Source: Clostridia bacterium (GTDB taxonomy: Bacteria; Bacillota; Clostridia; Oscillospirales; CAG-272). Taken from it: a stretch of DNA of 51,173 bases. A program made the position numbers and the translations under genes. Position 1 is the first letter of the stretch; each line of letters opens with the position of its first letter. The stretch is taken from the NCBI GenBank assembly GCA_017623255.1, contig JAGAPL010000012.1, positions 1 through 51,173 of the forward strand, written 5' to 3'. The notes beneath the pieces are model-generated. The model was given only the letters and a program-made list of their open reading frames with translations, was not told where the DNA came from and did no database searches. Of this stretch, positions 1 to 51,173 are shown piece by piece.

Positions 1-2750
1 AACACCTGAGCTTTAAGGCCAAGGTACAGCTTCAGCGACTTCTGTAATGATGCAGGAAGAGGAATATACACATCATCTATAATTACATACGTTAATGTGT
101 AGTTACCACTGGTTGTAAATATTGTGTTTGCCACCCATCCGCTGTTGGTCTGAACATAATCAACTGTGATATTCTGTCCCTGATCGTGAGCAAATACCGC
201 CTGTACCTTAGAAGGATTATTACCCGCGCTTATATTAAGGGAAAGAGTTGTTGTAAGCTGATAAAAATTCTCGGCCGTCATCAAAGTTTTACTGTTCTTG
301 CCTTCCCAGCCTTCACAAATAATATTATTTATTGTGATACCGGGGATCTCTACTGTTATTATCTGGTCTTCTTTAAGAGCATAGTCAACGCCGTCGATTC
401 TGATGCTTCTAAGCTTAAAGCTACCTGAACCGTCGAAGGTTACAGTTGCTTCCCATCCGTTATCGGTTTTTACAAAATCAAATTCAGGCTGGTTTGCACC
501 CTGTGTTTCTGAAATATATGAAACGAACTGACCCTTGATGCTGCTTGCCTCCATACCTGTGAGAGCAAGATTCAGCTTCACCTGAGGCTTATTATCGGGA
601 TCAAAGCTATCAAACTCTGTTTTATCAGCTGTGATCATAATATTATAGAAATCGTCCATAAGATCGCGATCATCCATAGAATCAAGATCATCGCTTGTGC
701 CAAACTGGATATTCAGCTGACCCTTGATGGAGCCTGATGCAAGAACGTTGCTGTTTTCAAGACGAGCGCCGTCAAGATACACGATAGCTGTGATTCTTGT
801 AGCCTCATTCTGAACCATTTTTGTAATATAGTAGGCATTTTCTACTATGGGATTTCCCTCTTCGTCTGTGCCTGTCACAATAGACTTAGCGCGAAGCTGC
901 AGAGGAACAAGAACTCGACCCTCCTGCTCAAATGCCATTGATGTATCCATATCTGCCTGAGCAAGAAGATTGCCTTCTTCATCAACAAATGCAATTCTCA
1001 TCGCAGAAAGCATTTCAAGAGCCTGCGCCTGGTCCTCAGGAGTTTCGGGATAGAAAATATAGCAGCTACCTGAGCCCTGAGATGTGCTTGGGCCAAGAGC
1101 AGAAAGTTCATCGTCCTCTTCCCAGATTCTGTTCTCTCCGGAATATCCGATAACAACTGTTTCTGTTACGGGATTTCCTTCTTCATCTGTTACCGGATTG
1201 CCTTCTGAATCATAGATCTGCTCAACTTTAGTATTTACCTTACCTGCAAGGGCAAGAAGTGTATCTGCAGCATTAGTACGAAGCCAGAAGTCTACAACCA
1301 TTCCGTAGGTGTCTGCCGCAACAGCGTCTGTTGCTTTAAGACCGCCCTCCTCGGCTTTCTTTATTGCCTGATTCTTAACTTCGATAATGGGATAGTTTGT
1401 ATATTTTGTGTTTGAAACATCTTCAACCTTAGCTTTTGCACTTGTTCTGATTTCTTTAATATTAACTGTAACAGTAATAATATAGTTTACCTTTGCAGAA
1501 ACACCTGTAACTGAAATATTACCGCCATAGAACCAGTCCATGTTCCAAACAAGGCCCTTCTGAAGCTCACAAACAGGGTTGCTACCTGCAAGAGATGTGA
1601 TTTCGGAGGCACCTATTGCACTTGCCGCTGTACCGTCAATTGTTGCAGAGTTGATATCAGCCATAGGGTTGATATAATCACGCATCAATTCCCAACCGAT
1701 TGAGGTATTCTTTGTATAAGGCTCGTATACATTAGTATAAAATCTTGAATAAAGTCCGTCTGTATAGCCGTTTGCCTCAGTACCGTTAAAGGTTTTGTGG
1801 TCGGCAAGATAAGCATCAAGACCCTCCAGTTTAACACCTTCTGCCGTCAATGTTGTTTTTACTGCGCCACTGTGCAGATCTTCAATGGTGAAAGGTGTGA
1901 AAGACTGTTCATTCTGGTTGCAATATACAAAATGATAAACATTTGCTGCTGCAACAAGAGTTTCACCTGTAAGGTAAAGACAGTTTTTATAATCGTTGTA
2001 CATATCATACACAAGCTTTACATAAGAAGTACAGTCCTGGTCAGTATCCTTGATTCTGTACTGCAGGTATACACCCGCCATACCTGTGATACTGTTCATG
2101 TAGTCCTTATTATTCCAAAGAGTTTTAAAAGCGTTATCTGCTTCGGAATAAGCCTGCTTTAATGCTGTGTTAAGGCTGAGGAGTGCCGCGTCACCTTCAA
2201 TACTTGCATAAGTTACAGAGGAAATTGCTCGTACACCGTACTCTGTTTTACCACCTTCAGGGACGGTAAAAGCATATCCCTCACCTTTTTTCTCATAGTT
2301 TGTATATGCAAAGTCAGAAACAACGCCTGAAATTCGTCCGTCAGAATGATACTGAACAGAATAAAGAGGCTCTGTAAGCAGTGATCCTGAGTTGAGAACA
2401 GCGGGTCTGAGAGTGAGGTTTGACAAACCATAACTGTTATGAGAAAGGTTGATAAGGTTTCCCCATTTAAGGTTTGTTTGGGTGATATCTCCGCCGCCGT
2501 CGGTAGGAGATGTGGGATCGGGCTCAAGTCCGTCCTTATCAGAGAGTGCTATTTCCAGGTTACCATTTGTTGCAACTGTTGTTGCAAGTCCGCTTATCTG
2601 AGGACTTCTTGACAAGGTTACCCAAGCAAATGTTGCGGATGCCATCATTGATATGGACATCACGAACAACAGAGCCACAGCCATAACTCGTTCTTTCATA
2701 TATGGCAGCGCTTTCTGATACGCTTTTATCCTTTTTTGTGTTTCTGTCAT
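1..2750 (-). CDS. Large secreted SipW-signal (TasA/CalY-like) protein, >916 aa, truncated at the window edge; absent from the ORF track
   Basis: ATG at 2750 with RBS AGGAGG. Hand translation gives MTETQKRIKAYQKALPYMKERVMAVALLFVMSISMMASATFA|WVTLSRSPQISGLATTVATNGNLEIALS...WGNLINLS...VDFWLRTNAA...ITAIVYLDG. The same frame reads open at position 3 (segments were translated, not every codon). Clear paralogue of 15597..17855. Confidence 0.9.
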   Translation of the reverse strand, partial: MTETQKRIKAYQKALPYMKERVMAVALLFVMSISMMASATFAWVTLSRSPQISGLATTVATNGNLEIALSDKDGLEPDPTSPTDGGGDITQTNLKWGNLINLSHNSYGLSNLTLRPAVLNSGSLLTEPLYSVQYHSDGRISGVVSDFAYTNYEKKGEGYAFTVPEGGKTEYGVRAISSVTYASIEGDAALLSLNTALKQAYSEADNAFKTLWNNKDYMNSITGMAGVYLQYRIKDTDQDCTSYVKLVYDMYNDYKNCLYLTGETLVAAANVYHFVYCNQNEQSFTPFTIEDLHSGAVKTTLTAEGVKLEGLDAYLADHKTFNGTEANGYTDGLYSRFYTNVYEPYTKNTSIGWELMRDYINPMADINSATIDGTAASAIGASEITSLAGSNPVCELQKGLVWNMDWFYGGNISVTGVSAKVNYIITVTVNIKEIRTSAKAKVEDVSNTKYTNYPIIEVKNQAIKKAEEGGLKATDAVAADTYGMVVDFWLRTNAADTLLALAGKVNTKVEQIYDSEGNPVTDEEGNPVTETVVIGYSGENRIWEEDDELSALGPSTSQGSGSCYIFYPETPEDQAQALEMLSAMRIAFVDEEGNLLAQADMDTSMAFEQEGRVLVPLQLRAKSIVTGTDEEGNPIVENAYYITKMVQNEATRITAIVYLDGARLENSNVLASGSIKGQLNIQFGTSDDLDSMDDRDLMDDFYNIMITADKTEFDSFDPDNKPQVKLNLALTGMEASSIKGQFVSYISETQGANQPEFDFVKTDNGWEATVTFDGSGSFKLRSIRIDGVDYALKEDQIITVEIPGITINNIICEGWEGKNSKTLMTAENFYQLTTTLSLNISAGNNPSKVQAVFAHDQGQNITVDYVQTNSGWVANTIFTTSGNYTLTYVIIDDVYIPLPASLQKSLKLYLGLKAQV

Positions 2751-2795
2751 TTAAGTATGCCTCCTGTTTTGTCGGATTAAAGGAATAATACTTGA

Positions 2796-4778
2796 TTAAT
2801 AATGTATGAAAAATGGGATTTCAACTCGGCTAAGCTCTGCGCCGTTCTGTTCCCGAATTAAGATAATACGGTAGGTTCCGGCTTTCGCCTTTCCTGCCTC
2901 ATTGGAAATGCTCAGCACTCCGTTTTCCACCTTAACGGTCAGCCCAAAGTTATTATAATCTTCCACATAGGCTATCTGTCCGCTTGATGATGAAAGCTGC
3001 TGAACCTTTAAAATTGTGTTCTCATTTTCTCCTGTAAGCTGCAGGGAAACTGAACTTTTATGATGAATTATCATCTGAGAAACATCATATGTTGCAGAAA
3101 TCGGAACTAATGATGTGTTGCACTGAATTTCTTCCGAAGATAATTCGTATATTCCCTTATATGCCGTCGCTGTAAAGCTAAGCTTATCAGGAATTGTTTT
3201 CAAATTTATGTTTGAAAAATCTATATAAATATCAATGCTTGATCTGCCTTCAACGGAAATATTAATTCCTTCTTCCCTTTCACTCAAGACGTAGCTTTCG
3301 CTATCAACCTTATAGCGTACGCCTGAAGGGAAAGAACCGCCATTATAACTGATCATTAAAGACGTTGAGTTTGACGGAACATTGATCCTTAGAAGCATTA
3401 TCTCTTCAAAAGATATGGTAGACGGATATGCTCCGTTCTCAAACATTGTTATCTCTTCTTCTTGTTTATAATACGGCACCACAGCCTTTTGACCTTCTGC
3501 TACTTCAGAACCGTTACTGTACACTACTGCGCCTAATATTATTTCGCTGATTTCCTGATCTGCTGCAACGTCAGAAAAATCTAGCCAAATTCCAACTGTT
3601 TCTTCGCTTTGGGCATCAACTTTGATTGGCATTTCATCGCCCAAAGCTATATAATTTTTGCCGTCACTGCTGAATACGGTTCCTACAGGGAACGCACCGC
3701 CGTTATATGTCAGTTCTATCATATCTGAACCTTCAGGACAAGCTATCGGCACTTTGAAAGTGCTATTCCAGTTAAATGTTGACGGACATTCTGATAAATC
3801 AAGCTGAACAGTATCTACTGAATCAGTAGTATCATCCGGATTTTCAGATGAATTGCTCATTGGAATAATATTAACAATAAAATCTGCCCACATTGTAGGC
3901 TTACCGTCAGATGCTGAATCAGGAGTCCAGCTGACGCGAACCGTTGCCTTTGTTTTCTGCGTGATTTCCACAGCAGAACTTGAAAGGCTCATTCGAAAAA
4001 CCGAAATACATTTGTTTGTATCACTGACAGTTATTCTGACGGGTGCCGACGAATTATCAAGAGATACGCCAAGATAGTCAAGATCAGATTGACAAGTGAG
4101 TGTGCCTGAAATTTCGCCGTTATATGTTATAAATTCAATATCGTGAGTTCTATAGGTTGCGGTTTCTGATACGGTCCAATCGTTAAGCAAAACTGTATTT
4201 CCACCGCTGGCAAGCAAATTGCTGCTGAATCCCACCGTGGCATCATTCACCTCATTTTCCGCATTCAAAGGACAAATCTCTACGTAGAGATAAGCCCAAT
4301 GTGTTGCAACACCGTCTGCAGAATCTGTTGGGATCCATCCAACATAGACCATTACTTCTGTTATCTTATTCAAACTAAGTGCGCTATCAGTCAAAGTAAA
4401 TGTTAAACTGACACTGACACCGTTTTTATCTGCTGTTACATTGGTTTTATCAAGGCTTGCAGTTATAAGGCTTGAGTTAGTGCTACAAGTCAGATTTCCG
4501 GAAATATCTTTATTTGTGCTTGACAATGAAATAGATTCCGTTCTTGAAGAAACACTCTGACCTATTTCCCACTTTTCAAGAAGAACTGACTGTCCGCCAT
4601 TGGCAAGATAATTACTCTCAAGCTCAGTTTTTTGAGGAGAATATACAAAATTATAAGTCTTTACGCTATTGATCCTGCCTTGAGTTATTCCGATTCCAAG
4701 AACAATCAAAGTGAGCATTGCTACTGAAATCAGCACAGCTGCCAAAGGCAAATATTTAATTCTGTGCGCTTTCATCAA
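2796..4778 (-). CDS. Secreted beta-rich protein with a SipW-like signal (GITQG|RI) and two pairs of internal repeats
   Basis: 660-aa ORF with a hydrophobic N-terminus. Repeat pair A: SNYLANGGQSVLLEKW / SNLLASGGNTVLLNDW. Repeat pair B: TYNGGAFPVG / SYNGGSFPSG. Confidence 0.8.
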   Translation of the reverse strand: MMKAHRIKYLPLAAVLISVAMLTLIVLGIGITQGRINSVKTYNFVYSPQKTELESNYLANGGQSVLLEKWEIGQSVSSRTESISLSSTNKDISGNLTCSTNSSLITASLDKTNVTADKNGVSVSLTFTLTDSALSLNKITEVMVYVGWIPTDSADGVATHWAYLYVEICPLNAENEVNDATVGFSSNLLASGGNTVLLNDWTVSETATYRTHDIEFITYNGEISGTLTCQSDLDYLGVSLDNSSAPVRITVSDTNKCISVFRMSLSSSAVEITQKTKATVRVSWTPDSASDGKPTMWADFIVNIIPMSNSSENPDDTTDSVDTVQLDLSECPSTFNWNSTFKVPIACPEGSDMIELTYNGGAFPVGTVFSSDGKNYIALGDEMPIKVDAQSEETVGIWLDFSDVAADQEISEIILGAVVYSNGSEVAEGQKAVVPYYKQEEEITMFENGAYPSTISFEEIMLLRINVPSNSTSLMISYNGGSFPSGVRYKVDSESYVLSEREEGINISVEGRSSIDIYIDFSNINLKTIPDKLSFTATAYKGIYELSSEEIQCNTSLVPISATYDVSQMIIHHKSSVSLQLTGENENTILKVQQLSSSSGQIAYVEDYNNFGLTVKVENGVLSISNEAGKAKAGTYRIILIREQNGAELSRVEIPFFIHY

Positions 4779-4802
4779 CGCTCTCCTTTCTATTCTTCAT
4801 CT

Positions 4803-5417
4803 TTATTTCACTGCAACAAAATCACTCGTCACATAAATACTAAACATACTGGGATCAACCTCACCTGAGACATTTAATTTGAAGTTTCTATAGTTAAGCT
4901 TTCCGCCTTCAAGCAAAAAACTTATTTCTTCAACATTCATATCAAGGAAAGAATAAACCCAGCCATCACCATAAACATCGTACATAGCGCTGTTTTCAGA
5001 TATTCTCTCCGGATTTGCTGCCAACACAACACTATCTCCATCTTCATCTACGTAAGATAATGAAACAGACAAAGGACCGGAGCTCACACCGGATATTAAT
5101 TTCACAGTATACGTTTGATCTCTGCCTGAAAAAGATTCACTTGATGTAGCGTTTACAACGAAAAAATCAAGAGCTGCATTATCCGAATTCTGTGTCCAAC
5201 CTGAAGAAATAGTGGACCACTCTGAATTTATAGTTTCTTCGGTAAGCTTTCCGCCGTAAAAACCAAAAGTGTTTGCGGATACTGAGCTAACATTAAATGA
5301 TGCTGTTACAATTGAAGAATGATATCTGCCATAGGTCACCCCCACAGCAAGCGCTATGCAAGCTATGAGCAGCAACAACAATATTTTCAGTAGCAAGCTA
5401 TTTTTTCTACTGCTCAT
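4803..5417 (-). CDS. Small secreted protein with a SipW-type signal peptide (GVTYG|RY)
   Basis: 204 aa; basic n-region and long h-region ending TYGRY, resembling SipW-cognate TxARY ends. Confidence 0.8.
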   Translation of the reverse strand: MSSRKNSLLLKILLLLLIACIALAVGVTYGRYHSSIVTASFNVSSVSANTFGFYGGKLTEETINSEWSTISSGWTQNSDNAALDFFVVNATSSESFSGRDQTYTVKLISGVSSGPLSVSLSYVDEDGDSVVLAANPERISENSAMYDVYGDGWVYSFLDMNVEEISFLLEGGKLNYRNFKLNVSGEVDPSMFSIYVTSDFVAVK

Positions 5418-5431
5418 ACTTACATCCTTCC

Positions 5432-7486
5432 TTAATTAGCTTCGTTTTTCAAAGAAACCCTATATACTATTACAGTTTCTTCGCTACCCTCTACCTGCAT
5501 CTCTTCTTCAACGCAGATATAGTCTTCAGAAAGATACTCCGTAACATCTGAAGTGAAAACTCCGCCATCAATTGAAACCTTAACATAATCTGCTACGGGG
5601 AACACTCTCAGTGCCATTGCAGTTCTTGCGGTGTGACTGATTTCACAGTCTCCTGTAATAGTCATGCTTATAGGATATCCGTAGTTACTTTCAATGTAGA
5701 TACCATCACCTGTGTCAAGTGAGCCGCTAAGGCCAAGCTGTTCTTCGGTAGGCACAACAATAGGGCTGTCGTCTGTTGCTGTTCCTATAACCTTACTGTT
5801 GGAAATATAGAAGTCGCCGCCCTTTATAAGCATACCTGTCATACCCTTGAGAACACTTCCTTCGGCTGAGAAAATACTGTTCATCTGAGGATGGTATACG
5901 GCTGAGTAATATCCTTCAAGCGTACTATTTATCACCTGAATATTTGTGCCCCATTTTCCGTTTTCACCGGCAGTACCATTACCGATAATTGCACTATGGG
6001 TTTTACTTATAAGAGTACTGTCCTGAATAACAAGCTGAGACATTGCTGAAGAATTTGCGCCATCTCCATTAATTCTTACTGCGCTAAGTGATCCAACAAT
6101 ATTACTATCTGAGATAATAACCGTGGAATTTGCGCCATTTGACGCATTATCTTCAATTCTCACGCCTGTATTAAGATCTGTTATATTTACGTTGCTCAGC
6201 GTTACTTCACTGCCAACTGTTTTTACACCAATTGTTTTACTTCCTGCGGAGCCTGACAGATCACCGTTGAATATGGTGACGCTTGAGCCTTCTGCTACAT
6301 TGAAAATAGATTCAATATTTGTGTCTGTAACATTTATTTCGCAGCCGTTAAGGTCAAGCAATGCATCTACATATACAGCATCCTCTGTTTCTGTGGCTGC
6401 AGAACCAATAGCTATAGGCTCGGCCACAGTTAAACTACCTGAGAGGCGAACTATATCACCACTGTTTGAGTTAAGAGCCTCTGAAAGATCTGCTTCTGCA
6501 TCAAGAGTTACAACCTGCTGATTCAGCTGCTCTCCGGTTACAGAAATTCTGGCCTGATAGCTTTTCTTATCGCTTTCAGCAGTTGTTCCGTAAAGAGTAT
6601 CCCAAACGGTATTAGCTTCTATTTCGGCCTTTGTGCAGAGATATATCCAGATTTTATTATCCTTATCTATGGGATAGCAATTGGAAGCTTCAAGTGTTAC
6701 CGCTTCATCGCCATACATAAGAACTTCATCAACTACAGAATATACGCCTTCATACCCATCCTCTGCAGTTATCTGAGCCAGATATGAATACACATCTGTT
6801 TCTCCGTCAACTGTGAGAAGATTTCCATCTTCATCAAAGGTTGCATCGTCATATGAATACTCTACAGGACGAAGATATTCTTCAACTGTTATTGCAGGAA
6901 CTCCGTCAGTTACAGTTATATCACCAACAAAATAATATCCTACAACGTCATAAACCCATTCCCATTTCACAGGCACATCTGTGCTTATCTGCTCTGAAAG
7001 AATAAGTTCATTATGTCCATACAAAGTATAGGAATAGCCTTTAGAATTATTAAGATATATTTTATCAACAGCCTCTCCATTTACAACGGATGATTTATCG
7101 ACATAGAAATATATACGTTTTTGCATCTGAGCTTCTTCCATATACTGCTTGGAAATACTTACACCTATTGAACTGGCAAGATCACTCTTGTTCTTCACGC
7201 GCAATTCAACATAACCTGTATCACCGGGAGCAGCCTCTACTGCTTCTTCACTCACCGATACAGATCCGTCAAAGCCCCAAGCTTCAGCCTTGAAGGTAAG
7301 GCCGTTCACAGCAATAGTGTTTGTATACCACGCCGTTGTTACAGCAAACAAAAGAGTTACTGTCACTACAACAATAAATACTGCAAGACCTATCGACCTG
7401 GCATATATATTCTTTTTTGCAGCTCTAAGACGATCATCACTGCTCGCAGTTGTCTGACGTCTTTTCAGTTTCAACTTGTTCAGCAC
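5432..7486 (-). CDS. SipW-signal protein with a TasA-like N-terminal domain and C-terminal beta-helix-like repeats (putative adhesin subunit)
   Basis: 684 aa, GTG start. Signal ends AVTTA|WYTN; APGDTGYVELRVKN is TasA/camelysin-like. The C-terminal half has I-x-[DN]-S-x-[LI]-x-G repeats and LDLNG, typical of right-handed beta-helices. Confidence 0.8.
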   Translation of the reverse strand: MLNKLKLKRRQTTASSDDRLRAAKKNIYARSIGLAVFIVVVTVTLLFAVTTAWYTNTIAVNGLTFKAEAWGFDGSVSVSEEAVEAAPGDTGYVELRVKNKSDLASSIGVSISKQYMEEAQMQKRIYFYVDKSSVVNGEAVDKIYLNNSKGYSYTLYGHNELILSEQISTDVPVKWEWVYDVVGYYFVGDITVTDGVPAITVEEYLRPVEYSYDDATFDEDGNLLTVDGETDVYSYLAQITAEDGYEGVYSVVDEVLMYGDEAVTLEASNCYPIDKDNKIWIYLCTKAEIEANTVWDTLYGTTAESDKKSYQARISVTGEQLNQQVVTLDAEADLSEALNSNSGDIVRLSGSLTVAEPIAIGSAATETEDAVYVDALLDLNGCEINVTDTNIESIFNVAEGSSVTIFNGDLSGSAGSKTIGVKTVGSEVTLSNVNITDLNTGVRIEDNASNGANSTVIISDSNIVGSLSAVRINGDGANSSAMSQLVIQDSTLISKTHSAIIGNGTAGENGKWGTNIQVINSTLEGYYSAVYHPQMNSIFSAEGSVLKGMTGMLIKGGDFYISNSKVIGTATDDSPIVVPTEEQLGLSGSLDTGDGIYIESNYGYPISMTITGDCEISHTARTAMALRVFPVADYVKVSIDGGVFTSDVTEYLSEDYICVEEEMQVEGSEETVIVYRVSLKNEAN

Positions 7487-8312
7487 TTTGATTTAGCTCC
7501 TCTAATAACTCTCTGCGCAATCGTTCGTACATTTCTTCGTACGTTTCTTCTTTCTTTTCTTTCTCTGTTTCCTTTTGCTTTACTTTATTGGACATTTCAT
7601 CCAATTCTTTATGTATTGCATCCATTTCTTCTCTCAGTGTTCCTATGGTGTCACGCATGATCATAACGCCTATTATAATACAGGGGAGAACTATGAATGC
7701 CCAAAATCCGATTTTACTTGTCAAGAAACTTATGAGATCGGCAAAGAAATTATCTTCGCCCGTTGCATAAATTACTTTGCCTACAAGATTTTCTTCGTCA
7801 ACCAATTTGGCATCTGCATATTTATTAGCATCACCTTTTGTTTCAAGGAAAATACTTCCGTTGTTATCCTCATAAATCTTGACTACACGGTGAGTGATGA
7901 TCATACCCAACATGCCGTTATCTCTGGAACGGAAATTGACAACATCCTCAACCTTGATATCTTCAATATCTGTTTTTTGAGATATGAGCAACGTACCTAC
8001 GGGCATCTCAGGCTCCATACTTCCCGTTGCAACGCGGAACATACTGAAGCCGCCAATTGATATATATCCATTACTCAGCACCTGACTTATAACCCAAAGG
8101 CACAAAATAATGGACATTACAAGAGCGCATCCTACAAAAAATGATGCTTTTTTGCTCTTCTTGGGCTCATCTGACTTAGTTCCTTCGTTTTCTGTTATTA
8201 TTTCAGTTTCTTTATCTTCTACTGAGTTTTCTTCCCCAATATCATTCTCAGTTGAAACTGCTTCTTCACTTTGAACAATTATATCAGTTTCTTTATTCTC
8301 CATATCAATCAT
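7437..8312 (-). CDS. sipW: Signal peptidase I, SipW (ER/archaeal type)
   Basis: TM helix, VATGSMEP (catalytic Ser), IITHRV (His), TKGDAN..D, second TM, coiled-coil tail. Confidence 0.92.
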   Translation of the reverse strand: MIDMENKETDIIVQSEEAVSTENDIGEENSVEDKETEIITENEGTKSDEPKKSKKASFFVGCALVMSIILCLWVISQVLSNGYISIGGFSMFRVATGSMEPEMPVGTLLISQKTDIEDIKVEDVVNFRSRDNGMLGMIITHRVVKIYEDNNGSIFLETKGDANKYADAKLVDEENLVGKVIYATGEDNFFADLISFLTSKIGFWAFIVLPCIIIGVMIMRDTIGTLREEMDAIHKELDEMSNKVKQKETEKEKKEETYEEMYERLRRELLEELNQSAEQVETEKTSDNCEQ

Positions 8313-9666
8313 TATTTCCTGCCAGTTCCAAATTTACAATGAAACCGGAAATCTCTCCATAGTTGATACAATCCTCATCCTGTCCCTCAAGCCAAATAAA
8401 CATTCTTATTCTTTGAGGAACGTTTTTCTCCAATGTGGCTATAACCACGTCATCAGTTGCGCCGCTGACATTTTCCAGCGCGGGATTTTCTTCAAAAACA
8501 TATCCTTTCTCATTTGCTGCAGCATAAAGAGACTCTGTTCTTTTTATGAAATAGCCTCTGTCAACATAAGGATAAATAACGTTCTGGATGCTCATCTCAT
8601 AAAACTCTTCAGTGAGTCCTGAAGCTGTTTTTGAGCTAAGATCTTTGCCTGCTATAAAGGTTTGGAAAAGCTGCTCTATAAGAACTCCGTTCCCTCCCCC
8701 ACCTGCGCGCCAAGTGTTATTAAGCTGAACAGTGAGTCGGTCTGAGACATCAACTGTTTTCAGCGCGCCATCAACAACGCCTATGGGCTTTGTTATTTTG
8801 TAATATGCTTTATTATACTTTTCTGAAATATGATAATCAGCATTGGGTTCATATATTGTGAAATCGGAATTATCAGCGGAAAACACAGACACTGCGTTTT
8901 TTTCAAGATACTGACCTTTCAAAAATGTAAATCTTGAATCATACTCGTCGCTGACATTATAGTTAAGATTGTCCGTATAGGTACACCAATCATTACTAAC
9001 CAAAAAACCAACTCTAACGCTTGACGCTGTTGCTTCATTGATCATTTTGAAATCATAACCATACTGCGCAGCTTCATTTTCAACCGCCTCCATACGACTG
9101 ATAACAAAGCTTCCGTTTTCATCTTTATCACCCGTGGAAACGCGCAGCTTATAATCTTCTGCAGGTGATGCAACCCAAAAATCAATATAAGCGTAATTAC
9201 CTACCATGCTACCTGTCAGCTTATCAGCAGGAATATTTGCATATTCAAGAGTTGTATCAACTTCAAAATCTTCTATATCCTTAAGCTGACCTACAAGTAC
9301 TTCGCCGTTTTTGGCTTCTTCACTATCTTCATCATAATAGGTAGGTCTTATCCAATTGATACCGTCTGCTGTTGAAACAGGTGTAAGTCCGGCAAGGTTT
9401 TGAAGATAGTCATATGTTTCATAATCAGACAAATGAAGTGATTGTGAAAATGCTCCGGGATAGTGAGAAACTGTTCCGTTATCATTCTTTACAGATATAT
9501 CAGCTGCCACCATAATAGTGTTGCTGCCACCCACATTTATCTGAATTCCGTCAACCTCAGGTGCGCCGGACATTGTGAGCCAAGCATAAGAAAACATACC
9601 CACCAGAGTCGCAGAAACGGTCAGAGCCGCAATAGATATTATCAATTTTGCAACGATTTTTCTCAT
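8305..9666 (-). CDS. Secreted SipW-signal fibre-subunit paralogue
   Basis: 453 aa; MFSYA|WLTMSGAPEVDGI; C-terminal IWLEGQDEDC motif shared with 14375..15373 and 17958..19127. Confidence 0.85.
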   Translation of the reverse strand: MRKIVAKLIISIAALTVSATLVGMFSYAWLTMSGAPEVDGIQINVGGSNTIMVAADISVKNDNGTVSHYPGAFSQSLHLSDYETYDYLQNLAGLTPVSTADGINWIRPTYYDEDSEEAKNGEVLVGQLKDIEDFEVDTTLEYANIPADKLTGSMVGNYAYIDFWVASPAEDYKLRVSTGDKDENGSFVISRMEAVENEAAQYGYDFKMINEATASSVRVGFLVSNDWCTYTDNLNYNVSDEYDSRFTFLKGQYLEKNAVSVFSADNSDFTIYEPNADYHISEKYNKAYYKITKPIGVVDGALKTVDVSDRLTVQLNNTWRAGGGGNGVLIEQLFQTFIAGKDLSSKTASGLTEEFYEMSIQNVIYPYVDRGYFIKRTESLYAAANEKGYVFEENPALENVSGATDDVVIATLEKNVPQRIRMFIWLEGQDEDCINYGEISGFIVNLELAGNND

Positions 9667-9695
9667 TTGCTACTCTCTTTCCTCTCTGCTCAAGC

Positions 9696-11486
9696 TTATC
9701 TTGACTGGTTTGCCCTCTGTGCTATTCTCTTTAAGCGCTCTTGCTCGCGCTGTTCTGCCTGCACACGAAGTTCAGCTTCATAATCTGCTCGCTGTTGCTT
9801 ATGAGCGGGCAATTTGTTAAGGAACAACTGCAATTCTTCGTTATACTCACGGAGATATTCCATGTCCTTTGCAATTTGCTTTTCAAGCGCTTCTTTTTTC
9901 TCTCTTTCCTGCTGCTCGTAAAGCTGCTGGCGGCGTTCTTCTTCCTCTCGGAGAATTCGCTCTTTTTCCTCCTGACGCTGTCTTCTCTTGCGTTCCTGCG
10001 CCTCTATCTTACGCTGTTCTATTTCTTCTATAAGGAAAGCAGCATCAGCAAAATCTTCTTTTTCAGCAAGATATTTAGCCATATGCTTTTCTCTTGCTTC
10101 AAGCTGATCTTCCTTTTTGTCCTCAAAACGCTTCAATTCCTTAAGGAATATTTCTTTTCTGCGTCTGTCCTCAGCCTCACGCATCATACGCTCATGGAAC
10201 AGGCGCTGTTTTTCAGCTTCTTTTTCCTGACGGATACGTTCTTTCTCGGCTTCTTTTTCTTTACGCAGGCGTTCTTTTTCCACTTCCTGCTCTTTCTTCA
10301 GACGCTCGGCTTCTTCTTTCTTTTTACGCTCCTGCTCTTCAACAAGACGACGGCGTTCTTCCTTTTCCTCCTGCATAAGCTGAGCCTTTGTAAGCTCTTC
10401 TATAAGAACCTTACGAACCTCAACATCGGGCAAGTCGTAATCCTCGGTGAGCTCTTCTATGATCTCACGTATAAATTTAGGCTTTAGTGTGCGCTGTTTC
10501 TGTCTCGGTCTGGTAGGAACAACGCGATCCTCCTGATCCTCAAGATATCCTTTAAGAATAAGATAATTAAAGAGGATGTTATGATATATATCTCTCTGGA
10601 AAACTTCGTTTATCGCAGGGCTCTGCTCTATAACGCGGATGGAATAACCGATTTGATCATAACTTCGAAGGAACTCAAACAACTCTTCAACCTTACGATA
10701 GTTAGGGTTCTTTTTAAGCACGTTTGTTTTTACAATATTACCCTTTACTCTCGGAACCCTTTCCATCTGCTGAGCAAACTTTGAATTCATAAAGGTTGTA
10801 AGCAAACGATAGATACGTGAAATGCGTGAAAACACCTCAGCATTTCGCTCATCAGTTTCCATTGCGTTTTCAGTGTTTTTGATATGGAGGAACATATCCA
10901 TATGAACGTGCTCAGTTGCACTTTCCATATCAGAACGCACCTTAAGCTTCGCACCAAATTCATCACCCATAGCTTCAAAAAGCGCATCATGACGAATCTT
11001 TACAAATCTATATGCTGTTTCGAGAGTTGTGAAAACAAGTCTGTTTTCGTACATAACCTCTGTGTCATCGCGAATCTTCTGCATCAGACGCAAAGGCTGA
11101 ACGTCACCGGTTCTTTCGTCATAGTCTTCAACGAAAGACGCATGGCTTGTCAAATGACGAACAACATCGGAATTCGTTTTCTTTGCAAGAGCTGCATTTA
11201 CTATCAGTTCTTCTTCAAGAATTACATTTCGAGGGCTGCCCACAATCTCCTGAATAGCAGGCAACGCCTTTTCAACTGCTTCGATCCAAGTTGTGTCAAC
11301 TGCTTTCTCCAGCTTACGGTTTGAAAACTGAAACTCATTGTCCGCTCTTGAAACAGCGTCCATAAAGAATTCATAAAAATCCGTGCTGGAAATTGCACGC
11401 ATAACTCCGCGAGTGAACTTTTGATAGATCGGGTCCATCAATTCTCTTGCGGCGCTATTCTTTTTTGCTTTGTTATCTCCTGCCAC
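9696..11486 (-). CDS. DUF2357 (McrC-like N-terminal domain) protein with a long C-terminal coiled coil and no evident nuclease domain
   Basis: 596 aa. Motifs IVGSPRNVILEEE, YENRLV and LKKNPNYRKV resemble DUF2357. The last ~240 aa are an E/K/R-rich coiled coil. Lies directly downstream of the McrB-like NTPase. Confidence 0.7.
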   Translation of the reverse strand: MAGDNKAKKNSAARELMDPIYQKFTRGVMRAISSTDFYEFFMDAVSRADNEFQFSNRKLEKAVDTTWIEAVEKALPAIQEIVGSPRNVILEEELIVNAALAKKTNSDVVRHLTSHASFVEDYDERTGDVQPLRLMQKIRDDTEVMYENRLVFTTLETAYRFVKIRHDALFEAMGDEFGAKLKVRSDMESATEHVHMDMFLHIKNTENAMETDERNAEVFSRISRIYRLLTTFMNSKFAQQMERVPRVKGNIVKTNVLKKNPNYRKVEELFEFLRSYDQIGYSIRVIEQSPAINEVFQRDIYHNILFNYLILKGYLEDQEDRVVPTRPRQKQRTLKPKFIREIIEELTEDYDLPDVEVRKVLIEELTKAQLMQEEKEERRRLVEEQERKKKEEAERLKKEQEVEKERLRKEKEAEKERIRQEKEAEKQRLFHERMMREAEDRRRKEIFLKELKRFEDKKEDQLEAREKHMAKYLAEKEDFADAAFLIEEIEQRKIEAQERKRRQRQEEKERILREEEERRQQLYEQQEREKKEALEKQIAKDMEYLREYNEELQLFLNKLPAHKQQRADYEAELRVQAEQREQERLKRIAQRANQSR

Positions 11487-11512
11487 TTTGATCTACCCGA
11501 TCCTTTCAAAAA

Positions 11513-13108
11513 TTAGTTAGTCTTTTTAAGTCTCTCTACATACTCTTTGCAAATAACCATTGTGTTCTTGCCAAAGAGTTTATCAAGATATGTATTGAAT
11601 CTTGTGAGCTCATCCTTCATAAAGCCAAGGCTGAGAGATTCAAACTTACGGAGAACCTTCTTTGCAATCATAAAGTCGATTGCCTGAAGCTCTGTTCCAC
11701 CGCAAGCTATAAAGCAAGGAACATAATCGCCGATCTGCTTCATAATACGGTTACCGAAAGCAAGGCGGAAGTTTTTGATAAGATAGTCATTAAGTGTTTC
11801 AAGTTTGTCAAGAATTTCCTGGGAAACAGGATACATAGCCTTTGCTTCGTCAAAGAGCTGAAGCAAACGGTCTGTTGAAATATACATAGCTTCTTCAGGC
11901 TCACATACAAAAGCTTCTGCTCTGCTATCAAGGTCGATAGGAATAGCACGGTCATAAACCTTATCGGCTACGGCGAATGTAGAGTCGTCGTTATTGATAG
12001 TACCGATAAACCATACGTTATCGCTTATCTGAACCTTACCTTCGTTAATAAGGCAGGGGTCGTTATCCCATGTTGCAGAAACAATATCAATGACCTGGTC
12101 TTCTCGTCTGGGAAGCTCAAGTGTTGAAAGCATTTCAGCAAAATAATACTCAACTCGGGCGATATTCATCTCGTCCAAAATAACAAGGTGAGGATCTCTG
12201 AAATAGTTTGCTTCATATACTGCGCGAAGGAAGTCTGTTTCAGAATATTTCTTTGAGAATTCATTAAAATATCCGTAAAGCTCTGTTCTTTCACGCCATG
12301 CAGGCTGAACTGAGATAACAGATGTATCCTTCTTTACAAACTTACCGAATGCATAAGGCAATGAAGTTTTACCTGTACCTGAAATACCCTGCAAGATAAT
12401 AATACGAGCCGCGCCCATTGAAGCAATAAAGAAACGGATCATATCAATATCGTAGTAAAGTCCCATTTTTGAGCTTGCAAATCTGCGGAAACGATCACAA
12501 AACTCAGGAAGAGTTACATTTTCCTCATAAGGTGGTGCTTCATAAGATGTTTTATAATAGTTATCAACTGAGGTAAGACGGAAGAAACGGCTATCCTGAG
12601 GATCTACGCAAGGAGAATCAAATCTGTTTCTATTGGGATTTTCGACAAATTCAACACCTTCAACTGTCTCTTCTTCAGAAACCTCTTCAGAAGCTTCATC
12701 AAAAGCTTCATCAATTGGCATGGAAGAGCCGCTAAGCTCTGCCATACGCATAGCAAGAAGCTTATCCTTTTCATAGTTAGCTCGCATAAGGTCTCTCTGA
12801 AGATTTCTCACCTGACGAACCATTTCATCATATTTTTTTGCAGGAATATAGCGACGGAATATTTTGCGAAGCAGTTTTGCAAAAAGTATGCACATAACAA
12901 CTACGAGCGCCACGAACAAAATATTCACTACAAGCATCAAAATCCATTCAGTTGTTGAGAAATCGCTATCATACGCTTTGATGATATCCATTCTCAGCTT
13001 GAAATTGAATGTATAATACAAAAAATCAAAAAATGCTACGAAAACTTCAATCAGTGAACGGAAAACTCGTCCCATATCCTGATAAAAGTATCTGAAAAAA
13101 TTATCCAT
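11513..13108 (-). CDS. McrB-family AAA+ NTPase with N-terminal transmembrane segment(s) and a coiled coil
   Basis: Walker A GISGTGKT, Walker B VILDEMN-IARVEYYFAE, McrB-like GTINNDDST..ADKVYDRA. Hydrophobic WILMLVVNILFVALVVVMCILF at aa ~55-77. Confidence 0.85.
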   Translation of the reverse strand: MDNFFRYFYQDMGRVFRSLIEVFVAFFDFLYYTFNFKLRMDIIKAYDSDFSTTEWILMLVVNILFVALVVVMCILFAKLLRKIFRRYIPAKKYDEMVRQVRNLQRDLMRANYEKDKLLAMRMAELSGSSMPIDEAFDEASEEVSEEETVEGVEFVENPNRNRFDSPCVDPQDSRFFRLTSVDNYYKTSYEAPPYEENVTLPEFCDRFRRFASSKMGLYYDIDMIRFFIASMGAARIIILQGISGTGKTSLPYAFGKFVKKDTSVISVQPAWRERTELYGYFNEFSKKYSETDFLRAVYEANYFRDPHLVILDEMNIARVEYYFAEMLSTLELPRREDQVIDIVSATWDNDPCLINEGKVQISDNVWFIGTINNDDSTFAVADKVYDRAIPIDLDSRAEAFVCEPEEAMYISTDRLLQLFDEAKAMYPVSQEILDKLETLNDYLIKNFRLAFGNRIMKQIGDYVPCFIACGGTELQAIDFMIAKKVLRKFESLSLGFMKDELTRFNTYLDKLFGKNTMVICKEYVERLKKTN

Positions 13109-13165
13109 ATTTGTCTCCTAATGGATTTATTGCCTTATTTTAGGCAAAAAAATGTGATAATGTCC

Positions 13166-13195
13166 ATATAGGAGGCTGAAGTCAGCCTCCTATAT
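13166..13195. other. Perfect 14-bp inverted repeat (stem-loop) between sipW2 and the McrB-like gene
   Basis: ATATAGGAGGCTGA-ag-TCAGCCTCCTATAT; no U-tract immediately after it on the minus strand. Confidence 0.75.
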
Positions 13196-13209
13196 AAGCA
13201 TCTTCATTA

Positions 13210-14340
13210 TTATTCGTCTTTAGTTTCTTCCTCTTCGGAATCGTTTTCTACTGATTCTTCTTCAGCTGTTTCTTCTGCAGATTCTTCTGCAATTTCTTCA
13301 GCAGGAGTTTCCTCTGCAGCCTCTTCAATTACGTCTTCTTCAGCTGTTTCTTCTGCAGCTTCTTCTGCAGTTTCTTCAGCAGGAGTTTCCTCTGCAGCCT
13401 CTTCAGCTACTTCTTCAGCTGTTTCTTCTTCTGTTTCTTCTTCGGCTGATTCAGCAGGCTCTGTAACAGCAGCAGCCATACCCATGCTCTGCATAAGTTC
13501 AGCCTTCAGCTTTTCGCGAAGCTCTTCTTCCATTTTAGCGCGTTCTGCCGCTGCTTCCTGTGCCTTCTTTTCTTCAAGGAGCTCAGCCTTCAGCTTTTCG
13601 CGAAGCTCCTCTTCCATCTTAGCACGCTCAGCTTCCTTCTCATCCTGAGCTTTCTTTTCCTGCTCAGCAATAAGATCTTCAGTTTTACCGCGCTCCTGCT
13701 CATACTTGATGCGGTTCTTTACGTTCTGATATTCAAAGAGAACGCGGAAGAACTGAACAAGATAGAAAAGGAAGAATATAAATACGGGAATTACGACTAC
13801 TACAAGGAAGCCTGTGCTATCCTGCAGATAGTCAAATACTTTACCAAGTCCCTCAACTCTGAACTTGTATTTACCAACAACCTCAGACTCATGAACTGTG
13901 AGAGAGTCTACTACTGTGTTGGCTTCACCTTTGGTTTCGAATATAAGATATCCGCCACCGTCATAAATCTCGTGGATTTTATGTGTGTTGAGAACTCTTT
14001 CGCCGTTGATAACTGTCCAATAAGTGATAATATCACCAACCTGAAGGTCTTCGGGCTTTTCAACAGCTGTGTCGAAAATGAGGTCGCCGGGCTTAAGGAT
14101 AGGATACATTGATTCGGTCTGAATTGAATACATCTGAAAACCGAAAATGCTGGGAATACCGTTACCTGATGTTGTTACAAAAGATACGTATGTAGAAATA
14201 GCCGCAAGCACAATAGCAAGCACAAGAACTACGTTAATAATAGTGCTGAAAACCTTGCTCGCCTTACTTTGCTTCTTTACTACCTCAACCTCTTCTGTTT
14301 CGATAGCTGTTTGTTTTTTGTCTTTCATAAAACGCTCCAT
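13210..14340 (-). CDS. sipW: Second SipW-type signal peptidase I, with a coiled-coil and acidic repeat tail
   Basis: IQTESMYP (Ser), LNTHKI (His), TKGEAN..D, two TM helices; duplicated AERAKMEEELREKLKAEL and an EEAAEET-rich tail. Confidence 0.88.
   Translation of the reverse strand: MERFMKDKKQTAIETEEVEVVKKQSKASKVFSTIINVVLVLAIVLAAISTYVSFVTTSGNGIPSIFGFQMYSIQTESMYPILKPGDLIFDTAVEKPEDLQVGDIITYWTVINGERVLNTHKIHEIYDGGGYLIFETKGEANTVVDSLTVHESEVVGKYKFRVEGLGKVFDYLQDSTGFLVVVVIPVFIFFLFYLVQFFRVLFEYQNVKNRIKYEQERGKTEDLIAEQEKKAQDEKEAERAKMEEELREKLKAELLEEKKAQEAAAERAKMEEELREKLKAELMQSMGMAAAVTEPAESAEEETEEETAEEVAEEAAEETPAEETAEEAAEETAEEDVIEEAAEETPAEEIAEESAEETAEEESVENDSEEEETKDE
13225..13445 (-). repeat. Low-complexity acidic coding repeat (EEAAEETPAEE) in sipW2
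   Basis: Repeated TTCTTCAGCAGGAGTTTCCTCTGCAGCCTCTTCA and TTCTTCAGCTGTTTCTTC units. Confidence 0.8.
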
Positions 14341-14374
14341 TCAATCTAAATATTATATATTGAGATTTATTAAC

Positions 14375-15373
14375 TTAATTTATAGGAACCATACCGGACT
14401 GGCCTTCGGTTGTTGCGGTGAACTGAATGTTTGCCATAAGCTCTGCATGATGACCGATTGCATTGATACAATCCACATCCTGACCTTCAAGCCATACATA
14501 AAGGCTGATTTTTGCAAGTTCATCAGGTTCAAGCTTAAAAAGCTCTTTTTCTGAATCAAATTCTCCAAAAGTGTGAATAACCGTTCCGTTTCTTACAGGT
14601 GTAGCTTCTTCCCACGAATTCAGAGACTGAAGAATAATACTTTCTTCGGGGATGAGAGTTGCTGTTCCGTCAACGCTTGGTGTTTGGAGATATCCATCTT
14701 CCTCATCAACATGTTTATCATAATTAGGTTCATATATAAAGAATTCAGCAGGATCATTTTTTGTTTGACCTGACAGATCTGTCTTTTCAACAAGGATACC
14801 TATGCGGATAGCGAGCTCTGCGCCGTTTCCTCCGTTATCGTGGCTGATAGTTTCTGTGTTCCATATAGGTTTGCCTATAACGTATGTTCCCGAACCCTGA
14901 ATACCTTCTGCAACTTCAATAGCAGAGGTGAGACTTACGTGAACCTTCTGAAGAGTTCTTGCATAGAACGTGCCCTTCATATAATACCCGTCGGCATTAT
15001 CTTTGTTAGCATTTCTATCGTCTGAAAGGGGCTCCAGAATTTCATTCACTCTACCGTCAAAGCCATAGGAAACCGCATAAAATCTATTTTCTTTCTGCGA
15101 CCAGGTTATAGGGCGAAGCGGTGCCACCTCACCGATTATCTCAGAAAAATTCAACTGCAACTGCCATTCTTCAGCCAGTGGATCTACTGATAGTTCAAGT
15201 CCGCTGGGGGAATTTACATGCAGTGCCATATCACTGACCTCAGGAGTACGGCTGAGAGAAAACCATGTGTATGTAGCCACAGAAAACAAGCTGAGCAAAA
15301 CAAGAAGCACGTACAAATAGACTACTGTGCGCATACGCCGCTGCTGTTGGACTCTTGATTCGTTAGTTTTCAA
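14375..15373 (-). CDS. Secreted SipW-signal fibre-subunit paralogue
   Basis: 332 aa, TTG start with AAGGAG RBS; VATYT|WFSLSRTPEV; C-terminal VWLEGQDVDC. Confidence 0.85.
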   Translation of the reverse strand: MKTNESRVQQQRRMRTVVYLYVLLVLLSLFSVATYTWFSLSRTPEVSDMALHVNSPSGLELSVDPLAEEWQLQLNFSEIIGEVAPLRPITWSQKENRFYAVSYGFDGRVNEILEPLSDDRNANKDNADGYYMKGTFYARTLQKVHVSLTSAIEVAEGIQGSGTYVIGKPIWNTETISHDNGGNGAELAIRIGILVEKTDLSGQTKNDPAEFFIYEPNYDKHVDEEDGYLQTPSVDGTATLIPEESIILQSLNSWEEATPVRNGTVIHTFGEFDSEKELFKLEPDELAKISLYVWLEGQDVDCINAIGHHAELMANIQFTATTEGQSGMVPIN

Positions 15374-15442
15374 TGTTCTCCTTCTTTCTGTTTTAAGGGG
15401 GATTGCTGTTCTTTTTATTGTTCATTGCAAACACATATAAAT

Positions 15443-15471
15443 ATTATATATTATCGCAGATAATAGGACAA
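15443..15471 (-). promoter_or_regulatory. Internal sigma-A-like promoter
   Basis: TTGTCC-17 bp-TATAAT on the minus strand; the spacer itself is the palindrome TATTATC-tgc-GATAATA. Confidence 0.55.
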
Positions 15472-15484
15472 TGAACAAATTTTG

Positions 15485-15580
15485 GGATTTATTAAATCCA
15501 TCATTCACGGGTTAAAGGATTTTTTAGCCTGTGAATCGTGGGTTTAACGGGGGATCCCCCCGCCCTTTCGGGCGGGAGAG
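15485..15580 (-). other. Cluster of stem-loops 3' of the 752-aa gene
   Basis: CCCGCCC-GAAA-GGGCGGG with no U-tract, then imperfect ATTCACAGGCTAAA/TTTAACCCGTGAAT, then GGATTTA/TAAATCC. Confidence 0.65.
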
Positions 15581-15596
15581 ATATTCTGATTAATAC

Positions 15597-17855
15597 TTAG
15601 GGATTTTCTGTAACATTTACAGTTACAACGATTGCGCCTGTTACTTCAGAGATAGAGATTGTAAGTGTATCTTCATTCCATGCATTAGAAACAGGTTCGC
15701 CACCCATTGTTACAACAACATTTTCTACGGTATAGCCTTCAAGCATAGAAGCGGGAACTGTGTAAGTAAAGGGAGCGCCTGCTGTTACAGTTGTCTTCTT
15801 AGCTTCAATGCCGTTAACTGTTACAGAAGCCTTGTATTCGCCTTCGCCTTCCATTTCCTTAAGAGCTGTGTTTTCCATAGGAACGAGATCTGCGGAGCTG
15901 GAGAACTGGAGGTTCATAGCGCCCATCATAGATGTTACGCCATTTGCAACGTCAGCGTTTGTAACATTGTCACCATCAAGGTATACAAGAGCTGTGATAG
16001 CCTTTGCTGTGTTCTGGGGAAGATCGCAAAGGTTAGCCTGGTCTTCAGCAATTCTTGAACCGAGTGTGATTGTACCGTCTGTTTCAAGAGTATAGCTGTG
16101 GAGATAGAGGTCGCCTTCAATCTCTGTGAGACCTGCAATTACGTCTGCAGATGCAGCATCGTAAGCTGCTGTGTCGATTTTAGCAATACCATAGATAGTA
16201 CCGGTAGCTGTATCCATAAATACAACTCTGAGAGACTTCATAAGGTTGAGAGTTGCAGCAGCAGAAAGAACTGTCTTATCAACTGTGAAGGTCATTGTAC
16301 TGCCGCTGCCCTGTGTTGCAGAGCTTACGCTTTCTTCATAAACTCTCTGAGCAGGAGATGTCTGAAGCATAAGCTTAGAGTTAGCAGCATTTGTACGGAA
16401 CATAAAGTCTACTGCGTAAGCGTAGGGAACGTTGATAACTGCATTTGCTACTGCATTATCACCTACAAGAACACCTGCGAGAGCGATTGCTGTTCTTGCT
16501 GCAGGCATATATCCGCCGGATACTACTTCACTATCTGTCTTCATGTATGCGTTCCAGCCACCCATCTCTGTTCCACTGTAATTAAACTTAGGAACTGCTA
16601 CTGTAGCTTCAATATTACCAACTACTGCACCGAAGTCAGCATAAAGACCGGATCCAGTTACCATTGTGATGTTAAGACCATTCTGAAGAATGTTGTTACC
16701 GATCCAAGTTGTATCATGGGATGTAAACTCACCCATAAGGATACCATTGATCTTAATCTTACTTGTATCCATAAGAGGTGTGAGAACAGCGCTAATCTCT
16801 GTCCAGTTTACATTAGTCTTGCTATCTTCCATGAGAGGAGCGATATTTGTCTTTGCCTGAGCAAGAGCTGCTGTATTGGAAGCATAAGCTGTTACAGTAG
16901 CGATGATGTTTGTATTTACGCCTGATGCGTAAGTTTTGTAGTAATCAGAAGCTTGAATCTCAGCAAGTGTTGCAGAATCTGTGATAGCTGCAACTGCTGC
17001 TTCATATTTTGCCTGAGAAGATGTTGCAGAAGCTGCATCTGCAAGGAGAGCTGCCTTGATAGCATCAGCAAGAGCTGCATTAGCCTTGTCAAGGTCTGTA
17101 AGAACGTTATTAAGACCTTCTACATGATCTTTATAGTTATTTGTATCTTCGCCTGATGCAAGACCATGCTGGATTGCCATTCCTGTGAGCGCACCACCAT
17201 TGTTGTTCAGAGAGTTCTGAGCATTTGTTTTAGCGCTGGAGATAGCAGCAGCAAGGTCGGAAAGAGCTGAGTTGAATGTAACTTCGAATTCGGACATATT
17301 TGCAGATGTACCGATAACACGGATACCCTTGTAGTCATTTACAAGAAAATCTGTTGCTGTACCGATAGAGTTATCATCCTTAACCTCAAATTTAGATCCA
17401 AACTGTGTGTTAGGGTTGAGAGCCTGAGGACGACCATCAGCACCATATGTAGGTGTGGAGAGGGGCGCAGCATCGTTTACCACAACTGTAGAGTTTGCGC
17501 CTGCGTTCGCATTAAGACGTGAGGGGAGAAGAGCAATGTCTTCAAGACCGTACACGGAGTTGTCACTAAGGTTGATAAGGTTACCCCAAGTGGTGTTCTT
17601 TTCAGCCCATGTGAGGTTTGCATCGCCCATTGCAGATGTGATATCCGCTGCGTTACCGCTATAGGGGGAGAGTGCAATTTCAAGGTTGCCGTTAGCGCCA
17701 ACAGTGGTTGTGATACCCTGAATTTCAGGCGCTGTAGACAGAGTGAACCATGCATATGTGGTGGAAACCATCATAATACAAGAAACCAACAGCATTGCAA
17801 CTGCTGCAACCAGCTTGTTGCGAAGATCGGACTGTCGCTTTTCAGTTTTGTTCAT
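15597..17855 (-). CDS. SipW-signal (TasA/CalY-like) protein, candidate major fibre subunit
   Basis: 752 aa; MMVSTTYA|WFTLSTAPEIQGITTTVGANGNLEIAL; Ala-rich helical insert; ITALVYLDG near the C-terminus. Codon usage resembles efp/lysS by eye. Confidence 0.88.
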   Translation of the reverse strand: MNKTEKRQSDLRNKLVAAVAMLLVSCIMMVSTTYAWFTLSTAPEIQGITTTVGANGNLEIALSPYSGNAADITSAMGDANLTWAEKNTTWGNLINLSDNSVYGLEDIALLPSRLNANAGANSTVVVNDAAPLSTPTYGADGRPQALNPNTQFGSKFEVKDDNSIGTATDFLVNDYKGIRVIGTSANMSEFEVTFNSALSDLAAAISSAKTNAQNSLNNNGGALTGMAIQHGLASGEDTNNYKDHVEGLNNVLTDLDKANAALADAIKAALLADAASATSSQAKYEAAVAAITDSATLAEIQASDYYKTYASGVNTNIIATVTAYASNTAALAQAKTNIAPLMEDSKTNVNWTEISAVLTPLMDTSKIKINGILMGEFTSHDTTWIGNNILQNGLNITMVTGSGLYADFGAVVGNIEATVAVPKFNYSGTEMGGWNAYMKTDSEVVSGGYMPAARTAIALAGVLVGDNAVANAVINVPYAYAVDFMFRTNAANSKLMLQTSPAQRVYEESVSSATQGSGSTMTFTVDKTVLSAAATLNLMKSLRVVFMDTATGTIYGIAKIDTAAYDAASADVIAGLTEIEGDLYLHSYTLETDGTITLGSRIAEDQANLCDLPQNTAKAITALVYLDGDNVTNADVANGVTSMMGAMNLQFSSSADLVPMENTALKEMEGEGEYKASVTVNGIEAKKTTVTAGAPFTYTVPASMLEGYTVENVVVTMGGEPVSNAWNEDTLTISISEVTGAIVVTVNVTENP

Positions 17856-17957
17856 CTGAATCTTCCTTCTTTCTTAAATATTTTTATTCGTGTTTTAATT
17901 CCCGTCGGAATTATATAATTCTGCATTTTTCGCAGAGATTACATACTAATTTAATTT

Positions 17958-19127
17958 TTATTCCTTCCAGAATACAAGATTATCCCAGAAAGCATCCCAC
18001 TTTGCACTGAAGGAATTGTTTTCTTCATTTTCGTCAATTTCTTCATCAATCAAAGTGAAGTTCATATCCATACCTGCGTGTCCGCCGATGAGATCGTCGG
18101 TGCAGTCAGGATCATCACCTTCAAGCCAGATAACAACGGTGTATTTATGCGATTCCATTGGATCAACGCTTGTCACCGTGCCTCCTGCTACAGTGGTTGA
18201 GCTGAGAAAGCTATACGGAATCATTCTATAAAAATTGTTACCGTCCTTGCTTGTTATAAGCTGGAACTGAGCTTCAGGATCAGCTGCCCTATCGTACATA
18301 GGACAATTTAAATATCCGCGCGTATTGTCATTAAAATACGGCAGAGCCTCCTGAGTTCCATCCTCTCTCGGCTTAGCATAGAATTTCATTTTTCCGTCCT
18401 CAAAGATCATTATCCACGCCGCATCGGACATATCGTGACTCTCTGAGTTCAGATGGCAGGTCCAGTTATAGCTAACTGTTGACTCGCCTTCATTTCTGAT
18501 ATAAAAAGTGTAAGCAAAATATGTAGCTTCGTTATGCTGACCGTCAACGCTATCAACATCATCATGTATATCCGTGATAGAAACACAAGGAACATTTTCT
18601 GCCGCCTGAGCGAACAATCTCATAGTGGGATTTTCAAAACCCACCGTTTCGCTCAGAGAAAATCCCTCACGAAACATTGATTCACTCATATTGATAGTGA
18701 AGTGACCTTGCATTTGGGAGATCAACGATAATGCAAACAGCACAGCCATCAAAGCTGCCAGTGCGCCAAGCAATGCCCACAGCCATCTGCCATGGAGAAA
18801 CCACATAAGAAGGGGAAACCATTTGGTTTTATCAAAATAAAGACCAAGGCTTGATGCAATCAGCTCAAATTCCTTTTTGCTTTTAATTCCCTTTGCACGA
18901 AGCTCTTTTCGAAGCTTTTTTCTGCCTTGATTTATTTCGTTAACTTCCTCACGAGTGAGTTCTTCCCCACCGCGTGTTTTCTTAAACGGTCCCTTTTGTT
19001 TTGTTCTTTCGCCGTTTCCGGATTTTTGAACGGAAGCTTTCCACTTTTTAGGAGCGTTATCAACGCCCTTTTCGTCGATACCGACTTCTTCTACATTTTC
19101 GTTTGTCGGAATGTTCTTATCTTCCAT
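17958..19127 (-). CDS. Membrane-anchored paralogue of the fibre-subunit family
   Basis: 389 aa; basic cytoplasmic N-terminus, internal TM (WLWALLGALAALMAVLFALSLI), then YFAYTFYIRNEG and VIWLEGDDPDC. Confidence 0.8.
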   Translation of the reverse strand: MEDKNIPTNENVEEVGIDEKGVDNAPKKWKASVQKSGNGERTKQKGPFKKTRGGEELTREEVNEINQGRKKLRKELRAKGIKSKKEFELIASSLGLYFDKTKWFPLLMWFLHGRWLWALLGALAALMAVLFALSLISQMQGHFTINMSESMFREGFSLSETVGFENPTMRLFAQAAENVPCVSITDIHDDVDSVDGQHNEATYFAYTFYIRNEGESTVSYNWTCHLNSESHDMSDAAWIMIFEDGKMKFYAKPREDGTQEALPYFNDNTRGYLNCPMYDRAADPEAQFQLITSKDGNNFYRMIPYSFLSSTTVAGGTVTSVDPMESHKYTVVIWLEGDDPDCTDDLIGGHAGMDMNFTLIDEEIDENEENNSFSAKWDAFWDNLVFWKE

Positions 19128-19130
19128 ATT

Positions 19131-20597
19131 TTACTGTTGCTCTCTGAGCAAGCTATCGCGGATAAGTTCTTCCTCGCCTACAGGGGAGCCTGTAATAGAG
19201 CCGCTTGTTGCAACAACGCCGCATGCCATCTGCCATCTGAGCAGATCATCGGAATCGGCACCGCAACCAAGAACTGTGAATCCGTTTTCCTGCAGTTTTC
19301 TTATCATTTCAGCTGCTGCGGGATCAAGATTGAGCTCCGGAGCAAGGCGAACATATCTGAAGCCTATCTCTATAAGCTCTGCATAGTCAAGCTTTTCAGG
19401 ATGATATCCATCAAGAACGAGAGCAATTCCATTTCTGAGATATCTGCCAATGATCTCCTTATTCGCTTTATTTGCATTTATAAATGCATCTTCGGGAACT
19501 GTGATCATAAGCATTGACTTTTCAATCGGTTGATCATCGAAGAGCTGATTGAAACGCTGAAGCTGCGTGCCAACTGTATAAAAGCCGGGCATCATATTGA
19601 GCAGTATTCCGCGCGTTTCAAGCTTACAATTTTGCATACGGAACACGGTGTCTGCTGCTTCATACATAAAATAGAAAGCCATATCTGCTATCAATCCTGT
19701 ACGAACAAGCATTTCGTGAATGTCTGCAATTCCTTCGGTTTCGCCGGGTCTGTTTGCTATTGCGCCAAACCAAGGCGTTGCCTCATATGCAACAACACTT
19801 CCCTCTTTGTCACCGAACATCGCTTTATATGTCAGTCCCATTGGTCTGTCTGCGCGCTTGTCCACAAGGTGAACTGTCTTGGGAACAGTCATTGTATAGT
19901 GGATGTATTTATTATACACTGAACGGCACTTTGATTTTGCAGCCTCAAGAACTGCTATAAGCTCCGTTGACCAGTATATATCTTTTTGGGATAAGAGAAC
20001 ATCATAAGCATCATCAAAAGGCTTTTCAGATTTGGTTTCTGAGGCTAGTCTGTCAAGTTCCTTTGCGAGACCTACTATCTGAGCTATGGGGCTTATGTTG
20101 TTGCCCATCTTTCCTTCAGGATAGCCTGAGCCGTTCCAACGCTCCATATGCTGCTCACAGGATTCTCTTATCATGAGCCAAGGGATGTTTTTGGTGGCCG
20201 TTTCACCGCTTGCGTCGCCGCGGCGCTTTTCTCTCGCGCGCTGGCCGCGGCTCTGGAGAGCCGCGGTCAATGCACGACCGTCAGTGGTATATTTCTTATA
20301 AACTGCCACTTCTTCATCAGTAAAGTCGTCTCGCCAAAGCTGATAATCGGGAGGTACCAACGCTTTTCCAAGCTGATGGTAGAGTCCGCACTTATATGCA
20401 AGATCTCCATACTGACTCTTGATCTGCGCTGCGCCATCGGAATGGTTTTTACCAAAACCGTTTGAGCATGCCTGCAGGTAAAGCACCTGAGTATATGCTG
20501 CAACGCGGATTGACTGCTGGCGTACTACAACGACTAAGCCTCGAAATGCTTCATCCCAGGTTTCATATTCAACTTTTTTCCAGTTATTATCGTTCAA
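19131..20597 (-). CDS. HD-GYP + EAL fusion protein, both domains degenerate
   Basis: LYHQLGK (normally HDIGK), QHMERWNGSGYPEG, IVGLAKELD. The EAL-like half has YEAT, LDGY and GCGAD in place of EAL, DDFG and EGVE. Confidence 0.8.
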   Translation of the reverse strand: MNDNNWKKVEYETWDEAFRGLVVVVRQQSIRVAAYTQVLYLQACSNGFGKNHSDGAAQIKSQYGDLAYKCGLYHQLGKALVPPDYQLWRDDFTDEEVAVYKKYTTDGRALTAALQSRGQRAREKRRGDASGETATKNIPWLMIRESCEQHMERWNGSGYPEGKMGNNISPIAQIVGLAKELDRLASETKSEKPFDDAYDVLLSQKDIYWSTELIAVLEAAKSKCRSVYNKYIHYTMTVPKTVHLVDKRADRPMGLTYKAMFGDKEGSVVAYEATPWFGAIANRPGETEGIADIHEMLVRTGLIADMAFYFMYEAADTVFRMQNCKLETRGILLNMMPGFYTVGTQLQRFNQLFDDQPIEKSMLMITVPEDAFINANKANKEIIGRYLRNGIALVLDGYHPEKLDYAELIEIGFRYVRLAPELNLDPAAAEMIRKLQENGFTVLGCGADSDDLLRWQMACGVVATSGSITGSPVGEEELIRDSLLREQQ

Positions 20598-20629
20598 AAT
20601 AGCACCCCATAGTTATTTTGCTTTTTTAA

Positions 20630-21871
20630 TTATTCTGCGTCGTCGATATCGTAATCAACGAGAGGAGTATCGTCTGTCTGGTTCTTCTTGCGGCGTACTA
20701 CGAACACTACGATAAGTGCGATGAAGCCGAGGTTCAGAGCAAGGCTGATGAAGAACAGAACGGGCCATACATAGTGGATCTTGATGTTACAGTAGTCATC
20801 CTGAGGTTCAACCTCAACTTCTACTTCAACTTCCTTGATAACTGTTTCTGTTACAGAAAGTGAATTGATAAGATCCTCAATTTCGTCTACAAGAGCATTA
20901 AGCTGAGCAGCTGCTTCATCAATGGACTTCTGGTCATTTGATGTGAGAAGCTCTGTTGCGCTAACAAGTGCATCCATAAGCTTTGTTGCCTTGTTTGCTA
21001 CCCTGTTATCTTCAACGAATGTGTTTACTCTTTCAATTGCTGCTTCAAGTGCAGAATAGTCGATTGCAACAAGTGCATCAATTGCGCTGCTGAGCGCTAC
21101 TGCAGCGTCGTCAACAACGGACTGCTTATCGCTCTTGAGTGCTGCCTTTGCTGCAGCAAGTGCAGATTCAAGATTCTTCCAAGAATCTGCTGTGTATTTA
21201 GACTCTTCAAGGCCTTCAGCGTTACTGATCTGCTTCTTAAGGTCTGTATAATCTACGGAGCCGGAAGAAACAGGAGGCTTAGGCTCTGAGGGAGTGCCTG
21301 TGATGGGAGATGTTACAACAGGTGCTGTTGTTTCGGGAGCAGGAGCTGTTGTTTCGGGAACAGGAGCTGTTGTTTCAGGCGCGGGAGAAGGAAGGGGGGT
21401 GGGAACTGTTGTTTCAGGAGCGGGTGTTGTTTCGGGCGCCTTAACAACTACTTTCTTCTCTGTTGTGATCATTGCATCGTTTGATCCATCTGCACGTGCA
21501 ACTGAATAGTTGAATGTTACGTTGCAGGACTTCCCTGCTTCCGCTGTGCTCTTAAGATTTACTGTTACTTTAAGTGTATATGTACCCTCTGTTGCACCTG
21601 CATCAGAGAAAGCAAGTGTTGTGGGGTTAACGAATTCACTGGCAGAACCGTTAGGGAGAATAAACTTAAAGTCATAGCTTTCGATGATTCCATCAGTATC
21701 ATTTACTACGACATTGCCGTCGGCACCGTAACCTACAAAAGGAACTGTGAGGGTTACAGTGTCACCTGCTTCAGCATATGTCTCTGCACCTGCCGCAAAC
21801 GCGACAGGTACAGATGCAGCCAAAAGAAGCAAGGCTAATAAAGCTGCAAATATTCTTGAAATTTTATTCAT
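20630..21871 (-). CDS. Cell-surface anchor protein: signal peptide, putative cohesin-like beta-sandwich, Pro/Thr linker, FIVAR-like helical repeats, C-terminal TM
   Basis: AEAGDTVTLTVPF...VNLKSTAEAG; PETT repeats; YTADSWKNLESALAAAKA (FIVAR-like); TM followed by RRKK and an acidic tail. Confidence 0.75.
   Translation of the reverse strand: MNKISRIFAALLALLLLAASVPVAFAAGAETYAEAGDTVTLTVPFVGYGADGNVVVNDTDGIIESYDFKFILPNGSASEFVNPTTLAFSDAGATEGTYTLKVTVNLKSTAEAGKSCNVTFNYSVARADGSNDAMITTEKKVVVKAPETTPAPETTVPTPLPSPAPETTAPVPETTAPAPETTAPVVTSPITGTPSEPKPPVSSGSVDYTDLKKQISNAEGLEESKYTADSWKNLESALAAAKAALKSDKQSVVDDAAVALSSAIDALVAIDYSALEAAIERVNTFVEDNRVANKATKLMDALVSATELLTSNDQKSIDEAAAQLNALVDEIEDLINSLSVTETVIKEVEVEVEVEPQDDYCNIKIHYVWPVLFFISLALNLGFIALIVVFVVRRKKNQTDDTPLVDYDIDDAE
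21320..21439 (-). repeat. PETT(A/P) linker repeats
   Basis: Five copies of TGTTGTTTC(A/G)GG encoding (A/V)PETT. Confidence 0.85.
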
Positions 21872-21893
21872 TGTTCAATATACCTCACACTAT

Positions 21894-24800
21894 TTAAGCT
21901 TTACAGAAAGAATAATACTGGTCCATAAGCTCAATATTCTTCTTGCAGATCATGGATTTATCACCGGATCTTACCTGACCATCACCATTGATGTCAGCCG
22001 CAAGAATCTGATAATTTGTAGCTGTGTATGTGCCGATTGTGATCTGAGATGCAACAGATGCATCACCGGACTTAACCTGACCGTCGCCGTTCAAGTCACC
22101 AAGAACGATTATTGTCAACTTAAGTGTAGCAGACTCGCCTGCTGTGTTTGTAGCTGTCATTGTGATCTTCAGACCTGTGCCTACTCTGCCGGACTCATGA
22201 AGCTCATTATCAACTGTGATATCAACATAACCGTTAGCATCATTTTCAAATGTTGAAGCCTGAATCATAGCCTTGAATTCATCAAGTGTGATACCAAGAT
22301 AATGGAGATCAAGGAACAGAATGTTTTCTTCTGCACCCATCTTCACGTTATATCCGAAGAGATCTGCATGATTATTAAGTTTAACATCGCTTATTGCGGG
22401 CTTGCCAATAACAACGTGATCTGCATTTACAAACTTATCGAAGTCGAAGCCGGGAAGGTTCTGGAGCTTGTTAAGTTCAGCTTCAAGTTCGGGATCAACA
22501 ACGATACTGTAAGTTGTATCACCACTTACAGGGTCTGTTGTTGCTGTGATCTCTGCTACGATTGTATAAACAGCATCGCAGTTTTCACATTCGATTGTCA
22601 TTGTTGCTGTCATTGCTGTTATGTCAAATACCCAAGGATCGTCAACATTTACGATCTTGTTGAAGTTATGACCCTTAGCAGGAGCTGTTTCAGCTGTTGT
22701 TGTAGCTGTGTAAGTCTTGCCTTCGTACTCAGCTGTTGCTGTGTATGTTGTGATTTCTGCGTTTACACAGTCAGCATTTGTTGTTACTTCGCTTGTTACT
22801 GTTGCATCAAGTACAACTGTTTCGCCGCAAGCACACTTGATTGTTATTGTGCAAGTGCCATTGCCTGCGCCCCAAGTCTCAGAATCATAAACGAATGTAT
22901 GTCCTGTTGCAGCTTCGCCGGGTTCAACCTTTGTTTCGCCGCAAACTGTACATGTGTATGTCGTATAGCCATCCTCTGTGCATGTAGGAGCTGTTACAAC
23001 GCCTGCATCCCAAGTGTGACCAAGAGCATCAACAACTTCCTGAGCTACAATAATAGTACCACATACATCACAGTGGCTACCTTCTGTGAGACCTGTTGTT
23101 GTACATGTTGCTTCAACTGCTGCATCAACTACAGGTGTGTGTTCACCTGTTGCGGGAATAACTTTAGCTTCTCTTGAAAGCTCTGCGTTACATACAGTAC
23201 AGTAAACTACTTCATCGTAGGATCCGTCTGCTCCGCATGTTGCGCCTACTACGTTTTCCTGAACCGCTGTGCCGTGTGTATGTGCGCCTGTTGCGGGAAT
23301 AACCTTAGCTTCTCTTGAAAGCTCTGCATCACATACAGTACAGTAAACTACTTCATCGTAGGAGCCGTCTGCTCCGCATGTTGCGCTTACTACGTTTTCC
23401 TGAACTGCTGTGCCGGGTGTGTGTACGCCTGTTGCTGTACCGGGAGCAACTACAGTCTTTGTTACTGTATATGTTTCGCCTTCGTATTCAACAGAAGCAG
23501 TTACTTCTGCCTTTGCATCATCTACACAAGTAGGAGGAACAGGAACTATTGTAGAATTTACTACCTTAGTATCTTCAAATCCGCAACCTCTTGCGCAAGT
23601 GAATGTCATTGTGCATGTGCTGTAATCAGCTGCCCATACACAATTTGCTTCATCAAGCATATACTCGTGTCCGAGAGCAGGCTTAATAACCTGTGTGGAC
23701 TCGCCACAACCGTTACATACCTTATAAGCATCCCAGCCCTCGTCTGTACATGTAGGCTCCTGAGCGGGATAATCAACGTAATCATGGCCTTCAGAAGGAA
23801 TTACTTCCTTAAACTTAGCCTGATCTTCAGCAGAAACGGGAACCTGAACGCCCCAAACTTCTACGTACTCAACTGTTGCGTTGTACTCACCGTCTGTGAA
23901 ACAGTCGGGAGCGATCTTATTTGCTTCAACTGTGAATGTGTCCTCGAAAGGCTCGTCACATCTTTCACAAGTTGTTGTTACTGTGTATTCGAAGTATCCT
24001 TCGATTACTGTTGCTCTGAGAGCGAATGTAGATGTTGCAGGAACATATTCTACATTTGTGATCTTGAAGTTATCAAGATCAGGGTTATGACCGAGTTCGG
24101 GAAGAACTTCTGTCTTTGTATCGTAATGGTCAACGCCATTATATGTTGCCTTTGCTGTGTAAACCTTTTCTCCTGTTGTGCAGCAATCGGGATCAATTGT
24201 CTGCTCAGATGTTACAGTTACATCAACTGTGTCATTAAGATCACAATCAGTATTACTGCAAGTTACAGTCATAGTTTCACACTCATAGCCAACCCAGTTA
24301 AATGTGTAAACATAAGCGTGGCCTGTTGCTGCGAGAACATTAGTTTCTTCTTTGCCGCAGAGTTCACAAACGCGAACTTCTTCGCCATCTTCTGTGCAAT
24401 CAGGTTCTTTTGTTGTTGTCCAATCGCCCCATTTGTGACCATCGGGATCAACTGCAACCTTCTGAGTTTCTGTTCTGCCACATACAGAACATGCTCTTTC
24501 TTCTTCGCCCTCTTCTGTGCAAGTGGATTCTGTTGTTACTGTCCAGTCGCTCCAATCGTGATCCTCTGCTGTGTATACATACTCAGCATCGTCAGCGATA
24601 AGGTGGAGAGTTTCTTCGTCGGAAACTACTGCGCTGAGAGCAACATCAGAATCAACGGAAGCGCCATCTGCTGTGAGAACGAACTTATAATCGCCGAATG
24701 TTACGTTATTATTTGTTACAAGATCAACACTCTTAGAAACATTGATATCAGCTGTTGCTTCAACTGCTTCTACAACGATAACTGTGAAGCTTTCGCTTAC

Positions 24801-27800
24801 ATCAGCTTCAAGAGCTGCAAATGCATCGGAAAGTGTGTCGTACCAACCAACGAGCTTGCCTTCAGCGTCGTTAACTACGATTGCCTTTTCTTCAGGGAAC
24901 AGACGAACTGTTACGTTCACTTCTGTTACATCAACATTGTATGCTACAGAATAGCTTGAGTAGATATTCTTATTGCCTGTGAATGTCTTGCCCTTGGAGA
25001 AGCCATAGTACTTACCTTCTGCATCAGACTTCTTAACAGAACCAAGAGTTCTGCCGCTTTCTGTTACTGTTTCAAGGAGTTCTCTTGCTTCGAGCTGACG
25101 GAGGAGTGCTCCAACAACTTCGATTACAAGGGAATAACCCATTGCTTCATCACCGATTCTATCGATGATATCAGCCTCTGCATCAGCACTGAGCTTAAGG
25201 CTCTTAACCATAGCTGTGAACTTTTCGCCGCGAGCTACATTGCCGAGAGCATCGCAAAGCTGCTTAGCTGTTACAGAATCAAATGCCTTTTCAAGATAAG
25301 TGAGTGTATGATCAGCATAGTATGCATCAATTGCTTCAACAACATCTGCCTTGAGAGCAGCGTTGTCTGTGTTAGAAGCAAGAACAACTGCCATCATAAT
25401 TACATATCTTGCATCCTTTGTGAAGTCGAGTTCAACGGAACCTGCGTAAGCACCGTTTACTACGATTTCATCATTATCGTTACGAACGATATCTTCAAGA
25501 GTGAGCTCAGATTCAACTACTGCTGTGTCAGCAAGAGCACCGGCAATAATTGCAAGCTCATCCTTATAATCGCCATCAACTACTACGTTGATAACGTAAG
25601 TTTCTGTTTCATCAGAAGAAACGATATTAGCTGTGAGAGCATCATTTACAACGTCAAGCTCAAATACCCAAGGAGCAACAGTTGCTTCATAAGAAGCTAC
25701 CTTGCCGTCGCCTTCAAGAGCTGCCTGGAGAGCTGCAAAGTCTGTGAGATCTGCAACAACTGTATTGAAGAGATCTGCAAGCTCAGGAGCAGATACACAA
25801 GCAAGAACTTTATCAATTGCATTGTCAACTCTGTTTGTGCCTGCTACCAGGCCAATGATATCTTCAACATTAATATCATAAACCTGCTTGCCATCAACTG
25901 TAAGTGCAGCAACGTCATAGTTGTTTACAAGAAGATCAACTACAAAGTCGATACCTACAGATGCGATGCTCTTCTTATTGAGCATTTCCTTGAGATCGGA
26001 AGGAGTTGCATTAAGTGTGATTGTTACGTCGTTACCATCTACTGCAACGCTGAACAGCTTGTTATATACAAGGCCGTTTGCATCCTGAGCATAACCTGCC
26101 TTAAGGAATGCAGATACATCATGGCCGTACTTACCGCCAACAACTGTAGCAGAACCTGAAACTGCACCGTAAACAATACCGGAATCAGCATTATTACCTG
26201 TGCTGTCGGAAATAACTACTGTGTTATTAGCTGTGATATCGCCGAGTACCTTCTTACCGTTGAGGTCAAGAAGTGTCTTAGCATTGAATACGAGATCGCC
26301 TGCAACATCATCAAGAAGGATAATAGCTGCGGGGCCTACAAGCTTAGGAGCGTTTGCTACAAGCTCTTCTGCTGTGTAGATGTGAATAATATCCTTTGTT
26401 GCAGCCTTAAGGTCAACAAGGATAGCTGCGTATTCAACTTCTGTGTTTGTCAGCTTAGCGGAGAGAGTTACGTTTATACCGTCAATCTCTTCTTCAGCTG
26501 TCTTGTATTCTTTGATCAGTGTACCAAGGTCGATAGAAAGGTCTACGCCCATAGAAGCGATCATTTCATCAACCATACCCTGGAGTCTTGCTGTTACAGA
26601 ATTGATGCCTATATTATTAATAGGAAGGATATAGTTACCATTTGCATCAAAATATTCTGCATCTGTGTCATAAAGTTTAACAACTGCATTGTAGATCTTG
26701 CCATAAGTTGTGCCTGTAAGCTTGAAGTTCTGGCCAAGATTTGCAAGAGTTTTATCAATGTTAGCTGTTGTTATCTCACCGTTGAGAACAGGATCAAGAA
26801 CTGTGAGCAGATATGTGATTGCTACCTGATTATTGAGTTCATCAATATTGTCAAGGTTGATTTCGCCTACAGCAGAGAGAGCTGCTACATAGAGAGCATA
26901 AACCTGATCGGGCAGTGTGATCTCTGCGTTAGCCATACCGTTTTCGCATACTACGGAAACATAAGGAGACGCTGCTACAAGAGCCTTGCGGGCCTTCATT
27001 ATAAGATCTGTAGCTTCTGCGAGAGTGATATAGAAATCAATTTCAACAGCATCAGCTTCTGTTGCGCCGAAGGACATTGTTGTCTTGATTATCTGGCCGC
27101 CAAGCTTATCTACATCATACGCGCCGATAACATTGTAGCCATTGAGAGTCATATGATCAATGTTACCCTTTTCATCAACAACATCAATGATTGTCTGTGT
27201 GCCAACGCCGCTGTTCATAACAACGTCAACGATTGTCTGGAGTGAATACTGGCTGCCATCATAAAGCACGCCGTCACCCATACCGATGTAGCCATAGTTT
27301 GAACCGCCCATTACAAGACCCATAGCAAAGTTGCCAAGTCCTGTCTTAGCACCGTCCATTGAAGGAACGATGGGAAGAACAGCAGCATATTTGCCTTCTG
27401 CGTTCTTTGTAAGAACAGCCGCGCCCTTCATTGCATCAAAGAGTTCGATAAGTCTCTTTTCAACGAGGTTGATTTCTGTGCGAGTGATTACTACAGTGCC
27501 GTCTGCAAAGATTGCATCAAAATCAGCTCTGGGGAACTGGATCTTAACGCCTTCTGCGCCAACGTACTGTTCAAATGTCTTAGTTTCACCGTTCACTGTA
27601 TATGTATAGGAGTACACATAAGCAATATCGTTAGAAGATGTGCCGGGGAGTGTTACACCGTTGCCTGCTGTAGCATCGGTATATGTGAGTGTAACGTCTG
27701 CAGCACCTTCAATCTTAACTGTATACTTCTTAGCTGTCCATGTTTCAGAAATAACAGTTTCTGCGGAGATCATATCTCCAACAACAGGTGTTACAAATGT

Positions 27801-30800
27801 ACAAACGTTATGAACTGTGTCAATTGTGATTTTGTTTTCTTCCTTGATTGCATTGAGAGCAGCCTGAATCTTTGTCTGTACAGACGCCATATTCTCAGCT
27901 GTCAGAACGCCTTCCTTGAGGGAAACAGAACCAACATATTCCTTACCGTTTACGTCAAGGAGCACTTTAACATCAATAGATCCGGGACCTGCTGCTGCAA
28001 TGGAAGCAACCCATGTCATAGGTTCAGGAACAGCATCAAAGTGCAGGCCTGTGCCGTTGAGTGCATCGAGAGCATCAAGAAGATCTACGATTGCTGCATT
28101 GTTTACATCAAGAATGTTTGCATTGGGAGCTGTGAGAGAAGCATTGATTACTGCAAACTGAGCCTTAAGCTCTGTGAACATTCCGTCATATGCCTGGTCA
28201 ACAAGCAAAGCCCAAAGATTATCATCATTCTCAATAATTGTGATGAGGCCGAGCATCTTATTGATCTCTGCCTTGTAGCTTTCATAGTTCTGATAATAAG
28301 GAAGCATATTATCAACCTTACCATCACTATTGCCATCACACTGTTTAAGAAGTGTATAAATTACAAGCTCGTTATTATTCTTACCAAGTTCGTCTACGAT
28401 GCCCTTGATTGCATCCTTAGCTTCCTGTGTGGAAGCAGCAATTGCTGCTGAGCTAAGATCGCCTGCATGAGCGCCGATTTTTTCGAGGTTGTTTCTCTGA
28501 CCGAGAAGAACATTGAGAGCTGCCTTCTGAGCTGCATACTCTTTGGAAAGTGTTTCCTGGAGGTTCAGCTTAGCAAGGATGTCATCAGCTGTGATCTCAC
28601 CTGCTGTTGCGCTTTCGAGCGCGCCAACTGTGATATCAAGTTCGTATGCAACTTCAAGACTACCGTAAGCGTTGTCCGTGAGAGTTGCTGTATTTCCAAC
28701 GAAGTTTACTGTTTCGATGAGGTTACCTTCTTCGTCGTAGCTTGTTACGGAAGCGGGAGTCCACATAAGGCCAGCCATTTCAGCATCCACGTTGGAAACT
28801 GTGATTGTGTTACCGCCTGCAAGTACATCACTCTGGTCGATAACCGCTGTATCCTTATTAGGAGTTACGAGCCAGAAGGATTCGCCCTTATCAACGATTT
28901 CGTTTGTGATAACGCCTTCAGCGCTAACTGCAACGTTTGTCTTATCAATAAGGTCAACGATTGTCTGATACTGATCAGCCTTACCTTCTGTTCTTGTGAT
29001 AACTGTTTCGCCAAGGATTTCTACTTTCATTCCCTGGTTCTTCGCAGCACCGTTTACTGTGTAGATATAAGCAAGCTTGTTGCCTTCCGCATCAGAACCT
29101 GTGTGCTTGGGAAGCATTACCACGGAACCATAGTATGCTTTATCCGTTTTGATAAGGCTACCATCTTCCTCGAAATAGTTCACTGTGTAAACAGCGGGAG
29201 TAAACTTAACTGTAATTACACCGTCAGAATCAATTACGTCTGAAACTGTATCTTCTGTTATGTCTTCATAGTAATTACCAACATTTTCTTCATCACCGAG
29301 ATCCATAACATAACCGGCTTCTTCCCAAGCCGCAAGAGCCTTAAATCTGAGCTCATTTACAGCGTTCATTACCTCAAGCTTGGAAGAATCCTTACGGAGT
29401 GTGATTGTTTCTGTAAACTTTTCAAGAGATACAAGATCAAGAACGTCGGGAGTTTTGTCTGCAACGTAACCTTCAACTGTGATTACGATATCAAACATAC
29501 TCATATTGTACTTGGATTCAGCAGTTGCAACTTCAAGAACCTCAATAACATCAGCGTCTGTATATGTCTTAGGTTCTGCAATAAGTCTCACGTTCTTTGT
29601 GATATCAGCATAGTCTGCGCCGGGAACAAGTACTTCGTCTACGTTCCATCCGTTATTGTCAAAACGATCGATAACGGGCTTTACTGCTTCGCAGAAACCG
29701 TTAAGAACTTCTACAAGGAGATTGAGCATAGGAGCCATATCCTTAAGCTGAGCAATCTGGGCCTCAAGTTCTTCAAGCTGATTGATATTTGCTTCAAACT
29801 CAGGGAGAGCAACCTCTGCTGCTGCGAGCATGCTTGCAGCGTCTTCAAGCTTAGAAAGGTTTGTTTCTACAAGAGTAAGAAGATTAATAACTGTATCCAG
29901 TTTAGAAAGCGCGCCCTCAACTACAACGAGAGAATCCTTAGCTTCATTAAGCTTAGGAAGATATGTTTCGTCAATAGCTACCACGCCATCCTTAGCTGCA
30001 GCAAGACTACTCTTGATTGTAGGAATTTTTTCATTGAGTGTCTTCAGGCCTGCTATAGCGTCTTCAGCCTGCTTAAGCTGATCCACATAGCTTGCAACAC
30101 CTGCAACAGCAGCGCCCATACCGTAGTTATTTGCGCTTGCAACAAGATTAGAAAGGCTTGCTGAATCAGTTACGGGAACGAGACCTGCCATCTGAAGCAT
30201 TGCATATTTTGTGCCTGCCGCAGTCTTGATTGCACCATTGATTGTTTCAATAACAGAAGCATACTGATTTTCTGCTTCAGTTATCTTACCGGGAAGATTG
30301 CTTTCAAGAACATTGATTTCATTGATAAGAGAATCAAGTTCATCTTCATTTGTAACAGTTGTTGTTGTTACGCCGAGAGCATTGAGCTGAGTAGCATAAG
30401 GAGCCATCTGCTCTGTTACAGCAGCAAAAACATTTTCTCTGATCTTGCCAAGAGCAACGATGTTCTTTTCAACATCTGCAGAACCAGCTATTGTAGCTGA
30501 ACCACCGTTAGCATCAAGTTCATCTGCATATCCGGAGCTCGCAATCACGCCCTCTATAGCTGCGCAAACATCTGCTTTAAGTGCTGCAAGTTCGTTCTTA
30601 AGGAACTTAACGTCTTCAGCTATTTTATACTCTTTGCTTGTTACGCTTTCAGGAAGAACATCTTTGTTATCCTGAACAAGTGTGTTGATTTCAACAAGAG
30701 CTTCGTCTCTCTTAGCTTTGACATCATCAGAAAGCTTTGTGAGACTTGCGCTTGTGATATCTTCTTTCTTTGTAGGAACGTCGATACCTGTTACACCCTG

Positions 30801-32096
30801 AGAGCTCAAAGTAACCTTGAGAGCCATAAGAATAGACTGAAGCTGAGTTTTCTGTGTGTCAACATAAGCGTTGATATCAGCTTCAAGCTGCTGGAGCTCA
30901 GCAAGATCCTTAACGCCATCATAGCCAATCGCTGTCTTCAGCGCATCGGGAAGCTTAGCATCAAGTTCTGCACTGATCTGCTCATAAGGCTTTTCTTCTG
31001 CATAGTACGCATCAATAATTTCTATAGCTGCTTCGATGTCCTTATACATTTCCGCAAACGCGCCGCCCAGATCTTCAAACTGCTCGAAATTAACATTAAG
31101 AGCATTTTCAAGTTCTGCATAAGCAGCATCATCTGCAATCATTTCAAGAACGCTGAGATCAGCATAGTTTTCATAGAAAGTATTGATCAAAAGTCCGCCG
31201 GCAGCCTGCTGCTGAACGAGACCGGGATTGCCTGAACCCGCATTGGAGATATGCTGCTTTACTCTGTTCTTAAGTTCAAAAGCGATTTCAACCCACTCTC
31301 CGTTAGGAAGCTGCTGTTCAACATCCTCAAGGTATTTACCGCTTTCTTCATTCACAAAGTATGCATTGAGCATATCGATCATTGTGCCACCCTCAAGCTG
31401 TTCAAGGGGAAGCTTGGTTGTCAGCAAGTTTGTGATATCAGCAGGAGAAAGTTTGAATTCCTGTCCGCTGATAACTGTTTCATAGCAAACAGTTTTATTG
31501 ATAAGATCCATATACTGAACATCCTCAGCAAGAAGACCTGCTGCATTAAGGAGCTTCAGCTGCACTGCTGTTGTTACAGCGGAGGGATCTTTGATGCTTT
31601 CTGTATCAAGTACATAAGTTACTACGATGGAGAAAGCATTTTCGGCATATGTGTATTTACCTACACTAACCGCCTTGTTTCCTTCCGAAACAAGTTCAAT
31701 GTCGTTTTCCTTAACTTCGGAACCGACAACCACGTCAAATGTTGTAGGATACCAGGTATTTCCCTTAGCATCTACAAATGCATTGACAGTTACAGTCTTG
31801 TCATCTTCATTTACGATAACAAGATTGTCTGAATCCTTAACTTCTTCAGGAGGGAGAGTGTACTCAATAGTAACATCTCCAACAATCTGACCTGTAGCAA
31901 GGATTTCCTTTTCTGCGCTGGTTATTTTGCCCGCTTCAGCATAAGCTTCTGCCATGATCTGACCGAGTGTGGGCGCGTGTTCGTGCTCACCGGCAGCGGC
32001 AGGCATTATGAGACTCAGGTTGGCTGTTGACAGCAGCATAGCCAAAACCAGAAGCAGTGATACGCATCGCTTAAAATTTTTGAAACCTACGTTCAT
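21894..32096 (-). CDS. Giant secreted protein (3400 aa) with a helical region, Cys/His-rich repeats and a C-terminal dockerin
   Basis: Sec signal peptide, RBS AGGAGG. C-terminus GDLNGDGQVKSGD...ADINGDGQVRSGD is a duplicated Ca-binding dockerin motif. Many TC..G....C..CG repeats lie at ~22580-24560. Confidence 0.9.
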   Translation of the reverse strand: MNVGFKNFKRCVSLLLVLAMLLSTANLSLIMPAAAGEHEHAPTLGQIMAEAYAEAGKITSAEKEILATGQIVGDVTIEYTLPPEEVKDSDNLVIVNEDDKTVTVNAFVDAKGNTWYPTTFDVVVGSEVKENDIELVSEGNKAVSVGKYTYAENAFSIVVTYVLDTESIKDPSAVTTAVQLKLLNAAGLLAEDVQYMDLINKTVCYETVISGQEFKLSPADITNLLTTKLPLEQLEGGTMIDMLNAYFVNEESGKYLEDVEQQLPNGEWVEIAFELKNRVKQHISNAGSGNPGLVQQQAAGGLLINTFYENYADLSVLEMIADDAAYAELENALNVNFEQFEDLGGAFAEMYKDIEAAIEIIDAYYAEEKPYEQISAELDAKLPDALKTAIGYDGVKDLAELQQLEADINAYVDTQKTQLQSILMALKVTLSSQGVTGIDVPTKKEDITSASLTKLSDDVKAKRDEALVEINTLVQDNKDVLPESVTSKEYKIAEDVKFLKNELAALKADVCAAIEGVIASSGYADELDANGGSATIAGSADVEKNIVALGKIRENVFAAVTEQMAPYATQLNALGVTTTTVTNEDELDSLINEINVLESNLPGKITEAENQYASVIETINGAIKTAAGTKYAMLQMAGLVPVTDSASLSNLVASANNYGMGAAVAGVASYVDQLKQAEDAIAGLKTLNEKIPTIKSSLAAAKDGVVAIDETYLPKLNEAKDSLVVVEGALSKLDTVINLLTLVETNLSKLEDAASMLAAAEVALPEFEANINQLEELEAQIAQLKDMAPMLNLLVEVLNGFCEAVKPVIDRFDNNGWNVDEVLVPGADYADITKNVRLIAEPKTYTDADVIEVLEVATAESKYNMSMFDIVITVEGYVADKTPDVLDLVSLEKFTETITLRKDSSKLEVMNAVNELRFKALAAWEEAGYVMDLGDEENVGNYYEDITEDTVSDVIDSDGVITVKFTPAVYTVNYFEEDGSLIKTDKAYYGSVVMLPKHTGSDAEGNKLAYIYTVNGAAKNQGMKVEILGETVITRTEGKADQYQTIVDLIDKTNVAVSAEGVITNEIVDKGESFWLVTPNKDTAVIDQSDVLAGGNTITVSNVDAEMAGLMWTPASVTSYDEEGNLIETVNFVGNTATLTDNAYGSLEVAYELDITVGALESATAGEITADDILAKLNLQETLSKEYAAQKAALNVLLGQRNNLEKIGAHAGDLSSAAIAASTQEAKDAIKGIVDELGKNNNELVIYTLLKQCDGNSDGKVDNMLPYYQNYESYKAEINKMLGLITIIENDDNLWALLVDQAYDGMFTELKAQFAVINASLTAPNANILDVNNAAIVDLLDALDALNGTGLHFDAVPEPMTWVASIAAAGPGSIDVKVLLDVNGKEYVGSVSLKEGVLTAENMASVQTKIQAALNAIKEENKITIDTVHNVCTFVTPVVGDMISAETVISETWTAKKYTVKIEGAADVTLTYTDATAGNGVTLPGTSSNDIAYVYSYTYTVNGETKTFEQYVGAEGVKIQFPRADFDAIFADGTVVITRTEINLVEKRLIELFDAMKGAAVLTKNAEGKYAAVLPIVPSMDGAKTGLGNFAMGLVMGGSNYGYIGMGDGVLYDGSQYSLQTIVDVVMNSGVGTQTIIDVVDEKGNIDHMTLNGYNVIGAYDVDKLGGQIIKTTMSFGATEADAVEIDFYITLAEATDLIMKARKALVAASPYVSVVCENGMANAEITLPDQVYALYVAALSAVGEINLDNIDELNNQVAITYLLTVLDPVLNGEITTANIDKTLANLGQNFKLTGTTYGKIYNAVVKLYDTDAEYFDANGNYILPINNIGINSVTARLQGMVDEMIASMGVDLSIDLGTLIKEYKTAEEEIDGINVTLSAKLTNTEVEYAAILVDLKAATKDIIHIYTAEELVANAPKLVGPAAIILLDDVAGDLVFNAKTLLDLNGKKVLGDITANNTVVISDSTGNNADSGIVYGAVSGSATVVGGKYGHDVSAFLKAGYAQDANGLVYNKLFSVAVDGNDVTITLNATPSDLKEMLNKKSIASVGIDFVVDLLVNNYDVAALTVDGKQVYDINVEDIIGLVAGTNRVDNAIDKVLACVSAPELADLFNTVVADLTDFAALQAALEGDGKVASYEATVAPWVFELDVVNDALTANIVSSDETETYVINVVVDGDYKDELAIIAGALADTAVVESELTLEDIVRNDNDEIVVNGAYAGSVELDFTKDARYVIMMAVVLASNTDNAALKADVVEAIDAYYADHTLTYLEKAFDSVTAKQLCDALGNVARGEKFTAMVKSLKLSADAEADIIDRIGDEAMGYSLVIEVVGALLRQLEARELLETVTESGRTLGSVKKSDAEGKYYGFSKGKTFTGNKNIYSSYSVAYNVDVTEVNVTVRLFPEEKAIVVNDAEGKLVGWYDTLSDAFAALEADVSESFTVIVVEAVEATADINVSKSVDLVTNNNVTFGDYKFVLTADGASVDSDVALSAVVSDEETLHLIADDAEYVYTAEDHDWSDWTVTTESTCTEEGEEERACSVCGRTETQKVAVDPDGHKWGDWTTTKEPDCTEDGEEVRVCELCGKEETNVLAATGHAYVYTFNWVGYECETMTVTCSNTDCDLNDTVDVTVTSEQTIDPDCCTTGEKVYTAKATYNGVDHYDTKTEVLPELGHNPDLDNFKITNVEYVPATSTFALRATVIEGYFEYTVTTTCERCDEPFEDTFTVEANKIAPDCFTDGEYNATVEYVEVWGVQVPVSAEDQAKFKEVIPSEGHDYVDYPAQEPTCTDEGWDAYKVCNGCGESTQVIKPALGHEYMLDEANCVWAADYSTCTMTFTCARGCGFEDTKVVNSTIVPVPPTCVDDAKAEVTASVEYEGETYTVTKTVVAPGTATGVHTPGTAVQENVVSATCGADGSYDEVVYCTVCDAELSREAKVIPATGAHTHGTAVQENVVGATCGADGSYDEVVYCTVCNAELSREAKVIPATGEHTPVVDAAVEATCTTTGLTEGSHCDVCGTIIVAQEVVDALGHTWDAGVVTAPTCTEDGYTTYTCTVCGETKVEPGEAATGHTFVYDSETWGAGNGTCTITIKCACGETVVLDATVTSEVTTNADCVNAEITTYTATAEYEGKTYTATTTAETAPAKGHNFNKIVNVDDPWVFDITAMTATMTIECENCDAVYTIVAEITATTDPVSGDTTYSIVVDPELEAELNKLQNLPGFDFDKFVNADHVVIGKPAISDVKLNNHADLFGYNVKMGAEENILFLDLHYLGITLDEFKAMIQASTFENDANGYVDITVDNELHESGRVGTGLKITMTATNTAGESATLKLTIIVLGDLNGDGQVKSGDASVASQITIGTYTATNYQILAADINGDGQVRSGDKSMICKKNIELMDQYYSFCKA
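23146..23427 (-). repeat. Near-identical 2 x 141-bp tandem duplication (47-aa Cys/His repeat)
   Basis: CCTGTTGCGGGAATA starts at 23146 and 23287; encodes HTxGTAVQENVVxATCGADGSYDEVVYCTVCxAELSREAKVIPATG twice. Confidence 0.92.
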
Positions 32097-32272
32097 AATT
32101 CTGCGATCCTCCTATAGAAAATTTGCTAAATATGGTTACGGGGCAAGTTGAGCTAAATCGGATCCCATTTACCCTTTATAAAGCATATATCCCCAATATA
32201 TACTTTAAAGAAGGAAAATGTTGAGATCGCGATTTTGCATACAATTACCACCATAAACTATATTTGTAATTA

Positions 32273-32301
32273 ATTGTACCATAAAACCATAGGTTTGTAA
32301 A
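32273..32301 (-). promoter_or_regulatory. Sigma-A promoter heading the surface-fibre locus
   Basis: TTTACA-17 bp-TACAAT with extended -10 TG; implies a leader of ~170 nt. Confidence 0.65.
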
Positions 32302-32598
32302 TATTTTATGCAAAAAAAGTTCCATAAATATTGAAAAATCTCAGCTTTTCTCTATTGCATTTTGCACAAATAATCCAAGAGTGTTTTTAGTTATTTTCCA
32401 TGTCTAAAAAGCTTATATTTCTGTCTAAATCCATAGTCATTCGCAAAACCAAAACCGGCTCTTAATTTAATTTTATACATTTGCCTTGGCGTTTTAGTCA
32501 TTTTCCTTTGTCACATGATTGTATATTTAGTATTATTTATTTATATGTTGTTTTGTACATTATGCGATATTTTGTATTTTTGAGCAACAATCGAGTGA

Positions 32599-32631
32599 CA
32601 AAAAAGAACCGCTTTCGCGGTCCTTTTTTTG
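32599..32631 (-). terminator. Rho-independent terminator after the MATE gene (bidirectional shape)
   Basis: AAAAAAGAACCGC-TTTC-GCGGTCCTTTTTTT. Confidence 0.8.
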
Positions 32632-32668
32632 TTTTTATGCAATTGAATATATTTTAAGCTTTGTACAT

Positions 32669-34075
32669 TTAGTTATTGGTTTTTACATCATTTTTTAATT
32701 TTTTATCCATCTCAATCTTTCTGAAAAACATCAACAAAACCACCGTAGCGATAATACTCAAAAGAATTTCAGCAAACGTTTGAGCATATGCAAGACCATA
32801 AAGAGGCACGATTTTGTTGAAAATAACGGTAAACGGAATCTCAAAAATCACCTTTCTGAGCACCGCAAACACCAATGAAATACCACCTTTTCCGCACGCC
32901 TGGAATATACCTACAGTGATAAAATCTATAGCTATGAAAACAAGTGTGAGGCAGAATCCTCTCAAAATGCGCGCTCCAATATACACAATTTCATCATTTG
33001 ACATAAACAATCGGACAAGATTTTCTGAATTTACTCTGAAAAAGATCGTTGCAATAATGAGAAAAATCACTGATATTCTGACAGAAAACAACACGGTTTT
33101 CTTCATCCTCGTTATGTTTTTTGAGGCAAAATTATATCCAATCAAAGGCATAATTCCCTGAGAAAGTCCCATCGCAACGGAAAAAGCAACCTGATTTACC
33201 TTCTGTGCAATACCCATACCTGCCACAGCATCAGGCCCGAAGGACGCAGTCAGATTATTGAATATAGTCATACCCATGACGTTCAGCAAATTCTGAATAG
33301 CAGCAGGAATCCCTACTCCAAACACACCCAAAACTATCTCTTTTTCAAAGGAGAACTTGCGGGGATCAATGCACACATAAGTCTTTTGACGTCTTACTAT
33401 CAGCAAAACAAAATAATAAATGCAGGCAAAGCAGTTAGAAACAAATGTCGCAAGACCGGCTCCCACTGCACCCATATTAAGAAACTGAGGCAAAATAAAC
33501 AGTGGATCCAGAATTATATTGAACAAGCAACCACTCATAGTTCCTATACTTGCGTGCAGCGCCGAGCCTTCCGCCCTGACCATATTTGACAGCAACACAT
33601 TAAGTATGGACGGCAAAGCACCACAAGTGACTGTCCATAGCATATATTCCGAAGTTGCAACATAAGTTTCATCAGTTGCGCCAAGCAACGAAAGGAGAGG
33701 CACTTTGAACGCCGTTGTTACAATTGAAAGCGTCAGCGCGCATATAGCACCACACCAGAAGCCAAAAGCAGAGCTTTTATAAACCGTTTCAAAATCATGC
33801 CTGCCCATAGCTCGGCTCATCATACTTGAGCTTCCGACACCAAACAAATTAGTTATGGCATAAAAAGCCATCATAACAGGAGCTGCAAGAGTTACCGCAG
33901 AGTTTTGAATGGGATCATTCAGCATTCCCACAAAGAAAGTGTCCGCCAGATTATAAAAAATCATAACAAGCGAAGACATTATAGTAGGAATCGTCAGCGT
34001 TAAAAACGCTTTTGGGATAGGGGTTCTTTCAAATAGTTCCGTTTTTTTGATATCTTCCATAGTCAATTTTTTCAC
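32669..34075 (-). CDS. MATE family efflux transporter (MepA-like)
   Basis: About 12 TM segments; YNLADTFFVG, NIILDPLFI, GAVGAGLAT, PLIGYNF motifs. Confidence 0.93.
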   Translation of the reverse strand: MKKLTMEDIKKTELFERTPIPKAFLTLTIPTIMSSLVMIFYNLADTFFVGMLNDPIQNSAVTLAAPVMMAFYAITNLFGVGSSSMMSRAMGRHDFETVYKSSAFGFWCGAICALTLSIVTTAFKVPLLSLLGATDETYVATSEYMLWTVTCGALPSILNVLLSNMVRAEGSALHASIGTMSGCLFNIILDPLFILPQFLNMGAVGAGLATFVSNCFACIYYFVLLIVRRQKTYVCIDPRKFSFEKEIVLGVFGVGIPAAIQNLLNVMGMTIFNNLTASFGPDAVAGMGIAQKVNQVAFSVAMGLSQGIMPLIGYNFASKNITRMKKTVLFSVRISVIFLIIATIFFRVNSENLVRLFMSNDEIVYIGARILRGFCLTLVFIAIDFITVGIFQACGKGGISLVFAVLRKVIFEIPFTVIFNKIVPLYGLAYAQTFAEILLSIIATVVLLMFFRKIEMDKKLKNDVKTNN

Positions 34076-34212
34076 AAAGTTATATTTGCCTTATTATAAC
34101 ACCAAAATTGTTGCCAGCACAATATTTTTTGAATATTTTTTAAAAATCACAAGGAATTACACATTTCAAAACGTATAACAAGTGAAAGCAAAAAGCAAAA
34201 GGAGGATATTAT

Positions 34213-35142
34213 ATGAAAAAGAATCTTTACAGAGCCACGCTTATCATCACAGTTTTGCTTCTGATCTTGTCTTCTTGCAGTACGAAAAACAATGCAGCTG
34301 AGGGCGACAGATATGACGGATCTGATATCATTTTGGATGAAAACGGCAGCATTCCGGAGACAGAGGCAGCAGGTTCTGTGCTTGGCAACTCGTCAAGCAC
34401 ATCGGAAGCACCGGCCAGGGACGGAAGAAAAATTATAGAAACCTTAAATCTGACCGTGCAGACCAAGGAGTTTGACAAGCTGCTGGACGATCTGAACGCA
34501 CAAATATCAACACTGGGCGGATATATCGAAAGCTCCAACATTTCAGGGCGTGAATCGGAATCCACAAGAAATCGCAGCGCAACATTCAACATCAGGATCC
34601 CCTGCGAAACCACCAATGATTTCACATCTTTTATATCTGACAACAGTGTTGTTATAAATGAGAGCGTTTCGACGAAGGACGTTACTCTCAGTTACGTAGA
34701 TATGGAAAGCAGAGTTTCTGCCCTTGAAAGCGAAAAAGCAGCCCTCGAAAAGCTGCTTGACAGCGCTTCAACCATGAGCGACATTGTGGCTGTGCGCGAT
34801 AAACTAACCGATGTTATTTATGAAATCGAATCCTACAAATCCAAGCTTCGCACATACGATAATCTAATAGAATACAGCACGGTTAACGTGCACATTTACG
34901 AAGTTGAGCGAACTGCCATAGTGGAGGAACAGACTGTTTTCCAGAAGATAGGAAACAACCTTAAGAATAATTTTGAAAACGTTTGGGTTGGTTTAGTGAA
35001 CATTTTCATATTCATCATCAGCGCTATCCCTTATCTGATTCCCATAGCCGTGATAGTAATCGCCTCTGTAGCTATCATACGCTTCAAAATCAAGAAAACC
35101 AAAGCAAAAAAAGAAACCGTAAACAAGGATATTAACAAATAA
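34213..35142 (+). CDS. DUF4349 domain lipoprotein
   Basis: Lipobox LSSC; GGYIESS, DVTLSYVDMESR, coiled coil, C-terminal TM. Confidence 0.85.
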   Translation: MKKNLYRATLIITVLLLILSSCSTKNNAAEGDRYDGSDIILDENGSIPETEAAGSVLGNSSSTSEAPARDGRKIIETLNLTVQTKEFDKLLDDLNAQISTLGGYIESSNISGRESESTRNRSATFNIRIPCETTNDFTSFISDNSVVINESVSTKDVTLSYVDMESRVSALESEKAALEKLLDSASTMSDIVAVRDKLTDVIYEIESYKSKLRTYDNLIEYSTVNVHIYEVERTAIVEEQTVFQKIGNNLKNNFENVWVGLVNIFIFIISAIPYLIPIAVIVIASVAIIRFKIKKTKAKKETVNKDINK

Positions 35143-35145
35143 GAA

Positions 35146-35179
35146 AATTGCGGAACTGAAAAATTTCAGTTCCGCAATT
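35146..35179. terminator. Bidirectional terminator-like hairpin between convergent genes
   Basis: AATTGCGGAACTGAAA/TTTCAGTTCCGCAATT, perfect 16-bp inverted repeat. Confidence 0.8.
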
Positions 35180-35189
35180 CTGTTATTTC

Positions 35190-36380
35190 TTATACGATCA
35201 TACCAAGCTCGCGATGAAGCATTTCATCGGCCGTTTTAAGCACGTTTTTAGCGTCTCCGCCGTTTTTGAGTACTTCGTACAGCTCCATTGTCAAAAGCGT
35301 AATTTTATGGTCTTTTTCAAGCCCGGTGAGGCCAACAAGCGCATCAATCTCTGCGCCGCTTTCTATTCCATTTTCTTTTACATAGCAAGCAAGAGCTGCC
35401 GCTGCACCTGCGCAAATATATACAGGAACACTTCCCTGTTCTATAACACTGAGAGCCGCTCCTGTGAGTCTGTCGGAATTAGCAAGCTTTCTGGGAATAT
35501 CCGCTCCCACTCTCTGGCAAGTATCACCAAGAGCTTTATTAGTAAATCTGCGGAGAAGATCTGAAGAATGGTTAAGAAGAGGCTTGATGGGCGTTCCGTA
35601 TTTCGTAGAAAGCGCTTCGCAGGATTCAAGCATAGCATTGTGAACGAGAAGACGAACATCATCGTTGTCTATACTTTGATAAATATACTCACAGCCCTTA
35701 AGCTTACCAAAATATGCGCATACTGCATGGCCCATATTATGAATATAAAGCTTTCTTTCAATATAATAGTGGAAAGGAGTGAACGGAACTATATTCTTGA
35801 TTTCAGGAACTTCACCCTTAAATGCAGCTTTATCAACAGGAAGAACACCGTATTCCTCAACAGCTATCTTAAGAGGATTTTCCTCGTTACCCGTTTTCTT
35901 AGGCACGGGAACCATTCTGCCTACAGAAGTTTCCACAAGACCAACCTGCTCAACTTCATTTTCATCAAGAACCTCAGACAAGAGACCGTGTATATACTCA
36001 TCTGCGTCCATTAAGTTTTCACAAATAAGCAGATTAAGAGGTTTTCTGCCCTCAGCAACACGCGCCTTCACGCCTGCAGAAAGGTTAGGAATAATATATT
36101 TAATGGCATTAGCGCCTACGCATGTTGCGGCAATATCAGCCTCAAGAATGGCTTTTACAGCAGCCTCACGGTCATTTCCGTTTACCGCGCAAACATTCTT
36201 TATCATTATCACTTTTTCTTCTTCACCCACGATATGAAGTGGATACTCTCTATCCTGATTCATTCGTTCAACAACAACAGGTGAAACGTCAATAAAAGTC
36301 ACATCAAGACCTGCCTGAGAAAAAAGCGCTCCGATAAAGCCACGGCCTATGTTGCCTGCTCCAAATATTACACCTTTCAT
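35190..36380 (-). CDS. mtlD: Mannitol-1-phosphate 5-dehydrogenase
   Basis: FGAGNIGRGFIG, CENL, VGRMVP, YIERKLYIHNMGHA. Start moved to ATG 36380, which has a GGAG RBS. Confidence 0.88.
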   Translation of the reverse strand: MKGVIFGAGNIGRGFIGALFSQAGLDVTFIDVSPVVVERMNQDREYPLHIVGEEEKVIMIKNVCAVNGNDREAAVKAILEADIAATCVGANAIKYIIPNLSAGVKARVAEGRKPLNLLICENLMDADEYIHGLLSEVLDENEVEQVGLVETSVGRMVPVPKKTGNEENPLKIAVEEYGVLPVDKAAFKGEVPEIKNIVPFTPFHYYIERKLYIHNMGHAVCAYFGKLKGCEYIYQSIDNDDVRLLVHNAMLESCEALSTKYGTPIKPLLNHSSDLLRRFTNKALGDTCQRVGADIPRKLANSDRLTGAALSVIEQGSVPVYICAGAAAALACYVKENGIESGAEIDALVGLTGLEKDHKITLLTMELYEVLKNGGDAKNVLKTADEMLHRELGMIV

Positions 36381-36430
36381 ATATAGCTCCATTCCGCCTT
36401 TTCGGCATTTTTATTCATTATACTGCCTAT

Positions 36431-36459
36431 ATTTTACCAAAAGTATCACTCACGGTCAA
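36431..36459 (-). promoter_or_regulatory. Sigma-A promoter for mtlD
   Basis: TTGACC-17 bp-TAAAAT with extended -10 TG. Confidence 0.6.
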
Positions 36460-36523
36460 TTCTTTTTGAAATTTTTCTTTATTTATTGCGCAAAATATGC
36501 TAATATAGAATCAGCAAAGGAAG

Positions 36524-37078
36524 GTGACCTATGTGTATTGGGAAGAATTAGAGCAGCAATGCATCAACTGCCGCAAATGCGCTATCGGAAATAAGCGCAC
36601 CAACTGCGTTTTCGGTTGCGGAAACAAAAACGCCGATATTATGTTTATAGGCGAAGCGCCCGGACAATCCGAGGATGCCGAAGGAATACCTTTCGTGGGA
36701 CTGGCAGGAAAGCATCTTGACAAGTTTCTATGCGCCGTCGGCATTAACCGAGAAGACGTATACATAGCCAACATTCTGAAATGTCGACCCGACAACAACA
36801 GAGATCCCCTACCTGAAGAACAAGAAAACTGCATAAACTATCTCCGCGAGCAAGTCAAGCTTGTGCGCCCAAAACTGATAGTTTGCCTGGGAAGAATTTC
36901 CGCAATGAAGCTCATCAAGCCTGATTTCAAGATCACAAAAGAGCATGGAATATTCTTCAAAAAAGGGGCTTTTACCATAACTGCCGTCTATCACCCGGCC
37001 GCTTTATTAAGAGACCCTTCAAAAAACCAAGATATGTACACTGATATGAAAAAAATCGCTGAATTTATAAAAGCATAA
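36524..37078 (+). CDS. udg: Uracil-DNA glycosylase, family 4 (Fe-S)
   Basis: CxxC, GEAPG, PFVG, NILKCRP..NRDP, YHPAALLR. Confidence 0.93.
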   Translation: MTYVYWEELEQQCINCRKCAIGNKRTNCVFGCGNKNADIMFIGEAPGQSEDAEGIPFVGLAGKHLDKFLCAVGINREDVYIANILKCRPDNNRDPLPEEQENCINYLREQVKLVRPKLIVCLGRISAMKLIKPDFKITKEHGIFFKKGAFTITAVYHPAALLRDPSKNQDMYTDMKKIAEFIKA

Positions 37079-37109
37079 AAAAAGCTTGAGCTTTCGCTCA
37101 AGCCTTTTT
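37076..37109. terminator. Bidirectional rho-independent terminator
   Basis: AAAAAAAGCTTGAGC-TTTC-GCTCAAGCCTTTTT between convergent genes. Confidence 0.85.
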
Positions 37110-37126
37110 ATTATTAAGTTTTACAA

Positions 37127-39568
37127 TCAGAAGCTTCTCTTCTTCTTGGAAACAACTACTGCGCAACCAGCAAGCATTACTGCTGCGATTACTGCAACGT
37201 AGATTACGTTGTCACCAGTGGGAGCAGATGCCCATTCATAAGAGTCATCAACCTTAAGGCCACCACTCTCAACATTAGCAAGATCGTCCTTTGTTGCACC
37301 ATTCTTACCCTTGATAACAAGAGCAAAGAGGTCTGCACCTGTAGCAGCAGCCTTAACCTTAGCAATGTTTACGATTGTAAGTGTGTACTTACCATCTTCT
37401 GTCTTTTCAAGCTTATAGTCGCTTTCTTCAAGACCTTCAATGCCTACGATTTCGAACTTTTCAGGATCAAGTGTGAATGTGTAGGAAAGTTTTGTTGCAG
37501 TCTTATACTCAGCCTTTGCCTTAAAAGAAATTCTGAACATACCGTCATCAGATTCAACGATTTGATCCTTATCTACCTCAATATTGCTACCACCCTGCTC
37601 AATTACAGGATCATTGCTTACGTTACCGCCGTTGCCTGTGCCTGTTGCGTTATCAACGTTTGTAGAATCCTTATGAACATAGTCATAGAAGTTGTAGATC
37701 TTAACGTTGTCCATCTTCATCTGTGTGTTGATGAACCACCAGCACATAAGACAACCGTCTTCAAGGTTCTTTTCGTTAGAATAGAAGAAATATCTGTTGT
37801 TGATATTGAAGATTACTTCGTCATTGATGAGAAGACGAACTGTACATGTATCGTTATCATACTGGAACTTCCAGTTATACCACTGACCCTGCTGGAGATC
37901 ATATGTCTTGCTCTGTGCAATAACATCTGTGGGATCAGAGAAGGATCTAACAACGAACTTCTTATCTGCGAAGGAATATCCGCAGTAGTAGTCAGCAGAA
38001 GCACCGCCGAAGAGGTTACCAAGCTCAGAAACTCTTCCTTCCTGAACAACTTCGAGTCCTGTGTACATTACGTCGAACTCCATTGTGTAGGAGAGAGGAT
38101 ATGTCCAAGCTTCACCGTCGCCTGCGCCTGCAGAAGACTCGTGAATAATTGTTGTATCAATATAGAACTGGTCGATGGGGTCAACACCTGCTGTGTGAAC
38201 CTTACCGTCATCATCTGTGTGTGTTTCAACTACTCTGTCATATTCGAGAACGTTACCGTGGTCGCCTCCAACATCCTTGATAGAACCGTTGTAGAGATCT
38301 GCGGAACCCCAGTATCCCTGGTGAGTTGCATCGTCATATGTAAGAGTTGTAAGTGCGCTTGCATCCTTGATAGGATTAGCACGATCAAGGTCATTGCCAA
38401 GGTAGTCATAGTATACGTTGTCATAAACCTTGTTTGCAACGGAAGCATTGAGCTTGGAAGCGTCGTATGTAGCATACTGACCCTGCTGAACCTTATCAGC
38501 AACAAGTCTTACTTCGTTAGAACCTGCACATGTCTGAGGAGCGATCTCTGTCTGAACAGATGTGATACCGGAACCCCAGGAAATGAAGGAATTGTAAGCG
38601 TTGCCGCTCTTTGCTGCGTTAAGAATTGCGAGAGATACACCAAATGTCTGTCCAATACCACCCTTTTCGTTACCGGGGTTGTAGTTGGGTCTGCCGGGCT
38701 TACCGGTAGGACGGGAATACTCAGAATAATCAAGTGTGTAAGGTGCCTTTTCAGCATCTGTGAGAGTTGCGTAGTTGGGAACAAGATAGTTCTCATACAC
38801 ATACTTCCAAGGAATAGCAATTTCATATGTTGTGTAACCTGCAGCTGCATCCTCATGATATCCGAGAGGATTATCAGAGAGCTGTTCGGAAGGAGCTACA
38901 GCAACTTTTACTTCGCCAAATACAGGCTTGGAATATGCTGTGAGACCCTTATCGTTTGTGGATTCATAGCATTCTACGAAGCCACCTGCGATTTGAACAT
39001 AACCAACAAGGAAATCGGGAACCTTTGTTACATCGGACCAAGGTGTACCGATGTTAGGATCGTATGCTTCGCCGCCTGTTGCGCCGTTTGCACCTGCTGT
39101 GTCAACTCTGAACTGGAGAGTGTCACCGTTCCATGTTTCGCCCTTACCATGCTTAAGGGAGTGACCGTCACGGTCTCTTACGAGAGCAGCTACATAGAAG
39201 TAGTTTTCGTCCCAACGGAACCATACCATTGCTTCCATAGGGAAAAGAGAACCAGCATCATCTGCACCCTTCCAATAGAAGAAAGAGTTATAGTAAGAAG
39301 CGCCTTCACTCTTAGTACCAAGGTCTTCACTATACATCTCTATTGAGCACTTACCCCATTCAGCCTCAGTTACATAACCGTCGATTGAAGGAGCATTTTC
39401 AAAATAAAGAGCGTCAACATAGTCAATTCCGGAGCCGTCTTCAGCGCCGTGCCATGTGGAATTACCTGTGCCGGCCCAAGTTGCATTTGCACTTGCTGTG
39501 ATTGTCATAGCGGAGAGAGCTGTGAGAACCATAGCAACAGCCATAATGAGAGAAATAATCTTTCTCAT
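37127..39568 (-). CDS. Cell-wall-anchored protein: CBM9/DOMON-like domain, LamG-like domain, putative cohesin-like domain, sortase-like PTGD anchor
   Basis: Start ATG 39568 with GGAGG RBS. APSIDGYVTEAEW, WDENYFYVAALVRD, WNGDTLQF and YEIAIPW are CBM9-like. Ends with APTGD + TM + KKKR. Confidence 0.8.
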   Translation of the reverse strand: MRKIISLIMAVAMVLTALSAMTITASANATWAGTGNSTWHGAEDGSGIDYVDALYFENAPSIDGYVTEAEWGKCSIEMYSEDLGTKSEGASYYNSFFYWKGADDAGSLFPMEAMVWFRWDENYFYVAALVRDRDGHSLKHGKGETWNGDTLQFRVDTAGANGATGGEAYDPNIGTPWSDVTKVPDFLVGYVQIAGGFVECYESTNDKGLTAYSKPVFGEVKVAVAPSEQLSDNPLGYHEDAAAGYTTYEIAIPWKYVYENYLVPNYATLTDAEKAPYTLDYSEYSRPTGKPGRPNYNPGNEKGGIGQTFGVSLAILNAAKSGNAYNSFISWGSGITSVQTEIAPQTCAGSNEVRLVADKVQQGQYATYDASKLNASVANKVYDNVYYDYLGNDLDRANPIKDASALTTLTYDDATHQGYWGSADLYNGSIKDVGGDHGNVLEYDRVVETHTDDDGKVHTAGVDPIDQFYIDTTIIHESSAGAGDGEAWTYPLSYTMEFDVMYTGLEVVQEGRVSELGNLFGGASADYYCGYSFADKKFVVRSFSDPTDVIAQSKTYDLQQGQWYNWKFQYDNDTCTVRLLINDEVIFNINNRYFFYSNEKNLEDGCLMCWWFINTQMKMDNVKIYNFYDYVHKDSTNVDNATGTGNGGNVSNDPVIEQGGSNIEVDKDQIVESDDGMFRISFKAKAEYKTATKLSYTFTLDPEKFEIVGIEGLEESDYKLEKTEDGKYTLTIVNIAKVKAAATGADLFALVIKGKNGATKDDLANVESGGLKVDDSYEWASAPTGDNVIYVAVIAAVMLAGCAVVVSKKKRSF

Positions 39569-39638
39569 TGCGTCAAAACCTCCATAATTTTTTAATTTAG
39601 TACTACATTTAGACATAGTACTATTAGTTTACAAAGTA

Positions 39639-39667
39639 ATTATATCTGCAAGTTTGTGGTTTGTCAA
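39639..39667 (-). promoter_or_regulatory. Consensus sigma-A promoter
   Basis: TTGACA-17 bp-TATAAT. Confidence 0.75.
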
Positions 39668-39694
39668 GTGTATTTATACAAACTTAGAAAAATT

Positions 39695-40144
39695 TCACTC
39701 TTCATCAACAGGACCTACGAGAGGTGTGCCGCAAGCAGGGCATACGATCTTCTCAGGATCCATCTCTTCATCAAAGCAAATAGTGTCACCGCAATTGGAG
39801 CAGAGAGCGCAGCGCATATTATCGCAATCTTCTTCGTAATCGCAGCCGCCGCAGCCTTCACAATCGCCGTCACAATCAAAAAGATCGTCATCTTCGTCGC
39901 AATCTCAATCACAATCATCCTCAAGATCATAAACGAATTCTTCAACCTCGCCCAGATCTTCATCAAGTTCCTCAGCGTAGTCCTGAAGCTGATCTACCGC
40001 CTCATCAAGCTCTTCAATTTCTTCTGCCATTTCTTCACAAAGCTTGATAAGTTCAGAAATAAGCTTGCCTTCAGCTTTTTCTGTATCAAGGTTCATTCCT
40101 TCTGCAAGACCGCGCAGATAAGCGCATTTTTCATTAAGTTTCAT
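39695..40144 (-). CDS. CD1247-family protein with C-terminal Zn ribbon, interrupted by an in-frame TGA at 39905-39907 (readthrough, nonsense allele or sequencing error)
   Basis: MKLNEKCAYLRGLAEG...EDDCD*DCDEDD...CALCSNCGDTICFD...VCPACG*. The frame continues 69 codons past the TGA. Position downstream of efp is typical for this family. Confidence 0.75.
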
Positions 40145-40219
40145 TGTTTTTCCCTTTCTTCTTATAAAACCAAGATGGCTGCCACACAATTGCAGCAGCC
40201 GTCTTTTATTGTAACAAAA

Positions 40220-40777
40220 TTATGCTCTTTCGAGATATTCGCCTGTTCTTGTGTCAACACGAACTCTTTCACCCTGGTTGATGAAGAGAGGAACACGGAT
40301 AACCGCACCTGTCTCAAGAGTTGCGTTCTTTGTTGTACCTGTAGCTGTGTCGCCCTTAACACCGGGTTCAGCATCAATGATATCAAGCTCAACGAACATG
40401 GGAGGCTCAACGGAGAATACGTTGCCCTTATAGGACTTGATTGTGCAGATCATTTCTTCCTTAACGAACTTGAAGTTATCAGAAAGCTTGTCCTCATTGA
40501 GAGGGATCTGCTCAAAGGATTCCATATCCATGAAGTAGTAGAGCTCGCCATCGCTGTAAAGATACTGCATATCCTTACGGTCGATCCTTGCGTCCTCATA
40601 CTTATCTGTGGGGGAGAATGTTTTTTCAATTACAGAACCTGTAATAACGTTTCTCAGCTTTGTACGAACGAAAGCTGCACCCTTACCGGGCTTTACATGC
40701 TGGAATTCGATAACCTGCATTACCTGACCGTCCATGTCAAATGTAATACCGTTTTTGAAATCGCCTGCTACTACCAT
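40220..40777 (-). CDS. efp: Elongation factor P
   Basis: [35 protein letters not shown]; 185 aa from ATG 40777. Confidence 0.97.
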
Positions 40778-40841
40778 AATAATATCACTTATCTCCAAAA
40801 AATTCGGAGATAGCTCCTTTCAATATAAATTACTAAGCTGT

Positions 40842-40870
40842 ATTGTACTATAATTCCCTGACTTTTTCAA
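40842..40870 (-). promoter_or_regulatory. Sigma-A promoter for efp
   Basis: TTGAAA-17 bp-TACAAT. Confidence 0.6.
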
Positions 40871-40905
40871 GGGGGATTGCACATTTTTTTAAAAAAGTGC
40901 AAAAT

Positions 40906-41970
40906 TTAAATCTCTATAAGATCTTTTTCCATATTTGTAAGGTTTTCGGCACCATTTTCTGTTATATAGACCATATCTTCGATTCGGCATCCGTACTTGC
41001 CAAACAGATAAATACCGGGTTCAACTGTTACTATATCTCCGGGCATCAGCACCTTATCTCCCGAAGAAGGACTCAGACCGGGCGTTTCATGCACCTCAAG
41101 ACCAACGCCATGACCAAGAGAATGGCCGAAAGCACCTTTATACCCAGCGCCTTCAATAATATCGCGGGCTATCTTATCCATTTTGAAGCACGACTCGCCG
41201 GGGCCTACAGCATCCAGCGCTGCAAGCTGAGCGCTAAGCACCGTATTATAAAGATGTTTCATGGCATCATCAGCTTTCCCGACACACACCGTTCTCGTCA
41301 TATCAGAGCGATATCCCTTATAAACCGCGCCAAAATCAAAGGTGAGAAAACCTTTTTCTATTTTCACATTACGGGGCACTCCGTGAGGAGATGATGAATT
41401 ACCTCCCGAAACTGCAATGGTGTCAAAAGCAACACCCTCGCTGCCGTTTTTTCTCATTATGTACTCAAGCTCTGCTGCCAGATCTGTTTCCGTTCTGTCA
41501 TATGTGATCTTAGGGAGCAGCTCTCTGAACGAAACCTCCGCAATGCGCTGCGCTTTTATAATATTGTCCGCTTCTTCTCTTGTTTTTGTTCTGCGCATAA
41601 ATTCAAACACATCACCCGCAGGAACAAATTCAACATCAGGAAGAGATTTTTTGAGTCCGTCAAGAATTCTGCAGGTTACAAAATTATCTTCATATCCAAC
41701 TCTTTTATATACGCCCGATATGCAAGCCTTTACATTGCAGTTGCGATCGAGCATCATAACCTCAAAATCTTCACGGTCTATTTCGTTTTTCGCAGCTTCG
41801 TAATAACGGAAATCTTCAAGGGCAACTGCAGAATACTGACCTATAACAAGAGCTCCGTCAGGATTATCAAAACCGCACATATAGCGATGATTCACACTTC
41901 CTGTTATCCAGATGGCATCAAGCTCCCTCTCCGCCATTATTTTTCTTAAATTTTCAAGTCTGATGCTCAT
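40906..41970 (-). CDS. Xaa-Pro aminopeptidase (M24B)
   Basis: DFGA..GYRSDMTRT, HSLGHGVGLEVHE, TVEPGIY, RIED. Confidence 0.95.
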   Translation of the reverse strand: MSIRLENLRKIMAERELDAIWITGSVNHRYMCGFDNPDGALVIGQYSAVALEDFRYYEAAKNEIDREDFEVMMLDRNCNVKACISGVYKRVGYEDNFVTCRILDGLKKSLPDVEFVPAGDVFEFMRRTKTREEADNIIKAQRIAEVSFRELLPKITYDRTETDLAAELEYIMRKNGSEGVAFDTIAVSGGNSSSPHGVPRNVKIEKGFLTFDFGAVYKGYRSDMTRTVCVGKADDAMKHLYNTVLSAQLAALDAVGPGESCFKMDKIARDIIEGAGYKGAFGHSLGHGVGLEVHETPGLSPSSGDKVLMPGDIVTVEPGIYLFGKYGCRIEDMVYITENGAENLTNMEKDLIEI

Positions 41971-42479
41971 TTTGAATTCAACCTCTTAAACTTAGCCACA
42001 TAAGGCTTTTCTATCAAACGTTTGGTTTTAAAAAACAAGGTGGTCTTATCCTTTATAGGCGGAACTATTATTGCTTTTATCCCAAATCTTTTTGCAGCAG
42101 CGCAATCCGTCAGGAGCTGATCTCCAAGAAGCACAGCTTCATTTTTGTCTATTCCTAGATCACGACATGCCGCCGCAAGATTTTTAACAAACGGCTTTCC
42201 CGACTTCGCATATGCTACAAAGCCAAGATTTTTATTGAACAGTTCAACCCTTTCCCAATCATTATTGGAAACAAATGAAATCGCTATTCCCGCGCTGTTC
42301 ATATTCTTGATCCATTTCAGCACTTCTTCAGTGGGTTCAGGATCGTCATATGTAACAAGAGTGTTATCTATATCACAAATAAGCGCCTTGCCTCCAAAAG
42401 ATTTGACCATCTCAGGAGTTACTTCATAAAAATGCTCGGGCATCACATCCGGCATCAACCATTTTTCAAGTATCACCAC
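41967..42479 (-). CDS. yqeG: YqeG-family HAD IIIA phosphatase
   Basis: DIDNTLV, VSNN, KP, GDQLLTD. Confidence 0.9.
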   Translation of the reverse strand: MVILEKWLMPDVMPEHFYEVTPEMVKSFGGKALICDIDNTLVTYDDPEPTEEVLKWIKNMNSAGIAISFVSNNDWERVELFNKNLGFVAYAKSGKPFVKNLAAACRDLGIDKNEAVLLGDQLLTDCAAAKRFGIKAIIVPPIKDKTTLFFKTKRLIEKPYVAKFKRLNSK

Positions 42480-42508
42480 ATACTCCTTGACTTTTTATTT
42501 CTTGCATC

Positions 42509-42537
42509 AGTATATCACACAGAACCATATTTTTCAA
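42509..42537 (-). promoter_or_regulatory. Sigma-A promoter for the yqeG/peptidase operon
   Basis: TTGAAA-17 bp-TATACT with extended -10 TG. Confidence 0.6.
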
Positions 42538-42552
42538 GACTTATCATTTCAA

Positions 42553-42581
42553 TTGACAAAACAGAAAATAATATATATAAT
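42553..42581 (+). promoter_or_regulatory. Consensus sigma-A promoter for rsmE
   Basis: TTGACA-17 bp-TATAAT. Confidence 0.75.
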
Positions 42582-42628
42582 TATATAGTTATATTGAAAG
42601 AAATTATCCAAGCGGAGGACTTTTTACC

Positions 42629-43375
42629 TTGCCCAGATTTTTTATTCCCAATTCCGCCGTGGGTGTGCGCGACGACGGAACAAAAACTGTTATGATTTGC
42701 GGCGAAGACGCCATGCACATTACAAAAAGCCTTAGGATGAAGCCCGGCGAAAAGCTGGATGTATGCGACATGGGGAGACGTGAATACTCATGTGTCATAA
42801 CCGAAATCGGCGAAGAGGTTTTTGCAGATGTTTTAAACGAAAAGAACTCCGACACAGAACCTCCGTATACGGCAGTTCTGTATCAGGCCCTTGTCAAAGG
42901 AGATAAGTTTGACACCGTTGTTCAAAAAGCTGTAGAATGCGGCGTTACAAAGATAGTTCCTTTTATAAGCGACAGATGTGTTGTGCGCCTCGACAAAAAA
43001 GGCGCCGCAAAAAAATCAGAGAGATGGCAGAGAATAGCGCTTGAAGCTGCAAAACAGTGCGGCAGAAGCATCATCCCCGAAATATGCCCTCTTATGACCT
43101 ACAAAGAAGCTATAGAAGCCGCATCAAAAGCAACCATCCCTCTATTCTGCTATGAAGCAGAAAAAGGAACTACTCTTCCCCAAGCCTTAAAAAATGCGCC
43201 GGAAGATTCCGAAATTTCTATTGTGATCGGCAGCGAAGGCGGTTTTTCCGTCAGCGAGGCAGAATACGCCGCAAATAATGGTATGAAATGCGTTGGCCTT
43301 GGCAAAAGAATACTCCGAACGGAAACTGCTTCTTCTTTTGTTCTTGCCTGCCTATGCTATGAACTTGAACTGTAA
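42629..43375 (+). CDS. rsmE: 16S rRNA m3U1498 methyltransferase
   Basis: QKAVECGV, EAAKQCGR, IGSEGGFS, LGKRILRTETA. Confidence 0.96.
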   Translation: MPRFFIPNSAVGVRDDGTKTVMICGEDAMHITKSLRMKPGEKLDVCDMGRREYSCVITEIGEEVFADVLNEKNSDTEPPYTAVLYQALVKGDKFDTVVQKAVECGVTKIVPFISDRCVVRLDKKGAAKKSERWQRIALEAAKQCGRSIIPEICPLMTYKEAIEAASKATIPLFCYEAEKGTTLPQALKNAPEDSEISIVIGSEGGFSVSEAEYAANNGMKCVGLGKRILRTETASSFVLACLCYELEL

Positions 43376-43463
43376 AAACTTACTGTTATAACGCCATATG
43401 GGCATAAATAATGATATTTCACAAAAAAAATATTGGAAATTAGGAAAAAATGTTAAAAGCCTA

Positions 43464-43492
43464 TTGAAATTTAACAAAATATGTTGTAGAAT
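43464..43492 (+). promoter_or_regulatory. Sigma-A promoter upstream of the CdaR-type gene
   Basis: TTGAAA-17 bp-TAGAAT. Confidence 0.55.
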
Positions 43493-43549
43493 ATAGTACA
43501 GGTTACACAATGATATAAAAATATGTCTATAAATATTAAGGAGGCACCT

Positions 43550-44635
43550 ATGTCTAACCGTTTGTTCCAGGGAATAATCCATCAGATGTCCGAAGCAGCT
43601 GACCGCACTATCGGCGTTATTGATGAAAACGGTGTTATCATCGCCTGCAGCGAGCTTGTTAAAATAGGCGAAACACGCCAGGAAGCTAAAGACGAGCTTA
43701 TCTATACAGCTGAGGCTGTTGCAATCGGCGGCTACACCTACCGTCCCATCAACTCCGGCACTAAGTGGGAATACATCGTATTCGTAGAAGGCGAAGACAA
43801 GATGGCAGACAAGCTGGCATCTATTCTCTCCATTTCTCTTGCCAACATCAAGAACCTCTATGACGAAAAGTATGACCGCAATTCTTTCATCAAGAATATC
43901 ATCCTCGACAATATCCTCCCCAGCGACATCTACATAAAGAGCAAAGAGCTCCGTTTCAACACAGAAGAAACCAGAGTTATCTTCCTCATTAAGTTCCTCA
44001 CAAAAACAGAAGTTCTTCCCTACGACGCTGTTCAGAACATTTTCCCCGACAAAACAAAGGATTATGTTATAAGCGTTGGCGAAACTGACGTTGTTCTCGT
44101 TAAGGAACTTAAGCCCGGCACAGATGTTAAGAAAATCGAAAAGTTGGCTAAATCCATCGCTGACACACTCAATTCTGAGTTCTATGCAAAGACAGTTATC
44201 GGTATCGGTACCGCTGTTGAAAACATCAAGGACCTTGCTCGCTCCTATAAGGAAGCTCAGGTTGCCCTTGAAGTTGGTAAGGTTTTCGACACAGAAAAGA
44301 ATATTATTTCTTACGAAAATCTCGGAATCGGCAGACTTATCTATCAGCTTCCCACAACACTTTGCGAGATGTTCCTTCAGGAAGTTTTCAAAAACGGTTC
44401 TCTCGATAATCTTGACCGTGAAACTCTCCTTACTATCCAGAGCTTCTTTGAAAACAATCTCAACGTTTCCGAAACATCCAGAAAGCTCTTCGTTCACAGA
44501 AACACACTTGTTTACAGACTTGAAAAGATCCGTAAAATCACCGGTCTTGATCTGAGAGAGTTTGACCACGCAATCACATTCAAGGTTGCACTTATGGTTA
44601 AACGTTACCTCACTACAAAGCCTGCAAAGTTCTGA
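43550..44635 (+). CDS. CdaR/PucR family transcriptional regulator
   Basis: Start ATG 43550 after AAGGAGG; C-terminal HTH NLNVSETSRKLFVHRNTLVYRLEKI. Confidence 0.92.
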   Translation: MSNRLFQGIIHQMSEAADRTIGVIDENGVIIACSELVKIGETRQEAKDELIYTAEAVAIGGYTYRPINSGTKWEYIVFVEGEDKMADKLASILSISLANIKNLYDEKYDRNSFIKNIILDNILPSDIYIKSKELRFNTEETRVIFLIKFLTKTEVLPYDAVQNIFPDKTKDYVISVGETDVVLVKELKPGTDVKKIEKLAKSIADTLNSEFYAKTVIGIGTAVENIKDLARSYKEAQVALEVGKVFDTEKNIISYENLGIGRLIYQLPTTLCEMFLQEVFKNGSLDNLDRETLLTIQSFFENNLNVSETSRKLFVHRNTLVYRLEKIRKITGLDLREFDHAITFKVALMVKRYLTTKPAKF

Positions 44636-44640
44636 TGCTT

Positions 44641-44674
44641 TGGGGTTGCTGTTTTGCGCAGCTGCCCCATTTTC
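44641..44674 (+). terminator. Possible terminator/stem-loop
   Basis: TGGGGTTGCTG...CAGCTGCCCCA followed by TTTTC. Confidence 0.5.
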
Positions 44675-44718
44675 ATCGTTTAGGACCCTAAAGGCAAAAT
44701 TACGAAAGGTTTAGTTTT

Positions 44719-45396
44719 ATGATAGACTTCAAGAACGTAAAAAAACACTATTCAAACGGAACCATCGCTCTTGACGGAGTTGATCTCCATATAGACGACG
44801 GCGAGTTCGTTTTCATCGTTGGCCATTCAGGCGCCGGTAAAACCACAATGATGAAGCTGCTCCTCCGTGAAGAGGCTGCAACATCCGGCACAATAACTGT
44901 CGGGGATTACGAATTGACGGGCATCAAAAACAACCAGATCCCTTATTACAGACGAAACCTTGGCGTTGTTTTCCAGGATTTCCGCCTCTTCCCCAACAAA
45001 ACAGTTTATGAAAACGTTGCTTTCGCAATGCAGGTTGTAGGTACTCCACGAGCTATGATCAAGCGCAGAGTTCCTGCTATCCTCACAACTGTTAACCTTG
45101 CAGATAAGCTTCAATGCTTCCCTCGTGAGCTTTCAGGCGGTGAACAGCAAAGAGTTGCCCTTGCAAGAGCACTTGCAAACAACCCTAAGATGATCATCGC
45201 AGACGAGCCTACAGGTAATATCGACCCCAAAATGAGTATTGAAATAATGAACCTGCTGATGAAGATCAACAAATTGGGCAAAACCGTTATCGTCGTTACA
45301 CACGAAAAGAACCTTGTTGACTATTACAAGCAGCGCGTTGTTGTGCTCAATGACGGAAAGATCGTTGAAGACAGAATAGGAGGTATGTTCCAGTGA
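44719..45396 (+). CDS. ftsE: Cell division ATP-binding protein FtsE
   Basis: GHSGAGKT, VVFQDFRL, LSGGEQQRV, ADEPTGN; adjacent to ftsX. Confidence 0.95.
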   Translation: MIDFKNVKKHYSNGTIALDGVDLHIDDGEFVFIVGHSGAGKTTMMKLLLREEAATSGTITVGDYELTGIKNNQIPYYRRNLGVVFQDFRLFPNKTVYENVAFAMQVVGTPRAMIKRRVPAILTTVNLADKLQCFPRELSGGEQQRVALARALANNPKMIIADEPTGNIDPKMSIEIMNLLMKINKLGKTVIVVTHEKNLVDYYKQRVVVLNDGKIVEDRIGGMFQ

Positions 45397-46292
45397 AAAG
45401 ACGATACAGTATCAGATTTTTCCTCGAACAGGCCTTCAAAGGTCTGACTCGTAACAGCGTTATGAGCGTGGCCTCAATCGCCGTGCTTATGAGCTGCCTT
45501 ATAGTGCTCGGAAGCTTCTCTCTCCTCATAATGAACATCAACGTAAACCTTGACAAGATAGCTGAGCTCAATGAGATCATGGTTTACTGTGAATACGATC
45601 TCACAGAAGAACAGATCGTCGAAGTTGAAAACAATATCAAAGGCCTTGATAACGTAGGCACGGTTACAAGAATCACAAAGGACGAGTCGCTCCAGACAAT
45701 GAAAGAAGAAAGCGGCGAATATGCAGATCTTTACAGTGATATCACCGCTGAAAACAATCCCCTTTGCGATTCATTTGAAATAGTTTATAAGGACCTTGAC
45801 GAAACTGCCGTTTTCAATCTAGAAGCTGAACTGCGCAACATCACAGGCGTTCGCAAGATCAACTCTGTTTATAAGGTTGCAAAAACTATCGACAGCCTTA
45901 AAAGCGGTATTATGCTTGTTTTCATATGGTTCCTTGTAATTCTTTTCGTTGTCAGCATTTTTGTTATCATAAATACTATCAAGCTTGCCGTTTACTCAAG
46001 AAAGAATGAGATCACGGTTATGCGATATGTCGGTGCAACAAACGGCTTTATAACATATCCCTTCATTTTCGAAGGTGTTATTATAGGCGGAGCTGCAAGT
46101 GCATTGGCATTTGCCATCCAATCATACATCTATGTATATATAGAAAAAATGGCAGCTACCGACATGCAGATGATTACTGTTCTTACTTACAAAGAAATAT
46201 GGCCCCTTCTTGTTGCCGGATTCCTTATCATCGGTATATTGACAGGCGTTATAGGAAGTGTTGCTTCTCTTCGTAAGTATCTTAAGTCTTAA
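45393..46292 (+). CDS. ftsX: Cell division permease FtsX
   Basis: 4 TM segments; INTIKLAVYSRKNEITVMRYVGAT..FI..PF. Confidence 0.95.
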   Translation: MKRRYSIRFFLEQAFKGLTRNSVMSVASIAVLMSCLIVLGSFSLLIMNINVNLDKIAELNEIMVYCEYDLTEEQIVEVENNIKGLDNVGTVTRITKDESLQTMKEESGEYADLYSDITAENNPLCDSFEIVYKDLDETAVFNLEAELRNITGVRKINSVYKVAKTIDSLKSGIMLVFIWFLVILFVVSIFVIINTIKLAVYSRKNEITVMRYVGATNGFITYPFIFEGVIIGGAASALAFAIQSYIYVYIEKMAATDMQMITVLTYKEIWPLLVAGFLIIGILTGVIGSVASLRKYLKS

Positions 46293-46312
46293 CCGGAAAG
46301 GTCAGGTCTTAA

Positions 46313-47509
46313 ATGAATAATACAATCAAAAAAGCAGCATTTCGCATAGTGTCCTTCACGGCAGCAATTGCTATCGTCGCCTCAACGTTTATTTTCTATC
46401 CTGATGAGTCACAGATTCATAGCTCTGCAGCGGACGCAACCGTTCAAAAGCTTGAAGACGATATAAAAGCTCTCGAAAAGACACAAAAGGAATTGCTTAA
46501 TAAAATCAACGCAAACAAAAATGAAGCAAGCCAGGTATCACAAACCAAGACTTACCTCGACAACCTCGTTTACACGCTTGAAGCAAAAATCTCCACAGCT
46601 TCAACTCTGATCTCTGAACTTGAACAAAAAATCAGCGAAACCAACGCCGATATCACAGTTCATGAAGAAGAAATCCAGAAAACAAACGAAAAATTCATTG
46701 ACAGAATGCGAATGGCTCACGAGGACGGCACCGCAAGCTACATTGAGATGCTCCTTGAAGCCGAAAGCATAAGCGATTTTCTCTCCAGAATGGAAAGAGT
46801 CAACGCTATGCTGGAATATGATAAAACTCTGAAGCAGAATTATCAGGCAGAAAAAGAAACTCTTGAAAAAGAAAAAGCAGACCTCAGCCTCTCAGTTCAG
46901 CTTCAGCAGGAAACTCTCACTCAGCTGGAAAAAGATAAAGCTGATGCAGAAAAGCAGTCTGCTCAGGCAGCGTCTTATTATAATACCCTGCAATCTGACA
47001 CAGCAGCATATCAGGCTCAGTATAATAAAGCAAAAGCAGAAGAAGATGCGCTGGACGCAGAGCTCACAAAATACCTGAAAAGCATTCAGGAGCAAAACTC
47101 TTCACAGGTTACGGCAGACGGTGAGTATATGTGGCCCCTCCCCGTCGGACAGGGATATATCTCCTGTACATACGGCGGCAAAGACCCCGGAGGAAGACCT
47201 CACTATGCGCTTGACATTGCAATAGCATACGGCACTCCTATCTATGCTGCAAACGATGGCACAGTGCTTACAGCTACATGGCACAGCAGCTACGGCTACT
47301 ATATAGTTATCGACCACGGTAACGGTATTTCAACACTTTATGCACACTGCAGCTCTCTCAAAGTCAGCGCAGGTCAGACCGTTAAAAAAGGCCAGACAAT
47401 CGGAGGAGTTGGCTCCACAGGATATTCCACAGGTAACCATCTCCATTTCGAAGTGAGAGTGGGCGGCGTCAGAACAAACCCCCTTAACTACGTTAAAAAA
47501 GGTGTCTGA
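46313..47509 (+). CDS. Coiled-coil + M23 peptidase (EnvC/CwlO-like FtsEX-associated murein hydrolase)
   Basis: Signal, long coiled coil, HYALD, YAHCS, STGNHLHFEV. Confidence 0.92.
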   Translation: MNNTIKKAAFRIVSFTAAIAIVASTFIFYPDESQIHSSAADATVQKLEDDIKALEKTQKELLNKINANKNEASQVSQTKTYLDNLVYTLEAKISTASTLISELEQKISETNADITVHEEEIQKTNEKFIDRMRMAHEDGTASYIEMLLEAESISDFLSRMERVNAMLEYDKTLKQNYQAEKETLEKEKADLSLSVQLQQETLTQLEKDKADAEKQSAQAASYYNTLQSDTAAYQAQYNKAKAEEDALDAELTKYLKSIQEQNSSQVTADGEYMWPLPVGQGYISCTYGGKDPGGRPHYALDIAIAYGTPIYAANDGTVLTATWHSSYGYYIVIDHGNGISTLYAHCSSLKVSAGQTVKKGQTIGGVGSTGYSTGNHLHFEVRVGGVRTNPLNYVKKGV

Positions 47510-47615
47510 GCGCTTTTTACCACAACTTTCTACAAATATTTAAGCTACAATGTTTTCAGTACGTCTGTTTACAGGCGTACTGAAAATTTCTACATTCAGA
47601 AAAGGTTTTCACTAT

Positions 47616-48917
47616 ATGAACGAATCCAATTTTCCCGCAGAAAACGCCGGCGGGAACGCAAATGAACCATATGTGCATAGGAGCCCCAGGATTTCTGCAA
47701 GTTCAACTTTTTTCCTCGTCCTTGTTTCTGTTATAATCACTATCCTGCTCACTTTCAGCGCAACTTTGTTGCTGGCCAAAGACCTTCTCGGTATTTCCGA
47801 AAAAACCACTCTCGGCAAAATAGTTAATAAGCTGATGGCAATCGAACAGGCTCTTGATGATGAATATGTCAAAGAGATAGACGAAAATGAGCTTATAGAT
47901 TCCGTCCTCAAGGGTTATATGTACGGCATCGGCGACATTTATGCCGATTATTACACCCAGGAAGAATACGCAAGCATTATGACCGACCTTTCCGGTAAAG
48001 GAGTTGGTATCGGTGTAAGCGTTATATATAATTCGGACTACGCCGCAATTGAGGTGGTGTCCGTTTTCCCAAATTCCCCTGCGTTTGAAGCAGGAGTTCA
48101 GGCAGGAGACCTCATAGCTTATCTCTATGTTGACGGAGAATCCGTCAGCGTTGCCGAAATGGGCTATGAAAAAGCTCTTGATAATATGCTGGGAGAAGCC
48201 GGCACAAGCGCAGAATTCACCGTGTTCCGCGGCGCAGGCTATGAAGAAATAGTTGAATTTTCAATCATCCGCGCTGAATATACGGAAGCAACCGTTATGA
48301 GCCATAAATATTCTCTTGACGAAACTGTCGGCATTATAAAAATAACATCTTTTGATAATAATACCCCAACCCAGTTCAACGAAGCATTAAATAGCTTGAC
48401 ATCTGAAGGAATTCGCGGTATCATACTCGATGTACGTTATAATCCCGGCGGAGAGCTGTATTCCGTTTGCCAGACTCTTGACATTCTCCTTCCCGAAGGA
48501 CCTGTTATAAGAACGGTTGATAAAAAAGGAAAAGAAGAAATCGTATACGTTTCCGATGAAAACGAAACTAATATTCCTATGGTGGTTCTCGTAAATGAAG
48601 GAACAGCCAGCGCAGGCGAGCTTTTCACTGCAGCACTTCGCGACTACGAAAAAGCTACTATCGTTGGAACAGTGACATACGGCAAAGGCAGTATGCAAAC
48701 AACATCCCCCTTTAAAGACGGAACAGGCTTTAAATTTACAACAAGATATTATTGTCCTCCCTTCTCTGATAACTACGACGGCGTTGGCATCGTGCCCGAT
48801 GTTGTGGTGGAATTGGCAGAAGAACTAGTGAACGTTAATATCTATAAAATTGAAGACAGCGAAGATAACCAGCTCGCCGCTGCCTATAAAGAACTTTTAA
48901 ATAACATCAGTAAATAA
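47616..48917 (+). CDS. S41 carboxy-terminal processing protease (PDZ)
   Basis: GVGIG PDZ motif, DVRYNPGG, TASAGE, TYGKGSMQ; start probably ATG 47616. Confidence 0.92.
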   Translation: MNESNFPAENAGGNANEPYVHRSPRISASSTFFLVLVSVIITILLTFSATLLLAKDLLGISEKTTLGKIVNKLMAIEQALDDEYVKEIDENELIDSVLKGYMYGIGDIYADYYTQEEYASIMTDLSGKGVGIGVSVIYNSDYAAIEVVSVFPNSPAFEAGVQAGDLIAYLYVDGESVSVAEMGYEKALDNMLGEAGTSAEFTVFRGAGYEEIVEFSIIRAEYTEATVMSHKYSLDETVGIIKITSFDNNTPTQFNEALNSLTSEGIRGIILDVRYNPGGELYSVCQTLDILLPEGPVIRTVDKKGKEEIVYVSDENETNIPMVVLVNEGTASAGELFTAALRDYEKATIVGTVTYGKGSMQTTSPFKDGTGFKFTTRYYCPPFSDNYDGVGIVPDVVVELAEELVNVNIYKIEDSEDNQLAAAYKELLNNISK

Positions 48918-48938
48918 TAACCGAAAGGATCTTATATA

Positions 48939-49430
48939 ATGGAAGAAACAAAATATACTCTTTATACGGCCGAAGGCTATCAGCAGCTTATTGATGAGCT
49001 TGCATATCTTAAAGAAGTTCGCGTTCCCGAAATCAAGGTTCAGCTTGCAGAAGCAAGAAGCCACGGTGACCTTTCCGAGAACAGTGAATACGATGAAGCA
49101 AGAGACGCTCAGGCTAAGTGCTACGCAAGAATCAGCGAAGTTGAAGACCTGATCGCACATGCTAAGATCATTGACGAATCCTCTCTCAGAGACGACGTTA
49201 TCAACATCGGCTCCAAGATCAAGGTTTACGACGAAACATTTGACGAAGAAGTTGAATATACAATGGTTGGTTCAAACGAAGTAAATGCGCTTCTCAACCT
49301 TATCACAGACCAGAGCCCCATGGGTCAGGCAATGCTTGGCGCAAAGGCAGGCGATACAGTTAAGTATACAGCTCCCTGCGGCGAAGTTACACTGAAGATT
49401 CTTGAAGTTTCAAGAGAAAAGAAAAACTAA
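48939..49430 (+). CDS. greA: Transcription elongation factor GreA
   Basis: ARSHGDLSENSEYDEAR, SPMGQAMLG. Confidence 0.96.
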   Translation: MEETKYTLYTAEGYQQLIDELAYLKEVRVPEIKVQLAEARSHGDLSENSEYDEARDAQAKCYARISEVEDLIAHAKIIDESSLRDDVINIGSKIKVYDETFDEEVEYTMVGSNEVNALLNLITDQSPMGQAMLGAKAGDTVKYTAPCGEVTLKILEVSREKKN

Positions 49431-49458
49431 TTTTAGACATTGATTTAAGGAAACACAA

Positions 49459-50967
49459 ATGAGCGATATTATTGAAAATGTTGAGCTGACCGCCGAAGAA
49501 GAGGCGCAGCAGCTCTCTGAAATTCTCCAGATCCGTCGCGACAAGCTCGCAGCTCTTGTTGATGCCGGACAGAACCCCTTTGAAAAGGTAAAGTTCGATT
49601 TTGACACATACACAAATGAAATTCACGAACGTTTTGAAGAGTTTGAAAACCAGACAGTTAAAATCGCAGGCCGTATGATGAGCCGTCGCGATATGGGTAA
49701 GGCTAACTTTATCGACGTTATGGACTCTAAGGGCAGAGTTCAGTGCTACATCCGTATCAACGACATCGGCGAAGAAACATTCGACGCTTATAAGAAGTGG
49801 GATATTGGCGACATCGTTGGCGTTACAGGATTTGTTTTCAGAACAAGACGCGGTGAAATCTCCGTTCACGTTCAGCAGATCGAGCTCCTTGCAAAGAGTC
49901 TTCTTCCCCTCCCTGAAAAGTTCCACGGCCTCAAGGACACTGACACTCGTTACCGTCAGCGTTACCTTGACCTTATCGTAAACCCCGAGGTTAAGGACAC
50001 ATTCGTGCGTCGTAGTCTTATTCTTAAGGAAATCAGAAACTTCCTCGATTCCAAGGGATTCCTCGAAGTTGATACTCCCATTCTCACAACACACGAGATT
50101 GGTGCCGCTGCAAGACCTTTCAAGACTCACCATAATACCCTTGACCTTGATATGTTCCTCCGCATCGAAACAGAGCTCTACCTTAAGAGACTTATCGTAG
50201 GTGGCTTTGACAGAGTATACGAGGTTGGCCGTATTTTCAGAAACGAAGGTATGGACACAAAGCATAACCCTGAGTTCACATCTATCGAACTTTATCAGGC
50301 TTACACAGACTATAAGGGTATGATGGATATCGTTTGCGAGATGTACCCCATGCTTGCAGAAAAGATCTGCGGAAGCACAAAGATCACATATCAGGGCGTT
50401 GAGCTTGACCTTGGCAACTGGGAAAGACTCACAATGGCTGAAGCTGTTAAGAAGTACAGCGGAGCTGACTACTACGCTTGGGCAGACGATGCTGCTGCAA
50501 GAGAAGAAGCTAAGAGACTTCACGTTGAAGTTCCCTCTGATGCAACTGCAGGTACAGTTCTTATCGAACTCTTTGACGCATATGTTGAAGATAAGCTTAT
50601 CCAGCCCACAATCATCTACGATTATCCTGTTGAAAACAGCCCTCTCGCTAAGAGAAAGCCTGAGGATCCCAGATTCACAGAAAGATTTGAATACTTCATC
50701 TGCTGCACAGAATACGGCAACGCATTCTCCGAGCTTAATGACCCCATCGACCAGAAGGGCAGATTTGAGGCTCAGGTTGCAGCAAAGCTTAAGGAAGACC
50801 CCAACTCCACAGCAAAAGTTGATGATGACTATATCACAGCTCTTGAATACGGTCTGCCCCCCACAGGCGGCCTTGGATTTGGTATCGACCGTCTCGTAAT
50901 GCTGCTCACAGACAGCGCTTCCATCAGAGACGTTCTTCTCTTCCCCACAATGAAACCTCTCGACTAA
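49459..50967 (+). CDS. lysS: Lysine--tRNA ligase (class II)
   Basis: RYRQRYLDL, GAAARPF, FRNEG, HNPEFT, YGLPPTGGLGFGIDRL. Confidence 0.98.
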   Translation: MSDIIENVELTAEEEAQQLSEILQIRRDKLAALVDAGQNPFEKVKFDFDTYTNEIHERFEEFENQTVKIAGRMMSRRDMGKANFIDVMDSKGRVQCYIRINDIGEETFDAYKKWDIGDIVGVTGFVFRTRRGEISVHVQQIELLAKSLLPLPEKFHGLKDTDTRYRQRYLDLIVNPEVKDTFVRRSLILKEIRNFLDSKGFLEVDTPILTTHEIGAAARPFKTHHNTLDLDMFLRIETELYLKRLIVGGFDRVYEVGRIFRNEGMDTKHNPEFTSIELYQAYTDYKGMMDIVCEMYPMLAEKICGSTKITYQGVELDLGNWERLTMAEAVKKYSGADYYAWADDAAAREEAKRLHVEVPSDATAGTVLIELFDAYVEDKLIQPTIIYDYPVENSPLAKRKPEDPRFTERFEYFICCTEYGNAFSELNDPIDQKGRFEAQVAAKLKEDPNSTAKVDDDYITALEYGLPPTGGLGFGIDRLVMLLTDSASIRDVLLFPTMKPLD

Positions 50968-51010
50968 AAAACCCAGTAAAATCAAGGGTTTTCGGCATCT
51001 CAAATCCGAG

Positions 51011-51031
51011 TTGACAACAAATTGACAACAA
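51011..51031 (+). repeat. Tandem direct repeat TTGACAACAA-a-TTGACAACAA (arm-site-like)
   Basis: Two exact 10-mers starting 44 bp after the lysS stop. Confidence 0.6.
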
Positions 51032-51110
51032 TATTTCATATTATTTTGAAGGATTGTAACGCAGTATGAATAGTTGACAGGACAAAACACAATATAGCAC
51101 TTGCTATTTT

Positions 51111-51156
51111 GAGAACACTTTTTTGAAAGAAATTTCAAGAGGTGTTCTCTTTTTTT
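51111..51156 (+). terminator. Rho-independent terminator
   Basis: GAGAACACTTTTTTGAAA-GAAA-TTTCAAGAGGTGTTCTC followed by a T7 tract. Confidence 0.75.
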
Positions 51157-51173
51157 CGTTGGGTTTGCTTTTG

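Follow-up and report, generated by a model that had tools for sequence, protein, structure and literature searches.

Archaeal threads and the filaments grouped with them, which include bundling pili, Tafi and cannulae, are chaperone-free donor-strand fibres whose subunits undergo signal peptidase I-type processing. In Clostridium perfringens Bsa, donor-strand exchange has been proposed to take place while the subunit is still tethered to the membrane, with SipW cleavage coming after (PMC11580942, in the portions of that paper available). Operons that associate McrB and McrC homologues with signal peptidases have been named “CoCoPALM” by Bell et al. (eLife 2024), who in the available text give them one paragraph and defer their analysis. 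As outlined there, these systems join a McrB homologue whose GTPase is fused to an FtsB-like domain with a transmembrane (TM) segment and a coiled coil, to a coiled-coil McrC and to signal peptidases; an NxD motif with a second D is usual for this clade, and the related “CoCoNuT” systems are predicted to act in restriction.

The locus described here shows the same association, with a McrB-like GTPase domain, a DUF2357 McrC homologue that has a charged tail, and linked signal peptidases. An earlier note on this DNA had presented the locus as undescribed, a description that has to be dropped as CoCoPALM had already been named (Bell et al. 2024). The association is known; the subunit families, their fold and the anchor are undescribed in the text of that paper so far as it was available.

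Within the window (the whole stretch of DNA that was analysed, 51,173 nucleotides in length), the locus is best read, with a probability of roughly 0.6, as a CoCoPALM-type system that is complete except for g15, which the contig end cuts, and that most likely builds a SipW-processed, donor-strand-type, multi-subunit surface fibre under a cytoplasmic GTPase module in a Gram-positive gut Clostridium. In this interpretation, fibre formation, cleavage and any coupling to NTP are predicted steps, as is the hierarchical assembly suggested in the earlier note.

Gene content, order and distribution

Fifteen open reading frames (g1 to g15), all on the minus strand, span positions 3-32096 with gaps of 3-223 nt and only two overlaps (8 nt between g10 and g11, 50 nt between g11 and g12), which bears out the earlier description of more than 32 kb of co-oriented and tightly packed genes. 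The contig contains no sortase, and a search of the MAG (70.7% complete) gave no PilB-type ATPase, in agreement with the earlier statement that neither was visible.

The gene content and the conservation of gene order are both established. Around homologues of g10, the arrangement g3-g15 is found again in 80 loci, which come from many families of Clostridia (Oscillospiraceae, Lachnospiraceae and related MAGs). Among testable loci, the core genes are in place in 59 of 60 (g5), 63 of 66 (g6), 65 of 68 (g7), 70 of 73 (g8) and 73 of 77 (g9), and the genes that follow are similarly placed (g11 in 78/78, g12 in 75/76 and g15 in 61/66); g3 is found in its position in 41 of 52 and g4 in 49 of 54. Less constant are g13, which tblastn finds at its position in 34 of 72 loci, and g14, in 10 of 68. 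The compared loci are only about 40% identical, and g8 and g9 are still at a fixed position in the operon. Because the same order recurs in dozens of distant genomes, this clustering is far beyond chance. The earlier note had named unlinked components elsewhere as the observation that would count against it; in other genomes the components are tightly linked. The locus is also rare and patchy, carried by 4 of the 300 genomes that were sampled from its order, a distribution that an accessory or conflict system fits as well as a pilus does.

The distribution also bears on a reading in which a fibre does form, but as an endospore appendage or a bridge between cells, and is made in one developmental stage with the GTPase module as a checkpoint. 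The carriers belong to largely spore-forming Clostridia, and SipW and TasA were reportedly first linked to spores in Bacillus. Such a restriction is nonetheless very improbable, since the locus shows neither a sporulation gene nor a sigma-factor signal, and near-identical pieces of g12, g11, g7 and g6 occur in RNA-library contigs from gut samples (four runs from two studies), which come without stage information and are not proof of transcription.

The two genes that precede g3 form a unit of their own. The secreted giant g1 (21894-32096; 3400 residues) carries a type I dockerin at its C-terminus (Dockerin_1, E 1.7e-7), which is its only Pfam match and confirms the dockerin-bearing giant that had been proposed. 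Its neighbor g2 (20630-21871; 413 residues) consists of a signal peptide, an Ig/PKD-like N-terminal domain with weak PKD-like matches, a Pro/Thr linker, FIVAR-like helical repeats (FIVAR E 2.4e-5, below the cut-off) and a C-terminal TM anchor at residues 374-392. The proposal that g2 is a cohesin anchor finds no support, as Pfam Cohesin gives no match to it at E ≤ 0.5 and the genome's seven cohesin matches are all elsewhere (contigs C27, C117, C22 and C133), with none on this contig. A cohesin-dockerin pairing of g2 with g1 is accordingly unsupported, its dockerin half being present and its cohesin half not found. In all 5 of the genomes examined, the gene immediately before g3 is a g2 homologue; in 4 of these 5, that homologue is in turn directly preceded by a g1-like giant, and the copy of the giant in genome G003 ends in a dockerin too. 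The two genes are a conserved adjacent surface-protein pair whose tie to the fibre is putative.

Predicted fibre subunits and signal peptidases

Two peptidases are encoded within the locus. The first, g7 (13210-14340; TM segments at 30-48 and 177-195), continues beyond its second TM segment into a C-terminal Glu/Ala/Lys-rich tail of about 180 residues; the second, g11 (7437-8312; TM segments at 57-75 and 201-219), has an acidic N-terminal extension and a charged C-terminal tail. Both are ER-type/SipW signal peptidases I, scoring 86.4 bits (g7) and 86.9 bits (g11) against TIGR02228 (cut-off 51.85), and their catalytic Ser and His motifs (SM and TH) are intact and kept in at least 90% of orthologues (67 and 78, respectively), so that the two SipW peptidases recognized earlier can be retained. 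Because the Bacillus SipW model NF046067 gives only 87-89 bits for g7 and g11, short of its cut-off of 190, neither is a Bacillus SipW equivalog.

Seven proteins (g5, g6, g10, g12, g13, g14 and g15) each begin with one N-terminal hydrophobic helix that is followed by a conserved motif. The earlier count of at least seven proteins with SipW signals therefore holds for the signal anchors; the TIGR04088-type signals that had been ascribed to them were not confirmed, for TIGR04088 has no match in the genome at E ≤ 10, although the positive control was found in B. subtilis, and the subunits among g1-g15 have no NCBIfam signal match at E ≤ 0.1. Present in place of that signal is the conserved motif (S/T)YAW(F/L)T.S.

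The paralogy of the core subunits is likewise established: g4, g5, g6, g10 and g15 constitute one superfamily (hhalign 91.5-100%) in which the motif is conserved where the signal helix ends. For g5 (15597-17855; 752 residues), proposed as the major subunit, the extended motif (S/T)TYAWFTLSTAPEVxGI..VGANG.LE is retained by at least 80% of 56 orthologues, and comparison by hhalign gives 100% with g15 and 97.5-98.2% with the N-terminal region of g6 and g10. The smallest paralogue is g6 (14375-15373; 332 residues), of which g10 (8305-9666; 453 residues) is a full-length paralogue (99.9%); the 1551 homologues of g10 are, every one, unnamed or “hypothetical.” At the far end of the operon, g15 (3-2750), cut at 916 residues by the contig end, is a large paralogue of g5 (blastp 2.8e-24) with full-length relatives of 1500-1960 residues. 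A different arrangement is seen in g4 (17958-19127), in which a basic N-terminal domain of about 117 residues, probably cytoplasmic, precedes one TM segment (118-136) and an outside domain; it has the conserved motifs GLYFDK and GHFTI, matches the C-terminus of g6 at 91.5% and g10 at 70%, and is the TM-anchored paralogue that had been reported earlier. Two further secreted proteins are weakly alike at their N-termini (hhalign 81.5%): the small g13 (4803-5417; 204 residues), whose signal helix is followed by a G..(Y/F)(G/A)RY motif, and g14 (2796-4778; 660 residues; TM at 13-31), the most variable member, which has no match in Pfam or NCBIfam.

The remaining subunit, g12 (5432-7486), combines a signal anchor and an AWYTN motif with a distant TasA/camelysin-like N-terminal domain and an adhesin-like, C-terminal right-handed β-helix. 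Among 37 orthologues, Pectate_lyase_5 is matched by 18, Beta_helix by 6 and Peptidase_M73 (PF12389) by 3 (best 4.3e-4); the g12 of the window itself has no Peptidase_M73 match. In the atlas lead for g12, 21 of 30 feature neighbors fall in Peptidase_M73 clusters. No other subunit family reaches PF12389, which even here is reached weakly (3/37 orthologues). Matches to this family at E ≤ 0.1 are found in 0 of 63 g5/g6/g10-type proteins and, at E ≤ 10, nowhere in the MAG, and with the TIGR04088 result this rules out the core subunits as members of the TasA sequence family.

Comparison of folds gives a more suggestive picture. AF2 models of two paralogues, g6 (pLDDT 84.7) and g10 (pLDDT 78.2), were compared with 48,161 PDB chains. 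The model of g6, a TasA/thread-like β-sandwich, has as its top two chains 7pnb_A (Z 6.2, 138 residues aligned) and, at rank 2, 8aur_A (Z 6.2, 157 aligned, rmsd 4.4), and that of g10 has the TasA fibre 8aur_A at rank 1 (Z 4.9, 152 aligned, rmsd 4.3) and the archaeal thread 7pnb at Z 4.4, all of these fold matches lying below Z 8, in the tool's caution range, where they may reflect merely a common β-sandwich arrangement. Further best matches of the two models, chaperone-usher pilins among them, are CS17, CooA, PapA, CfaB, FimA, cannulae and Tafi, interspersed with unrelated β-sandwich proteins, and Foldseek returns nothing at E ≤ 1e-3 for either. The modelled subunits can be said to show weak fold likeness to donor-strand fibres. 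The TasA-like fold anticipated by the earlier note is thus suggested by the identity of the best PDB matches, the TasA fibre 8aur and the thread 7pnb, though weakly, in view of their scores (Z 4.9-6.2).

A conserved RNA-level feature marks the gap after g5. A GC-rich stem-loop (15559-15576, minus strand) begins about 21 nt past the g5 stop codon, and the 227-nt region between g5 and g6 folds at z -5.5. Hairpins with dG ≤ -15 kcal/mol (median -28.7) are present after g5 in 82% of 60 loci, as against 1-18% for five other gaps, a comparison confounded by gap length (median 145 nt versus 18-62 nt); the hairpin sequence varies among loci and its position is kept. Because the gene is bracketed by conserved strong hairpins, g5 is proposed to be the main building block.

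How these proteins might work together can be outlined as follows. The subunits g5, g6, g10 and g12-g15 would be exported via Sec and held in the membrane by their N-terminal signal anchors until g7 and g11 cut beside the conserved (S/T)-x-A↓W-F/L-T-x-S motif. Cleavage would free an N-terminal strand to fill the open β-sandwich of the subunit that follows, in the manner of TasA and the archaeal threads. With the same outside domain, no cleavage motif and a basic domain that is probably cytoplasmic, g4 would stay in the membrane as the base of the fibre, and g12, through its β-helix, and the giant g15 may be adhesive or distal subunits.

The same proteins might instead be non-polymerising paralogues, either single adhesins associated with the membrane or wall or a surface-layer-like coat, that the peptidases just mature and whose likeness to pilins is generic. 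The range of subunit sizes, from 332 to more than 1500 residues with many inserted domains, is unlike that of compact pilins, g12 and g15 look like adhesins, the core family has no sequence link to TasA, and every fold match has Z < 8. This explanation is nevertheless unlikely. Many subunits of donor-strand fibres, albeit amid unrelated β-sandwiches, are among the best matches to the globular part of both models in the 48,161 chains, and the five paralogues share a motif and a strand just after the signal helix, the position of the donor strand in TasA. An uncleavable, anchored g4 and a hairpin-flanked g5 also fit the usual layout of a pilus operon.

A proposed cytoplasmic module

A further component of the locus is g8 (11513-13108), a membrane-tethered McrB-like AAA+ NTPase composed of a TM segment (56-74), a short, charged, helical-looking segment that is conserved (KKYDE.V.QVR.LQRDL.RANYEKDKLLA) and a GTPase domain. 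With the single sequence, McrB accounts for three of the four PDB matches at E ≤ 1 (best 0.005), the fourth being a thiol peroxidase (E 0.19); with a profile of orthologues, all three PDB matches at E ≤ 0.01 are E. coli McrB chains (best 8.6e-4). AAA_5 matches 29 of 29 orthologues, FtsB/DivIC is absent from their Pfam matches (among the families listed, 25 of 31), and Walker A (GISGTGKTS), Walker B (ILDEMN) and GTINNDDSTFAV are invariant in 69 of 69 sequences, so that the TM-anchored McrB-like AAA+ protein of the earlier note is well founded. The motif NNDD can be read as NxxD, by gapless alignment to NTAD of McrB, or as NxD with a second D.

Immediately following is g9 (9696-11486), with a McrC-like DUF2357 N-terminal domain (residues ~1-340) and then a Glu/Lys/Arg-rich tail of about 250 residues (~340-596); its mean column identity is 62%. 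The g9 of the window has no Pfam match and its profile no PDB match at E ≤ 1. Its identification as the DUF2357 partner that had been proposed comes from relatives, with DUF2357 matched by 5 of 29 orthologues (best 5.5e-8) and PF09823 precomputed on 27 of the 120 homologues listed. No nuclease family is found among the Pfam matches of the 29 g9 orthologues, and a TM segment forms the g8 N-terminus, with no DNA-binding domain; McrBC type IV restriction was rejected on these grounds.

The third cytoplasmic protein, g3 (19131-20597), contains HD_5 (47.1 bits) and EAL (38.5 bits) domains, both above Pfam cut-offs. It has HQ for HD, EAT for EAL and DGYH for DDFG, with GYP present, and these motifs are conserved in three distant orthologues; HD, EAL and DDFG are the canonical forms, by which the catalytic sites are called degenerate and may be inactive. 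The degenerate HD-GYP/EAL protein reported earlier is confirmed in its domains and motifs, and g3 is a candidate c-di-GMP receptor.

The ancestry of this module raises the question of whether the locus could be a conflict or defence system with a McrBC-derived core, in which g8 and g9 sense an invader or stress and control the release or processing of a coat, receptor masking or effectors, with no standing pilus. The nearest relatives of g8/g9 are defence-type McrBC pairs, and g8 matches the PADLOC phage-defence candidate PDC-M26A (E 5.9e-42). Plasmids carry relatives 34-39% identical to its GTPase domain, one of which lies just before an annotated DUF2357 gene, and a phage record contains one relative. 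The patchy spread (4/300 genomes) and the restriction function predicted for CoCoNuT relatives in the available text of Bell et al. (2024) point the same way. Against this, g9 is without a nuclease and g8 has a TM segment where a DNA-binding domain would be, none of g3, g4, g7, g9 and g11 has a PADLOC match, and a scan of 10 of the ~16 flanking ORFs gave no integrase or other defence gene. Further, g8 and g9 are fixed inside an operon of at least 10 exported proteins and two dedicated peptidases across loci only ~40% identical, and a defence role is accordingly quite improbable.

If the locus instead builds a fibre, a membrane-tethered GTPase, g8, would work at the cytoplasmic face with a McrC-like activator, g9, in which a charged helical tail replaces the McrC nuclease. 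Known TasA-type and thread fibres are not known to need an NTPase, so that the role of g8 and g9 would be without precedent. Together with the charged tails of the peptidases, the N-terminal domain of g4 and g3, they may make up a module that controls or energises assembly, licensing or driving it on a nucleotide signal. More specifically, the McrBC-derived pair may have been recruited from restriction of nucleic acids to act on proteins at the membrane. A tethered, McrB-like hexameric ring, with a McrC that lacks a nuclease as its activator and a c-di-GMP-type receptor as its gate, might then pull on the cytoplasmic tails of the SipW peptidases and the anchor subunit, or license them, a mechanism that is offered tentatively and is less likely than not. 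If true, it would be the first NTP-dependent machine for assembly (or for release or retraction) of donor-strand fibres of the TasA/thread type, and a new kind of pilus machinery in Gram-positive bacteria, set apart from the sortase, type IV and chaperone-usher systems.

Comparison with known systems

Among fibres, threads (Saci_0406, 7pnb), bundling pili (AbpA, 7ueg), Tafi and cannulae resemble this locus in fold alone, the g6 model fitting 7pnb joint first at Z 6.2, which is a weak likeness. These fibres differ in being archaeal and in having small single-domain subunits and no known linked NTPase. With McrBC and CoCoNuT, the locus shares a McrB AAA+ GTPase with invariant Walker A/B and N..D motifs and a DUF2357 partner immediately downstream; it differs in that no DNA/RNA-binding domain or nuclease is found, g8 is membrane-tethered, and the pair sits inside an operon for exported proteins.

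The likeness to CoCoPALM extends to the N-terminal TM and helical segment on the McrB-like GTPase, to a DUF2357 McrC in which a nuclease is undetected, and to occurrence in Bacillota (Bell et al. 2024, available text). In the part available, that text treats neither the families of exported subunits and their TasA/thread-like fold nor the presence of two distinct peptidases, and it is silent on the anchored paralogue, the HD-GYP/EAL protein and the dockerin giant.

The sipW-bsaA-bsaB-bsaC operon of C. perfringens is likewise a SipW operon from a clostridial species and encodes several TasA-like proteins for export (PMC7395162, PMC11580942). As described in the accessible portions of the latter paper, it is unlike the present locus in having four genes and isopeptide-locked oligomers, with secretion aided by type IV pilus proteins and not by a McrBC-like module.

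The B. subtilis tapA-sipW-tasA and B. cereus sipW-tasA-calY operons also place a dedicated SipW-type peptidase beside exported β-sandwich subunits (PMC9674648, PMC10151520 and PMC13082335, each in the parts available). To judge from these sources, resemblance extends to an aromatic motif at the end of the signal peptide, to the TasA fibre as best match of the models and to the weak Peptidase_M73 similarity of g12. In the same accounts, the Bacillus operons are three-gene systems with one peptidase and no NTPase, whereas the locus here has two peptidases together with a McrBC-like pair, an HD-GYP/EAL protein and an anchored paralogue, and its subunits, 2-8 times larger and at least eight in number, fall outside PF12389 and TIGR04088.

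The fifteen-gene locus and its relatives

The window is the whole of one contig (C104) of a 1.6-Mb metagenome-assembled genome (MAG) that is 70.7% complete. Fifteen genes, numbered g1 to g15 in order of transcription, lie co-oriented on its minus strand at 3–32096, with intergenic gaps of 3–223 nt and two overlaps. The gene cluster observed in the earlier note is real and was largely accurately described, and its components are linked in other genomes as well rather than scattered there: the order from g3 to g15 recurs in related loci, with homologues of g2 and g1 upstream.

The extent of this family can be seen from the exported protein g10. Among 8000 candidates scored, 1551 homologues were found at E≤0.001, every one of them unnamed or "hypothetical" and none with a Pfam domain. 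A profile of 13 homologues reaches 2321 representative clusters (50% identity) at E≤1e-3, 304 at 1e-10, and 142 at 1e-30, and at 90% identity there are more than 1500 protein clusters. With one genome scanned per species, at least 295 stretches encoding relatives were confirmed, the best 80 of which were used to compare loci. By title, these 80 belong to Oscillospiraceae, Lachnospiraceae, Acutalibacteraceae, "Eubacteriales," and "Ca. Avispirillum"; nearly all are MAGs, the remaining four being "uncultured" assemblies.

Searched by tblastn with the proteins of the window, the 80 loci have the common order g3-g4-g5-g6-g7-g8-g9-g10-g11-g12-(g13)-(g14)-g15. Among loci whose flank extends to the expected position of a gene, the HD-GYP/EAL gene g3 is in place in 41 of 52 and the membrane-anchored paralogue g4 in 49 of 54. 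The genes for the exported proteins g5, g6, g12, and g15 are in place in 59 of 60, 63 of 66, 75 of 76, and 61 of 66 loci, those for the signal peptidases g7 and g11 in 65 of 68 and 78 of 78, and those for the McrB-like NTPase g8 and its partner g9 in 70 of 73 and 73 of 77. The exported proteins g13 (34 of 72) and g14 (10 of 68) diverge fast. Loci with missing genes are cut, permuted, or masked (L075, L077, and L084, for example). A tandem pair of g5-type genes occurs in L058, L071, and L080, and in the permuted L077 and L084 a g15-like giant-subunit gene lies upstream of g10.

The 10-kb flank used in this comparison does not extend to g1 and g2, and upstream gene content was therefore examined in five genomes. 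A g2 homologue is found directly upstream of g3 in all five and a g1-like giant upstream of that homologue in four; the one Pfam-scanned copy also ends in a dockerin. Judged by gene order, g1 and g2 are a conserved neighbor pair of the core operon. The C-terminal dockerin is the only Pfam match of g1 (3400 aa; 21894–32096, minus strand), which matches no Pfam family beyond its last ~60 residues; about 1600 of its residues align at 26–32% identity with giants of three other genomes. In g2, a signal peptide is followed by an Ig/PKD-like domain (weak matches), FIVAR-like repeats, and a C-terminal TM helix; no match to Cohesin was found in it, and its earlier label of putative cohesin anchor fails. 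The MAG has 19 dockerin matches, g1 included, and seven cohesin matches on contigs C27, C117, C22, and C133. None of the latter is on the contig of the window, so that the more probable partner of the g1 dockerin is a scaffoldin whose gene lies elsewhere. The cohesin-dockerin system of this MAG is a general one, spread over these four contigs and 15 others, in which a 959-aa ORF on C27 carries at least three cohesin modules.

The system is accessory, with a patchy distribution. Among 300 evenly sampled other genomes from the order to which the MAG belongs, a g10 homologue (E≤1e-10) occurs in only four, each from a different family, and within the family of the window in one of 17 genomes. Flanking genes are ordinary chromosomal ones (MatE, DUF4349, mannitol dehydrogenase, M24 peptidase, PucR-type regulator, FtsX, and S41 peptidase), together with two ORFs lacking a Pfam match at E≤0.001 (37127–39616, minus strand, 829 aa; 49387–51138, minus strand, 583 aa). 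Origin from a prophage or mobile element was considered and rejected: the 10 flanking ORFs scanned include no integrase, and the single phage match spans only the GTPase domain of g8. This match is to an unannotated human-fecal phage record (MT835511.1), which at 40037–41104 encodes a 34%-identical relative of that domain.

Contigs from four bovine metatranscriptome libraries (two studies) match the locus, with long pieces at 5651–6839, 6803–7528, and 13214–14719 showing 0–3 differences. This amounts to presence in RNA libraries and is no proof of transcription, as the comparison had no silent control stretch; all four runs being contigs, depth cannot rank the genes and uncovered bins carry no meaning. 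In contigs from three runs of a single study, exactly 63 nt are missing from the repetitive Glu/Ala-rich tail of g7 (13367–13431), an in-frame length variant between strains. A scan of 13000–32800 returned 45 promoter-like sites against 37.0 ± 5.8 expected, the only intergenic ones on the coding strand being at 32301–32273, 15471–15443, and 13166–13137. That the locus encodes an appendage confined to one stage, such as the spore, is considered highly improbable.

Exported paralogues and their predicted fold

Profile-profile comparison of the hhalign type pairs g5 with g15 (100%) and g6 with g10 (99.9%), joins the two pairs across their N-terminal regions (97.5–98.2%), and joins g4 to the C-termini of g6 (91.5%) and g10 (70%). 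These five paralogues constitute one superfamily. Its members other than g4 begin with a basic N-terminus and a single hydrophobic helix, followed by a motif conserved among orthologues: (S/T)TYAWFTLSTAPEV.GI.T.VGANG.LE in g5, A.YTWF..S.TP.VS in g6, and YAW...S..P...G....IGG in g10. In g4, a conserved basic N-domain of ~117 residues, presumably cytoplasmic, precedes one TM helix and the sequence GHFTI..S...F..GF.LSE. The exported proteins g12, g13, and g14 have only weak N-terminal likeness to the superfamily; g12 and g13 have motifs of their own (T.AW..NV and G....RY). Elsewhere in the genome, contig C39 encodes tandem large paralogues of g5/g15 type (2810–6316 and 6379–10317, plus strand; 1168 and 1312 aa) that share the motif FAW..LS..PE..G...GANG.LE, directly downstream of an ORF with a dockerin match (1981–2145, plus strand). 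Their role could be that of spare or variant subunits, of shaft or adhesin type, away from the main locus.

Family databases say little about these proteins. The window copies of g4, g5, g6, g9, g10, and g12–g15 have no Pfam or NCBIfam match at E≤0.01, barring a weak match of g13 to BasC (E 0.0022) that is far below the cut-off. In the ESM atlas, g5 has no named neighbor at ≥0.8, and clusters of SipW-type/Peptidase_M73 appear only at 0.75–0.77, a range often due to chance. The earlier note had spoken of a SipW/TasA-type fiber; membership of the TasA family fails by sequence: none of 63 core-family proteins matches TasA's Pfam family (PF12389) at E≤0.1, nothing in the genome matches it, and by sequence the core family lies outside it. 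The sole sequence bridge to that family is g12, with a Peptidase_M73 match in three of 37 orthologues (best 4.3e-4); as no more than a lead, Peptidase_M73-type clusters account for 21 of the 30 nearest to it in the atlas. The Peptidase_M73 clusters near g12 in the atlas are labeled 60% viral. A "pectate lyase-like adhesive domain" is matched in 18 of 37 g12 orthologues and Beta_helix in six.

Structure prediction provides a further view of the core family. The AlphaFold2 models of g10 (13-row alignment, pLDDT 78.2) and g6 (29-row alignment, pLDDT 84.7) are β-sandwiches, each closed by strands contributed by the very ends of the chain, N-terminal and C-terminal. Foldseek against the PDB gave no match at E≤1e-3 for either, the best rows for g6 being FimA variants (E 5.8e-3, probability 0.47). 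With an exhaustive structural aligner and 48,161 PDB chains, the TasA fiber 8aur_A ranks first for g10 (Z 4.9, 152 aligned, rmsd 4.3), ahead of FmlH, PorA, CS17, the Sulfolobus thread 7pnb (Z 4.4), CooA, cannulae, PapA, CfaB, Tafi, and FimA; for g6, 7pnb_A (138 aligned) and 8aur_A (157 aligned) are joint first at Z 6.2, and all these values lie below the caution line of 8, so that homology is not proven. The remainder of the g6 list consists of trivial single-helix matches to the signal helix; re-examination among Foldseek's 1000 best chains added FimA, at Z 5.0–5.2. For both independently searched models, the best matches of the globular part include many donor-strand fiber subunits, interspersed with unrelated β-sandwich proteins. 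A complex prediction for three copies of mature g6 (residues 36–331) scored 0.00 in two runs whose controls were not folded, and weighs neither way on polymerization. Proteins of this kind could also be non-polymerizing adhesins or a surface coat, with which the adhesive-domain matches of g12 would be compatible; the donor-strand subunits among the best structural matches speak against this reading, which is judged unlikely.

Within such a fiber, g5 is singled out by its 3′ region. A GC-rich stem-loop (15559–15576) lies ~21 nt past the g5 stop, and the 227-nt region after the gene folds with a z of −5.5; the scan of 13000–32800 found no classical terminator there. In the 60 loci compared, the strongest 45-nt hairpin in the 150 nt after g5 has a median of −28.7 kcal/mol and reaches ≤−15 in 82%, with differing sequences. 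The same threshold is reached in 56% of g4-g5 gaps and in 0–18% for five other gaps, a comparison partly confounded by the longer g5-g6 gap. Hairpins at this 3′ position are a usual feature of genes for major pilins, and g5 is therefore taken to be the likely major subunit.

Signal peptidases and a McrBC-like module

Two ER-type (SipW-like) signal peptidases are encoded, g7 and g11, scoring 86.4 and 86.9 bits on TIGR02228 (cut-off 51.85), both under the cut-off of the Bacillus SipW equivalog model. Their Ser and His motifs are retained in at least 90% of orthologues (n=67 and 78, respectively), and in each a long charged tail comes after a second TM helix. TIGR04088, the curated model for SipW-cognate signals, to which the earlier note had likened those of the exported proteins, has no match genome-wide at E≤10; the signals are not members of that model and are instead SipW-like by position and logic. 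The genome also has a second, small SipW locus (C124, 1–3783, minus strand), where secreted proteins of 161, 224, 310, and 318 aa are encoded around a 193-aa SipW-type peptidase (TIGR02228, 83.5 bits). In two of these secreted proteins, G(L/F)(Y/V)(A/S)KY after the signal helix recalls G..(Y/F)(G/A)RY of g13. Contig C134 carries a third SipW-type gene close to its end (9852–10529).

Between the peptidase genes are g8 and g9. In g8, a conserved charged segment and then a P-loop domain come after one strong TM helix (residues 56–74). The single sequence has four PDB matches at E≤1, three of them to McrB chains (best E 0.005), and a profile of 29 orthologues has three at E≤0.01, all to McrB (best 8.6e-4). 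AAA_5 is matched in all 29 of these orthologues, and all 69 sequences compared retain Walker A, Walker B, and GTINNDDSTFAV unchanged. The best-conserved protein of the locus is g9 (mean column identity 62%), which has a Glu/Lys/Arg-rich tail past about residue 340. Pfam DUF2357 (McrC N-domain) is matched in five of 29 orthologues and precomputed for 27 of 120 listed homologues, one of which is so named by NCBI. No nuclease family is among the Pfam matches of the 29 orthologues, and their profile against PDB sequences returned only low-complexity noise (E≥1). In this locus, the McrBC-type pair seems to have lost its nuclease and DNA-binding domains.

A defense or conflict system with this module as its core would account for the match of g8 to the PADLOC candidate-defense model PDC-M26A (E 5.9e-42). 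Relatives of its GTPase domain, 34–39% identical, are also found on 251 plasmid records, one of them with an annotated DUF2357 gene next downstream; the TM part is never matched in these, and none of the 251 spans ≥80% of the query. Given their fixed position (g8 in 70 of 73 loci, g9 in 73 of 77), insertion of the two genes as an unrelated defense island is rejected as the leading explanation, and the defense reading as a whole is considered distinctly improbable.

The remaining cytoplasmic component, g3, has HD_5 and EAL domains and is the degenerate HD-GYP/EAL protein of the earlier note. The canonical motifs HD, GYP, EAL, and DDFG read HQ, GYP, EAT, and DGYH, and the replacements are retained in distant orthologues.

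Proposed assembly and comparison with known fibers

The preferred reading is a SipW-dependent surface fiber locus of the CoCoPALM kind, with a probability of roughly 0.6. Subunits would be exported by Sec with their signal anchor retained, cleaved by g7 and g11 at an (S/T)xA|W motif, and linked by strand complementation. In this scheme, g4 would be the uncleaved base, g5 the shaft, g6 and g10 adaptors, and g12 and g15 adhesive or distal subunits, and a cytoplasmic platform would license or energize assembly, consisting of g8, g9, and g3 together with the tails of the peptidases and the N-domain of g4. That the GTPase itself performs mechanical or gating work on assembly is a tentative and rather unlikely proposal, more doubtful than the fiber.

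The association had been called undescribed, yet it is already named in print. Bell et al. (eLife 2024, PMC11090510; preprint PMC10542128) gave the name CoCoPALM to operons of McrB/McrC with signal peptidases and deferred analysis to a forthcoming paper. A full-text literature search traced the SipW/McrB pairing only to that work and, among the papers covered, found no later one using the name. The locus fits the published paragraph on every testable point; the g8 motif reads NNDD and is compatible with both NxD and NxxD, and no FtsB family is among the Pfam families listed for the 29 g8 orthologues. The earlier interpretation was reasonable and, the association having a published name, is not new in outline. 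Relative to that paragraph, the present analysis appears to add a conserved anatomy of 13–15 genes, the five-paralogue superfamily with its motif, the anchored paralogue, TasA/thread-like models, the g12-Peptidase_M73 bridge, the hairpins around g5, the degenerate HD-GYP/EAL gene, and the dockerin-giant neighbor. A one-paragraph description thereby becomes a set of testable parts: an anchor, a likely major subunit with hairpins, adhesin-type subunits, two peptidases with a motif, and a dockerin neighbor.

Should the module act on fiber assembly, a restriction-type AAA+ motor would have been re-used for protein work, and a new Gram-positive surface-fiber pathway would exist in bacteria that are abundant in gut and rumen and for the most part uncultured. 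The system is mechanistically surprising. No energy source is known to be needed for the assembly of TasA, CalY, BsaA, or the archaeal threads; here, a McrB-type GTPase, a McrC-like activator, and a putative cyclic-nucleotide-type receptor are kept inside such an operon in many gut Clostridia.

What the first reader, a model, noticed from the sequence alone, without database searches (positions are those of the whole stretch)
9696..13108. Membrane-tethered McrB-like NTPase and nuclease-less McrC-like partner inside a secretion operon
Seen: intact Walker A/B and an McrB-type signature. The usual DNA-recognition N-terminal domain is replaced by TM helix/helices and a coiled coil. The downstream DUF2357-like protein ends in ~240 aa of charged coiled coil where I can find no PD-(D/E)xK nuclease. 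The pair is flanked on both sides by SipW and subunit genes. Known: McrB hexamers are activated by an McrC finger, and DUF2357 normally precedes a nuclease. Inference: a restriction-derived motor repurposed for fibre assembly, retraction or scaffolding. The alternative is a membrane-linked defence sensor, loosely recalling coiled-coil McrBC (CoCoNuT) systems.
Basis: partly seen in the sequence, partly recalled or inferred. Interest (0 to 1): 0.87.

Follow-up and report, generated by a model that had tools for sequence, protein, structure and literature searches.

The report
Membrane-anchored McrBC relative in fibre operon
Two genes derived from a DNA-restriction motor, one now anchored in the membrane and the other stripped of its nuclease, sit as a fixed cassette between signal peptidases in a gut bacterium's surface-fibre operon; the class was named (CoCoPALM) in 2024 but what it does has never been tested.

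Summary
Gene 11513-13108 (-) encodes a 531-aa protein with an N-terminal membrane helix, a short coiled coil, an acidic linker and a McrB-type AAA+ NTPase whose Walker A, Walker B and N-x-D-D signature are invariant. Gene 9696-11486 (-) encodes a 596-aa protein with a McrC N-terminal (DUF2357) domain, followed by one 242-residue charged helix and no nuclease. Two SipW signal peptidases and several proteins with SipW-type signal peptides flank the pair.

The linkage holds across the clade. In the 80 best of 518 related loci, 79 have the partner next door, 78 have SipW in view, and in all 80 the matched genes are co-oriented. More distant, non-membrane relatives pair with DUF2357+PD-(D/E)xK nucleases.

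Bell et al. [quoted passage not shown] I found no follow-up.

Added here:
- the nuclease is absent from every membrane-type partner examined;
- by the positive-inside rule the coil and NTPase are cytoplasmic;
- the SipWs carry charged cytoplasmic tails;
- a sister clade pairs the same module with membrane transglutaminase-like proteins.

The function (assembly motor or switch) remains inferred.

The parts
11513..13108 (-). CoCoPALM McrB-like NTPase, 531 aa
   Evidence: ORF; invariant Walker A, Walker B, NNDD and FGNR; McrB matches; AAA+ fold, Foldseek McrB 6ut6_D E=7e-6 and VIA MoxR 2r44 Z 15.7
12848..13108 (-). N-terminal membrane region of the NTPase (residues 1-87; main TM about 52-80)
   Evidence: AF2 helices 2-34, 36-45, 52-87; hydropathy maximum at median position 58; net charge -1 before and +4 after the TM, after>before in 95 of 96 homologues
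12734..12841 (-). Short coiled-coil helix of the NTPase (residues 90-125), followed by acidic disordered linker 126-162
   Evidence: AF2 secondary structure and pLDDT; composition
11519..12583 (-). AAA+ (McrB-type, N-x-D branch) NTPase domain, residues 176-530
9696..11486 (-). Nuclease-less McrC-like partner, 596 aa
   Evidence: ORF; DUF2357; 1567 homologues, several with a precomputed PF09823 annotation
10527..11429 (-). DUF2357 / McrC N-terminal-like domain (residues about 20-320)
   Evidence: Pfam; VIA-align hits to McrC 6ut5_G (Z 7.3, rmsd 6.8, 138 aligned) and 6hz4_M (Z 7.3, rmsd 6.5, 142 aligned); invariant Y146-E147-N148, R221, T254-N255
9702..10427 (-). Charged E/K/R-rich helix, residues 354-595
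   Evidence: AF2 single helix; 57% charged, no G or P; i/i+4 opposite-charge pairs 54 against 38 +/- 4.7 in shuffles; weak heptad signal
13210..14340 (-). SipW-type signal peptidase b, 376 aa, with a long acidic/charged C-terminal tail
   Evidence: TIGR02228 86.4 bits (cut-off 51.85), NF046067 E=2.6e-25; tail composition
7437..8312 (-). SipW-type signal peptidase a, 291 aa, with a charged C-terminal tail
   Evidence: TIGR02228 86.9 bits, NF046067 E=1.2e-24; tail composition
8305..9666 (-). E453, secreted protein with SipW-type N-terminus and C-terminal W-L-E-G-x-D-x-D-C motif
   Evidence: translation; conserved position after the partner in related loci
14375..15373 (-). F332, putative fibre subunit with SipW-type signal
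   Evidence: translation; family alignment A5; TIGR04088 in 3 of 24 members; nearest Pfam-bearing Atlas cluster is Peptidase_M73 at 0.85, a lead only
15597..17855 (-). G752, large secreted paralogue with SipW-type signal
   Evidence: translation; synteny
17958..19127 (-). H389, membrane-anchored paralogue with a basic N-terminal (cytoplasmic) tail
   Evidence: translation; an H389-like gene is present in 68 of 80 loci
19131..20597 (-). HD_5 + EAL protein (putative c-di-GMP phosphodiesterase)
   Evidence: Pfam HD_5 E=2.9e-12, EAL E=1.1e-9
3..7486 (-). Downstream operon genes D684, C204, B660 and A916 (the last runs off the window end)
   Evidence: ORFs; same order in related Oscillospiraceae loci

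Best explanation
The pair belongs to the CoCoPALM class, a branch of McrBC-like systems taken over by a Sec/SipW-dependent surface-fibre operon.

Shown by sequence and models:
- The 531-aa protein is a McrB-type (N-x-D branch) AAA+ NTPase with all catalytic motifs intact.
- It is anchored in the membrane by its N-terminus, with the coil, linker and NTPase on the cytoplasmic side.
- The 596-aa protein keeps only the McrC N-terminal (DUF2357) domain. In McrBC this domain plugs the McrB hexamer and triggers hydrolysis.
- The nuclease is replaced by a 242-residue charged helix.
- The cassette SipW - NTPase - partner - SipW is conserved and co-oriented across Clostridia.

Inferred:
- Six NTPase subunits and one partner form a membrane-tethered ring under the SipW/fibre secretion site.
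- Partner-stimulated GTP (or ATP) hydrolysis acts as a motor or timed switch. It would couple the cytoplasm to processing, anchoring or polymerisation of SipW substrates.
- The link may run through the charged helices of the partner, the SipW C-tails and the cytoplasmic tail of the H389-type anchor.

My odds: membership of the class about 0.9; a functional part of the fibre apparatus rather than defence about 0.65; a mechanical motor rather than a switch or scaffold about 0.3.
For: Motifs are invariant in 28 homologues. The signature N-x-D-[D/E] is shared with nuclease-linked relatives.

McrB is the only named sequence relative. The fold is AAA+, with McrB 6ut6_D at Foldseek E=7e-6.

The partner carries DUF2357 in 13 of 15 members, and two McrC structures are the only non-coiled-coil family hitting its N-domain twice.

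No nuclease was found: the profile hit 0 of the membrane-type partners against 5 of 5 classical partners.

Topology: net charge is +4 after and -1 before the TM, in 95 of 96 homologues.

Synteny:
- 11 of 11 loci;
- 79 of 80 with the partner, 78 of 80 with SipW, 80 of 80 co-oriented.

Tree: the membrane forms are one side of a branch with support 100 against the nuclease-linked outgroup.

Conservation: the 120 best-scoring of more than 8000 homologues are 68-100% identical over the full length.

A published description of the class matches feature by feature (PMC11090510).

RNA-library contigs from two bovine-gut studies cover the operon. This is weak: DNA carry-over is not excluded.
Against: There is no experimental datum on any member.

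The putative subunits have no detectable similarity to TasA or to any solved structure. 'Fibre' or 'pilus' is therefore itself an inference, resting on SipW and SipW-type signals (TIGR04088 in only 3 of 24 members).

By structure the NTPase resembles MoxR, RavA and MCM at least as well as McrB.

Distribution is patchy (27 of 399 Clostridia genomes), as for accessory or defence genes.

TasA-type fibres need no cytoplasmic NTPase in Bacillus (recalled knowledge).

The 80 loci are the top-scoring hits, hence one clade, and are not independent.

The published FtsB homology of the N-terminus was not reproduced with Pfam.
Confidence: 0.6

Rival explanations
1. Regulatory switch or scaffold without mechanical work. 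The ring and partner would act as a GTP-timed checkpoint or cytoplasmic platform. It would position or gate the SipW peptidases and the membrane anchor, perhaps under c-di-GMP control, with the charged helix acting as a spacer.
For: An HD_5+EAL gene lies in the same operon and is conserved in related loci. The partner tail varies from absent to about 640 residues: complete partners are 362-998 aa. The tail composition fits a spacer helix. There is a raw association between a tailed partner and a tailed SipW: 61 loci with both, 9 with neither, 11 mixed, of 81.
Against: Only 3 independent contrasts exist, so the association is untestable. Strict conservation of all hydrolysis motifs suits a motor equally well.
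Confidence: 0.25
2. Membrane-linked defence sensor. This would be a McrBC-derived system guarding the fibre or envelope against phages that use it, with an effector encoded elsewhere.
For: The nearest sequence relatives are DUF2357+PDDEXK_7 pairs, one of them next to a DNA methyltransferase-like gene. PADLOC PDC-M26A matches at E=5.9e-42. Distribution is patchy.
Against: The PADLOC hit covers only the shared GTPase core in every type. No nuclease or other effector domain was found in the partner or neighbours. Position inside the operon is fixed and co-oriented in 80 of 80 loci. Sequence conservation is very high. The sister clade lies beside rpoA-rplQ.
Confidence: 0.08
3. Spatial landmark. 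An FtsB-like N-terminus would target the complex, and hence fibre assembly, to the division site or pole.
For: Bell et al. report FtsB homology of the N-terminal TM plus coil (PMC11090510).
Against: No DivIC/FtsB match appeared among the 25 families listed for 28 members. By the positive-inside rule the coil is cytoplasmic, whereas the FtsB coil is periplasmic (recalled).
Confidence: 0.07

Closest known systems
[quoted passage not shown]
   Same: N-x-D McrB-like GTPase fused to TM plus coiled coil; association with signal peptidase family genes; helical extensions on both the McrB and McrC homologues.
   Different: Nothing contradicts membership. The paper gives one paragraph and defers the analysis. 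FtsB homology was not reproduced here. [quoted passage not shown]
E. coli / T. gammatolerans McrBC type IV restriction (PDB 6hz4, 6ut6, 6ut5)
   Same: AAA+ NTPase with Walker A, Walker B and an N..D signature; partner with a DUF2357-type N-domain; adjacent genes in the order B then C.
   Different: No DNA-binding N-domain (a TM plus coil instead). No PD-(D/E)xK nuclease. Not in a defence context. The signature is N-x-D-D rather than N-x-x-D as classified by Bell et al.
CoCoNuT systems (same paper)
   Same: N-x-D GTPase branch; long helical extensions; McrC homologues that often lack an active nuclease.
   Different: CoCoNuTs carry tandem nucleases (HEPN and others) and are soluble. Here no nuclease was found in the operon and the GTPase is membrane-anchored.
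SipW-TasA-TapA (B. subtilis) and sipW-bsaA-bsaB-bsaC (C. perfringens; PMC11580942, passages read)
   Same: A SipW-type peptidase encoded with secreted proteins bearing SipW-type signals; matrix or fibre function.
   Different: Those operons have no NTPase. The subunits here show no detectable sequence similarity to TasA. There are two SipWs, both with long charged cytoplasmic tails.
MoxR/RavA AAA+ chaperones (PDB 2r44, 3nbx)
   Same: Best structural matches of the NTPase domain: Z 15.7 (rmsd 4.4, 284 aligned) and Z 14.3 (rmsd 4.8, 268 aligned). MoxR genes are known neighbours of transglutaminase-like membrane proteins (recalled), echoing the sister clade.
   Different: No VWA or DUF58 partner. 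Sequence similarity and the DUF2357 partner point to McrB, not MoxR.

Membership tests
CoCoPALM (Bell et al. 2024) | McrB-like GTPase of the N-x-D signature branch | tested here: met
   Invariant N372-N373-D374-D375. Nuclease-linked relatives read NMDD, NIDE or NMDE in the same columns. This fits 'NxD usually followed by E or a second D'.
CoCoPALM (Bell et al. 2024) | GTPase fused to a TM helix plus coiled coil (reported as FtsB-homologous) | tested here: inconclusive
   The TM plus coil architecture is present. No DivIC/FtsB family appeared among the 25 Pfam families listed for 28 members. HHpred-level homology was not testable here.
CoCoPALM (Bell et al. 2024) | Association with signal peptidase family genes | tested here: met
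   Two SipW genes flank the pair. SipW is in view in 78 of 80 related loci and 11 of 11.
CoCoPALM (Bell et al. 2024) | Helical / coiled-coil extensions on both McrB and McrC homologues | tested here: met
   NTPase helix 90-125 and partner helix 354-595. Of the complete partners, 61 are longer than 420 aa and 13 are not.
Classical McrBC type IV restriction | McrC with a PD-(D/E)xK nuclease | tested here: not met
   No PDDEXK hit. The nuclease profile hit 0 of the membrane-type partners against 5 of 5 classical partners. The model has no room for the fold after residue 320.
Classical McrBC type IV restriction | N-terminal DNA-binding specificity domain on McrB | tested here: not met
   Residues 1-162 are membrane helices, a coil and a disordered linker.
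Classical McrBC type IV restriction | McrB-McrC 6:1 complex with stimulated GTPase | not testable with these tools
   Needs biochemistry or a 6:1 model, which exceeds the 1000-residue limit.
CoCoNuT | Tandem nucleases (HEPN and others) in the operon | tested here: not met
   There are no nuclease families among the 10 operon proteins scanned.
SipW/TasA-type fibre operon | SipW (ER/archaeal-type signal peptidase I) | tested here: met
   TIGR02228 scores 86.9 and 86.4 bits against a cut-off of 51.85.
SipW/TasA-type fibre operon | TasA/camelysin-fold subunit | tested here: inconclusive
   No PDB sequence match for one protein or for the profile. Atlas gives Peptidase_M73 at 0.85, a lead only.

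The most novel reading that the evidence does not exclude
The membrane-anchored McrB-type NTPase plus nuclease-less McrC-N module would be a general, NTP-driven engine for building Gram-positive cell-surface structures. It would have been taken over once from restriction systems and then coupled either to SipW-processed fibres (this window) or to membrane transglutaminase-like giants (the sister clade). If so, this is a new energised pilus/fibre assembly pathway in gut Clostridia, and a clear case of an immune motor turned into a secretion or assembly motor.
Probability: 0.3. Interest if true: 0.85.

Novelty: new member of a known kind. Interest (0 to 1): 0.55.

Why it matters
The family is very large: more than 8000 homologues and 518 or more genome loci. 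It is common in rumen and gut Oscillospiraceae, Ruminococcus and Lachnospiraceae. Cultured carriers include Ruminococcus flavefaciens MC2020 (L131) and Lachnospiraceae bacterium 10-1 (L081).

If the module powers or gates a SipW-dependent fibre, two things follow. It would define an unrecognised assembly pathway for adhesive structures in fibre-degrading and gut-colonising Firmicutes. It would also show how a restriction motor was re-used outside immunity. The class is named in print but has never been studied, so the question can be tested directly.

Tried and rejected
- Profile of the partner N-domain against PDB sequences: only chance hits, E about 0.7.
- Foldseek of the whole partner model against PDB: nothing at E<=0.001. 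The long helix dominates the model, and McrC appeared only in the VIA-align wide search at a middling Z of 7.3.
- VIA re-ranking of the NTPase did not put McrB in the top 50. 'McrB-like' therefore rests on sequence, motif and partner, not on fold rank.
- Complex prediction with 2 copies of NTPase 196-531 plus partner 20-345: no verdict, score 0.00, controls not run. This is neither for nor against binding.
- F332 and its 24-member profile against PDB sequences: no relevant hit.
- NCBIfam on 24 subunit homologues: TIGR04088 in 3, TapA in 2, all weak.
- Partner-tail against SipW-tail association: Spearman 0.34, but only 3 independent contrasts. Not usable.
- Promoter and terminator scan: counts near the shuffles, so no operon boundaries can be claimed.
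- Literature: 'SipW'+'McrB' gave nothing relevant; 'PDC-M26' gave 0 papers; 'CoCoPALM' gave only the eLife paper and its preprint.
- RNA-library contigs: some bins of 9339-13340 have no cover in X17 and X19. This proves nothing.

Rows dropped:
- The tree used 62 rows: the window, all NTPase ORFs of at least 380 aa from L032-L050, and only the even-numbered loci of L052-L131. Groups were assigned by locus set. L074 and L116 were labelled SipW although no SipW was found in view.
- One search used 81 of 91 loci, namely those with a complete partner and a complete SipW within 6 kb.
Full report
**What is there.** All genes from 3 to 32096 lie on the minus strand. The two genes of the finding are 11513-13108 (531 aa) and, 26 bases downstream, 9696-11486 (596 aa).

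**The NTPase.**
- The 531-aa protein has no Pfam hit below E 0.01.
- Its only named sequence relatives are McrB: NCBIfam PRK11331 at E=0.0039, and PDB 6hz4 at E=0.005 over residues 230-389.
- AAA_5 scores E=0.01 for the window protein, but 25 of 28 family members match, best 1.6e-6.
- In a 28-sequence alignment spanning 39-85% identity, four motifs are invariant: Walker A (G241-S249), Walker B (L311-N315), N372-N373-D374-D375 and F451-R454.
- The AF2 model (pLDDT 79.6) shows helices 2-34, 36-45 and 52-87, a helix 90-125, a disordered acidic stretch 126-162, and an AAA+ fold 176-530.
- Foldseek places that fold among MCM, dynein, NorQ, MoxR and McrB, with 6ut6_D at E=7e-6, rank 21.
- VIA-align ranks MoxR 2r44 first (Z 15.7, rmsd 4.4, 284 aligned) and does not list McrB in the top 50. 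'McrB-like' therefore rests on sequence, signature motif and partner rather than on fold rank.
- Across 96 homologues, the 15 residues after the main hydrophobic helix carry a median net charge of +4, against -1 before it, with after>before in 95 of 96. By the positive-inside rule the coil, linker and NTPase are cytoplasmic.

**The partner.**
- The 596-aa protein has no hit as a whole.
- Its first 380 residues match DUF2357 at E=1.1e-4 (22.0 bits against a cut-off of 23.3). Thirteen of 15 family members match, best 5.3e-12.
- Several of its 1567 database homologues carry a precomputed PF09823 annotation.
- The AF2 model (pLDDT 73.8) gives a mixed alpha/beta N-domain up to about residue 320, then one uninterrupted helix 354-595.
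- A search that does not depend on Foldseek found McrC of T. gammatolerans (6ut5_G: Z 7.3, rmsd 6.8, 138 aligned) and of E. coli (6hz4_M: Z 7.3, rmsd 6.5, 142 aligned) on residues 61-279. Nearly all other rows are coiled coils on the tail. Z 7.3 is middling, but it agrees with the Pfam result.
- The tail is 57% charged and has no Gly or Pro. It has 54 i/i+4 opposite-charge pairs against 38 +/- 4.7 in shuffles, and little heptad periodicity. It may be an ER/K-type single helix rather than a classical coiled coil; this is an inference.
- Tail length varies widely. Complete partners range from 362 to 998 aa (median 703), and 13 are 420 aa or shorter.

**No nuclease.**
- Invariant partner residues are Y21, W67, E72, L112, P131, Y146-E147-N148, F161, R221, T254-N255 and L269. 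None forms a D...(D/E)xK pattern.
- I built a profile from the nuclease domains of four classical relatives. It found all 5 classical partners (3e-8 to 9e-78) and none of the membrane-type partners at E<=10.

**Surroundings.**
- SipW-type signal peptidases lie at 13210-14340 and 7437-8312 (TIGR02228 86-87 bits against a cut-off of 51.85). Both have long charged C-terminal tails after their last hydrophobic segment.
- Around them are proteins with a basic-hydrophobic-(S/T)-x-(A/T)-W-(F/L/V)-(S/T) N-terminus and a shared C-terminal W-L-E-G-x-D-x-D-C motif: F332, G752, E453 and A916, plus a membrane-anchored paralogue, H389.
- An HD_5+EAL protein is also present.
- These putative subunits have no detectable relative among solved structures. 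They have only weak SipW-signal hits, with TIGR04088 in 3 of 24 members. The Atlas lead to Peptidase_M73 scores 0.85. 'Fibre' or 'pilus' is therefore an inference.

**Linkage across genomes.**
- In 399 sampled Clostridia genomes, 27 have a relative at E<=1e-10.
- All 11 fetched loci with E<=1e-134 show SipW, NTPase and partner, usually followed by a second SipW.
- A scan of one genome per species found at least 518 relatives. In the best 80, which cover Oscillospiraceae, Lachnospiraceae, Ruminococcus, Christensenellaceae and others:
  - 79 have the partner alongside (the exception ends at a contig edge);
  - 78 have SipW in view (not L074 or L116);
  - 77 have SipW within 3.5 kb;
  - 45 have two or more SipWs;
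  - 68 have an H389-like gene;
  - in all 80 the genes that match the window's operon proteins are co-oriented.
- These 80 are the top-scoring hits and are therefore related. The count shows clade-wide linkage, not 80 independent events.

**Relatives outside the clade.**
- Five distant homologues (E about 1e-20 to 1e-28, no TM) are followed by DUF2357+PDDEXK_7 proteins by Pfam in 4 of 5. By the local nuclease profile all 5 qualify. One lies beside a methyltransferase-like gene.
- They share the N-x-D-[D/E] signature.
- Three genomes (five NTPases, two of them in pairs flanking one partner) have the TM-NTPase and a nuclease-less partner without SipW. Instead, membrane transglutaminase-like proteins of 730-1564 aa follow (Transglut_core E about 1e-20). 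Two of these loci lie directly after rpoA-rplQ.
- On a 62-row tree, the membrane forms separate from the nuclease-linked outgroup with support 100. The transglutaminase-linked rows (support 90) and the SipW-linked rows (support 80) each form one side of a branch. The rows left out are listed under Tried and rejected.

**What is already known.** Bell et al. [quoted passage not shown] They name the class CoCoPALM and defer it to a forthcoming paper. A search for the name finds only that paper and its preprint. The window's pair meets each stated feature except FtsB homology, which Pfam did not reproduce. In addition, the predicted topology puts the coil in the cytoplasm, unlike the periplasmic coil of FtsB (the latter recalled).

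**Mechanism.**
- Shown: intact hydrolysis motifs, a membrane anchor, the McrC-N domain retained, the nuclease lost, and fixed synteny with SipW.
- Inferred by homology with McrBC: a hexameric ring plugged and activated by the partner.
- Inferred from context: the ring works with the SipW/fibre apparatus, either as a motor or as a timed switch or scaffold. It may act through the charged helices of the partner, the SipW tails and the H389 tail.
- Defence is unlikely, for four reasons. No effector was found. The PADLOC match (PDC-M26A, E=5.9e-42) covers only the GTPase core shared by all types. Position within the operon is fixed. The 120 best-scoring homologues are at least 68% identical over the full length.
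- RNA-library contigs from two bovine-gut studies cover most of the operon, including both genes. This is a weak hint of expression, because DNA carry-over is not excluded.

**Verdict.** The pair is a new member of a named and wholly uncharacterised class. The additions here are the systematic absence of the nuclease, the cytoplasmic topology, the tailed SipWs, and the transglutaminase-linked sister clade.

Noticed in passing
L043:8758-19008; L044:7818-16765; L045:3217-12558: A sister clade of the same TM-NTPase plus nuclease-less DUF2357 pair has no SipW. Membrane transglutaminase-like proteins of 730-1564 aa follow instead (Transglut_core, TgpA_N, AgI_II_C2). In L044 and L045 two NTPase paralogues flank one partner, and the cassette follows rpoA-rplQ directly.
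   Followed up: partly
window 21894-32096 (-): A giant 3400-aa secreted protein lies at the head of the gene array. It has many Cys-rich repeat modules and, by eye, dockerin-like D-x-N-G-D-G repeats at its C-terminus. J3400-like fragments recur upstream in related Oscillospiraceae loci.
   Followed up: no
window 13367-13431: Contigs of two RNA-library runs from one study skip 63 bases inside the repeated charged tail of SipW_b. This points to a strain polymorphism in tail length (table 5).
   Followed up: no
window 14375-15373, 8305-9666, 17958-19127 and alignment A5: The putative subunits form an undescribed family with an invariant W in the signal region (W37) and a C-terminal W-L-E-G-x-D-x-D-C motif. 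W294, G297 and D299 are invariant; E296 and C302 are at least 90% conserved. No Pfam family or solved relative was found.
   Followed up: partly
window 19131-20597 (-): An HD_5+EAL protein (putative c-di-GMP phosphodiesterase) lies inside the operon. A full-length homologue occurs in the Oscillospiraceae-type loci and a shorter (about 220 aa) match in Lachnospiraceae-type loci.
   Followed up: no
L033:8998-10647 (G087:C99): The NTPase orthologue is interrupted by one in-frame TAG and reads as 400-aa and 117-aa ORFs. It may be a pseudogene, a sequencing error or a recoding event.
   Followed up: no
L125, L130: In two Christensenellaceae-type loci a SipW gene lies between the NTPase and the partner, breaking the otherwise fixed adjacency.
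   Followed up: no
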